Shown in pieces: positions 1-32,000 of a DNA stretch of 32,000 bases (within the stretch, counting starts at the first letter, position 1; each line of letters starts with the position of its first letter). A program made the translations under genes and the position numbers. Under the pieces are notes generated by a model. It was not told where the DNA came from and did not search any database. It worked only from the letters and a program-made list of their open reading frames with translations. Origin of the DNA: Sinorhizobium meliloti (lineage in GTDB: Bacteria; Pseudomonadota; Alphaproteobacteria; Rhizobiales; Rhizobiaceae); the NCBI RefSeq assembly GCF_017876815.1, contig NZ_JAGIOS010000003.1, positions 840,001 through 872,000 on the forward strand. The letters are read 5' to 3'.

Positions 1-166
1 GCCCGTTGGTAATGGCGACCGCTGCGGTCTGCTGAGAGCGCGCGTCGGGAGCCTTCATATTGCTCCAGGCCGGACGTTCCGGCGCGGTTGCCTGCTCGTT
101 CGTGGCCGGAGCAGCATAGGCGCCGCCCGTGACAGCTGGAAAGGCCCCGAAGTCGGTGGTGGACAT
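1..166 (-). CDS. Probable second ABC-transporter permease (DppC/OppC position); only the N-terminal 55 codons are in the window
   Basis: ATG at 166..164 overlaps the TGA (166..168) of the upstream permease in an ATGA junction. The frame stays open to base 1 (MSTTDFGAFPAVTGG...AAVAITNG). The product is inferred from operon position only; no diagnostic motif is visible in this short piece. Confidence 0.4.
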   Translation of the reverse strand, partial: MSTTDFGAFPAVTGGAYAAPATNEQATAPERPAWSNMKAPDARSQQTAAVAITNG

Positions 167-1152
167 CAGCGAGCTCCTATTCGGGGATCGAGCCAGGCGT
201 GGACGAGGTCCACTGCCGCGTTGGCGATGATGACGAGAAGAGAGGACAGGAGCAGGATGCCGAGCAGCACGGTGAAATCCCGGCCCATGACCGCCTCGAA
301 GGCGAGGCGACCTAGACCCGGCCAGCTATAGACGGTTTCCACCACCACCGCGCCGCCGAGCATGCCGCCGATGTGCATTCCAGCCATGGTCGTGATCGGG
401 ATCAGCGCGTTTCGCAGAATGTGCCTCGCTGTCACGCCAAACGGCGTCAGACCCTTGGCATAGGCGGTGCGCACGAAATCATGGTTCTTGACTTCGAGCA
501 TGGCAGCGCGTGTCAGCCGCGCATAGATCGCGACGTAGAAGAGCGCGAGCGAGGTCGCTGGCAGCACCATGTAGCGCGCCTTATCGAGCAGTGCCGGGAA
601 CCCTTTCAACTGCGAGCCGATCGTCGCCGCGCCGCCGCTCGGCAGCCAACCGAGTTTGACCGAGAAGAGCACGATCAGCATCAGGCCGATCCAGAAGCTC
701 GGGATCGAGTAAAAGAGCAGCGAGAAGATTGACAGCAGGCGGTCCGGGATCCGTCCTGCAAAGCTTGCCATTAGCGATCCCAACACGACCCCGAGAAGGA
801 TGGCAATGAAGAGCGCAACCGCCATCAGCGTCAGTGTTCCCGGCAGGCGCTGGACAATCAGGTCGGCAACCGGCATGCCGTAGCGCGGTGAAAATCCAAG
901 ACTGAACTGAGCGAGGTTGCCGAGGTAGGTCGCCAATTGCTCGAGCACCGGACTATCCAGCCCGAAGCGGGCTCTCAGCGCCGCAACACTCTCTTCCGTC
1001 GCCGAACCCGCCTCGCCGGCCAGAACATCCGCCGCGTCACCAGGTGCCAACTGCAAAAGGAAGAAGTTCAGGATCACGATTCCGAGGATCGTCGGAACCG
1101 CCTGCAGAAGTGTTCGTCGAAGCGTTCGCGCAATTCTGATCAGCACCGGCAT
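166..1152 (-). CDS. ABC transporter permease, DppB/OppB/NikB type
   Basis: Lies in ORF 166..1260. The internal ATG at 1152 is preceded by GGAGAGG 8 nt upstream. The N-terminus MPVLIRIARTLRRTLLQAVPTILGIVILNFFLLQLAPGD and the EAA-loop-like RTAYAKGLTPFGVTARHILRNALIP, plus several hydrophobic spans, are typical of this permease family. Confidence 0.85.
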   Translation of the reverse strand: MPVLIRIARTLRRTLLQAVPTILGIVILNFFLLQLAPGDAADVLAGEAGSATEESVAALRARFGLDSPVLEQLATYLGNLAQFSLGFSPRYGMPVADLIVQRLPGTLTLMAVALFIAILLGVVLGSLMASFAGRIPDRLLSIFSLLFYSIPSFWIGLMLIVLFSVKLGWLPSGGAATIGSQLKGFPALLDKARYMVLPATSLALFYVAIYARLTRAAMLEVKNHDFVRTAYAKGLTPFGVTARHILRNALIPITTMAGMHIGGMLGGAVVVETVYSWPGLGRLAFEAVMGRDFTVLLGILLLSSLLVIIANAAVDLVHAWLDPRIGAR

Positions 1153-1449
1153 CGATGTCGCCTCTCCATTTGGCTGTCCGCCAACGGCGAACCTGCACCT
1201 CGGCCTGATCTTTCGCCGCCGAATGATTTTATAGTTGACTAAATACATAGGCTTTGTCAAATGTGTTTTAGCAATTTCACCCTGCGGCTGGCTGATTACC
1301 GGAACACCATTCCAGTGTTTACGGCCAACCCCGAGATTTGAAGAATTTCAATCCTGCATGAGCACAGTTCTCGCAATGGCCGACTAGGAAGACGCGCTCG
1401 AACGAAAAACGCTTCCCGGCACAGCCCATCAGAGACAGCGGAGGATCCC
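1153..1449. promoter_or_regulatory. Divergent control region between the ABC permease genes and the dsz-like operon
   Basis: 297-bp gap between divergent starts. An AT-rich core contains TTGAC-N16-GTCAA (1235..1260), which could supply back-to-back -35 boxes. An inverted repeat TTGAAgaatTTCAA sits at 1338..1351, and GGAGGA at 1440..1445 precedes the GTG start at 1450. No regulator gene for it is seen in the window. Confidence 0.35.
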
Positions 1450-2490
1450 GTGACACGCAAGAATGCCATCTCACACATCTGGTACACGCGCTGCCCCGTG
1501 CCGACACCTATGGGGCTTGCCACCCAGCTTGGCCTCCTCGACACGGCATTTGCCGCCGAGGGCATCAAGCTGAACTCGATCATCGACAGCAAGGATCGCT
1601 CCATCCGGTCTAGCCATTTCGATCACCATCTCGACTATTCGTTTCGCCATGGCGGCAATGTCCCGCCGATTCGCGCCCGCTCGGAAGGCAATCCGACGCG
1701 GCTGGTCGGCATCACCTGGACAGACGAGTTCCAGGCGATCATCACGCTGTCCGAAACCGGGATCAAAACGACACGCGACCTCGTCGGCCGGCGCTTCGGC
1801 ATTGCGCGTCGCCCACCTGGGATCGTCGACTTCATGGCCGCTACCGCTCTGAAGGGCCTCGTTTCCGCTCTCTCGCTCGACGGGCTCGCACCCTCCGACG
1901 TCGAGATCGTCGACATCCCGCTTTCCGAAAGCGTGCTCGACGGCAGAGAGGGGCCGCAGCTCTACGGCCTCAGAAACCGTCAGGCCTATGGCCCCGAAAT
2001 TGCGGCGCTGCTGCGCGGAGAGGTGGATGCCATCTATGTCAAAGGCACGCCCGGCATTGCCGTTGCCAACCTGTTCGCGGCCCACACGGTCGCAGAATTC
2101 GGCTTCCACCCCGACCCAAAAATCCGCATCAATTCCGGCTCCCCACGGGTACTGACCGTGGACGAGCGACTGGCGGAACATCGTCCTGATCTCGTCGCCA
2201 AGCTGATCGCGACTTTGAATCAGGCCGGCGCCTGGGCCGAGGAGCATCCCGACGAGGTGCGCCGCTTCGTTGCCCGCGAAGTCGGCGCTTCAGAAGAGGT
2301 CGTTGCCGCGGCCAACGGCCCCGATCTGCACAAACATCTCGGCATCGGCCTCGAACCGGAACTCGTCGCTGCGATCGGGCACTACAAGGACTTCCTGCAT
2401 GAATGGGGGTTCCTCGAATGCAACTTCGACATCAACGCATGGGTCGACCACCGCCCCTGGGCGGAGCTCGACGTCCGCACTGTCGCCTGA
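1450..2490 (+). CDS. DszB-family (2'-hydroxybiphenyl-2-sulfinate desulfinase-like) protein, paralog 1; periplasmic-binding-protein fold but no signal peptide
   Basis: GTG start 4 nt after GGAGGA. WYTRCPVP, SSHFDHHLDYSFRHGGNVPP, TRLVGIT and LVGRRFGIA line up with my recollection of Rhodococcus DszB (YSNCPVP with catalytic Cys27, VHFTYDQPAYTRFGGEIPP, TRLLGIT, LAGRRIGVS). Similarity continues to the C-terminus. The N-terminus is hydrophilic, so the protein is cytoplasmic. Confidence 0.75.
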   Translation: MTRKNAISHIWYTRCPVPTPMGLATQLGLLDTAFAAEGIKLNSIIDSKDRSIRSSHFDHHLDYSFRHGGNVPPIRARSEGNPTRLVGITWTDEFQAIITLSETGIKTTRDLVGRRFGIARRPPGIVDFMAATALKGLVSALSLDGLAPSDVEIVDIPLSESVLDGREGPQLYGLRNRQAYGPEIAALLRGEVDAIYVKGTPGIAVANLFAAHTVAEFGFHPDPKIRINSGSPRVLTVDERLAEHRPDLVAKLIATLNQAGAWAEEHPDEVRRFVAREVGASEEVVAAANGPDLHKHLGIGLEPELVAAIGHYKDFLHEWGFLECNFDINAWVDHRPWAELDVRTVA

Positions 2491-2503
2491 ACGAGAGCAA
2501 CCG

Positions 2504-3736
2504 ATGACCGATCCCAAACGTTTTGCACCGGTGCTTGCCAAGGCCGAAGAGCTTGGAAAGCGCTTCGCCCTGACAGCACGCCACTACGATGAAACAGGCG
2601 AATTCCCATTTGCCAACTTCGACGCGTTGCATGAGGCGGGACTGCTTGGCCTGGTGACTGCGACGGAGCATGGCGGTCTCGGTGGCGGACTGACGGACGC
2701 GCTCGCCGTCGTTTCGGCAATTGCCCGTGGCGAGCCCTCGACCGCTCTCGTCCTTTCGATGCACTACAACCAGCACTATTCGGTGCGCACCTCAGGCAAA
2801 TGGCCGCCGCACCTTGTCGAGCGTGTCACCAGAGCCAATCGGGAGGGTGTGGCGTTGATCAATGCTGCCCAGGTGGAGCCGCGCGTCGGCTCTCCATCGC
2901 ATGGGTCGTTGCCGGAAACCATTGCTCGGCGCGTTGGCGACCAGTGGCGCATCACCGGCCACAAGACCTACGCGACCGGCATTCCGCTTCTGCGCTGGGT
3001 GGCTGTCCTTGCTGTTACCGACGAGCCGGAGCCGCGACTGGGCTCGTTCCTCGTGCCGACGTCGGCCGACGGCATCCGCGTCGAAAAGACCTGGAACGCA
3101 ACGGGTATGCGGGCAACCAACAGCGACGACCTGATCCTTGATGACGTGGCGATCCCGCTCGAGGATGTTCTCGAAATCGCGCCGGCGAGCGAGGGCCTGA
3201 AACGCGACGAACGCATGGGCGCCTGGTATTTCAGTCTCGTCCCCGCGATCTACGACGGCGCGGCACGCGGCGCACGCGACTGGTTGATCGACTTTACCAC
3301 CTCGCGAGCGCCGGCAAGCCTCGGCGCTCCCCTCTCAACCGTTCCCCGCATCCAGGATGGGCTTGGCGAGATCGAGGTCCTCCTGACGGTCAATCGCCGG
3401 CTTCTGCGCTCGATCGCCGAGGATTTTGACAGCGGACGCGCCTTCGGGGCTGACGCCGCCGCGGTCAAACACACGGTGATCGCCAATGCGATCACGGTGA
3501 CGACGCTTGCCCTTGAGCTTGGCGGCAATCCCGGCATCAGCCGCGACAATCCGCTGGAACGTCACCATCGTGACGCGCTCTCTGGCAAGGCGCACGCGCC
3601 GCAGAACAACCTCATCCGGATGATGCTCGCCAAAGCCGCATTCAGCCGCCACGCCGCAACGCACGCTGTCGCGCTCGATCCGGTGCCCGTCCGCTCTCAC
3701 CAGCAACCCCGTCTTGCCGTCGTCGGCCGCAGCTAG
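2504..3736 (+). CDS. Acyl-CoA-dehydrogenase-fold flavin-dependent monooxygenase (DszC/SfnB-like by context)
   Basis: The track ORF starts at 2270 but that part overlaps the previous gene. The in-frame ATG at 2504 gives MTDPKRFAPVLAKAEELGKRF..., a typical ACAD type-2 N-terminus (HEAGLLGLVTATEHGGLGG). Length is 410 aa, with a 13-nt gap to the upstream gene. Confidence 0.8.
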   Translation: MTDPKRFAPVLAKAEELGKRFALTARHYDETGEFPFANFDALHEAGLLGLVTATEHGGLGGGLTDALAVVSAIARGEPSTALVLSMHYNQHYSVRTSGKWPPHLVERVTRANREGVALINAAQVEPRVGSPSHGSLPETIARRVGDQWRITGHKTYATGIPLLRWVAVLAVTDEPEPRLGSFLVPTSADGIRVEKTWNATGMRATNSDDLILDDVAIPLEDVLEIAPASEGLKRDERMGAWYFSLVPAIYDGAARGARDWLIDFTTSRAPASLGAPLSTVPRIQDGLGEIEVLLTVNRRLLRSIAEDFDSGRAFGADAAAVKHTVIANAITVTTLALELGGNPGISRDNPLERHHRDALSGKAHAPQNNLIRMMLAKAAFSRHAATHAVALDPVPVRSHQQPRLAVVGRS

Positions 3737-3745
3737 GAGTTTTGG

Positions 3746-4780
3746 ATGTCCTCCCTCTCTTCCGTCTGGTACACGCGCTGCCCCGCCCCCAGCCCGCTGT
3801 CGATTGCCCATCAGCTCGGCTGGGTCGACAAACAGTTTCAGAGCGCCGGCGTTGCCGTCCGCTCGATCCGCGACAGCAAGGATCCGTCGGTCCGCCAAAG
3901 CCATTTTACTCATGCGCTGGATTACTCGTTTCGGCAGGGTGGCAACATTCCACCGATCTGGGCGCGGTCTGGCGGGCGCGAGACACGCGTCGTAGGCATC
4001 ACCACCACAGACGAGTTCCAGGCGATCGTAGCACTTCCAGGTTCCGGCATTCTCGCCGCGAGTGACCTGAAAGGCCGCCGCATCGGGGTACCGCGCAAAC
4101 CCAATTCCGAGGTCGTCGATTTCCAGCGCGCCACCGCGTTGAAGGGCATCGTTTCAGCCCTTTCACTCGGCGGCCGCGATCACGGCGATGTCGAACTCGT
4201 CCCTCTCGATACCGACGAGGGCAACCTGATCGAACGCGGCAATGCCGCCTTCCTCGGCTTGAAGCGCCGATATCCCTATGGCGATGAACTGCTGGCTCTG
4301 GCCTCAGGCAAGATCGACGCCTTCTTCGTCAAGGGCGCGGAAGGCATCGTGCTCGCCAACCAGATCGGCGCAGTGGTGGTATCGGAGTTCGGCTTCCATC
4401 CGGATGCGAAGATCCGCATCAACAACGGCACGCCCCGGCCACTGACGGTCGACGCACGCTTCCTCGACGAACATTTCGACCTTGTCGTCGATCTCGTGGC
4501 GACTGTCGCGCGCGTCGGCGAATGGGCGGTTTCCAACCCGGATACAGCAGTCCGGTTCATCGCGAACGAGATCGGCGTCGGCGAGGATGCGGTCTGGGCA
4601 GCCAATGGACCGAACGTCCATCGCCACCTCGCTCTCACATTGGACGACGAACAGATCGCCGCGTTCGATCACTTCAAACGCTTCCTTCTCGATTGGGGCT
4701 TCATTCCCAAAGATTTCGACGTCTTCGGCTGGATCGACGAGAAGCCGTTACAGGCTGCGTTGCGGCGGACAGCCGCATGA
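3746..4780 (+). CDS. DszB-family desulfinase-like protein, paralog 2
   Basis: AGGAG lies 6 nt upstream of the ATG. It has the same motifs as paralog 1 (WYTRCPAP, QSHFTHALDYSFRQGGNIPP, TRVVGIT, LKGRRIGVP) and is roughly half identical to it by eye. No signal peptide. Confidence 0.75.
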   Translation: MSSLSSVWYTRCPAPSPLSIAHQLGWVDKQFQSAGVAVRSIRDSKDPSVRQSHFTHALDYSFRQGGNIPPIWARSGGRETRVVGITTTDEFQAIVALPGSGILAASDLKGRRIGVPRKPNSEVVDFQRATALKGIVSALSLGGRDHGDVELVPLDTDEGNLIERGNAAFLGLKRRYPYGDELLALASGKIDAFFVKGAEGIVLANQIGAVVVSEFGFHPDAKIRINNGTPRPLTVDARFLDEHFDLVVDLVATVARVGEWAVSNPDTAVRFIANEIGVGEDAVWAANGPNVHRHLALTLDDEQIAAFDHFKRFLLDWGFIPKDFDVFGWIDEKPLQAALRRTAA

Positions 4781-5655
4781 GCGAGAGGCCGATCCTCGTT
4801 ACCGGCGCCACGGGCAAGCTCGGCCGACTCGTCGTCGAACGGCTCGTGGCGTTCGGACAACCGGTTCGCGTCTTTACCCGGCGCCCCGAGGCTGCAGGTG
4901 CCCTGTTCGGCAAGACCGTGCAGATCGCCGCCGGCGATTTCGGCGACCGCACTTCGCTCGAAACGGCCGTTCGGGGCGTAGCGCGGCTTCTTCTTCTGTC
5001 GCCGATCAGCGCCAGGCTCGTCACGGATCAGGTCGCTGCTGCCGATGCAGCCGTCGCTGCAAACGTTGCTCGCATCGTCAAGATTTCGGGCTCCGACTGG
5101 ACGATCGAACCGGCGGGCAATTCGATATCCGGTGATGCCCATGCTGCCGTCGAACGGCACTTGGGAAGCCTGCCGATCGAGGCGGTTTCGCTTCGGCCCA
5201 ATGCCTGGATGCAGGTCTCGCTCGCCAACATCATCAGGCAGGTAGTCACGAGTGATCAGGTCGTCGCAGCAAACCTCGACGCTGGTATCGGCTACATCGA
5301 CGCGCGCGACATCGCCGATGTCGCCGTGCAACAGCTCCTTGCTGATCGTCTCGATGGCCGCACGCTCAACCTTACCGGTCCGGACATCGTCTCGTTCCGG
5401 CAGATCGCCTCTCTCATGGCCGCCGCGTTGAAACGGTCGGTGGCAGCACTCGAGGAGCCGCCACAGATTGTTCCCCAAGATGGTGACTTCGAGCATCGCG
5501 CCGTTGCGCAATTCGTAAGGTTGATCGCTGCCGGCCGCGCCGCGACGACGACCGACGTCGTGCGGACGCTGCTTGGCCGCTCGCCCCGTACCGTCGCCGC
5601 CTTCATCTTAGAACAGGTCGCTCCGGCGGCTGCAGTCCCCGAGTATCAGCCATGA
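4777..5655 (+). CDS. NmrA-like / atypical SDR NAD(P)-binding protein
   Basis: ATGA overlap with the upstream stop. MSERPILVTGATGKLGRLVVERL is a Rossmann GxxGxxG motif. The longer track ORF from 4522 overlaps the previous gene and was trimmed. Confidence 0.75.
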   Translation: MSERPILVTGATGKLGRLVVERLVAFGQPVRVFTRRPEAAGALFGKTVQIAAGDFGDRTSLETAVRGVARLLLLSPISARLVTDQVAAADAAVAANVARIVKISGSDWTIEPAGNSISGDAHAAVERHLGSLPIEAVSLRPNAWMQVSLANIIRQVVTSDQVVAANLDAGIGYIDARDIADVAVQQLLADRLDGRTLNLTGPDIVSFRQIASLMAAALKRSVAALEEPPQIVPQDGDFEHRAVAQFVRLIAAGRAATTTDVVRTLLGRSPRTVAAFILEQVAPAAAVPEYQP

Positions 5656-6902
5656 CCATACCCCTCGTCGACGTCGCCATCATCGGTGGAGGACCGGGCG
5701 GTCTCGCCCTGGCACAGGGCTTGAAGAAGAATGGCATTGACACCGCCGTTTTCGAGCGTGACCCGGTTCGTGCAGACTATGTGCAGGGTTTTCGCATGCG
5801 GATCCGGCAACGGGGTATCGACGCGCTCGAGGCGAACCTGCCGGCTCATCTCTTTCAAGCCTTCCTTGATACGCTCGGAATTGCGCCAACGGAAAACCTC
5901 GCCCTCGACGAAACATTCCACCGGCAGGAAAACGCAAGTCAGGGATCAGGCGATCTCGAGGATACGCATATAGAAAAGTCGGTCAGCCGCATCACGCTGC
6001 GCCAGATCCTTCTGTTCGGTCTCGAGGACATTTTCCATACCGGCAAGCGGTTCGAGCGCTACGAGCGGCTGGCCGACGGAACCGTGCTTGCGCATTTCGC
6101 CGACGGCTCGGCCATACGCGCCAACCTTTTGGTCGGCGCTGACGGTGCCGGTTCGGCGGTCCGCCGCCAGCTGTTGCCTCACCTCAAGAGCATCGACACG
6201 GGCGTCCGCCGGCTGGCCGGCAAGATCACCCTCGCCGCGGCGGCCCGACACGGCATCTCGCCGCTTCTTACCGAGTTCAACACCAACATTCGCCCGCGCG
6301 ACGGCCGGGGCCTGATGATCACCAGCCACCGGGTCGATCCTTCCGCCTATGCCCGTCACGATCTCATTGGCAGCGAGGATCCCGACCATGCCGACATCCC
6401 CGGCTTCCACTTCAACAACTCCACTAGCTACACTTGGTGGAACACTGCCTACGACACGGACGAGCTCGGGCCGGATGCGGTACTCGAAACGCTCGACGGA
6501 GCGGCCCTGCTCGAAACGCTCCTTCGGCATATTGGTCACTGGGACGAGCGCATCCTGAAGCTCATTCGCCACAGCGACCCGTCAACGGTCGCCTTCCTCA
6601 AGGTCAAGAGCTCCACGCCCGGCGCGGTGTGGCAAAGCGGTCCGGTGACGCTGCTCGGCGACGCGATTCACGCGATGACCTATTTCCGCGCGCTTGGCGG
6701 CAACACCGCCCTTTACGATACCGGCTTGCTCGTTCGCGAGCTCGTGGCTGCGCGGCGCAATGGCAAGCCGCCGCTCGCCGCAGTGAACGACTACGAAAAC
6801 GCCATGCGCGAGCACGGCTACGAAGCCGTGCGGTCCTCACTTTCAGCCATGCAGCGTAATGTCGGTGCCAATCGGCCGCTGAAGGCCATACCTCACCTCT
6901 AG
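5652..6902 (+). CDS. FAD-dependent aromatic-ring monooxygenase (group A flavoprotein hydroxylase)
   Basis: ATGA overlap with the upstream gene. VAIIGGGPGGLALA is a dinucleotide-binding motif and LLGDAIHAM is a GDAxH motif. Length is 416 aa. Confidence 0.85.
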   Translation: MTIPLVDVAIIGGGPGGLALAQGLKKNGIDTAVFERDPVRADYVQGFRMRIRQRGIDALEANLPAHLFQAFLDTLGIAPTENLALDETFHRQENASQGSGDLEDTHIEKSVSRITLRQILLFGLEDIFHTGKRFERYERLADGTVLAHFADGSAIRANLLVGADGAGSAVRRQLLPHLKSIDTGVRRLAGKITLAAAARHGISPLLTEFNTNIRPRDGRGLMITSHRVDPSAYARHDLIGSEDPDHADIPGFHFNNSTSYTWWNTAYDTDELGPDAVLETLDGAALLETLLRHIGHWDERILKLIRHSDPSTVAFLKVKSSTPGAVWQSGPVTLLGDAIHAMTYFRALGGNTALYDTGLLVRELVAARRNGKPPLAAVNDYENAMREHGYEAVRSSLSAMQRNVGANRPLKAIPHL

Positions 6903-6920
6903 CATCAGGAAAGCTTGATC

Positions 6921-7571
6921 ATGCCCATCGTCGTCTTCGGTGCTTCCGGAAACATCGGTAGCGACATCCGCAAAGAGGCCTTGTCGCGCGGGCACCGCGT
7001 GACAGCCGTGACGCATTCCGCAGACCTGGAGCCTGCCGAACGCCTCACGGCGCTGAAGGCGGATATCGCTGATCCGGAGGAAGTGGCAAGGATCGTCGTC
7101 GGTCACGATGCGGTCATCAGCGCCTACAGCCCCGGTCTGCGCCGCCATTCGGCGGAGGATGCCGCTGTTCTCATCGAGAAAGCGCATGCTTCCCTTTTCG
7201 AAGGCGTCAAGTGCGCCGGCGTCCGCCGCATCCTCATCGTTGGCGGGGTTGGAAGCCTTCAGGCAAGTCCCGGCGTCGACGTCGTCGACAGCGATTTCTA
7301 CCCCGCGGACCACAGGGCCCACACGCTGCGCAACCGCGAGATCCTGCGCAGCCTCAGGCGCGGCGAGCACGACCTTGACTGGACTTATGTCTCCCCGCCT
7401 CTTTCCATCAAGGCGGGCGAGCGAACCGGCCGTTTCAGGCTCGGCGAAGATGCGCTCCTGCGTGACGAAGCAGGAGAGAGCCGCATCTCCGACGCCGATT
7501 TCGCCATAGCCATCGTCGATGAACTCGACAAGGGACAATTCATCCGCCGCCGCTTCACCGCGGCCTATTGA
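6921..7571 (+). CDS. NAD(P)H-binding protein (flavin-reductase / BVR-B-like SDR)
   Basis: ATG at 6921 lies 10 nt after AGGA; the track uses a TTG at 6915. IVVFGASGNIGSDI is a Rossmann motif. The size (~216 aa) is typical of NAD(P)H-binding oxidoreductases. Confidence 0.75.
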   Translation: MPIVVFGASGNIGSDIRKEALSRGHRVTAVTHSADLEPAERLTALKADIADPEEVARIVVGHDAVISAYSPGLRRHSAEDAAVLIEKAHASLFEGVKCAGVRRILIVGGVGSLQASPGVDVVDSDFYPADHRAHTLRNREILRSLRRGEHDLDWTYVSPPLSIKAGERTGRFRLGEDALLRDEAGESRISDADFAIAIVDELDKGQFIRRRFTAAY

Positions 7572-7586
7572 AGGACCTTCAATCGC

Positions 7587-8888
7587 ATGCCCCGCAAGCT
7601 CAATCTGAATGTCGGCATCAACACCACCGGTTATCTGCCGGCAGCGTGGAAGTACCGCAGCGGCAACCGCCACGACATCTACGACCCCGGCTACTACAAG
7701 CGCTTGACCGAACTCGCCCATCGGGGTCTGTTCGACGCGGTGTTTTTTTCCGATCATCCCGCATTGATGACCGATCCGAATAGCCGTCCATTCCATACCA
7801 TTGACCCGCTGATCCTCTGTACGGCGCTCGCAGCGCAGGTGCCCGATATCGGCTTCGTCGCAACGATGTCCTCCACCTACAACTCGCCGTACAACCTGGC
7901 CCGCCGGACCCAGTCGACGGACATCGTTTCGGGCGGGAGGCTGATCATCAATATCGTCTCGTCCTTCAACCCGAACGTGGCGGCCAACTTCGGCTCCGCA
8001 CCGCTGCCTCCGCGCAGCGAGCGCTACGCGAAGGCTTCCGAATTTCTCGACGTCGCCAAGAAGCTTTGGGCAAGCTGGGATCCTGCCCGAGAAGGCCATG
8101 TGCCCGACGAACGTTTCTGGGATGCAGGTAGTGCGCATGCGATCGACCACGAGGGCGATCATTTCACGGTTAAGGGACCGTTGAATGTTCCCCGCGGCCC
8201 GCAAGGCCATCCGGTCATTGCGCAAGCAGGCGCCTCCGAGGGCGGCATCGAACTCGCCGCCCGCCATGGCGAGATCATCTATTGCAACATCCTCTCCCGC
8301 CCAGCCGGCCAGGCCTTCGGCAAGAGGGTCAGGGATCGCGCTGCAGGCCTCGGCCGCGATCCCAAGGGCATCCGGATCGTGCCCGGGGTAGTGGTCATCC
8401 TCGGCGAGACGAAAGAAGAAGCACTGCGTAAACACGAGCTCTTCAGCGGCGCAGGTTCGGAAGACGGCCTGATCGCGCGGTTCATAAAGGAGAACGGCAT
8501 CGATCCGGATGGTTTCAATCCGGATGCAGTGCTGGACGCCGAACGCTTCATCCCGGATCCCAACCGCCTGCAGGCGGTCGGCATGGGGTTGGGGCTTTCC
8601 GATCTTCTGACGCATGAGAAATTGACGGCAAGGCAAGTGGTACGCCGCTCCGAGGGCCATCATCGGCTACTGCTCGGGACCGCAGAAGAGGTAGCTGATG
8701 CGCTCATTGATTTATGGGACGACGGCACCGTCGACGGCTACACGCTTCAGCCGCCAAGAGCACCAGACGATATCGAGGAATTCGTGGACAAAGTAGTCCC
8801 GATCCTCCAGGACCGCGGAGTTTATCGCAGCCGTTACGAGGAGCGCACCGTCCGCGAACGCTACGGTTTGCCGTTTCCAGCAGATTGA
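7587..8888 (+). CDS. LLM-class FMNH2-dependent monooxygenase, NtaA/SnaA/DszA family
   Basis: 433 aa. YAKASEFLDVAKKLWASWD, GPLNVPRGPQGHPVIAQAG and the C-terminal FVDKVVPILQDRGVYRSRYEERTVRERYGL parallel DszA as I recall it ([46 protein letters not shown]). Confidence 0.85.
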   Translation: MPRKLNLNVGINTTGYLPAAWKYRSGNRHDIYDPGYYKRLTELAHRGLFDAVFFSDHPALMTDPNSRPFHTIDPLILCTALAAQVPDIGFVATMSSTYNSPYNLARRTQSTDIVSGGRLIINIVSSFNPNVAANFGSAPLPPRSERYAKASEFLDVAKKLWASWDPAREGHVPDERFWDAGSAHAIDHEGDHFTVKGPLNVPRGPQGHPVIAQAGASEGGIELAARHGEIIYCNILSRPAGQAFGKRVRDRAAGLGRDPKGIRIVPGVVVILGETKEEALRKHELFSGAGSEDGLIARFIKENGIDPDGFNPDAVLDAERFIPDPNRLQAVGMGLGLSDLLTHEKLTARQVVRRSEGHHRLLLGTAEEVADALIDLWDDGTVDGYTLQPPRAPDDIEEFVDKVVPILQDRGVYRSRYEERTVRERYGLPFPAD

Positions 8889-9013
8889 GGATAGGCCTTG
8901 TCGACCCGGCGTCAGAGGGCAAGCGGCTTGTCTTCCCGATTGCGAAAACTGGCTCTCACCACCTTTTCACCGCACATGAAGCAACGCCGCTTTGAAACGC
9001 GTGCTTTCCGCCT

Positions 9014-10444
9014 TCAGATTACCCGCGCTGCAACAGAGTGGATCGAGTTGTTGCCGTAGCCCAGACGGTTCCACTCAGCGTGCTCGGGTTGGGTCCGGCC
9101 CGTCATGTCGGTGGCGCGCACCCGTACGGTGAGTGGCCCCGTCTCCTCAAGTCGCGTGATCAACTCCCACCGTTGCCAGGCAGAGCGTCGTCGTTCGCCA
9201 ACGAGCCGAGCCTCGCGCCACGGGCTGCCGTTCAGGCTTACATCGACCCTGGAGATGTTCCCGGCACCCGACCACGCGACCCCACGGATCGCGGTGTCGC
9301 CGCGCGGCAGGTTCTCCCCCTCTTCAGGCGAAGATATCAACGCTCGCACGTTCATCAGCTTCACCTGCGCGCGCTCATCGTGCCCGTTTCGCACCCAATG
9401 GTACCAGTATTTCTCCGCCTGATAGTATGCCTCGCAGGGTTGGTCGGTAACGACAATCTCGGTCAGCCACTTGACCGACGCTACCGCATACCAACCGGGC
9501 ACGATCAGCCGCAATGGATAGCCATGAGGTGGTGACAGCGTTTCGCCGTTCATCTCATAGGCAAGAAGCGCATCCGTTTCACGAATCTGGTCGAGGCTGA
9601 GGCCGCGTTCGAAACGAACCGGCGCGTCGTGCCCGTCGACGACCCCGCTGTCGGCACCGCGGAAGGTGAGTTCGGTCGCGCCGGCTCGCAGTCCCGCTCG
9701 CTCAAGCACTTCCATCAGGCGAACGCCGGTCCACTCGGCAGTGCTGACGGCGCCCAGTCCCCAGGCTTCGCCGGGCACGGCCGGATCGAACAGGCTACGG
9801 CCGTTGCCAGCGCATTCCAGCGTCACAACCTGGCTTTCGGCATGAAGATTGTGAAGCTCCCTCATGCTCAGTTTCAGTGGTCTTTCGACCAGCCCGCCGA
9901 TCGAAAGCCGGTAGTTGTCACCGCCAAGGTTCGGGATATCGAAGTGGTTCCGCAGGTAAAACCGACCGTTTGGCATCACGGCACCGCCTGCAAGGTCCGG
10001 CACCGAGGTCTCGCCATTCAACGGATTGACGCTGTGAATGAGAAGGCCAGCCTCGACGGCATCCTGGCAGGCGTCTGCGGGGTCGAGCACCTCTGCCGAG
10101 ACGTCCACTGGACGTTCTTCGCAGCCGCCCCTCGAAACCATCGCGGCGCAAGTCATCGCTGCCGTCACTTCGACGTCGCCGGCTTGACGGAGAGGCGCCA
10201 AAAAAGCCTGAAGGATGGCCTCATCCGCTGCTTCGGCAATGAAGAACAGCGAATGTGAGCCCTGTGCGACGGCTTCCCCCTTGATCAGCACACCGTGGCG
10301 AGCAGCGCTCGGCCGGCTCAAATGGTTCAACAGCATCGTGCCCTTGGCTGGATCGCGCGCGGGACAGGTTTCGGGCGAGTGCTGATGGTGCACAATGAAC
10401 AAAGGCAATGGGACCTCCATACTCGGGCAGCAGCGAACCGTCAT
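9014..10444 (-). CDS. Sulfite-oxidase-family molybdopterin oxidoreductase with a ~105-aa N-terminal extra domain
   Basis: VVTLECAGNGRS carries the Mo-ligand Cys motif. HGYPLRLIVPGWYAVASVKWL and a C-terminal Ig-like dimerisation region are also present. The N-terminal part (LFIVHHQHSPETCPARDP...TCAAMVSRGGCEE) is not part of the canonical fold. There is no signal or Tat motif. The start is uncertain: ATG 10444 follows GAAGGA by 9 nt, with ATG 10420 as the alternative. Confidence 0.8.
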   Translation of the reverse strand: MTVRCCPSMEVPLPLFIVHHQHSPETCPARDPAKGTMLLNHLSRPSAARHGVLIKGEAVAQGSHSLFFIAEAADEAILQAFLAPLRQAGDVEVTAAMTCAAMVSRGGCEERPVDVSAEVLDPADACQDAVEAGLLIHSVNPLNGETSVPDLAGGAVMPNGRFYLRNHFDIPNLGGDNYRLSIGGLVERPLKLSMRELHNLHAESQVVTLECAGNGRSLFDPAVPGEAWGLGAVSTAEWTGVRLMEVLERAGLRAGATELTFRGADSGVVDGHDAPVRFERGLSLDQIRETDALLAYEMNGETLSPPHGYPLRLIVPGWYAVASVKWLTEIVVTDQPCEAYYQAEKYWYHWVRNGHDERAQVKLMNVRALISSPEEGENLPRGDTAIRGVAWSGAGNISRVDVSLNGSPWREARLVGERRRSAWQRWELITRLEETGPLTVRVRATDMTGRTQPEHAEWNRLGYGNNSIHSVAARVI

Positions 10445-10744
10445 CAGTGGTGGTCCTTCGGCCACTTCAGCACCCCCGCATGATCAGATAGAACCGCGCG
10501 GCCTCCCGGCCAGGATTAGACGCCGGAATTTTGGGTGAACATGTCTTGTCAGCCGCGCTAGGAATAGGTCGGCGGTTGATGTTGTGAGGCCGAAGGTCCG
10601 CTTTGGACCGGAATCCGAGAGAAATCCCCCGACTTGAACCGAATCGGCACGTAGACACGCAAATAGTGATGGCCGAGATAACCCTGGTCTCGAAGCGGTC
10701 GAATAGAAGCTGTGATGAGCGACCGAATTAAATAAGCGATCTCA

Positions 10745-10793
10745 CTAATTAACGAAAACGGGATTTCATTTATTAACTGGACATGCTAATTAA
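10745..10793 (+). promoter_or_regulatory. AT-rich leader of the Fic gene with direct CTAATTAA repeats
   Basis: CTAATTAA occurs at 10745..10752 and 10786..10793, 41 bp apart, with a related AATTAAAT near 10727. This is the most AT-rich patch of the window and lies just upstream of the preferred Fic start. Confidence 0.3.
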
Positions 10794-10824
10794 AGGCGAC
10801 AAACTTAGCCAAACTGGAAAGTGC

Positions 10825-12003
10825 ATGAGGAACGAGACCGGTGGCCGCCTTGGTCGTTTTGTGGAGACCGCTGTTGGCGGCGAGCGTGTGAAGGCGTTTG
10901 TACCCCCACCTCTTCCTCCCAATCCCCCTCTTGAAATCACCGGCCTCTTAACGCGACTCAGCGCCGCCGAGCGCGCTCTGGGACGACTTGATGGCGTTTC
11001 CATCCTGCTGCCGAACAAGGAGCTGTTCCTGTACATGTATGTACGCAAGGAGGCTGTCCTTTCCTCCCAAATCGAGGGCACTCAGTCGACGCTGTCCGAT
11101 CTCCTTCGCTTCGAGACAGAGGCGATCAGCGGCGAACCTGTCGACGACATCCGCGAAGTCTCGAACTATGTTGACGCCATGATGTTCGGTCTAGAGCGAA
11201 TGCGGCAGTTGCCCCTGTCACTGCGCCTCATCCGGGAAATGCACCAGCGGTTGCTGGATAGCGGTCGCGGCGGCAGAAGGAGCCCTGGCGAATTCCGCAC
11301 CTCACAGAATTGGATCGGCGGCACGCGGCCCGGAAACGCCATGTTCGTGCCTCCTCCAGCGAATGAGGTCATGACTTGCCTCGGTGACTGGGAAAGGTTC
11401 ATTCATGAGGAGACGCCGAGCATTCCGCCGCTGATTAAGGCGGGCCTCATCCATGTCCAGTTTGAAACCATCCATCCTTTCCTAGATGGAAATGGCCGCC
11501 TCGGTCGACTTCTGATCACACTGTTCCTTTGCGCGACCGGCGTGCTTCAACAACCTCTGCTCTATCTCAGCCTTTATTTCAAATCGCGGCGGCCCGACTA
11601 CTACCGGCTTCTACAGGAAGTCCGAGAATATGGAACGTGGGAAGCCTGGCTGGAGTTTTTCCTGGACGGTGTGGCCGAAACAGCAGATCAAGCTTTCGAG
11701 ACAGCCAACCGTATTGCACGACTATTTCACGACGACAGGGAACGGATCGTGAGAGAATCCGAACGTACAGGATCGGTCCTTCAGATCCACGAAATCATGC
11801 GCACGAGCCCCTATCTGACCGCAGCGTCCGCGGCGAAGCGAAGCGGTCTCACAGTGCCGACCGTGAACGCTGCACTGGACCAGCTACAGAGACTCGGCGT
11901 CGTCGAAGAAGCCACCGGACGGCGCCGTGGCCGAGTGTTCGTGTATCGAGCTTATATGGATATCCTCAGTGACGGCGCGGGCACTAACGCTACTCGTTCA
12001 TAA
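10825..12003 (+). CDS. Fic family protein (class II, with N-terminal inhibitory motif and C-terminal winged-helix-like region)
   Basis: HPFLDGNGRLGRLL matches the Fic motif HxFx(D/E)GNGRxxR. SSQIEGT matches the inhibitory (S/T)xxxE(G/N) motif. The start is set at MRNETGGRLGRFVETAVGGERVKAFVPPPLPP, the usual family N-terminus; the track ORF begins at 10783. Confidence 0.85.
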   Translation: MRNETGGRLGRFVETAVGGERVKAFVPPPLPPNPPLEITGLLTRLSAAERALGRLDGVSILLPNKELFLYMYVRKEAVLSSQIEGTQSTLSDLLRFETEAISGEPVDDIREVSNYVDAMMFGLERMRQLPLSLRLIREMHQRLLDSGRGGRRSPGEFRTSQNWIGGTRPGNAMFVPPPANEVMTCLGDWERFIHEETPSIPPLIKAGLIHVQFETIHPFLDGNGRLGRLLITLFLCATGVLQQPLLYLSLYFKSRRPDYYRLLQEVREYGTWEAWLEFFLDGVAETADQAFETANRIARLFHDDRERIVRESERTGSVLQIHEIMRTSPYLTAASAAKRSGLTVPTVNAALDQLQRLGVVEEATGRRRGRVFVYRAYMDILSDGAGTNATRS

Positions 12004-12006
12004 GGG

Positions 12007-12040
12007 GCGGTTCCTGTTGATCCTTTATGCGATTTTCGAT
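12007..12040 (+). repeat. Junction repeat copy D (degenerate)
   Basis: GCGGTTCCTGTT GATCCTTTATGCGATT TTCGATG. It matches copy C at about 23 of 28 positions, including the upstream GTTCCTGTT. It begins 4 nt after the Fic stop. Confidence 0.7.
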
Positions 12041-12131
12041 GGAGAGGACGAGCGCGATAACGACGCGCCCGAAAATCTGGCTCATCTCCGATGCCCCTGA
12101 GGGGCAAAAAGAGGCAGGCTGGGCATACGTA

Positions 12132-13025
12132 TCAAAGGTCATCGAGTCTGAGCCGCATGGCTAGGAGGTCAACGAACGCGCGCACCTTCGCGGGCGGACG
12201 TGTACTTTCTTGCCAGAGGGCATGAATCGGCACTGGCTTGGGCTCAAACTCCTGCAATACGATTTCTACCTGCCCGGCATCCACAAGATGCCTGATCTGC
12301 CACAGAGGAGAATATCCCAACCCTAGGCCACTTCTTACAGCAGAATAAATCGCTGCCATTGCATTGGAGCGAAACGAACCCCGGACTCCAACCATCCGCC
12401 TCTTTCCATCAATTTGGAAGGCCCACTGCCCCGGTCTGTTGCCGATTGTTCTGACGATGCAGGCGTGCTGGCGCAATTCCGCAGGATGTTCTGGCCGGCC
12501 ATTCCGAGCAAAGTAGGAGGGTGCTCCGAACACCACCCGCCGTAGCGCACCCAATCTTTTACTCTGCAGGTTGGAATCAGGCAGGTCGGCAATGCGGACC
12601 ACTACATCTATCCCTTCGCTTGCAAGGTCGACGAACGCATCTGTCAAACTTAGATCGACCTCGGCCTGCGGATAGCTTTCAATGTATTCCGCGACGATCG
12701 GAACTAGAAAGTCTGGCCCGAACAGCATTGGTGCACCCACGCGCAGAATTCCGGATGGTCCAGTCCTGCGACCAGCCGCCTCAAGTTGGGCCTCTCTGAT
12801 TTCCAACACCGCTGGCTTCACCCGCCGATAAAAGGCCTGACCAGCCTCGCTGAGCGCAGAATGTCGTGTGGTGCGGTGAACAAGCTGAAGTCCAACGTCA
12901 ACTTCAAGTGATGTAAGGGAGCGGCTCACCGCTTGCAGCGAGCGATTGAGACGAGTCGCAGCCCGGGTAAGGCTACCACTTTCCGCGATATGGATGAATG
13001 CTTCAAGGTCTTCGAGGCGACTCAT
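12132..13025 (-). CDS. LysR-family transcriptional regulator
   Basis: N-terminal HTH LEAFIHIAESGSLTRAATRLNRSLQAVSRSLTSLE and a typical ~300-aa LTTR length. Start is ATG 13025, or 13037. It is divergent from an NmrA-like gene. Confidence 0.85.
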   Translation of the reverse strand: MSRLEDLEAFIHIAESGSLTRAATRLNRSLQAVSRSLTSLEVDVGLQLVHRTTRHSALSEAGQAFYRRVKPAVLEIREAQLEAAGRRTGPSGILRVGAPMLFGPDFLVPIVAEYIESYPQAEVDLSLTDAFVDLASEGIDVVVRIADLPDSNLQSKRLGALRRVVFGAPSYFARNGRPEHPAELRQHACIVRTIGNRPGQWAFQIDGKRRMVGVRGSFRSNAMAAIYSAVRSGLGLGYSPLWQIRHLVDAGQVEIVLQEFEPKPVPIHALWQESTRPPAKVRAFVDLLAMRLRLDDL

Positions 13026-13031
13026 ATTATC

Positions 13032-13044
13032 TCGCATATTGCGA
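13032..13044. promoter_or_regulatory. LTTR box (T-N11-A palindrome)
   Basis: TCGCAtatTGCGA is a perfect T-N11-A dyad in the LysR/NmrA divergent intergenic region. Confidence 0.5.
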
Positions 13045-13131
13045 TTCTATCTCCATCGCGACGTCAATTGTTACGTCTTCCACAGGAAATTAAAGTGCTC
13101 CCGCGTCATGAAATTTGCAAAGGACACGCTT

Positions 13132-14034
13132 ATGGTATTGAACCAACCAAAGATCCTCGTTGTTGGAGCCACCGGCAAATTCGCGCGCTGGGTTATTCCC
13201 GAACTGATGCGCCGCGACGCTGTCGTCCATGCGCTCGTGCGCAACGATGCACGGGCAGCCGTCGCCCGCTCGCTGGGTGTGGCCGAGGTTTTCATTGGAG
13301 ACCTCCGCAATACGGACAGTCTTGCCGAGGCAACGCGAGGCATGGACGGTGTCTTCTATATTGGCCCCGCGTTCACGCCTGACGAAGCAGCAATGGGGAT
13401 TGCCATCGTCGAGGCCGCAGAGCGAAACGGTGTGAAGAAGTTCGCCTTCTCGTCGGTGATCCAGCCTACGAACACGCGCCTGAAGAACCATGCGAGCAAA
13501 ATCCCGGTCGAGGAGGCGCTTTACTCGTCACGGCTCGAATATACAATCCTGCAGCCGGCGAACTTCATGCAGAACATCGGGATCGCGTGGCCATCGATCA
13601 TTCTGCATGGTCGCTTCGGAGAGCCATTCCCGAAAGACATCAAGATCGCTCGCGTTGATTACCGCGACGTCGCCGAGGTCGCAGCCATTGCACTTACGGA
13701 GGACAAGCTGGCATTTGCCACGCTTGAGCTGGCGGCAGGTATGTTCAGCCGTAATGACGTTGTTGCGGCTATCTCGGCAGAGCTCGGACGCCCGATAGAA
13801 GCGTTTGAGCCCAGCTTCAGCGAGTGGGTGCAGAGCGCCCGTCTACCTTACAGTGAGCAGCAGATGCACATGCTCTCAAAGATCCACGAGCACTACAGAA
13901 ACTACGGACTTGGGGGAAATAGCCTTTCGTTGACCGCTGCGTTGGGCCGCGAACCTCGTTCGCTGCGTGATTATATTCGGGAGTTGGCACGACAGAACGA
14001 TCCGTTAACGCCCCATCTCGCTAAGGATTCGTAG
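13132..14034 (+). CDS. NmrA-family NAD(P)-binding protein
   Basis: ATG 13132 lies 7 nt after AAGGA, with 13108 as an alternative. MVLNQPKILVVGATGKFARWVIPEL is a Rossmann motif. The track ORF start at 12946 overlaps the LysR gene. Confidence 0.8.
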   Translation: MVLNQPKILVVGATGKFARWVIPELMRRDAVVHALVRNDARAAVARSLGVAEVFIGDLRNTDSLAEATRGMDGVFYIGPAFTPDEAAMGIAIVEAAERNGVKKFAFSSVIQPTNTRLKNHASKIPVEEALYSSRLEYTILQPANFMQNIGIAWPSIILHGRFGEPFPKDIKIARVDYRDVAEVAAIALTEDKLAFATLELAAGMFSRNDVVAAISAELGRPIEAFEPSFSEWVQSARLPYSEQQMHMLSKIHEHYRNYGLGGNSLSLTAALGREPRSLRDYIRELARQNDPLTPHLAKDS

Positions 14035-14036
14035 TC

Positions 14037-14300
14037 ATGCAAATCGACCGTGAGCAATTGATGCGAAGAAAGCTCCCGCCGGGCTATGCGAGAGTTGTGA
14101 TGCCACTTGTTCTGTCCATCTTGATGTCGGGGGTCGTATCGGCAGTGGCTACCGCTAGTAACATAGGGCCAGGAGCCAGCTTTACTGCGGCCTGGCCGAA
14201 TGCGTGGGTCGCCTCATGGATGGTCGCATTTCCCACGCTGCTCGTCGTGTTACCACTCGTGCGTCGGCTCGTGGCAATAATCGTGGAGCAGCCACGTTAA
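14037..14300 (+). CDS. DUF2798-type small membrane protein
   Basis: 87 aa, starting 3 nt after the previous stop. KLPPGYARVVMPLVLSILMSGVVS...WPNAWVASWMVAFPTLLVVLPLVRRL matches the DUF2798 pattern as I remember it. Confidence 0.7.
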   Translation: MQIDREQLMRRKLPPGYARVVMPLVLSILMSGVVSAVATASNIGPGASFTAAWPNAWVASWMVAFPTLLVVLPLVRRLVAIIVEQPR

Positions 14301-14842
14301 AGCCATTTACCTTCGGCTCACGCCTCCGATATAGCTAGACTTTCCTCCCCCACGGCGGCGTGGACTCCGATCCCGTTTCACAGGCAGGCGTGAGAGGGAG
14401 TCCCGAGGGCTGCGCCCAAACATGGGCGACGATCCGGTGAAAATCATTGCTGGCGGTGCGGCCAGCAATGACGACCGAAAACTGGAGAGACTCTGTGGCC
14501 CCCAATTCCGCAAAGACGTCGGAAATGAAGAAGCAAGGACGGCAAAAAACTGACGATAAATAGCGCCCTTCCCTACCCCCCCGCCCTTCGACCGAAACCT
14601 GCACCTGGATCGATTACAGTTGGTGATATGCTGCCCATGCGCTATCGGATTCTCTCCAGCACCGGCGGGTTAATTCCGCCGCCCGCGCTCGGCGCGATTC
14701 TCCCCTCACTCCAGATACTCAAATATTCAAATTAAAGTACTTTCACTTCATACTTACATTTGCAGAACATCCAGTGAGAATTGGGAGTTATATTATCCCC
14801 TTCGGATATCATAATTTCTTCTTCACGCTGAGGAGCCCTATT

Positions 14843-16393
14843 ATGACAAGGATTGTTGGAACGAGTGCCGACGATACTCTGGATGGCATGGCGGAAGGCG
14901 ACCGGATCTGGAGTCTCGACGGCAATGATGTCGTGGATGGCGGCGCAGGCGACGACTTCGTCGATGGCGGGGCCGGCGACGATGCGCTGACAAGTTCAAG
15001 CGGCTTTGACGAGTTCACCGGCGGCGAAGGCAATGATCGGCTGTCGTTCATCGGTGTCGGCGGCGCGGCACGGGGCGGCACGGGGGTCGACACGCTTGTG
15101 GGCGATTACGCCGCGATATCCGATGCCTTCCTGTTCGATGGAATGCATGGCCACGCAGCCTTCGGCGATCTGTCGGTTAAGGGAAACCACCTTTATTTCC
15201 TCGATATCGAGCGGCTCTCTTTGACGACCGGGATCGGCGATGACAGGATCATTGCCACGGGCTTCAGCTTCGTCAACGTCCATACCGGTGCGGGTGACGA
15301 CCGTGTCGAAACCGGCATCGGCGATGACCAGATCTATGCTGGCGACGGCCGGGATCTGCTGTTTGGCGGCGGCGGCGACGATTTTATTCACGGCGGTCAG
15401 GGCGACGACTACGTTGACGGCGGCAACGACGACGACAGACTCGAGGGGGAGGATGGCAATGACAGTCTTGTGGGCGGTCGTGGCAACGACCGGCTCGACG
15501 GGGGCGGCGGCGATGACGACGTCAATGGTGGCGACGGCAACGACTCTCTGACCGGAGGCCTCGGATCGGATACGGTGACGGGCGGTGCCGGGGATGATTA
15601 CCTGAGCAATAGTTTTGCCGCCGGAGACATACTGCTCGGCGGCGACGGCAATGACACTCTCTCGGCGGGTGGGGAAGACACCGCCTATGGCGGATGGAGT
15701 GATCTCTACGGCGGCGCCGGCGATGACAGACTTCACATCTATACGGATGGTTCCTTGGGCGCATTGGACGGCGGCGAGGGTTTCGACCGAGCGAGCATCG
15801 CCCTCGATGATGTGCCCGCCGGCTTCGTTCTCGATGCATCGCGTTTTGGCTCGATCGAGGAGTTCAACATTACCGTTAAATCCGCCTATCGAGGCGTTCA
15901 CCTCTCCGGCGGGAATGGCAACGACAGGCTCTTCTGTTTTGATACATACAGGGAAGGTCCCAGCGGAAACGATGTTTTGAACGGGCGCAACGGCGATGAC
16001 ATACTCGTCGGCGGCAGTGGAGCGGATAGTCTGCTGGGCGGGGATGGCAACGACTCGCTGAGTGGCGAATATCACTCGGACAGGCTGCTCGGCGGCGCCG
16101 GCGCAGATCTTTTGACAGGTGGATCCGATGCCGACACGTTCATTTGGGACGAAGCCTCTGTCCGCAATGACAGGAGCGTCGATCGGATCACCGACTTCCG
16201 CGGCGGGGACGGTGATGTGCTTCTATTCCGCGGCTTTGGCGGTACCGAGTTTCGCGACTTCGAAAGCTTCCTCGCCGCCTCCCGTGACACGCCCGAGGGC
16301 GTTTACGTCAGTTTCGATGGCGACGCCCACGGGATATTGATCCAGAATACCCTGCTCGCTGATCTTTCGGCGGCGGACGTCTTGTTCGCCTGA
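14843..16393 (+). CDS. RTX-type calcium-binding repeat protein (hemolysin-type GGxGxD repeats)
   Basis: ATG 14843 lies 7 nt after GAGGAG. Many nonapeptide repeats are present (GGAGDDFVDGGAGDD, GGQGDDYVDGGNDDDRLEGEDGNDSLVGGRGNDRLDGGGGDDDVNGGDGNDSL...). No N-terminal signal peptide is seen. No T1SS genes are in the window. Confidence 0.85.
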   Translation: MTRIVGTSADDTLDGMAEGDRIWSLDGNDVVDGGAGDDFVDGGAGDDALTSSSGFDEFTGGEGNDRLSFIGVGGAARGGTGVDTLVGDYAAISDAFLFDGMHGHAAFGDLSVKGNHLYFLDIERLSLTTGIGDDRIIATGFSFVNVHTGAGDDRVETGIGDDQIYAGDGRDLLFGGGGDDFIHGGQGDDYVDGGNDDDRLEGEDGNDSLVGGRGNDRLDGGGGDDDVNGGDGNDSLTGGLGSDTVTGGAGDDYLSNSFAAGDILLGGDGNDTLSAGGEDTAYGGWSDLYGGAGDDRLHIYTDGSLGALDGGEGFDRASIALDDVPAGFVLDASRFGSIEEFNITVKSAYRGVHLSGGNGNDRLFCFDTYREGPSGNDVLNGRNGDDILVGGSGADSLLGGDGNDSLSGEYHSDRLLGGAGADLLTGGSDADTFIWDEASVRNDRSVDRITDFRGGDGDVLLFRGFGGTEFRDFESFLAASRDTPEGVYVSFDGDAHGILIQNTLLADLSAADVLFA

Positions 16394-16564
16394 GCACAGG
16401 CGTCGCCCTTCCCGAAAGCCCGGCGCCTTCCTACAATGACTACCTCAGAAATGAAGGCGAGGAGCGCCTTGGAATCGATTATCGCCAGTGCGCCTGATTC
16501 GTTCCGTCTGCGTATCGTTGCACCTCTTGGGAGCGCTTGACCGCCCTAAACCGAGAACGCGCTA

Positions 16565-16613
16565 GCCGTGCCCGACGATACATTATGCGATCATCGACGC
16601 ACAAATCGGAAAC
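16565..16613 (+). repeat. Junction repeat copy A
   Basis: GCCGTGCCCGAC GATACATTATGCGATC ATCGACGCACAAATCGGAAAC, with the perfect 16-bp core at 16577..16592. Confidence 0.8.
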
Positions 16614-16639
16614 AAACACAGCACAGTGCTCGGCAAATC

Positions 16640-16992
16640 CTATCCACCTTGTCGAAGACGATCGATGTTAGCGATCATCTGCTCGGCATGCACTCGGGCC
16701 TCTTCGCATGAGCCGTCGTGCCAGGCCGGCAGGGTAAGCGGCGCGATAGGACGTTGCAACGGCATGTAGCCGCACGCCTACGTCCCTCCCGTAGAGGTGA
16801 AACGTAGGTCGTCATGGGATGAGCTCCGACCCGCGTTTGATCGAGCAGTTTCCTGTCCTTAGAGACATACTGGGCTAGAGCCGTCGGCTCATAAACGAAT
16901 GCCGGGCCTACCACACCTCGCCGAGGACCTTCGGCACAGATGACAGCGTTAATGTGCCTTACCCCCTCCGCTATCATCGAATTTGCAGACAA
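16640..16992 (-). pseudogene. Decayed ORF fragments of unknown family
   Basis: The listed 105-aa ORF has an arginine-rich tail that looks out of frame. A different frame gives a protein-like ending (...GYMPLQRPIAPLTLPAWHDGSCEEARVHAEQMIANIDRLRQGG, stop 16640..16642). Upstream pieces are broken by stops in every frame. No family was recognised. Confidence 0.3.
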
Positions 16993-17162
16993 TCACATGC
17001 TTGCACTTGCACCTAACGACGAGACAGGCGCCCTCATCCAGTTGCTCAAGCGGATGACGTAGCCGCGACCGAGCTATGTGTGTCGAAGCTGAAATTCGAA
17101 ATGCCGCGTGAGCCTACCCGCCGCCGTTAAAGTTGTGGTTGGGATGCGTGGGAGAAACAAGC

Positions 17163-17197
17163 CGAGGGCGCTCAACCCGTCATGGGGAGCGCCCTCG
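17163..17197 (-). terminator. Strong GC hairpin, possible terminator
   Basis: CGAGGGCGCTC-N13-GAGCGCCCTCG forms an 11-bp perfect stem. On the minus strand it is followed by GCTTGTTTCTCC. Confidence 0.35.
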
Positions 17198-17310
17198 TTC
17201 ACCCACGACAAGCGAAAGCGCGACGATCATCGTCACTGCAGACAGTCGTTGAATTGGGTGATCAGCCTCAGATGAGAATCGTCACCCCACTTTTCAAGAT
17301 CATCTGGTAT

Positions 17311-17332
17311 AGTGGCGGCCGCAGCCGCCACT
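17311..17332 (-). terminator. Hairpin immediately after the MFS stop codon
   Basis: AGTGGCGGC cgca GCCGCCACT forms a 9-bp perfect stem 10 nt downstream of the stop at 17343. There is no clear U-tract. Confidence 0.35.
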
Positions 17333-17342
17333 CTTCTACCCG

Positions 17343-18941
17343 TTACGCGGCACCCGGTCGGTTTATCGTCATGAAGTGACGGACGACAGGCTTGTCGGGA
17401 CCGACATGGTAGGCGAGAACCTTGCCCTGCAGATCGGCGTCGGCATTGGACACCCGCTTGTGCTGGCGAAGATGTTCAGCCCAGGATTCCACCATGAACC
17501 ATTCGACGATCTTCTCGGGGTCGGCCGAATCCTCGGTCACGCCCCATCCGTAGGCACCATCGCGGCGGCGCTCCCTGGAAAGATGATCGATCGCGTGCAG
17601 GAAGGCTGTGCGGTGCTGCTTCTCGACCTTGTACTCGATCAGGATCAGAACCGGGCCGCGGTCATGGGCGATCGGTTCCGCAACAAGCGGCTCGGGCCAG
17701 TGGTTCGACGGCACCAGGTCGGCATCGCCGGCCGGAAGCTTCACGCGGTGCATTATGAGTCCGGCGATGAGCAGGCCGATGGCTCCAATGATCAAGGTGG
17801 ACTGGATGCCGACAGCCTCGCCGACCGCGCCCCAACCAAGGCTTCCGGCAGTCATCGCACCGTTGAAGACCGTCAGGTAGACGGCGAGCCCACGACCCCG
17901 TACCCAGTTGGGAAGAACTGACTGCGCAGTGCCATTGAGCGTTGTCAGGGCGGTGATCCACGCGCCACCGAGGAAGAGAAGAACGATGATGGCGACGACC
18001 TTCGGTGGAGCGAGAGCAAGGACTCCCATGACGGCTGCGGTGATCAGCGCGGCGCCGAGCAGCAGGCCGTCGGAACTCAGGCGTTCGCGAAGCTTCGGCA
18101 TCACCAGGGCTCCACCGATCGCGCCTGCACCGACTGCGCCCAGCAGGATGCCATAGAAGCCGGCATCGCCACCGAGCAGTTGCCGCGCAACGAGCGGGAG
18201 AAGCGCCCAGACGGCGCTGGCGAAGGCGAAGAAGATCGCGGCGCGCAAGAGGACGACGTGCAGTGGCGTGCTTGAGCGGGTGTAGCGAAGCCCGGCCCGG
18301 AACGCACCGAAGAAGTTCTCCTGGAGAGCATCGTTGGCGTTCTTGGCCCGTGGCCACCAGACAAGAGCGGCTATGACCACGATGTAGCTGGCGACATCGG
18401 CGCCGTAGGTGATTCCGGCTCCGAAGGCTGCGAGAAGCAGGCCGCCCGCAGCGGGGCCGATCGAGCGGGCGATGTTGATGCCGAGCGAGTTCAGCGCCAC
18501 TGCGCTCTTCACGTCCTCGCGCTTCACCAGTTCCGGAACGATCGCCTGCCAGGTCGGCCCCATCAGCGCGGCCCCAACGCCGCCGAGGAAGGTCAGGCCG
18601 ATCAGCGAGCTGACCGAGAGCATGCCCGTCTGCGACAGGACCATCAGGGAGATGCTGACGGAGGCGAGCAGGAGTTGGACGGCGATCAGAAATTTGCGGC
18701 GATCAAGGATGTCGGTGAGAACGCCTGCGGGAATGGCAAGCAGGAAGATCGGCAGGGTTCCGGCCGCCTGAACCATGGCCACCGCGGCGGGCGATGCGGA
18801 CAGATCCGTCATCAGCCAAGCGCTGGCGACATCGCGCATGAAGCTTCCGGTATTGCCGAGGACGGTCGCGGTCCACAGAACTGCGAAGACTGGCTGGGCA
18901 AGGGGCGCAAAGGTTCCCCCGGATGATTTTGCGGCGCTCAT
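17343..18941 (-). CDS. MFS transporter (EntS/MFS_3-like) fused to a ~120-aa C-terminal soluble domain
   Basis: The ATG at 18941 gives MSAAKSSGGTFAPLAQPVFAVLWTATVLGNTG..., followed by about 12 hydrophobic spans. The tail GPVLILIEYKVEKQHRTAFLHAIDHLSRERRRDGAYGWGV...ESWAEHLRQHKRV looks ferredoxin-like/ABM-like. The upstream 183 nt of the track ORF overlap the DoxX gene. Confidence 0.8.
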   Translation of the reverse strand: MSAAKSSGGTFAPLAQPVFAVLWTATVLGNTGSFMRDVASAWLMTDLSASPAAVAMVQAAGTLPIFLLAIPAGVLTDILDRRKFLIAVQLLLASVSISLMVLSQTGMLSVSSLIGLTFLGGVGAALMGPTWQAIVPELVKREDVKSAVALNSLGINIARSIGPAAGGLLLAAFGAGITYGADVASYIVVIAALVWWPRAKNANDALQENFFGAFRAGLRYTRSSTPLHVVLLRAAIFFAFASAVWALLPLVARQLLGGDAGFYGILLGAVGAGAIGGALVMPKLRERLSSDGLLLGAALITAAVMGVLALAPPKVVAIIVLLFLGGAWITALTTLNGTAQSVLPNWVRGRGLAVYLTVFNGAMTAGSLGWGAVGEAVGIQSTLIIGAIGLLIAGLIMHRVKLPAGDADLVPSNHWPEPLVAEPIAHDRGPVLILIEYKVEKQHRTAFLHAIDHLSRERRRDGAYGWGVTEDSADPEKIVEWFMVESWAEHLRQHKRVSNADADLQGKVLAYHVGPDKPVVRHFMTINRPGAA

Positions 18942-19381
18942 TTGCCTGCTCCCTTGGTGAGGTCGAATGCTGCAACAAAGACGAATGCGCCTGCGAGGCC
19001 GAGGTGCTCGAAGAAGGCGTTGGTCGCCATCATGCGATCCATTCCCGGCGCCATTTCCCAGAAGCGCAGAGCGATGAAGGTTGCGAGAAGCGTGAAGCCA
19101 GCCAGCGCCAGGGCACCTGCCCAACGCAGCAAGCCCGAGATCACCATGGCAGAGGCTGTCAGTTCGAACACGATGACAGCGACTGCGAAGAAGGGGGCCG
19201 GGTGCAGACCGAAATGATCCATTTCAGCCAGTGCACCATTGAAGTCGAAGATCTTGGTGAGGGGACCCTGTATGTAGGCTGCGCAAAGAGCCAGCAGTGA
19301 CACCGTCCGCACGACAGGCGATCCGACGACGCGCGCCACGCCGCTCCGGATTGGGTTGGATAGTTGAGAATGGTAGGTCAT
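18938..19381 (-). CDS. DoxX-family membrane protein
   Basis: 147 aa with four hydrophobic segments (FELTASAMVISGLLRWAGALALAGFTLLATF). ATGA overlap with the MFS start. Confidence 0.65.
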   Translation of the reverse strand: MTYHSQLSNPIRSGVARVVGSPVVRTVSLLALCAAYIQGPLTKIFDFNGALAEMDHFGLHPAPFFAVAVIVFELTASAMVISGLLRWAGALALAGFTLLATFIALRFWEMAPGMDRMMATNAFFEHLGLAGAFVFVAAFDLTKGAGK

Positions 19382-19454
19382 ATTTGCTCCTGCATGTTCG
19401 CCGCGAGGGCTGCGTTCGATGGAGCGATATTGGCTGGTTACCGAATTGCCAACA

Positions 19455-19496
19455 ATTGCAGCAATAGTTTCGATTTAATTGCAAAATCAGCAATTA
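19455..19496 (+). promoter_or_regulatory. Operator-like site S1 (ATTGCA-N17-ATTGCA) upstream of doxX-MFS
   Basis: ATTGCAGCAATAGTTTCGATTTAATTGCAAAATCAGCAATTA. The two ATTGCA hexamers start 23 bp apart. It also contains the perfect dyad TAATTGC-N7-GCAATTA (19476..19496). It lies 74-115 nt upstream of the doxX start. Confidence 0.6.
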
Positions 19497-19541
19497 TGGG
19501 GTGGCGCTCGGGTGTCGGTGGGCACCCGAGCTGAATGTTCG

Positions 19542-21524
19542 TCAGACCGCCCAGCAGGAGCAGCCGAGAGCGCCGAAGAAGCCCTTGAGGTCGGCTATCG
19601 GGAGCTTGGATGTCCAGGCCCCGGCATGGTCGTGGCCGTGCACGCCGCAATCACTTGCACATCCGCATGTGGAGATCGCGGTGCGGCGGAGTGAGCGGGC
19701 ACCCGCTCTTTCCGGTTCGCCCCAGGCCGCGTAACCGCCGAATTTGCGCACCGGAGACCAGTCGGGCATCGCGGGCGGGATCTCGTTCTCGTCGAGCGTC
19801 TTGAAGTCGCCTGCGCCATAGACAATCTTGCCGCCGACCATGGTCAGCTCCGAGACGATGAAGGAGATCTCGTCCTCGGCGCAGGAGAAGAAGTCCTTGT
19901 CCGGCACCACGAGGTCGGCGAACTGCCCTTTTTCGATGCGGCCCTTCTTGCCTTCCTCGTTGGAGAACCATGTGACCTTTTCGGTCCACATTCGCAGCGC
20001 CGTCTCGCGGTCGAGGCAGTTTGCCCGAGGGTAGAGCTGCATGCCGCCGACCGTCTTGCCAGTTACCATCCACGACAGCGATACCCACGGATTGTAGGAG
20101 GCGACGCGGGTGGCATCGGTGCCGGCCGAGACGTTGACTCCCTTATCGAGCATGCGGCGGATCGGCGGCGTAGCCTCGGCCACGCCATGGCCATAGCGTT
20201 CGGCGAAATATTCGCCCTGATAGGCCATGCGATGCTGGCTAGCGATACCGCCGCCAAGCGCTGCGATACGGTCGATCGAGCGATCCGAGATGGTTTCGGC
20301 ATGGTCGAAGAACCAGTTCAGTCCTTCGAGCGGGATATCCTTGTTGACCTTCTCGAACACGTCGAGCGCGCGGGAGATCGTCTCGTCATAGGTGGCATGC
20401 AGGCGCCATGGCCAGCGGTTTTCAGCCAGAACGCGGACGACCTCTTCCAGCTCACCTTCCATTTCCGGAGCCATCTCTGGACGGGGTTGGCGGAAATCCT
20501 CGAAGTCCGCGGCGGAGAAGACAAGCATCTCGCCCGCACCGTTGTGGCGGAAGTAATCGTTGCCCTGCTTGTATTTGACCGACTGCGTCCAGTTCAGGAA
20601 GTCCTGCTTCTCTTCCTTGGGCTTCTGGGTGAAGAGGTTGTAGGCCAGCCGCACCGTCATCTGGTTCTCGTCGGACAGCTTCTGAATGACCTCGTAGTCG
20701 TCAGGATAGTTCTGGAAGCCGCCACCCGCGTCGATCACGCCTGTCACGCCAAGGCGGTTCAGTTCGCGCATGAAATGGCGGGTCGAGTTGACTTGGTAGT
20801 CGAAGGGAAGCTTGGGGCCCTTGGCCAGCGTCGAGTACAGAATGCCTGCATTCGGCTTGGCCAGCAGCAAGCCGGTCGGGTTACCGTTGGCATCTCGGGT
20901 GATCTCGCCGCCGGGCGGGTTCGGCGTGTCACGGGTGTAGCCCACCGCGCGGAGAGCTGCCCCATTGAGCAGCGCACGGTCATAAAGGTGCAGAAGGAAG
21001 ACGGGCGTGTCGGGCGCGACGGCATTGATCTCCTCGATTGTCGGGAGGCGCTTTTCCGCGAATTGATGTTCGGTGAAGCCGCCGACGACACGGACCCATT
21101 GCGGCGCGGGCGTGATCGCCACCTGGCGCTTCAGCATGTCCATCGCGTCGGCGAGCGAGCGCACGCCGTCCCAGCGCAGTTCCATGTTGTAGTTGAGGCC
21201 ACCGCGAACGACGTGGGTATGGTTGTCGATCAGGCCGGGAAGGACGCCCTTGCCCTTGAGGTCGACGATTTTGGTGCCGGAACCAGCCAGCGCCATGACC
21301 TCGCTGTCGGATCCGACTTCCAAAAACAGCCCATCCTTGATGGCGATTGCCGTTGCATTCGGATTGGTCCGGTCAAGGGTCGTCACGCGGCCATTGTGGA
21401 GGATCAGGTCGGGATGCATGGTGTCTACTCCGGTCTGGTTGGGATCGGCGGCTTTCGCCGGGGAGAAGAGGTTCGCGAACGCCAGGCTCGACGCGCCTCC
21501 GAGGAAGGATCGACGCGTCGCCAT
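19542..21524 (-). CDS. Tat-exported amidohydrolase-family (amidohydrolase_3 / YtcJ-like) metal hydrolase with a Cys/His-rich C-terminal tail
   Basis: The start MATRRSFLGGASSLAFANLFSPAKA is a twin-arginine signal. LPGLIDNHTHV carries the HxH metal motif. The tail is STCGCASDCGVHGHDHAGAW...GALGCSCWAV. ATGA overlap with the XapX-like gene. Confidence 0.85.
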   Translation of the reverse strand: MATRRSFLGGASSLAFANLFSPAKAADPNQTGVDTMHPDLILHNGRVTTLDRTNPNATAIAIKDGLFLEVGSDSEVMALAGSGTKIVDLKGKGVLPGLIDNHTHVVRGGLNYNMELRWDGVRSLADAMDMLKRQVAITPAPQWVRVVGGFTEHQFAEKRLPTIEEINAVAPDTPVFLLHLYDRALLNGAALRAVGYTRDTPNPPGGEITRDANGNPTGLLLAKPNAGILYSTLAKGPKLPFDYQVNSTRHFMRELNRLGVTGVIDAGGGFQNYPDDYEVIQKLSDENQMTVRLAYNLFTQKPKEEKQDFLNWTQSVKYKQGNDYFRHNGAGEMLVFSAADFEDFRQPRPEMAPEMEGELEEVVRVLAENRWPWRLHATYDETISRALDVFEKVNKDIPLEGLNWFFDHAETISDRSIDRIAALGGGIASQHRMAYQGEYFAERYGHGVAEATPPIRRMLDKGVNVSAGTDATRVASYNPWVSLSWMVTGKTVGGMQLYPRANCLDRETALRMWTEKVTWFSNEEGKKGRIEKGQFADLVVPDKDFFSCAEDEISFIVSELTMVGGKIVYGAGDFKTLDENEIPPAMPDWSPVRKFGGYAAWGEPERAGARSLRRTAISTCGCASDCGVHGHDHAGAWTSKLPIADLKGFFGALGCSCWAV

Positions 21525-21811
21525 CAGCTCCGCTCCTCTACACGCGCCTTTGCCTGATGGGCAATCTCGATACGATCGCTGCCCTTCGGGAGATGACCGA
21601 ACATGTGCGGCTTGATCTGATGAAGCCATGAGATGGCTGCCGGCTCGCTTCTCCAAAGCGTCTTCGCGAACGGAATGATCTGTTCGCCGACAAGGATTCC
21701 GAGAAGGCCGACCAGAGCAATGACAGGCGGTGCTGGTGATCGGACGTTGAGCAGGCTGTAGACAATGCCGACAAGCAGGCCTGCGCCAAGCGATAGGAGG
21801 TAGACTTTCAT
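21524..21811 (-). CDS. XapX-domain (DUF1427) small membrane protein with extended C-terminus
   Basis: MKVYLLSLGAGLLVGIVYSLLNVRSPAPPVIALVGLLGILVGEQ matches the XapX domain pattern as recalled. The stop overlaps the amidohydrolase ATG. Confidence 0.65.
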   Translation of the reverse strand: MKVYLLSLGAGLLVGIVYSLLNVRSPAPPVIALVGLLGILVGEQIIPFAKTLWRSEPAAISWLHQIKPHMFGHLPKGSDRIEIAHQAKARVEERS

Positions 21812-21875
21812 GGGATGATCTCCGGTTGCGAAAGGGCCGCTCCGACCGGGTGATCGGAGCGGCCGGATCAGGCCC

Positions 21876-22565
21876 TTACTTTGCGGGGTTCGGGCCGATG
21901 CGCTTGCCGTGCTTAACGCGTTCTTCGGCGCCGTGGACCATCGTGTAGGCGTAGTCGATGCCCATGCCGTACGCGCCGGAATGTTCCTTCACAAGCGTGG
22001 TGACAGCATCGTAGGTCTCCTTGCGAGCCCAGTCGCGCTGCCATTCAAGCAGAACCTGCTGCCACGTGACCGGGATCACACCTGCCTGCACCATGCGGTC
22101 CATTGCGTATTTGTGTGCGTCGGACGAGGTACCGCCGGAGGCATCTGCGACCATGTAGATTTCGTATTCGGGGACATCATGGAGGGCAGAGAGGGCGAAG
22201 GTGGTGTTGCATACTTCAGTCCAGAGACCGGAGACGACGATCTTCTTGCGGCCGTTGGCGGCGTTCTTCGCCAGCGCGTCACGGACGTTCTGATCGTCCC
22301 AGGAGTTCATCGAGGTGCGCTCAAGGAGGTCGTTCTCCGGGAAGACGGCAAGCAGCTCGGGGAAGGTGTTGCCAGAGAAGGACTGCGTTTCGACCGTGGT
22401 GATCGTGGTCGGGACATTGAAGATCTTGGCGGCCTTGGCGAGGCCGACGACATTGTTCTTCAGCGTCTGGCGGTCGATCGACTGGACCCCAAAGGCCATT
22501 TGCGGCTGCTGGTCGATGAAGATGAGCTGGCTGTTTGCCGGGGTCAGGACTTCGAGCTTGGACAT
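21876..22565 (-). CDS. Isochorismatase-family hydrolase, YcaC-like
   Basis: 229 aa, similar along its length to E. coli YcaC as recalled (KNNVVGLAKAAKIFNVPTTITT vs KNNVLALGDLAKYFNLPTILTT; VSGLWTEVC; MVADASGG). Confidence 0.8.
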   Translation of the reverse strand: MSKLEVLTPANSQLIFIDQQPQMAFGVQSIDRQTLKNNVVGLAKAAKIFNVPTTITTVETQSFSGNTFPELLAVFPENDLLERTSMNSWDDQNVRDALAKNAANGRKKIVVSGLWTEVCNTTFALSALHDVPEYEIYMVADASGGTSSDAHKYAMDRMVQAGVIPVTWQQVLLEWQRDWARKETYDAVTTLVKEHSGAYGMGIDYAYTMVHGAEERVKHGKRIGPNPAK

Positions 22566-22756
22566 GGGTCAATTCCTCTTCGGTTGTTTGGGCCGCCTGG
22601 TGCGGCGTCAGAAAATGGGCAGCAGCTATCGATCGGACGCCCGCCAAGCGGCGCTCTTTCTGCAATCCTTGGAGTGTTGCTGGCTCCTTTTCGGGGCCGT
22701 TCACTCGTCGTCTTGGCTGCTGACAACAAATCTACCGCGCCGCTACTCACTGCGGA

Positions 22757-22785
22757 ATTGCAATAAAAATTTCGAATGAATTGCG
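22757..22785 (+). promoter_or_regulatory. Operator-like site S2 upstream of the ycaC-like operon
   Basis: ATTGCAATAAAAATTTCGAATGAATTGCG, with the same 23-bp hexamer spacing and the same internal TTTyGA...AATTGC columns as S1 and S3. Confidence 0.55.
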
Positions 22786-22880
22786 ATATCTGCAACAGAC
22801 GTCGGTTTGCCAGCACTTGGACGGAACAGCGCCGCGACCCTTTCGAATCGCGCTGACGTTCCAACTCTCAGTGACTGCTG

Positions 22881-23813
22881 TCATGCCGCCAGCGGCACGA
22901 GGTTAGCCTGGATCTGTTCGCGGTATTCCTCGTATCTGACCGGAAGCTTAAGAGCTTCCCCGAGGTGGGCTGTATCCTCGTCGCGGTTGAATCCGGGCTC
23001 GTTTGTGGCGACCTCGAAGAGGATACCGCCCGGTGTGCGGAAGTAGATGGCCCAGAAATAATCGCGGTCGATGACGGGGGTGACCTGGTAGCCAGTGTCC
23101 ATCAGCGCCTTGCGCACCTCGAGCTGCTTCTCGCGGTTGTCGACGGCGAATGCAATATGGTGCACCGAACCTGCACCCTGTCGCGCGAAAGGAGTCTTTG
23201 GCAATGCCAGTAGATCGATCGTGTCCGCTCCGTTACCGTTGGATATGATGAAGCGTACAACGTCGCCCTCCTTCTCGGCGCGCTCGTAGCCCATGAAGCC
23301 GAGCAGCTCCTCCGTTGCAGCGGAGTCGTGCAGGCTGAAGCGTGCGCCAGCGAAACCGCGGATGGCCGCATCATCTGGAATTCCATCTGCCAGCCACGGA
23401 GCGCGCTTGTCGTCAGCGGACTCGATAAGCGCAAAGCTGTCGCCGTCCGGTCCCATGAAGCGGAGTCGGTCCGCGCCGAAGACAGTATCGCGTTCCAGAC
23501 CGTCCACGCCTTGGGTTGTGAAGCGATCCTGCCAGAACTTCAGCGATCCCTTGGGAACGGAGAACTGGGTCTCGCCGACTTCACCGACACCGGGGCGGCC
23601 GAGCATCATGTTCGGGAACGGGAAGTAGGTCATCACCGTTCCGGCCGAGCCCGTCTCGTCACCATAGTAGAGGTGATAGACGCTCGGGTCGTCGAAGTTG
23701 ACAGTCTGCTTGACGCGACGAAGACCGAGCGTGTCGGTGAAGAAGCGGTTGTTCTGCCGCGCGTCCGATGCCATCGAAGTCACGTGGTGCAGTCCCTTGA
23801 TGTCCTTGATCAT
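22881..23813 (-). CDS. Ring-cleaving dioxygenase, VOC/glyoxalase superfamily (MhqA/MhqO-like)
   Basis: MIKDIKGLHHVTSMASDARQNNRFFTDTLGLRRVKQTVNFDDPSVYHLYYGDETGSAGTVMTYFPF is the typical N-terminus of this ~310-aa family. Start is at ATG 23813. Confidence 0.8.
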   Translation of the reverse strand: MIKDIKGLHHVTSMASDARQNNRFFTDTLGLRRVKQTVNFDDPSVYHLYYGDETGSAGTVMTYFPFPNMMLGRPGVGEVGETQFSVPKGSLKFWQDRFTTQGVDGLERDTVFGADRLRFMGPDGDSFALIESADDKRAPWLADGIPDDAAIRGFAGARFSLHDSAATEELLGFMGYERAEKEGDVVRFIISNGNGADTIDLLALPKTPFARQGAGSVHHIAFAVDNREKQLEVRKALMDTGYQVTPVIDRDYFWAIYFRTPGGILFEVATNEPGFNRDEDTAHLGEALKLPVRYEEYREQIQANLVPLAA

Positions 23814-23878
23814 TTTGAAGCCTCTCGGTTGGTGTTCCGGTGTTGATAAGAATGTAGACCCGTTGATCGCCGCTCGTA

Positions 23879-23907
23879 ATTGCAATATTCCTTTTGATTG
23901 AATTGCA
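23879..23907 (+). promoter_or_regulatory. Operator-like site S3 in the dioxygenase/LysR divergent region
   Basis: ATTGCAATATTCCTTTTGATTGAATTGCA, with 23-bp spacing. It also reads as TGCAAT-N15-ATTGCA. It lies 18 nt upstream of the LysR start and 66 nt upstream of the dioxygenase start. Confidence 0.6.
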
Positions 23908-23924
23908 GTTTATGAAACAATGAG

Positions 23925-24824
23925 ATGAACGACTACAAAGCTCTCCGCACCTTTCTGCTCGCCGCTGAGAAGCGGAACTTTGCCCAGGTCGCGCGCGAAC
24001 TGGACATGACGCCAGCAGCCGTCACACGGGCGATCGCCGCCCTCGAGGCGGAACTTGGCGTGCAGCTCTTCGTTCGCACGACGAGACAGGTATCGCTGAC
24101 GACCGACGGCGCGATCTTTGCCGCGCAGCTCCAACCCGCTGTGAAAACGATCGAAGACGCACGGCGTGAAGTAATGAACGCCCACAAGGCCGATGAGGGG
24201 CGGCTCCGGATCAGCGCGCCGACGTGGTTCGGCAAGGCGGTGCTGCCGCCGATCCTTTCAGCGTTCAAGGAACGGTATCCCAAGATGAGCTTCGAGATCT
24301 CGCTTTCGGATGGATTGGTGAATATCGTCGATGACGACTACGATCTGGCGATCCGCATCTCGTCGCAGCCGTCGGACAAATTCACCATCTGGCGTAAGAT
24401 CAGGGTTGTGCCGCGCATCCTGGTTGCCGCTCCCGGGAGCAGGTTCGTCGACATGCAGCACCCGAACGAACTGACACCGGACGACTGCCTCGCCTACAGC
24501 GGCGATAGCCGACGTGAGAACTGGGTGCTGTCGGACGGCGGATCGAGCATAACGATTTCGGCTGGCCGGGCATTCAGCGCCAACAACGGTGAAGTGCTCG
24601 CCGATATCGCCGCGGATGGCGCGGGTGTCGCCATGCTGCCAGGATTCCACATTTTCGAGCATCTTCGTACAGGGCGACTCGTACACGTCTTCAAAGGCTG
24701 GGCACCGCCGGATTTGTGGTTAACCCTTTACTATCCGCCCTACCAGGCCCTTCCGCCGCGGATCGCTTCCTTCTCCAAGTTTTTTGAAGAGCAGGTTCCA
24801 GCGCACATGGTCATGCTGGATTGA
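23925..24824 (+). CDS. LysR-family transcriptional regulator
   Basis: HTH LRTFLLAAEKRNFAQVARELDMTPAAVTRAIAALEAELGVQLFVRT. Length is 299 aa. It is divergent from the dioxygenase gene. Confidence 0.85.
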   Translation: MNDYKALRTFLLAAEKRNFAQVARELDMTPAAVTRAIAALEAELGVQLFVRTTRQVSLTTDGAIFAAQLQPAVKTIEDARREVMNAHKADEGRLRISAPTWFGKAVLPPILSAFKERYPKMSFEISLSDGLVNIVDDDYDLAIRISSQPSDKFTIWRKIRVVPRILVAAPGSRFVDMQHPNELTPDDCLAYSGDSRRENWVLSDGGSSITISAGRAFSANNGEVLADIAADGAGVAMLPGFHIFEHLRTGRLVHVFKGWAPPDLWLTLYYPPYQALPPRIASFSKFFEEQVPAHMVMLD

Positions 24825-24825
24825 G

Positions 24826-25084
24826 GCCTATCCTTGCGGACATATCAGCTCGTTTGCTGTGCCTTGGTACGTTCGGCTACGAGCGCCGACGCGCCACCTC
24901 CGCTACCGAACTGCCGGACAGCTGCGCTTCTTCAACAATTCGCCATTTGTCTTCCAGCGACCAGTTTCGTCGAGCGCTTCGCTCATTCCCGATATCGGGT
25001 ACCGCCATAGTATCCACCTAGCACTTGGTGGGCGCTATCCCACTCCAAGGTAGTGCCGGTAGGCGGCCATCACGCCACGCTTAC
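24826..25084 (-). mobile_element. IS66-family fragment: left end plus degenerate 5' part of tnpA
   Basis: The minus strand begins with GTAAGCGTGGCGTGATGG at 25084; GTAA is the family-typical terminus. An ATG at 25008 follows, giving MAVPDIGNERSARRNWSLEDKWRIVEEAQLSGSSVAEVARRRS*. This matches the RRRWS..EK..IV......G.SV..VARRHG pattern of IS66 TnpA. There is an in-frame stop at 24877..24879, and the rest is truncated next to the LysR stop. Confidence 0.6.
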
Positions 25085-25149
25085 GACCTTCGCGTGGAAA
25101 AACAATTGTGTTACGGGCAGCGCCACGCCCGAAACGACTTCGCTGGTTC

Positions 25150-25197
25150 GCTCTTCCAGTCGATACATTATGCGATCCTGACGAACAAGCCGGGAAC
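25150..25197 (+). repeat. Junction repeat copy B
   Basis: GCTCTTCCAGTC GATACATTATGCGATC CTGACGAACAAGCCGGGAAC, with the core at 25162..25177. It lies between the IS66 fragment and the IS30 element and outside both. Confidence 0.8.
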
Positions 25198-25200
25198 GTT

Positions 25201-26313
25201 GGTACATTCTATTTCCAAGTGCGACATTCCAATAAAAACAAAGGCTTCGCCTTGGAGATTTTTGGATGTCGCTTTGCTATTCGCAACTCACCCTTTCCGA
25301 TCGACGACGTTTGCATCAGCTCGTGGAACGCAAAGTTCCTGTCGGTGAGATCGCCCGCCAACTCGGTCGGCATCGATCGACGATCTATCGTGAACTGAAG
25401 CGCAATACCTTTCATGATGCCGAGTTTCCGGAATACAGCGGCTATTACAGCGGTATCGCCAACGACATCTCGAAGGAGCGTCGGCGACGGCTGCGCAAGC
25501 TCAGCCGCCACCCGCAATTGCGCGAACTGGTCATCGAGCAGCTGAAGGCACTTTGGTCGCCGGAGCAGATCGCCGGCCGTCTGCTTGCCGATGGTGTGAG
25601 CGCCGTCCGCGTCTGCACCGAGACGATCTATCGCTTCATCTATAGCAAGGAAGATTATGCGCTGGAGCTCTATCAGCATCTGCCGGAAGGCCGTCGTAAG
25701 CGCCGCCCACGCCGCTCCCGCAAACCCGTGACGGCTCGATCCCGTTGGACTGCAGGATCAGCCAACGCCCTGATTTCATTGCCGATCGCTCTCAGTTCGG
25801 CCACTGGGAGGGTGATCTCCTGATCTTCCGGCGCGACCTTGGTGAAGCCAATGTCACCTCGCTGGTCGAGCGCAAGAGCCGCTACACGGTGATGATCAAG
25901 AATGGCAGCCGTCACTCTCGTCCGCTCATCGACAAGATCATCGATGCCTTCTCACCGCTACCCGCCTTTGCCCGGCAGAGCTTCACCTTCGACCGTGGTA
26001 CCGAGTTTCGCGGTTTCAAGGCTTTGGAAGATGGACTCGGCGCCAGGAGCTGGTTTTGCGATCCGAATTCACCGTGGCAGAAAGGCGCGGTCGAGAACAC
26101 CAACAAGCGCATCCGTCGCTTTGTGCCGAGCGATACGGACCTGTCCGCCGTCAACCAGCCGCAACTGGTCGCCCTCGCCCACCATCTCAATTCACTGCCC
26201 AGGAAATGCCTTGGTTACCGCACGCCCGCCGAGGTCTTCATGGCCCATTTGCGCGATTGCGGGTAATCCCCTACCCTCCACCCGTCATTGTTGCACTTGG
26301 ATTAGATTCTCCA
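25201..26313 (+). mobile_element. IS30-family insertion sequence (~1.1 kb) with 3-bp target duplication
   Basis: The imperfect terminal inverted repeats are GGTACATTCTATTTCCAAGTGCGACA on the left and TGGAGAATCTAATCCAAGTGCAACA on the right (reverse complement). GTT is present on both flanks (25198..25200 and 26314..26316). Confidence 0.7.
25266..26266 (+). pseudogene. IS30-family DDE transposase, interrupted by a frameshift near 25725-25730
   Basis: The first frame runs MSLCYSQLTLSDRRRLHQLV...LPEGRRKRRPRRSRKP. A second frame, open from 25700, continues ...RDGSIPLDCRISQRPDFIADRSQFGHWEGDL...FDRGTEF...QKGAVENTN (the DDE residues). No slippery sequence is seen. Confidence 0.75.
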
Positions 26314-26357
26314 GTTTCGTGATTCCAATGGGCCACGTCTCTGCCCCATAAGGAATT

Positions 26358-26870
26358 TTACGCCTCCGGGGCCTCCGGCTGAGGGCCGATCGCTTCGATC
26401 TCAGCGATTTTCTGAAACTCCCCAAGACATTCTGGGCGGTGATACGAAAGCCACCGAATGATGCGAGTGTTGGCGAGCAGCTTGGCAACGTATCCGCGTG
26501 CGACGGTAAGATGCAGATTGTCGATGCCGTAAGTTTCCTCGCGCTTTTCACTTGAGTCTGAAGTGCTGCCAGGTCCCTTTCCATCCGGGCAATCTGCTGG
26601 CCTGACGGCGTGGATGCAGCAGCGCCTGTCATCTTTTTGGCTGCGACCAACTGGCTGTCAGTCGTACGAATTCATCTGCCCGCATGCAGCGCTGCGGCCA
26701 CTTGAAACCTCGCCCTGCTCCTCCATCTTCTCGCGCAGTACTAGCTCCACGAACGTGGGAGGGCCAGGAGCAAGCCTGCTGCCCACAGATCGTCAACAGA
26801 GCATGTCGCCCTGCTGTTCGTCCGCATTGACCGGCAGTCTTGAACAGGTCGCGCCCTTCCTCTTCGTTTC
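26358..26870 (-). pseudogene. Frameshifted relic gene of unknown family
   Basis: The last ~60 codons read cleanly (EETYGIDNLHLTVARGYVAKLLANTRIIRWLSYHRPECLGEFQKIAEIEAIGPQPEAPEA, stop 26358..26360), but that frame has no start. Upstream protein-like text (QQIARMERDLAALQTQVK; PTFVELVLREKMEEQGE) sits in two other frames. The upstream limit is approximate. Confidence 0.4.
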
Positions 26871-26888
26871 CGATGAAGGGAGATGGAA

Positions 26889-28088
26889 ATGGCAAAGGTC
26901 GTTTGCGTGCTTTATGACGATCCGGTCGATGGCTACCCGACGGCTTACGCGCGGGATGGCCTGCCGACGCTGGAGCGCTACCCCGGCGGCCAGACGCTCC
27001 CCACCCCGAAGGCGATCGACTTTGAGCCAGGCGCCCTCCTGGGCAGCGTCTCCGGCGAACTGGGTTTGAGAAAATTTCTCGAAAGCCAAGGGCATACCCT
27101 GGTGGTGACATCGGACAAGGACGGTCCCGACAGCGTCTTCGAGCGAGAGCTCGTAGACGCCGAGATCGTCATCTCGCAACCTTTCTGGCCGGCTTACATC
27201 ACCGCCGAGAGGATCGTCAAGGCGGCCAGGCTGAAGCTTGCGATCACCGCCGGCATCGGCTCGGACCACGTCGACCTTCAGGCCGCGATCGACCGCGGCA
27301 TTACCGTCGCCGAGGTGACCTATTGCAATTCGATCAGCGTGTCCGAGCATGTGGTGATGATGATCCTCAGCCTCGCGCGCAACTATATCCCCTCCTACCA
27401 GTGGGTCGTAAAAGGTGGCTGGAACGTCGCCGACTGCGTTGCGCGTTCCTATGACATCGAGGGCATGGACATCGGCACGGTGGGCGCTGGGCGGATCGGC
27501 ACCGCGGTGCTGCGCCGGCTCAAACCGTTCGATGTCAAGCTGCACTACACCGACCGGCACCGGCTTCCGGACGAGGTCGAGAAGGAGCTCGGCGTTACTT
27601 TCCATCAGACGGCGGCGGAAATGGTGCCCGTTTGCGACGTCGTGACGATCAATGCGCCCCTCCACCCGGAGACGGAAAACCTCTTCAACGAGGCGATGAT
27701 CGGCAAGATGAAGCGCGGTGCCTATCTGGTGAACACCGCGCGCGGCAAGATCTGCAATCGCGATGCCATCGCACGGGCGCTCGAAAGCGGCCAACTCGCC
27801 GGCTATGCCGGTGACGTTTGGTTCCCGCAGCCGGCGCCCAAGGACCATCCGTGGCGCTCGATGCCCCATCACGGCATGACGCCGCATATTTCGGGTTCCT
27901 CGCTCTCCGCCCAGGCGCGCTATGCCGCGGGCACGCGAGAGATTCTCGAATGCTGGTTCGGGGGCAGGCCGATCCGCGAGGAATATCTGATCGTCTCCGG
28001 CGGCAAGCTCGCCGGCGCCGGCGCCCACTCCTACAGCGCCGGAGACGCGACTCGCGGATCCGAGGAAGCAGCACACTTCAAGACCTGA
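26889..28088 (+). CDS. fdh: NAD+-dependent formate dehydrogenase (D-2-hydroxyacid dehydrogenase superfamily)
   Basis: Near-colinear with Pseudomonas sp. 101 FDH as recalled (MAKVxCVLYDDPVDGYP, GQTLPTPKAIDF, GSVSGELGLRK, TSDKDGPDSVFERELVDA, AGIGSDHVDLQ, VAEVTYCNSISV, GTVGAGRIG, GDVWFPQPAPKDHPWR, GSEEAA). ATG 26889 lies 6 nt after GAAGGGAG. Confidence 0.95.
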   Translation: MAKVVCVLYDDPVDGYPTAYARDGLPTLERYPGGQTLPTPKAIDFEPGALLGSVSGELGLRKFLESQGHTLVVTSDKDGPDSVFERELVDAEIVISQPFWPAYITAERIVKAARLKLAITAGIGSDHVDLQAAIDRGITVAEVTYCNSISVSEHVVMMILSLARNYIPSYQWVVKGGWNVADCVARSYDIEGMDIGTVGAGRIGTAVLRRLKPFDVKLHYTDRHRLPDEVEKELGVTFHQTAAEMVPVCDVVTINAPLHPETENLFNEAMIGKMKRGAYLVNTARGKICNRDAIARALESGQLAGYAGDVWFPQPAPKDHPWRSMPHHGMTPHISGSSLSAQARYAAGTREILECWFGGRPIREEYLIVSGGKLAGAGAHSYSAGDATRGSEEAAHFKT

Positions 28089-28107
28089 ACGCGGGCGGGC
28101 TTTTCTG

Positions 28108-28134
28108 CGGCCGTGCGGGGCAGCCGCACGGCCG
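28108..28134 (+). terminator. Hairpin terminator candidate after fdh
   Basis: CGGCCGTGCGG ggcag CCGCACGGCCG forms an 11-bp perfect stem 20 nt after the stop. It is followed by GTTGATGTTTCTC, a weak U-tract. Confidence 0.5.
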
Positions 28135-28255
28135 GTTGATGTTTCTCCAGCGGCCGTCTTACAGTTCACCGGTGTGATCTCTGCGATCACCGTGTTCAGC
28201 AAGCCGTCAGAATCACTCGGCCTGCCACAAGCATCTGCCGTGGAGATTTGAATCT

Positions 28256-28307
28256 TGGGCGCCTTGAACGGGATCGAACCTTCGACCTCTTGATAATCGG
28301 CGTGCCT
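28256..28307 (-). other. tRNA-like 3' fragment (T-arm plus acceptor 3' strand), degenerate
   Basis: The minus strand reads ...AGGTCGAAGGTTCGATCCCGTTCAAGGCGCCCA. GGTTCGATCC is a canonical T-loop. The T-stem GAAGG/CC(G)TTC needs a 1-nt bulge. No matching 5' acceptor strand, D-arm or anticodon stem was found upstream. Confidence 0.3.
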
Positions 28308-28349
28308 AGGGAATTGCTGGGTCCCACGACGCGATGAATGAGGCTGCTT

Positions 28350-28640
28350 CTACCCGTCGTCGAGCTCGCTGGGCCACTTCTGGGCGCCGTGCAGGACACG
28401 CAGAATTCGAATTCTATCCTCCATTACCATGTAGGCTGCAATGTAGGTCCGAGGGATAACAAGCTCTCGAGTTGCGGCAATCCGGCCAGGGCGGCCGCTT
28501 TCCGGAAAATCAAGCAGACGACGTACCGCGCTGACGATCTCCTCGTCGACGTGGACCGCCGCCCTCGGATTCTCCCTTTCGATGTAACTGAAGATGGTGT
28601 CGCGATCGTCAAGCGCATATCGCGCCCAGACGAGCCTCAT
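28350..28640 (-). CDS. Type II toxin, RelE/ParE family
   Basis: 96 aa. MRLVWARYALDDRDTIFSYIERENPRAAVHVDEEI...GRPGRIAATRELVI...IAAYMVMEDRIRILRVLHGAQKWP fits the ParE/RelE pattern. ATGA overlap with the antitoxin stop. Confidence 0.8.
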   Translation of the reverse strand: MRLVWARYALDDRDTIFSYIERENPRAAVHVDEEIVSAVRRLLDFPESGRPGRIAATRELVIPRTYIAAYMVMEDRIRILRVLHGAQKWPSELDDG

Positions 28641-28945
28641 CGATCACCCGCCGCAGCCTTGCGCAAAGCTGCCGCCCGGCGCTCTCGAAAGTGCGCATCG
28701 GCGTCGGCATCGTCGACGTCGGGTCGGGTATCCTCGAGTGCCCGCAACACTTTGGCGCGGAACCAAGCGTCGTGCGCCTCGCTGTGGCTGAAGAGTTCCA
28801 GCGGCAGGGCGCCCTCATTCGCCGTCCGAGTTAACAGGATTCGAACAGCGTCCGAGACCGTCAGACCCATGTTCTCTAAAACCGCCGTGGCGCGCTCTTT
28901 GACCTCGGCATCGATTCGAGTCTGAACAAGTGCATTTGAAGCCAT
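28637..28945 (-). CDS. Type II antitoxin, RelB/DinJ family (ribbon-helix-helix)
   Basis: ATG 28945 lies 6 nt after AAGGAG. MASNALVQTRIDAEVKERATAVLENMGLTVSDAVRILLTRTANEGALPLE is a typical DinJ/RelB N-terminus. Confidence 0.8.
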   Translation of the reverse strand: MASNALVQTRIDAEVKERATAVLENMGLTVSDAVRILLTRTANEGALPLELFSHSEAHDAWFRAKVLRALEDTRPDVDDADADAHFRERRAAALRKAAAGDR

Positions 28946-29046
28946 ATGCAATCTCCTTCATCGCCAATGTAATGCACATGCACGACAAATTCTAGAGCCG
29001 CCGCAACTGTCTCATGGCCGAATCACCGACTCGGGCCGGCGACAAC

Positions 29047-29095
29047 GCCGTTCCTGTTGATACATTATGCGATCTGTTGAGCACGGAACGAGAAC
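29047..29095 (+). repeat. Junction repeat copy C
   Basis: GCCGTTCCTGTT GATACATTATGCGATC TGTTGAGCACGGAACGAGAAC, with the core at 29059..29074. The copy is bracketed by CGTTCC...GGAACG. Confidence 0.8.
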
Positions 29096-29330
29096 ACCCC
29101 TGGTGGTCAGCCTACTTTCATCCATCTGTCAGCACCCGGGTGGGCACGTCCTCAGTGGACAGGAAGCCGATTGGCCACGAAGCGGCGCAATACGTTGCTT
29201 GCAAATTGGGTGATAGATAACAACCGCATACATCCGCTCATCGCGAGCGGGGGCGCCGCTCGGCCTATGCGGGTAGATCGATGCCATGTGGGCGGCTGCC
29301 GCCTTGCGATCAGTTATTCGATCGCGTGAA

Positions 29331-29591
29331 TCAACGAAGCCCGGAAAATTTCCGCTGCTCCCGAATGTAAGCGATTGCAGCAGCTTCTAGGCTTCTGCAC
29401 TCCTCCTCGGATTTAATCAGGGTCTCGTCGTCTTTCTCGGCTGAGCATCGAAGAACGTCGCGCCGCAAACACGCATGCTCGTAGGCCTCGCAGAGCGTTA
29501 GAAACGCGCGGTTTTCCATCATCCACGCGCTACGACGCAGATCTGGGGCTGCCAAAAGCAGCCGCGCCATCCCTGCCTTCTTCACATCCAT
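29331..29591 (-). CDS. Hypothetical small protein (86 aa)
   Basis: ATG-initiated ORF with helical, charged text (AFLTLCEAYEHACLRRDVL...EEECRSLEAAAIAYIREQ). An EcfG-like promoter lies upstream. No family was recognised. Confidence 0.45.
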   Translation of the reverse strand: MDVKKAGMARLLLAAPDLRRSAWMMENRAFLTLCEAYEHACLRRDVLRCSAEKDDETLIKSEEECRSLEAAAIAYIREQRKFSGLR

Positions 29592-29634
29592 ATTGGACCG
29601 CTCGGCACCGGTTCAAGGGCAGCATCTGCCAAGA

Positions 29635-29660
29635 AACCCATGTCTCTGATGAAAAGTTCC
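29635..29660 (-). promoter_or_regulatory. EcfG-type (general stress sigma factor) promoter candidate
   Basis: The minus strand reads GGAAC (29660..29656), N17, then GGTT (29638..29635), against the consensus GGAAC-N16-17-CGTT. It lies about 45 nt upstream of the ATG at 29591. Confidence 0.4.
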
Positions 29661-29714
29661 TCAAACGCGATATTCGAAGAACGCCGAAACGGCAGGCTCA
29701 GTTTACGGGGAAAT

Positions 29715-29739
29715 CGAACCTAAGCGGCCGTCGCGAGTT
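29715..29739 (+). promoter_or_regulatory. Weaker EcfG-like promoter candidate for csbD
   Basis: CGAAC-N16-AGTT, with one mismatch in each box. It lies about 45 nt upstream of the csbD start. Confidence 0.25.
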
Positions 29740-29784
29740 TTATGGACATGGGTGTCTGATCAGGAATCACCCAGGAGGAAAAAG

Positions 29785-29991
29785 ATGGATTGGAATCGCG
29801 TTGAAGGAAACTGGAAACAGATAAAGGGCAAGATCAAAGAGCAGTGGGGCGAACTCACTGACGATGATCTTGATCAAATCGCAGGCAATCGCGACCAGCT
29901 CGAGGGCAAGATCCAAGAGCGCTATGGCATCGAGAAAGATCGAGCGCGCCGCGATCTGGACGACTGGTACAGCCGACAGAGATGGGACTGA
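29785..29991 (+). CDS. csbD: CsbD-family general stress protein
   Basis: AGGAGG lies 6 nt upstream of ATG 29785. MDWNRVEGNWKQIKGKIKEQWGELTDDDLDQIAGNRDQLEGKIQERYG is the classic CsbD repeat text. Confidence 0.9.
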   Translation: MDWNRVEGNWKQIKGKIKEQWGELTDDDLDQIAGNRDQLEGKIQERYGIEKDRARRDLDDWYSRQRWD

Positions 29992-30016
29992 ATAATCCCA
30001 ATCCTTCGGAAGTTCA

Positions 30017-30042
30017 GCCCCGCGCCAGCGGGGCCTTTTTAT
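30017..30042 (+). terminator. Rho-independent terminator of csbD
   Basis: GCCCCGC gcca GCGGGGC followed by CTTTTTATT. Confidence 0.8.
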
Positions 30043-30173
30043 TGTCCATAACCGACACTTCCTCCAGTTAAACTGTGACGGTCGCTTTGGGCCAGGTCCG
30101 GGACGAGGCTGGCCTGCAACAATTCAGTAGAGGATACGTTTCTTCACCAGGGGTGCACAAAAGGAGGATGGCG

Positions 30174-30269
30174 ATGCGTCCTGCCGAACGCGTCAAGATT
30201 ATAGAATGGATTTCATCCATAGCGGCTGTTGGATTGCTGGCATTGCTAGTAAATGCGGTGCTGGGTTGA
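30174..30269 (+). CDS. Candidate small membrane peptide (31 aa)
   Basis: A strong AAGGAGG (30161..30167) lies 6 nt before ATG 30174; another ATG directly abuts the SD at 30168. MRPAERVKIIEWISSIAAVGLLALLVNAVLG has one hydrophobic helix. Confidence 0.4.
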   Translation: MRPAERVKIIEWISSIAAVGLLALLVNAVLG

Positions 30270-30350
30270 TTGAAGCTTCGCTTTTCATTGCCGACCTGGC
30301 GCTCGCGAATGAGCTCCACGCGCAGGCACCGCGCTAGGTCGAGGCCCCCT

Positions 30351-30385
30351 AAAAAAAGACCGCCAACGAGGTTCCACGGGCGGTC
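30351..30385 (-). terminator. Orphan rho-independent terminator (minus strand)
   Basis: The minus strand reads GACCGCC-N14-GGCGGTC followed by TTTTTTT. No intact ORF ends near it. Confidence 0.6.
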
Positions 30386-31035
30386 ATCGCGGCCAGCTTT
30401 AAAGCTCTGATCCTGCGCGCTCCTTTGCCTCTCCAGTCGTAATCCATCTGGTCACCTTGGCGGTGAGATTGGCCGCCTCGGCGGCCTCCAGCCGCCTTCG
30501 TGTGAGCGCCAGCCCCAGGCGAGGCCAGCCGCCAGAAGCGCCCGACCTCTAACCGCCTCTCCTCGTACGAGACGGCTGAAAGAACTTACCGCCTAACCCC
30601 TGCTCAGGGCCATTAGCCCATCCGTCGTAATCCCGCCACTCAGGCACAATCAGGAGAAATCGATGGCGTACGGCCCCAAGCAGTCTCAGAGGTGTTTCGC
30701 CGACATGCACGAGCGTGAAGGGCACGCTGAAGTGCGATTCCGCAGCTTCCGCAAGATCGATAGTATGGTCTAGCGCATCACAGTCACCGAGCAGTCGTCG
30801 ACGAATACGGCGTTTCGATCAAGGACCGCGGACGCTTCTCAGACAACAGGTGATCTAAAAGTTACGCGGGAAATCTTCCGGCTCATAGAAGGCGGCACAT
30901 GCGGCGAAATTGTAAAGGCAGCGCCCGCGGCGAGGCAGGGCCTGCCTGCTCAGGTCGGCTCCAGCAGTTGGAGGGGACGTTTTAAGAAGCCGACATGAGT
31001 TCGCGCTGAGCATCGCAACTCGCTAGCGACCGCGC

Positions 31036-31311
31036 CTAACTCCTCAGTTTCCACATCGTTCCGAAGAATTCCGGTTCGGTCCACCACCTCGTGGGCGCGG
31101 GGCTGCCGTCGTCTGCGCCGGCTGGGTCTTCGTCATCGGGCAGCCAGCCCTGCCAGCCATTTCCCAGCGCATCCTGCGCCTGCTGCCCGTCGAGGCGGCT
31201 GGCCAACTGCTGGAGCAGCTGGCGCTCCGAAATGCCGCTCTCCGGCGCTAGGTACGCGGCTATGTCCCTCTGGTAATCCCGAATCAGCTTTCTCATCTTT
31301 TCTGAACTCAT
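31036..31311 (-). CDS. Hypothetical protein (91 aa)
   Basis: ATG 31311 follows AAGGGAG. MSSEKMRKLIRDYQRDIAAYLAPESGISERQLLQQLASRL... has an acidic, Trp-rich C-terminus. No family was recognised. Confidence 0.45.
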   Translation of the reverse strand: MSSEKMRKLIRDYQRDIAAYLAPESGISERQLLQQLASRLDGQQAQDALGNGWQGWLPDDEDPAGADDGSPAPTRWWTEPEFFGTMWKLRS

Positions 31312-31523
31312 TTCGGTGACCACTCCCTTTGAACAGCAAACCCCGCGGCTGTGGCGGGGCTTGTTCTGTCCGGGACAGCCCGTTCAGGACAGAACATGAT
31401 ACTCCGGGCTGTCGTACTTCAATGCACAACTTGCTGGAGTAACGTTGGTTCCGCACCTAACTCTTAAGGATTATCGACGTTTGACGCTTCGAAGAGGCCG
31501 GCGTCCGCTGCCCGACCGGCTCC

Positions 31524-31604
31524 TCAGACTACGAGCCAAGCCAGGACGAACAGCGCAATGATAACGAGGAGGATCATGATACCAGCGACGTTGAGCGAGT
31601 GCAT
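31524..31604 (-). CDS. Candidate 26-aa hydrophobic peptide
   Basis: MHSLNVAGIMILLVIIALFVLAWLVV, with GAGG 8 nt upstream of the ATG. It is too short for the ORF track, and the listed 62-aa ORF in another frame here looks spurious. Confidence 0.3.
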   Translation of the reverse strand: MHSLNVAGIMILLVIIALFVLAWLVV

Positions 31605-31902
31605 ACGGCCTGCCTCTGTCTTTGCAAGTGAACCTTGCAGGCGACGGTATGTTCCGCATGGAGACTTCAAAGGCCCTGCAAAGTCACCAAGGGCCGGCCA
31701 AAAATGCGAGTGCCCGGGTGCGGGTCGACACGGCCACTGCTAACAGGTTTGGGGACCTGATTGCCGATTGGCTCGGCATGATAGGAATCCGCTGGACGCC
31801 GAGGCTGCCTTCGCGTGACGCAGGAACATTCTCGCGGCAATCTGCCTGTAAACTTGGCGCGCCGGAGGCGGCGTGGTCGGCCTTCTAACGGGGCTCGAGC
31901 TA

Positions 31903-32000
31903 ATGGCAATCCTCGGAGTTGGGCCTGTGGTGGCCGCCGGATGGCTTGCGGCAACCGCCGCCGGTGCTGTAGCGGGCGCGGTGGCCGGCGGCGCGGCCGG
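31903..32000 (+). CDS. Gly/Ala-rich (glycine-zipper-like) membrane protein; N-terminal part only, continues beyond the window
   Basis: MAILGVGPVVAAGWLAATAAGAVAGAVAGGAAG... is open to the window end. This composition is typical of small stress-associated glycine-zipper proteins. The SD is weak. Confidence 0.3.
   Translation, partial: MAILGVGPVVAAGWLAATAAGAVAGAVAGGAA

Follow-up and report, generated by a model that had tools for sequence, protein, structure and literature searches.

The seven plus-strand genes at 1450-8888 of the window (the whole 32,000-nucleotide stretch of Sinorhizobium meliloti DNA analyzed here) are sma2087-sma2101 of the pSymA megaplasmid and constitute a real, co-transcribed operon. 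The nearest solved relative of two of its products, those of g1 and g3, is DszB rather than SsuA or TauA, by sequence, by profile, and by predicted fold. We propose, with a probability of about 60%, that the operon is one arm of a sulfur-scavenging locus working like the 4S (dsz/bds) desulfurization pathway, and that its most likely task is to remove sulfur from an imported organosulfur compound. The window is 100% identical to the pSymA-type plasmid of S. meliloti SM11 (NC_017327), so the rhizobial background recognized in the first-pass annotation is correct. As a whole, the observation made in that annotation stands, and its interpretation is supported in part only.

Operon structure and conserved core

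The features of the locus are as follows.

166..1152, minus strand: sma2085-type permease, first gene of a Dpp/Opp-type ABC importer operon (translation; AK83 annotation)
1234..1261, no strand: 28-bp element GTTGACTAAATACATAGGCTTTGTCAAA, a TTGAC-N15-GTCAA inverted repeat in the divergent promoter region
1450-2490, plus strand: g1 (sma2087), GTG start, 346 aa; putative sulfinate desulfinase 1, cytoplasmic DszB-family protein
2504-3736, plus strand: g2 (sma2089+sma2091), 410 aa; ACAD-fold flavoprotein, putative reduced-flavin-dependent S-oxygenase
3746-4780, plus strand: g3 (sma2093), 344 aa; second DszB-family paralogue, lineage-specific accessory
4777-5655, plus strand: g4 (sma2095), 292 aa; NmrA-like NAD(P)-binding protein
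5652-6902, plus strand: g5 (sma2097), 416 aa; group-A FAD-dependent monooxygenase of the aromatic-hydroxylase type
6921-7571, plus strand: g6 (sma2099), 216 aa; small NAD_binding_10 protein, candidate NAD(P)H:flavin reductase
7587-8888, plus strand: g7 (sma2101), 433 aa; NtaA/DmoA-subfamily luciferase-like FMNH2-dependent monooxygenase
9014..10408, minus strand: SMa2103, convergent sulfite-oxidase-family molybdoenzyme (Oxidored_molyb and Mo-co_dimer)

From g1 to g7, the intergenic gaps in the ORF listing are 13, 9, -4, -4, 18, and 15 nt, both -4 junctions being ATGA overlaps, which matches exactly the tight packing (gaps of 18 nt or less, two ATGA overlaps) first described from the sequence. 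The gene order and domain content given there agree with the Pfam/NCBIfam domains, namely, NMT1/SsuA-like, ACAD N/M/C, NMT1/SsuA-like, NmrA, FAD_binding_3, NAD_binding_10, and Bac_luciferase/TIGR03860 NtaA-DmoA. Published RNA-seq bears out the operon itself, since sma2087-sma2101 were called as an operon of co-transcribed genes and are co-induced (PMC5940162). In strain 1021, g2 is frameshifted and yields the two ORFs sma2089 and sma2091, a point against the proposed scavenging role. An alternative TTG start of g6 lies at 6915.

The conserved unit differs from the seven genes that the first-pass annotation had taken together. Across 82 related loci, the conserved core is g1-g2 with the divergent Dpp-type ABC importer, an aldo-keto reductase, and a second ACAD, and genes 3-7 are lineage-specific accessories. 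Indeed, g1 is present in all 82 loci, with g2 directly after it in 73, the divergent transporter genes in 77-79, and the sma2085-type permease gene adjoining g1 in 79, whereas g3-g6 occur in only 20-24 (g3 in 24; g5 in 23, including the Sphingobium locus L025, beside g7 and g1) and g7 occurs in 47. Beyond the window start, the importer operon continues with a second permease, two ATPases, and the aldo-keto reductase, followed by a family-5 binding protein and the second ACAD. Rhizobium sp. T136 has the arrangement SBP5-LLM-g1-ACAD, and the gene orders of distant family members include LLM-DszB-like-ACAD (the dszABC order), ABC ATPase-DszB-like-LLM, and Dpp ATPase-AKR-DszB-like.

When 24 orthologous intergenic regions are aligned, no block other than the 28-bp element is strongly conserved. 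The element occurs once in the window and once in locus L001, with 0 occurrences expected by chance, and a relaxed form has one copy in each of the 24 loci. We consider it a candidate shared operator and/or a candidate pair of back-to-back -35 boxes.

DszB-like proteins g1 and g3

The DszB assignment of the first-pass annotation holds against transport binding proteins. In the PDB, DszB is the top match of both g1 (2DE2, E=2.5e-16) and g3 (E=1.7e-12, versus 0.037 for SsuA), which are 51% identical to each other (BLASTP, E=2e-125). A profile built from 88 family members matches DszB 2DE2 over its full length (E=8e-56, 193 bits), versus 2e-13 for SsuA 2X26 and 0.016 for 4,5-dihydroxyphthalate decarboxylase. 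Foldseek with the AF2 model of g1 (pLDDT 94.1) also ranks DszB first (E=4e-23, TM 0.76), with TauA/SsuA at ~1e-16. The DszB likeness of sma2087 and sma2093 is not new: the locus is already in databases, and "desulfurization enzyme" is a long-standing annotation of both genes and the UniProt name for sma2093.

The catalytic Cys, His, and Arg motifs noticed earlier are present in g1 and g3 as WYTRCPVP and WYTRCPAP, SHF, and YSFRHGG and YSFRQGG, and their residues align with C27, H60, and R70 of DszB. Together with the equivalent of G73, these residues (C15, H56, R66, and G69 in g1) are invariant in 119 of 119 g1 orthologues and in 24-25 g3 orthologues. Conservation extends to the wider family of ~700 clusters, where the C27, H60, R70, and G73 equivalents are kept in 103, 103, 119, and 112 of 123 sequences (~84-97%), mostly 50%-identity cluster representatives. 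As also noted at first pass, neither protein has a signal peptide; both start at the first possible codon of the ORF, 9 (g1) or 6 (g3) residues ahead of the first beta-strand, and therefore none can be encoded.

It is very unlikely that g1 and g3 are non-catalytic, whether as ordinary ABC substrate-binding proteins or as cytoplasmic ligand carriers or sensors. They fold like type II binding proteins, go by "ABC transporter substrate-binding protein" in RefSeq and JGI, and match Pfam NMT1 and SsuA_fam at E ~1e-20, but the SsuA_fam (TIGR01728) score of 74 bits is well under the cut-off of 163.5, the ORFs leave no place for a lipobox either, and the adjoining Dpp/Opp-type transporter has its own family-5 binding protein. 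Moreover, no alignment to SsuA is obtained over the N-terminal stretch with the Cys, His, and Arg, and the catalytic Cys of DszB is invariant in the orthologues. We thus favor g1 and g3 as putative cytoplasmic sulfinate desulfinases. Their identity to DszB is only 24-26% and they form a separate clade, so their chemistry could differ.

Expression and a probable link to sulfur

The locus and asfAB are co-induced up to ~150-fold on loss of a pSymB region (RNA-seq, PMC5940162). Deletion of pSymB nt 635,940-869,642 induces both divergent promoters and the chromosomal asfA/asfB operon (PMC5940162), with log2FC values of 5.5-7.3 in seven of the eight strain-1021 ORFs (3.4 for sma2099), 6.6-7.2 in the importer operon, and 3.27 for SMa2103 (PMC5940162 supplement). 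We found that the deleted interval holds a complete cysP-T-W-A sulfate transporter, each subunit scoring above its NCBIfam cut-off. Published RNA-seq of strains without pSymB gives log2FC values of ~3.8 for asfA/asfB and +1.07 for cysK1, and only a slight rise of the assimilation genes cysD and cysH. On this indirect evidence, sulfur limitation probably turns on expression of sma2087-sma2101. Since the adjoining pSymA genes cysP1/cysA1 are not induced (log2FC ~0.5; PMC5940162 supplement) and cysD and cysH are barely raised, the induction may instead reflect the loss of a specific pSymB regulator. Biolog PM4 assays also speak against the proposed scavenging role: curing of pSymA alone abolished only the use of N-acetyl-L-cysteine, a poor sulfur source even for the wild type, and sulfolane, sulfanilate, and methionine sulfone do not serve the wild type as sulfur sources (PMC4207669).

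SMa2103 carries an N-terminal DUF3303 domain (5e-6) and no signal peptide at its N terminus. It is listed as one of a further three enzymes that oxidize sulfite, was reported, as data not shown, to be induced by taurine (PMC3511301), and is a possible sink for released sulfite. Its linkage to the operon is confined to 2 of the 82 loci, those of S. meliloti and S. chiapasense, and neighboring sulfate-transporter and sulfite-oxidase genes are likewise found in 2 of 82.

Flavoenzymes, proposed pathway, and precedents

In g2, the YEGT of ACADs is replaced by HAPQ (alignment to Bcd 5OL2_C), which removes the catalytic Glu of the dehydrogenases, and the closest structure, 5Z8T (E=2.9e-62, TM 0.85-0.89), was deposited as "Flavin-containing monooxygenase." Judged from sequence, g2 is a putative reduced-flavin-dependent S-oxygenase and functional analogue of DszC/BdsB. 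It is ruled out as a DszC orthologue by its score of 40.7 bits versus a cut-off of 850, and the SfnB, acryloyl-CoA reductase, and 3-sulfinopropanoyl-CoA desulfinase models all match it better. g7 scores 381 bits against TIGR03860 (NtaA-DmoA; cut-off, 279.7), a subfamily that also includes DszA. Its PDB matches are EmoA (4.3e-93), YtnJ (7.5e-64), and the DszA-type 5TLC (3.4e-56), and with an EDTA monooxygenase as nearest solved relative it is ruled out as a DszA orthologue.

The proximity of g7 to EmoA would suit the catabolism of an imported N- or C-substituted compound (e.g., a natural aminopolycarboxylate, opine, or chelator, or a substituted aromatic acid), in which an EmoA/NtaA-like LLM would cut C-N bonds and the DszB-like proteins would perform another ipso-substitution, e.g., decarboxylation. 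In the EDTA/NTA system of Chelativorans BNC1, a Dpp-like binding-protein-dependent transporter likewise accompanies an LLM of the EmoA type, 4,5-dihydroxyphthalate decarboxylase (9JP7) has the same binding-protein fold, and both the uninduced cysP1/cysA1 and the rarity of sulfur-gene neighbors across genomes fit a role outside sulfur metabolism. We nevertheless judge this improbable: the family profile strongly prefers DszB to the decarboxylase, the sulfinate-binding His, Arg, and Gly are conserved along with the Cys, and loss of the sulfate-transporter region induces the locus along with asfAB and SMa2103. In addition, g7 is missing from 35 of the 82 loci, in contrast to g1 and the transporter. 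SsuD-sized LLMs often take its place there.

Scavenging of aliphatic sulfur (methionine or S-alkyl-cysteine derivatives, sulfur peptides), as by Pseudomonas Sfn/Msu or B. subtilis CmoIJO/YtnJ, also appears unlikely. The Dpp-type importer would then bring in an amino acid or peptide, the ACAD and LLM would oxidize a thioether, and the DszB-like proteins would act on a nonaromatic sulfinate. The importer is indeed of the peptide type, g7 matches B. subtilis YtnJ, g2 matches MsuC, an ACAD-fold methanesulfinate monooxygenase (2e-16), as well as the SfnB model (103 bits), and one g2 homologue is named YdbM; however, the SfnB, MsuC, and YtnJ-type model matches are all far under equivalog cut-offs. 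L-Met, D-Met, N-acetyl-Met, and Met sulfoxide cease to serve as sulfur sources only in the absence of both pSymA and pSymB (PMC4207669 Data set S4), and therefore a redundant system for their use resides on pSymA, one that need not be sma2087-sma2101. Furthermore, g5 is an aromatic-hydroxylase-type enzyme, and in the accepted DszB mechanism (PMC6100217), Cys27 protonates an sp2 ipso carbon, a chemistry that transfers poorly to alkyl sulfinates.

Among the accessories, g4 (Pfam NmrA, 1.3e-16) overlaps g3 and g5 via ATGA, indicative of translational coupling, and a g3-like and g4-like pair is found elsewhere in the Devosia locus L018; g4 may be a reductase that works on the carbon skeleton. g5 (FAD_binding_3, 5.9e-21) best matches 4HB9 (6e-44), followed by TetX and by urate, salicylate, and 6-hydroxynicotinate hydroxylases. 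The first-pass annotation had counted both Rossmann proteins as additions to the dsz set. The PDB relatives of g6 (NAD_binding_10, 1.7e-24) are 4R01 (6e-25) and 3H2S, both deposited under the name "putative NADH-flavin reductase," so that g6 may be the "missing" DszD analogue, a candidate supplier of reduced flavin to g2 and g7.

Our working model of 4S-like desulfurization begins with import of an organosulfur compound, for which near-universal synteny points to the divergent Dpp-type ABC transporter. By family membership, g2 and g7 would use reduced flavin, probably from g6, to oxidize the sulfur and open one C-S bond. g1 and g3, whose fold, cytoplasmic location, and residue conservation were observed here, would then cleave the resulting sulfinate to sulfite at the Cys-His-Arg site. 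Sulfite would be assimilated and any excess oxidized by the co-induced cytoplasmic SMa2103, with sulfur limitation probably turning the system on. Around the syntenic core of g1-g2, transporter, aldo-keto reductase, and second ACAD, g3-g6 form an extension that probably broadens the range of substrates or handles an aromatic product. That the substrate is aromatic or heteroaromatic we infer from the chemistry of DszB and from the group-A FAD hydroxylase. In known systems, the bdsABC genes of Gordonia terrae encode, in order, a desulfinase, an ACAD-type monooxygenase, and an LLM (PMC3868597), and Sinorhizobium sp. KT55 desulfurizes benzothiophene via the sulfone and sultine.

Architecture and expression of the operon

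The window matches the pSymA-type megaplasmid of S. meliloti SM11 and RU11/001 at 100% identity and, over the segments compared, pSymA of strain 1021 at 99.2-99.6%. ORF listing, translation, and Pfam and NCBIfam scans gave seven plus-strand genes, g1 to g7 (sma2087-sma2101 in strain 1021), a convergent gene, and a group of downstream genes that seem unrelated to them:

1450-2490, plus strand: g1, NMT1/SsuA-like
2504-3736, plus strand: g2, ACAD
3746-4780, plus strand: g3, NMT1/SsuA-like
4777-5655, plus strand: g4, NmrA
5652-6902, plus strand: g5, FAD_binding_3
6921-7571, plus strand: g6, NAD_binding_10
7587-8888, plus strand: g7, NtaA/DmoA-type luciferase-like monooxygenase (LLM; TIGR03860, 381 bits against a cut-off of 279.7)
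9014-10408, minus strand: SMa2103, sulfite-oxidase-family molybdoenzyme (Oxidored_molyb and Mo-co_dimer, with an N-terminal DUF3303 fusion)
10825-12003, 12135-14034, 14774-16393, and 17346-24824: Fic/DOC; LysR divergent from an NmrA/HSCARG-like gene; RTX calcium-binding repeat protein; and, continuing within 10825-24824, MFS_3, Amidohydro_3, isochorismatase-family, glyoxalase/dioxygenase-fold, and a second LysR

With gaps of 13, 9, -4, -4, 18, and 15 nt from g1 to g7, and with both overlaps found to be ATGA on inspection of the junctions, the genes are packed as tightly (no gap above 18 nt, two ATGA junctions) and, in the domain scans, ordered exactly as the first-pass annotation had read them. 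In strain 1021/2011, sma2087-sma2101 were described as an operon of eight genes that diverges from sma2085-sma2077, an operon of five (diCenzo et al. 2018, PMC5940162). Eight genes were counted because g2, which is intact in the window (2504-3736) and in AK83, is broken in 1021/2011 into sma2089 and sma2091, the frameshift falling after residue 114 (L090, the NC_003037 locus, 14417-15645). Phenotypic data from 1021 derivatives may therefore under-report the function of the locus.

RNA-seq of strains without pSymB against the wild type (log2 fold changes; PMC5940162) gave 7.30 for g1 (sma2087), 7.19 and 6.84 for the two halves of g2 (sma2089 and sma2091), 6.96 for g3 (sma2093), 6.48 for g4 (sma2095), 6.71 for g5 (sma2097), 3.38 for g6 (sma2099), and 5.49 for g7 (sma2101). 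The divergent transporter and aldo-keto reductase operon (sma2085-sma2077) rose by 6.6-7.2, the binding protein gene sma2075 by 4.30, the second ACAD gene sma2073 by 3.94, and the convergent SMa2103 by 3.27; sma2105 and sma2107 (Fic and LysR) were not co-induced with the operon (PMC5940162). This pattern gives experimental backing to the co-transcription of the operon and to its co-regulation with the flanking genes.

A 28-bp element, GTTGACTAAATACATAGGCTTTGTCAAA (TTGAC-N15-GTCAA), occupies 1234-1261 in the region of the divergent sma2085 and sma2087 promoters. It is unique in the window and almost invariant, and it is the one block whose conservation extends from Sinorhizobium to Devosia and Chelatococcus. 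About 45 nt downstream of it, at about 1303-1318, there is a second palindrome, GGAAC-N4-TTCC, which is conserved more weakly. A scan of positions 1100-10800 found no sigma-70 promoter or intrinsic terminator scoring above shuffled sequences, no terminator was evident between g7 and SMa2103 (intergenic fold z = 0.78), and Rfam searches of the window and the leader region returned no riboswitch or other RNA family, the sole match being a chance snoRNA (E = 0.07).

Relationship of g1 and g3 to DszB

Sequence, profile, and structure comparisons all agree with the earlier assignment of g1 and g3 to the DszB family rather than to transport binding proteins, and in none of them did SsuA-type proteins score better. 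In a single-sequence search of the PDB (phmmer), DszB (2DE2) was the only strong match (E = 2.5e-16 for g1 and 1.7e-12 for g3; SsuA, 0.037), and a profile built from 88 diverse family members matched DszB over its whole length (E = 8e-56, 193 bits) and SsuA over its central part only (2e-13, 53 bits). With the AlphaFold model of g1 (pLDDT 94.1), Foldseek placed the three DszB entries at the top (E about 1e-21 to 4e-23, TM 0.76), ahead of TauA/SsuA (about 1e-16, TM 0.61-0.68), with which the type II binding-protein fold is shared. Both ORFs begin at the earliest possible start codon, 9 (g1) and 6 (g3) residues ahead of the first beta-strand, and, since there is no upstream in-frame start, a signal peptide is excluded, in line with the first-pass annotation.

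A periplasmic SsuA/TauA-type binding protein was accordingly rejected for both genes: they lack a signal peptide, their scores against SsuA_fam (TIGR01728; 73.9 and 72.9 bits) fall below the cut-off of 163.5, and the family profile favors DszB. Neither gene has an adjacent cognate NitT/TauT permease or ATPase, the neighboring transporter being of the Dpp/Opp type with its own family-5 binding protein. What g1 and g3 share with SsuA/TauA/NrtA-type proteins is the type II fold and a Pfam NMT1 match, whereas their N-terminal region, which bears the triad, fails to align with those proteins, and we consider it very improbable that g1 and g3 are non-catalytic binding proteins. Assignments of the family to THI5-type proteins (profile E only about 0.007) and to decarboxylases (4,5-dihydroxyphthalate decarboxylase profile, E only 0.016) were also discarded.

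Residues C27, H60, R70, and G73 of DszB align with C15, H56, R66, and G69 of g1 and with C12, H53, R63, and G66 of g3, so the alignment upholds the claim that both proteins keep the catalytic Cys, His, and Arg. In DszB, C27 is the catalytic residue, and H60, R70, and G73 bind the sulfinate. The four positions are invariant in 119/119 close g1 homologs and in all 24-25 g3 orthologs (Cys in 24/24 of the aligned g3 sequences). In an alignment of the whole family (120 full-length representatives plus g1, g3, and DszB; n = 123), Cys and His are each present in 103 sequences, Arg in 119, and the two Gly in 119 and 112 (the latter being Gly73). An exhaustive search of 1.84 billion cluster representatives retrieved 729 clusters (50% identity) at E <= 1e-3, 196 of them at E <= 1e-30, and the conservation of the catalytic constellation over a family of about 700 clusters is an addition of this analysis.

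The identity of g1 and g3 to DszB is 24-26%, and none of the 150 representatives listed shares more than 34% identity with DszB. In a neighbor-joining tree, g1, g3, and P0121, one of the family cluster representatives, form a small clade of their own, with DszB peripheral. Because they keep the catalytic constellation and form a separate clade, we regard g1 and g3 as members of the family and not as orthologs, in the sense of one subfamily, of the characterized DszB/TdsB. Their fold, cytoplasmic location, and residues are those of the family, and from these we infer desulfinase activity. The likeness to DszB had been recorded before: in UniProt and in the S. meliloti re-annotation, sma2087 and sma2093 bear the name "Desulfurization enzyme," and "desulfurase" appears in some NCBI records; the current RefSeq entries of g1 and g3 have regressed to "ABC transporter substrate-binding protein."

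Conserved unit, indirect sulfur link, and proposed pathway

Gene content was compared in 82 loci, namely 80 loci with g1 relatives from GTDB species genomes and two annotated plasmid loci, all scanned with the full set of locus proteins.

Occurrence of the locus genes among the 82 loci
g1: 82/82
Permeases: 79/82 and 78/82
ATPases: 78/82 and 78/82
Family-5 binding protein: 77/82
Aldo-keto reductase: 75/82
g2: 73/82
Second ACAD: 61/82
g7-type LLM: 47/82
SsuD-sized LLM: 43/82
g3: 24/82
g4: 23/82
g5: 23/82
g6: 20/82
SMa2103-type sulfite oxidase: 2/82
Sulfate-binding protein: 2/82

Within this set, the full seven-gene form occurs only in Sinorhizobium/Ensifer, Neorhizobium, some Rhizobium, Devosia, Ferranicluibacter, and Chelatococcus. 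Most Rhizobium, Mesorhizobium, and Agrobacterium loci read binding protein-(LLM)-g1-g2 and face the transporter, and those of Sphingobium read ABC-aldo-keto reductase-g5-g7-g1 on a single strand. Distant family members, whose contexts are mostly contigs of about 2 kb scanned for partial flanking ORFs, occur as LLM-DszB-like-ACAD with overlapping genes (the dszABC order), as ABC ATPase-DszB-like-LLM, and as Dpp ATPase-aldo-keto reductase-DszB-like. By these counts and arrangements, the functional unit is thus made of an importer, flavin-dependent oxygenases, and a DszB-like enzyme. Judged by gene neighborhood, the true conserved core takes in the Dpp-type importer, the aldo-keto reductase, and the second ACAD, which is a further addition of this analysis, and the second DszB-like gene, g3, together with g4-g6 is an add-on module.

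Gene neighborhood also suggests that a DszB-like and an NmrA-like gene may form a recurring two-gene module. A Devosia MAG (locus L018, 3-2900) has, near the main locus and on the opposite strand, a second g3-like gene (45%) with a g4-like NmrA gene (54%) close by; in three other loci (L016, L020, and L021, near 820) there is a g4-like gene only. In a locus of GCA_003590945.1 (L086, 8001-10243), a gene for a JmjC/cupin-type oxygenase overlaps that of the distant family member P0122 (46% identity to g1), and nearby lie a rhodanese gene, TonB-ExbBD genes, and a gene for a Dpp-type permease 53% identical to that of the window; this locus combines a member of the same DszB-like family with another set of enzymatic partners.

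Among the partner enzymes, g2 has an ACAD fold without the dehydrogenase catalytic Glu, the YEGT of Bcd aligning with HAPQ. Its closest structure, 5Z8T (E = 2.9e-62, 34% identity, TM 0.85-0.89 to the g2 model), was deposited as "Flavin-containing monooxygenase"; to MsuC, TdsC, and the ACAD-fold 3-sulfinopropionyl-CoA desulfinase g2 is less closely related. A literature search on the PDB codes 5GJ7 and 5Z8T found no paper, and Foldseek gave deposition titles only. Against the DszC equivalog NF043015, g2 scores 40.7 bits for a cut-off of 850; it is thus an oxygenase-type ACAD relative, yet not DszC. The LLM g7 falls within the NtaA/DmoA subfamily (TIGR03860), which includes DszA, and is closest to the EDTA monooxygenase EmoA (316 bits), then to YtnJ/MoxC, then to the DszA-type entry 5TLC (194 bits). 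Characterized relatives of g5, a group-A FAD monooxygenase, act as hydroxylases on activated aromatic or heteroaromatic rings. A flavin reductase is required by any LLM or ACAD-type oxygenase. Although unrelated to DszD-type FMN reductases, g6 has solved relatives deposited as putative NADH-flavin reductases, which makes it a reasonable candidate flavin reductase for g2 and g7, a suggestion first made in this analysis. The view that the two Rossmann genes are extras relative to dszABC therefore needs amending: the NmrA-like and NAD_binding_10 genes are indeed added, but g6 may itself fill the reductase role.

The link to sulfur is indirect and comes from expression. The sma2085 and sma2087 promoters were shown with reporter fusions to be up specifically when pSymB nt 635,940-869,642 is deleted, and the chromosomal smc02344-smc02350 operon, which contains asfA and asfB, homologs of sulfate-starvation-induced arylsulfonate genes of Pseudomonas, is up in that deletion and in one other (PMC5940162). 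In strains without pSymB, RNA-seq gave a log2 fold change of about 3.8 for the asfA-asfB operon and +1.07 for cysK1, and loss of the pSymB region induced the locus about 10- to 150-fold alongside asfAB (PMC5940162). Inside the deleted region we found a complete cysP-cysT-cysW-cysA sulfate ABC transporter (about nt 769,047-772,928; 33108-36989 of L093, the pSymB locus), each subunit of which exceeds its NCBIfam cut-off and whose binding protein is 83.6% identical to pSymA CysP1. Lost sulfate uptake is a parsimonious cause of the induction, and this tie of the locus to asfAB co-induction and sulfate-transporter loss is new to this analysis. Since pSymA cysP1/cysA1 and chromosomal cysDNH barely respond in strains without pSymB (PMC5940162), loss of a specific pSymB-encoded repressor is also a possible cause. 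A literature search found no S. meliloti sulfur-limitation transcriptomes.

Adjacent sulfate-transporter genes and a sulfite oxidase were set aside as strong evidence for a sulfur function, because they flank the locus in only 2 of the 82 genomes and cysP1/cysA1 are not co-induced. The "sulfate transporter" that adjoins the locus on pSymA (L001, upstream of the window, 1-1788) consists solely of a gene for a binding protein, cysP1, and one for an ATPase, cysA1, with no permease genes between them. SMa2103 has no signal or Tat peptide and so is predicted to be cytoplasmic, unlike the periplasmic SorT of the same organism; it has been reported to respond to taurine (PMC3511301), and this response and its co-induction with the operon form a further indirect line toward sulfur control.

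We favor, with a probability of roughly 60%, a sulfur-scavenging 4S-like pathway in which g1 and g3 are real desulfinases. The Dpp-type transporter would import the substrate, g2 and g7 would carry out S-oxygenation and C-S opening with flavin supplied by g6, g1 and g3 would perform desulfination through their Cys-His-Arg residues, g4 and g5 would tailor the product or substrate, and the sulfite would be assimilated or oxidized, the oxidation being a possible role of SMa2103. A non-sulfur catabolic pathway built on a different ipso-substitution seems improbable to us.

Biolog data bear on the substrate. Curing of pSymA alone loses no well-used sulfur source and costs only N-acetyl-L-cysteine, itself poor for the wild type; L-Met, D-Met, N-acetyl-Met, and Met sulfoxide are lost only upon removal of pSymA and pSymB together, and sulfolane, sulfanilate, and methionine sulfone do not serve the wild type as sulfur sources (PMC4207669 Data set S4). 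The strain tested carries the frameshifted g2. These losses, a whole-replicon (pSymA plus pSymB) phenotype, leave room for an aliphatic, methionine-derived substrate, and a pathway with the same sulfur-scavenging purpose acting on aliphatic or methionine-type compounds is in our view an unlikely variant. For the family-5 binding protein, the top PDB matches are generic peptide, heme, AI-2, and nickel binders, which give no hint of the ligand.

Beyond the 4S-like sulfur-scavenging pathway that we favor, we put forward tentatively, as possible rather than probable, that g1 and g3 stand for a large branch of the DszB family in proteobacteria (729 clusters at 50% identity that keep the catalytic residues), that this branch would serve in soil and the rhizosphere to free sulfite from a natural, polar aryl- or vinyl-sulfinate taken up by active import, or from its thioether or sulfone precursor, which would be the role of "4S" chemistry in nature, that the paralogs would serve two different sulfinates, and that the locus could underlie benzothiophene desulfurization by Sinorhizobium. 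DszB is the slow step that holds back biodesulfurization, and nearly all knowledge of it comes from a few actinobacterial and Bacillus-group enzymes acting on fuel thiophenes. Should g1 and g3 prove to be active desulfinases, a large reservoir of divergent catalysts sharing those catalytic residues would become accessible, and there would be pointers to the compounds that 4S-type chemistry handles in nature and to its ecological part in the sulfur cycle of soil and rhizosphere. A systematic misannotation would also be put right, thousands of such proteins being labeled "ABC transporter substrate-binding protein." The S. meliloti system is unusually tractable, with its genetics, existing sma2085/sma2087 reporter fusions, and a strong induction condition.

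Comparison with known desulfurization systems

DszB of the Rhodococcus IGTS8 4S pathway (2'-hydroxybiphenyl-2-sulfinate desulfinase, EC 3.13.1.3; PDB 2DE2/2DE3) resembles g1 and g3 in its cytoplasmic binding-protein fold and in the Cys27/His60/Arg70/Gly73 constellation, and the locus, like dszABC, has a co-operonic ACAD-fold oxygenase-type flavoprotein and an LLM of the NtaA/DmoA subfamily, to which DszA belongs. The need for a separate flavin reductase (DszD in IGTS8) is expected here as well. In contrast to the dsz system, g2 and g7 are not orthologs of DszC and DszA, and the rhizobial locus has two desulfinase paralogs, adds NmrA-like, group-A FAD hydroxylase, and NAD_binding_10 genes, and is tightly linked to a Dpp-type ABC importer, an aldo-keto reductase, and a second ACAD. 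This linkage suggests a natural substrate that is polar and actively imported, rather than a hydrophobic fuel thiophene. Proteomics of Chelatococcus DszABCD (PMC4839641) was not retained as evidence on the locus, the peptides having been matched to actinobacterial Dsz sequences; a Chelatococcus locus in our set (L024) carries the full seven-gene cluster.

The benzothiophene desulfurization operon bdsABC of Gordonia terrae C-6 opens, as the rhizobial operon does with g1-g2, with a desulfinase and an ACAD-type FMNH2 monooxygenase, and its third gene is the LLM; as in the rhizobial locus, ABC transporter genes flank the bds operon and are induced together with it (PMC3868597). In bds the LLM is an alkanesulfonate monooxygenase of the SsuD type, whereas g7 is of the NtaA/DmoA type; the Rhizobium versions of the locus carry an SsuD-sized LLM adjoining g1. 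Sinorhizobium sp. KT55 desulfurizes benzothiophene, converting it through the sulfone and the sultine to o-hydroxystyrene (cited in PMC3868597). Together with the bdsABC order, its phenotype makes the g1-g2 core a plausible genetic basis of KT55 desulfurization.

The ssu, asfRABC, sfnFG/sfnB, and msuEDC systems of pseudomonads likewise employ LLMs, ACAD-fold oxygenases (SfnB, MsuC), flavin reductases, and dedicated ABC importers, and the rhizobial operon is co-induced with the S. meliloti asfA-asfB operon. None of these systems, to our knowledge, has a DszB-type desulfinase. They differ in that the sulfinate is converted to the sulfonate by MsuC and sulfite is released by the LLM, and in that their transporters are of the NitT/TauT type, whereas that of the rhizobial locus is of the Dpp type.

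Follow-up and report, generated by a model that had tools for sequence, protein, structure and literature searches.

Dif-like repeats of Sinorhizobium meliloti pSymA as probable Xer-type recombination sites bounding mobile multi-gene cassettes

Plasmids of Acinetobacter carry many copies of 28-bp dif-like sites, termed pdif, which bound discrete modules (resistance, toxin-antitoxin and others), often with toxin-antitoxin pairs, that occur in varying contexts and lack a recombinase gene. In these sites, both arms are kept, the XerD arm best, the orientation alternates around each module and the XerC side is targeted by insertion sequences (PMC10132070). The IMEX, i.e. CTXphi, TLCphi and VGJphi of Vibrio and the gonococcal genetic island, are mobile without a recombinase of their own and carry a dif-like site with one defective arm. 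They integrate at the host dif itself, so that the site ends up as direct repeats, and arrays arise when further elements integrate in succession; the TLCphi site is without a proper XerD arm. Integron arrays (attC sites, IntI integrase) are direct arrays of promoterless single genes with one site per cassette that is completed on circularisation, with strain-variable order and content, precise occupied and empty sites, and IS110/IS1111-family elements targeting the recombination site. In cer of ColE1 and psi of pSC101, a dif-like core is accompanied by extra conserved sequence on the XerC side; the accessory regions are about 180 bp long and bind PepA with ArgR or ArcA, and the XerD arm is the well-conserved one. 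The sfx sites of the R64 shufflon (recombinase Rci) are asymmetric, in that the spacer and a single arm are conserved while the second arm varies; they are 19 bp long, lie within a single 2-kb locus in which prominent inversions alter a pilus gene, and need the adjacent rci gene.

The repeat described here was found in a window (the whole stretch of DNA that was analysed, 32,000 nucleotides) of an SM11-like S. meliloti pSymA, and the pdif modules, the IMEX and the integron arrays appear to be the known systems with which it can best be compared. It shares with pdif the 28-bp dif-like format, the many copies on plasmids, the insertion sequences on the XerC side and the type of module, but of the XerD arm only GGAAC is left, the invariant parts are the XerC arm and spacer, an extension of 20-60 bp is present on the XerC side and the copies form long direct arrays in a Rhizobiaceae host. 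The likeness to the IMEX extends to mobility, the defective arm and the arrays; however, in strain 1021 some 300 kb separate the arrays from the pSymA dif, the overlap sequence is unlike that of all three host dif sites, and the cargo consists of ordinary metabolic, stress and toxin-antitoxin genes rather than phage genomes, with no match among the viral contigs searched. The direct arrays, the one site per cassette, the variable order and content and the precise occupied and empty sites of integrons recur here, as do IS110-family elements at the recombination site, whereas an attC-type hairpin is absent, no integrase was detected in the array stretches scanned, and each cassette comprises multiple genes that face either way and include regulators of their own. 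The single copy on many Rhizobium plasmids is what is expected of a multimer-resolution site such as cer or psi; in contrast to these, the extension is short, the XerD arm is the degenerate one and each pSymA carries 10-19 cassette-bounding copies. The asymmetry and the inversions are reminiscent of the shufflon, but its 19-bp size, single pilus locus and adjacent rci are all inapplicable here.

A scan of the window for the 16-mer GATACATTATGCGATC yielded three exact matches, at 16577 (copy A), 25162 (copy B) and 29059 (copy C), and one match with three mismatches at 12019 (copy D), all on the plus strand. These four matches compare with 0.24 expected, and none of 100 shuffles of the window reached four. 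All copies are intergenic between convincing genes: D between Fic and LysR, A between RTX and a hypothetical gene followed by MFS, B between LysR and an IS30-family insertion sequence, and C between RelB/ParE and a CsbD islet. The four-copy intergenic repeat in one orientation proposed in the first-pass annotation was borne out, and the flanks quoted there were correct on re-reading. Copy D, called degenerate there, is more than a decayed copy: it is a real member of the family with another spacer, and strain HM006 has a site that combines D-right with C-left. Beyond the window, the repeat occurs at 10-19 places per pSymA and at one or two on many Rhizobium and Ensifer plasmids; 201 plasmids carry sites.

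Read on the minus strand, the site consists of an XerC arm (nGATCGCATAA; TTATGCGATC), a 6-bp spacer (TGTATC) and a remnant of the XerD arm (nnnnGGAAC). The unit is self-contained and spans about 47 bp, with 9 bp to the left of the core and 22 bp to its right, although some subfamilies are longer (up to about 90 bp, reaching about +70); the XerC-side extension had no counterpart at the one host dif site examined. The published dif sites of S. meliloti are GGATCACATAA-GATAGA-TTATGGAACTA for the chromosome and AAATCAGATAA-TCAACA-TTATGGAACTA for pSymA, the latter of which we confirmed in the sequence, and the dif-like sites of rhizobial plasmids include ATATCGCATAA-TCTAAT-TTATGGAACCG. At 9-10 of its 11 positions, the XerC arm of the repeat agrees with the dif of the chromosome, of pSymA or of rhizobial plasmids. 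From the XerD arm, the outer GGAAC alone is retained, exactly 10 nt from ATAA, so that the 6-bp spacer and the 4-bp offset to GGAAC are the same as in dif; the TTCC of the left flank belongs to this outer motif of the host XerD arm and is correctly spaced. The inner half of the arm, TTAT, which is the most conserved part of dif sites in general, was found in 0 of 53 distinct sites (those with at most two mismatches to the core). The 13 of 16 identities to E. coli dif counted earlier are arithmetically correct, and the likeness rises once host dif sites are used for the comparison. While the dif-like nature of the XerC arm and spacer stands, the XerD position is not wholly repeat-specific, as had been stated, since the five bases on its outer side represent the host XerD motif.

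The geometry pattern GTTCC-N10-TTATNNGAT retrieved the four copies and nothing else, against 0.04 expected. A weight matrix built from 12 published Rhizobiaceae dif sites only placed D, C and B at ranks 1-3 among about 64,000 window positions, with totals for the repeat of 9-14 bits compared to 28-38 bits for real dif sites and with negative scores for the XerD arm. Among the 53 distinct sites, the most frequent core change is at position 4, within the predicted overlap (A in Sinorhizobium, C or G in Rhizobium), and further changes are scattered over core positions 5-6 and the XerC arm.

The four sites delimit three cassettes. Site D (28-bp core at 12008..12035, minus strand, AAATCGCATAA / AGGATC / AACAGGAACCG for XerC arm, spacer and XerD-arm remnant) is the best weight-matrix match in the window, with 14.5 bits in total and 17.0 for the XerC arm, and has a weakly conserved extension to about 12053. 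It is followed by cassette 1 (12036..16565), in which Pfam identified LysR, NmrA-like, DUF2798 and an RTX calcium-binding protein; its right part corresponds to positions 1190000-1193533 (plus strand) of 1021 pSymA, and in HM006 it comes after the formate dehydrogenase (FDH)/toxin-antitoxin cassette. Site A (16566..16593, minus strand, TGATCGCATAA / TGTATC / GTCGGGCACGG) has GGCAC as XerD remnant and an XerC-arm score of 10.4. Its extension (16594..16626, plus strand, subfamily 'ATCGACGCACAAATCGGAAACAAACACAGCACAG') occurs with 91% identity in R. etli bv. mimosae, E. canadensis and R. chutanense, where the DNA beyond it is unrelated. Cassette 2 (16594..25150), annotated from ml66, encodes a hypothetical protein, MFS, DoxX, amidohydrolase, XapX, hydrolase, VOC and LysR, and is colinear with 1021 pSymA 207354-198750 (minus strand) at 99.6% identity with both ends at cores. 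The XerC arm of site B (25151..25178, minus strand, GGATCGCATAA / TGTATC / GACTGGAAGAG) agrees with that of the chromosomal dif at 10 of 11 positions. Cassette 3 (25179..29047) contains formate dehydrogenase and a ParE/RelB toxin-antitoxin pair with an IS30-family insertion, and lies between B and C both here and in ml66, where 1021 has one hybrid site. The module is placed elsewhere in 1021 (263172-258077) and also occurs on plasmid pRmeGR4b; the extension of site B (25179..25200, plus strand, CTGACGAACAAGCCGGGAACGTT) travels with it, behind a different left arm each time. Site C (29048..29075, minus strand, AGATCGCATAA / TGTATC / AACAGGAACGG) is flanked by an extension (29076..29096, plus strand, TGTTGAGCACGGAACGAGAAC) which, together with the CsbD module, is found behind three different left arms, in SM11 (296349), in 1021 (242681) and in this window.

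Comparisons between strains revealed that multi-gene blocks are inserted, removed, reordered or flipped exactly at the repeat. The check proposed in the first-pass annotation, whether synteny breaks coincide with copies, was positive at all four, with the exchange confined to the 16-bp core. At copy A, matches to dozens of strains that cover only the left side stop at 16592 and those that cover only the right side begin at 16577, and the limits at B, C and D are equivalent; breaks of synteny fall at 12007-12037 for D and at the core for B. Besides the junction of D-right with C-left in HM006, the left arm plus core of B is joined to a different right arm in 1021. Left and right arms pair combinatorially in the 53 distinct sites, and one left arm occurs with up to four right arms: C-left plus core has four right partners, in SM11, in RU11/001 and ml66, in this window and in 1021. 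In 1021, the modules of the window lie at 1190-1193 kb, 207-198 kb, 263-258 kb and 242-240 kb, i.e. in permuted order with all junctions at sites. Modules differ in array position or replicon between strains, and occupied and empty sites are precise; at the position of a single window site, for instance, B399 carries two direct sites with an additional 1.3 kb between them. Over a 19-kb stretch, SM11, RU11/001 and this window reach 99.9-100% identity and yet differ at junction C, which points to recent exchange; the SM11 parental sites have 19 bp in common there and no more. As both partners carry the identical core, the crossover can be narrowed down to 16-19 bp and no further.

The copies are probably Xer-type site-specific recombination sites that bound mobile multi-gene cassettes and are served by a host enzyme, a reading to which we assign a probability of roughly 0.6. 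The earlier idea of a dif-type site that shuffles cargo modules is supported by the host-dif match, the weight matrix and the synteny breaks, and a role of XerC/XerD is what we infer in addition. Each copy would be a conservative site of the Xer/dif type with the minus-strand order extension (20-60 bp), XerC arm nGATCGCATAA, overlap TGTATC and XerD-arm remnant nnnnGGAACnn. Two copies would be synapsed, most probably by chromosomally encoded XerC and XerD of the host or else by a catalysing XerC with XerD only loosely bound, with strand exchange at the borders of their identical overlap; as a consequence, the DNA of one side would keep the XerD-side arm, and that of the other the XerC arm plus extension. 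Recombination of direct copies would release the intervening genes as a circle with one complete site, which could re-enter at any other copy on pSymA or another plasmid, and recombination of inverted copies on opposite replichores would flip the segment containing the origin. The predicted outcome is an array of multi-gene cassettes varying in order, presence and replicon among strains, and the repeat looks like the joint of a natural system for shuffling gene cassettes. Points that count against this reading are the loss of TTAT, the low weight-matrix totals, the overlap unlike that of the host dif sites and the extension; because arrays of direct copies persist, any activity of the sites must be rare or controlled.

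It is possible, though unlikely, that the sites belong instead to a dedicated recombinase, of the tyrosine or another type, whose gene lies on the chromosome or elsewhere on pSymA, in which case the likeness to dif would reflect common ancestry of this enzyme with XerC rather than use of host Xer proteins. The non-canonical XerD arm in 53 of 53 sites and the family-specific extension would fit such an enzyme, and one resolvase-like ORF about 5 kb from an SM11 site and one integrase-like ORF about 3 kb from a site in S. terangae were found. However, no recombinase is consistently near the sites: a search with an E. coli XerD sequence, which covered part of each replicon and would overlook very divergent enzymes, detected no tyrosine recombinase in 331 kb of pSymA with at least 25 sites, and none is present in the window or beside single-copy sites on other plasmids. 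Moreover, the conserved arm is exactly the host XerC arm, and GGAAC is exactly the outer motif of the host XerD arm at the host spacing.

We consider it improbable that the repeat is a dispersed protein-binding or functional intergenic element, e.g. a parking site for XerC/XerD, whose homology is used in rare RecA-mediated or illegitimate crossovers. Such events would land on the repeats because these are the sole similarity between otherwise unrelated regions, some partner pairs have up to about 37 bp in common (1021 copy), and the direct arrays are stable. Yet the identity at several junctions is just 16-19 bp, and efficient RecA recombination usually needs longer identity. Many independent events at many copies, also between near-identical strains, and the recurrence of cassettes on other replicons, where the site halves are distributed exactly as expected of a directional site, further argue for site-specific recombination.

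Insertion sequences lie close to several sites. The IS30-family element beside B (25201..26313, plus strand, split transposase) is inserted at the outer edge of the site B extension and begins 23 nt past the core, in agreement with the earlier statement that the core is not an IS terminus; it is 97.8% identical to a copy that in 1021 lies next to the genuine pSymA dif, 13 nt away from its XerC arm. In 1021, M162, S. fredii and several Ensifer species, the outer side of the XerC arm is followed within 0-3 bp by an IS110-family element. Both families are found next to the XerC arm, the IS30 family at repeat sites as well as at the true pSymA dif, and this is a hint that the repeat is handled by cells as if it were dif. 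It is very unlikely that the breakpoints were made by copies of such site-targeting elements at different sites, which would recombine by homology and then excise precisely, leaving hybrid sites. At three sites and at the true dif, an IS30-family element is found within 13-23 nt of the XerC arm, but most hybrid sites are without an IS or scar, and at site B the element was simply inserted, outside the exchanged region, with duplication of 3 bp of target (GTT). This scenario also requires three rare steps per event and leaves the dif-like anatomy unaccounted for.

An RNA motif, promoter, terminator or MITE is hardly credible: the repeat is intergenic, oriented and multi-copy, and catalogued S. 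meliloti intergenic repeats are reportedly transcribed, but none of these functions explains an exchange confined to the core, and the IS or MITE end and RNA motif named as alternatives in the first-pass annotation gained no support from Rfam (no match), folding (no hairpin, with energies on both strands indistinguishable from those of shuffles, z -1.4 to +1.2) or reading of the flanks by eye (no terminal inverted repeats or target duplications noticed). The alignments contained no conserved partner gene, and neither a sigma-70-like promoter-like site nor a terminator-like site overlapped the core. Terminator-like predictions were overall no commoner than in shuffles; the sole ones nearby were weak stems, beside C and D, whose end coincides with the XerD remnant.

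The 16-bp core GATACATTATGCGATC occurs exactly at positions 16577 (copy A), 25162 (copy B) and 29059 (copy C) of the window and with three mismatches at 12019 (copy D), always on the plus strand, as had been noticed in the first-pass annotation, whose quoted flanks also proved right. These four matches compare with 0.24 expected, and four were reached by none of the shuffles. All copies are indeed located between convincing genes: D between Fic and LysR, A between RTX and a hypothetical plus MFS gene, B between LysR and an IS30-family IS, and C between RelB/ParE and the CsbD islet. Positions 10000-29074 of the window are 100% identical to SM11 pSmeSM11c and RU11/001 pSymA; since the window's junction at C was present in no record of the plasmid collection, the strain resembles SM11 but is distinct from it. 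Matches to a 61-bp query taken around copy C were present in 201 plasmid records, at 1081 places (records: Sinorhizobium 134, Rhizobium 46, Ensifer 16, Phyllobacterium 4 and Pararhizobium 1), with 10-19 places per S. meliloti pSymA and 1-2 on most other plasmids. In a collection with one genome per species, the 15-base core gave matches with the family flanks from Ensifer, Sinorhizobium and Rhizobium among the matches listed, which do not amount to a census of the repeat; nearly all other matches listed were chance occurrences in unrelated taxa without these flanks. The repeat had no match in viral contigs, and a phage origin was rejected.

To map breakpoints, 3-kb queries were taken with one copy each at their centre. 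In all four cases, A to D, matches restricted to the left side stop with the last base of the core or a few bases past it, and matches restricted to the right side begin with its first base or a few bases earlier; the coincidence of synteny breaks with the copies, which the first-pass annotation had suggested checking, was borne out at the core of all four. In the table of sites, left and right halves pair freely: the left half of C was found with four different right halves (in SM11; in RU11/001 and ml66; in the window; and in 1021), the CsbD-type right half with three left halves, the left half of B and the RTX left half each with two right halves, and one Rhizobium left half with two right halves in two species. 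Since the N4 bases and GTTCC always stay with the left DNA and the bases directly after the core always with the right DNA, the exchange is confined to the 16-bp core (spacer plus XerC arm), in which the partners are identical; this is compatible with exchange at the borders of the spacer. The parental SM11 sites at C have in common only GTTGATACATTATGCGATC (19 bp), and the event at the C junction must be recent because its flanks are 99.9-100% identical to the window. On this comparative evidence, the sites very probably serve as recombination junctions.

The gene blocks between the sites were then compared with pSymA of strain 1021. The right part of cassette 1 (RTX; window 13079-16613) corresponds to 1190000-1193533 (+) of 1021 pSymA, cassette 2 (MFS to LysR; 16577-25179) to 207354-198750 (-), cassette 3 (FDH plus TA; 26314-29094) to 263172-258077 (-) and the CsbD module (29059-32000) to 242721-240308 (-). 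Between window and 1021, the modules keep their orientation relative to the sites, their order differs and each junction is a site; every module is bounded by the XerC arm with its extension on one side and by the XerD remnant on the opposite side. Sites B and C enclose the FDH plus ParE/RelB module in the window as well as in SM11, RU11/001 and ml66, and at this place 1021 has a single hybrid site composed of the left half of B, the core and the right half found after C in ml66. The same module, with the same XerC-side extension at its head and with different left arms, was found at another array position in 1021 and also on the accessory plasmid pRmeGR4b. It thereby occurs in three contexts including another replicon, and more than one context is likewise seen for the MFS and CsbD modules. 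In HM006, the right half of D is joined to the left half of C, and B399 carries a 1.3-kb segment with a direct site at each end in place of the single site C of the window. Such occupied and empty patterns would be expected if modules excised between direct sites and re-entered elsewhere.

Some smaller differences were observed in these comparisons. A stretch of ~525 bp (29497-30022) with a CsbD-family ORF (29752-29991) is missing from the otherwise colinear 1021 pSymA (at 242.3 kb). On pRmeGR4b, a reverse-transcriptase gene (65334-66290; compared locus L133), probably that of a group II intron, is located where the match of the FDH module to the window ends and may truncate this copy of the module. 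Point changes or small indels are present in the core of many 1021 copies (192595, 207316, 242681, 243626, 258077, 263172 and 1193487; loci L130-L132), together with which SM11 1290661 and 1300018 (locus L126) are listed; examples are GATACATTGTGCGATC, GATA--TTATGCGATC and ...GCGACC. The cores of A, B and C are intact in the SM11 lineage, and it is possible that the site array decays in some strains while it remains competent in others.

In order to relate the repeat to host dif sites, we used the putative sites of S. meliloti 1021 for the chromosome (GGATCACATAA GATAGA TTATGGAACTA), pSymB (AAATCAGATAA CGCATG TTATGGAACAT) and pSymA (AAATCAGATAA TCAACA TTATGGAACTA) (PMC13342612, Supplementary Data 2c), the last of which was confirmed in the 1021 record, and the rhizobial plasmid dif-like sites adjoining ISRel26, ATATCGCATAA TCTAAT TTATGGAACCG (PMC10132070). 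Copy B reads GGATCGCATAA TGTATC GACTGGAAGAG on the minus strand. The XerC arms of the repeat are identical to those of the host sites at 9-10 of 11 positions, with GGATCGCATAA of copy B compared with the chromosomal GGATCACATAA, and AAATCGCATAA of copy D with AAATCAGATAA of pSymA and ATATCGCATAA of the plasmids. The spacer has 6 bp, GGAAC is found exactly 10 nt from ATAA as in host dif, and the geometry pattern GTTCC-N10-TTATNNGAT is matched by the four copies only (0.04 expected); the spacer sequence TGTATC is unlike the spacers of all three host dif sites. The first-pass annotation had described the position of the XerD arm as occupied by repeat-specific sequence, which does not hold for its outer part, as the TTCC of the left flank is the host XerD GGAAC at host spacing. 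The inner TTAT is gone in 53/53 distinct sites; no 11-bp XerD arm with inner TTATG was retained in any of these sites, only the outer GGAAC. With a weight matrix built solely from 12 published Rhizobiaceae dif sites, D, C and B took ranks 1-3 of ~64,000 window positions; the XerC arms scored 10-17 bits and the XerD arms negatively (-2 to -5 bits), giving totals of 9-14 bits in the copies compared to 28-38 bits in true dif sites. The canonical XerC arm and spacing, in combination with the missing inner XerD arm, make these sites half-canonical. The commonest core variant between genera among the 53 sites affects core position 4, inside the predicted spacer, and rarer changes affect positions 5-6 and also the XerC arm.

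Pfam searches on the ORFs detected no recombinase gene in the window. A tblastn search with an approximate E. coli XerD query, sensitive enough to pick up the integrase of one unrelated locus (40% identity), gave no tyrosine recombinase within 331 kb of pSymA containing at least 25 sites. The sole recombinase-like match in these 331 kb of array sequence was a resolvase-like (serine recombinase) ORF at ~280.4 kb of SM11 pSmeSM11c (10432-10869 of compared locus L128), ~5 kb from site 285937, and on other plasmids, the annotation around three single-copy sites shows no recombinase up to a distance of 6 kb. With this one ORF as the entire yield of the Pfam search in the window and the tblastn search in the 331 kb, a local recombinase was rejected. 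From the lack of a local recombinase together with the host-type XerC arm and the GGAAC motif, we infer that chromosomal XerC/XerD would be the enzyme; XerC-led catalysis with weak XerD binding, a mode of some Vibrio IMEX, is plausible by analogy. We regard a dedicated recombinase encoded elsewhere as rather unlikely.

The reading favoured by the first-pass annotation, a dif-type site that shuffles cargo modules, is supported by the core-confined exchange, the permuted cassettes and the host-type XerC arm. We give a probability of about 0.6 to the full statement that these are Xer-type sites bounding mobile cassettes, Xer dependence being the best interpretation of the sequence comparisons. 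More tentatively, and with somewhat less than even odds, the repeat would define an integron-like cassette system of rhizobial symbiotic megaplasmids that lacks an integrase of its own and is a main source of variation in the pSymA-type accessory genome. On this bolder reading, each multi-gene cassette would own half of a stripped-down dif, comprising the XerC arm with its extension on one side and the outer XerD motif on the opposite side, and the chromosome-dimer resolution enzymes of the host would excise cassettes, reinsert them, swap them between replicons and invert them across the origin, with catalysis probably driven by XerC on a site barely bound by XerD.

The junctions could also have arisen through RecA acting on the short homology of a repeat whose primary function is a different one. 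We consider this improbable, as such events are hard to square with an identity of 16-19 bp, do not fit the number of independent events and leave the directional partition of the site halves unexplained. IS-mediated routes are very unlikely in spite of the IS elements present, which start outside the core and have their own ends: most hybrid sites are without IS, and at B the IS30-family copy has simply inserted beyond the segment that was exchanged, duplicating GTT there. Readings of the repeat as an RNA, a promoter or a MITE failed their own tests and deserve next to no credence.

In an all-against-all BLAST of 20 loci, similarity between copies starts 9 bp left of the core and always extends at least 22 bp past it, to ~70 bp in some subfamilies, followed by unrelated DNA and unrelated genes; the consensus of the 53 distinct sites is GTTCC-N4-GATACA-TTATGCGATC-(extension with GC.CA.AACG.GAAC). 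The end of a longer element was rejected on this restriction of similarity to the unit itself, an IS or MITE terminus on the same limits of 9 bp on the left and 22-70 bp on the right, and a conserved neighbouring gene on the unrelated annotated neighbours of single-copy sites. Neither inverted termini nor target duplications were noticed upon reading the flanks of the aligned copies, as opposed to a dedicated scan. A known RNA family was dropped upon zero Rfam matches at gathering thresholds. Promoter or terminator identity was rejected likewise: no promoter-like or terminator-like sites lie over the cores, and the two weak terminator-like stems that end at the XerD remnants of C and D belong to matches no commoner than in shuffles. 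Single-strand folding of the repeat was not better than that of shuffles on either strand, and hairpin-forming single-strand sites of the attC, IS200/IS605 or CTXphi type were rejected accordingly. The catalogued S. meliloti intergenic repeats RIME, MOTIF A/B/C and Sm-1 to Sm-5 are described as palindromic or structured; the repeat is without structure and its core string does not occur in the openly searchable literature, which makes identity with them less likely, although it may still bear a catalogue name. The same literature also contained no description of the repeat family under dif, pdif or Xer combined with rhizobial names. R. etli p42d carries a copy of the repeat, and the IntA attA/attD sites of R. 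etli p42a/p42d were rejected as its identity, the published att sequence, a 23-bp palindromic site TCCGATAAGCATTACTTATCGGA, being unrelated to it (PMC4928290).

The sites are uniformly oriented within each array. In SM11, those at 1.28-1.37 Mb are all '+' and those at 0.286-0.300 Mb all '-'; in 1021 pSymA, eight sites at 190-263 kb share the '-' strand, with '+' for the 1193 kb site. Since repC of 1021 is located at 1350 kb in the 1354-kb record, the origin separates the two clusters of 1021, and in each of them the XerC side is the one nearer to it; the SM11 clusters have the same strand pattern, the position of repC having been read in 1021 only. The pattern fits arrays that would have originated from directional integration and later been split by inversions across the origin, and it may be historical rather than functional. 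A single reciprocal inversion at A is not claimed, because the reciprocal product of the 1021-to-SM11 rearrangement was not found in the SM11 stretches fetched, from which inversion and cassette transfer are not always separable for a given strain difference.

The systems closest to the pSymA repeat are Acinetobacter pdif modules, IMEX, cer/psi-type plasmid Xer sites and integron arrays. Like pSymA modules, the same Acinetobacter dif module is found in several plasmid contexts bounded by sites, but its sites alternate in orientation, whereas the pSymA arrays have one orientation each. IMEX integrate at the host dif, whereas the pSymA dif of 1021 lies at 546 kb and the arrays at 190-263 kb and 1193 kb, and the repeat spacer TGTATC differs from all three host dif spacers. 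Integrons have attC sites that form imperfect hairpins and an adjacent intI, in contrast to a repeat that folds as shuffles do, with no tyrosine recombinase in 331 kb. The asymmetry of the sites resembles that of shufflon sfx sites. Since a defining feature of each of the closest systems fails (full XerD arm, alternation, host-dif location, attC hairpin/intI), the repeat family is filed as a new variant of Xer-type modular recombination that belongs to no single one of them. Modular mobility that exploits Xer has mainly been described for Acinetobacter plasmids and for the IMEX of Vibrio and Neisseria; the system, if true, would add plant symbionts to these, and its architecture, dominated by the XerC arm, would be unusual. 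No part of rhizobial genomes varies more than the pSymA-type megaplasmids, on which nodulation, nitrogen-fixation, stress and niche genes are located, and a defined 28-47-bp site exchanging whole gene blocks would give a concrete, testable mechanism for this variability and also account for large inversions between close strains. The sites could serve as natural landing pads in the engineering of inoculant strains and as markers predicting which segments of symbiotic plasmids move together.

Two families of insertion sequences were observed next to the sites. The IS30-family element at 25201-26313 has the end GGTACATTCTATTTCC, a 3-bp duplication GTT and a split transposase (HTH_38 ORF 25266-25823, rve ORF 25745-26266). 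The same end is turned towards the XerC side at site B (distance 23 nt), at an Ensifer oleiphilus site (locus L007; 15 nt) and at the genuine pSymA dif of 1021 (13 nt; 1021 pSymA 544896-546009 in locus L125), and at locus L121 and SM11 1282820 (L126) it abuts the stub of an IS110-family element beside the XerC arm; these positions suggest that the IS30-family element may target the XerC flank of dif-type sites. The IS110-family element (ends TGTAACGGGC...GCCCGTTACA; Pfam DEDD_Tnp_IS110 and Transposase_20) has its insertion point just beyond the XerC arm, at a distance of 0-3 bp, in S. meliloti, in S. fredii and in several species of Ensifer (L111 3690-5160, 1021 pSymA ~221976 in L131, and loci L135, L136, L036, L038, L048, L069 and L076), in which it resembles IS1111 elements that target integron attC sites. 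Elsewhere in the window, a 606-aa ORF at 6843-8663 (-) without Pfam match runs antisense to the luciferase-like monooxygenase gene at 7587-8888 (+) and is probably spurious, of a kind common in GC-rich DNA.
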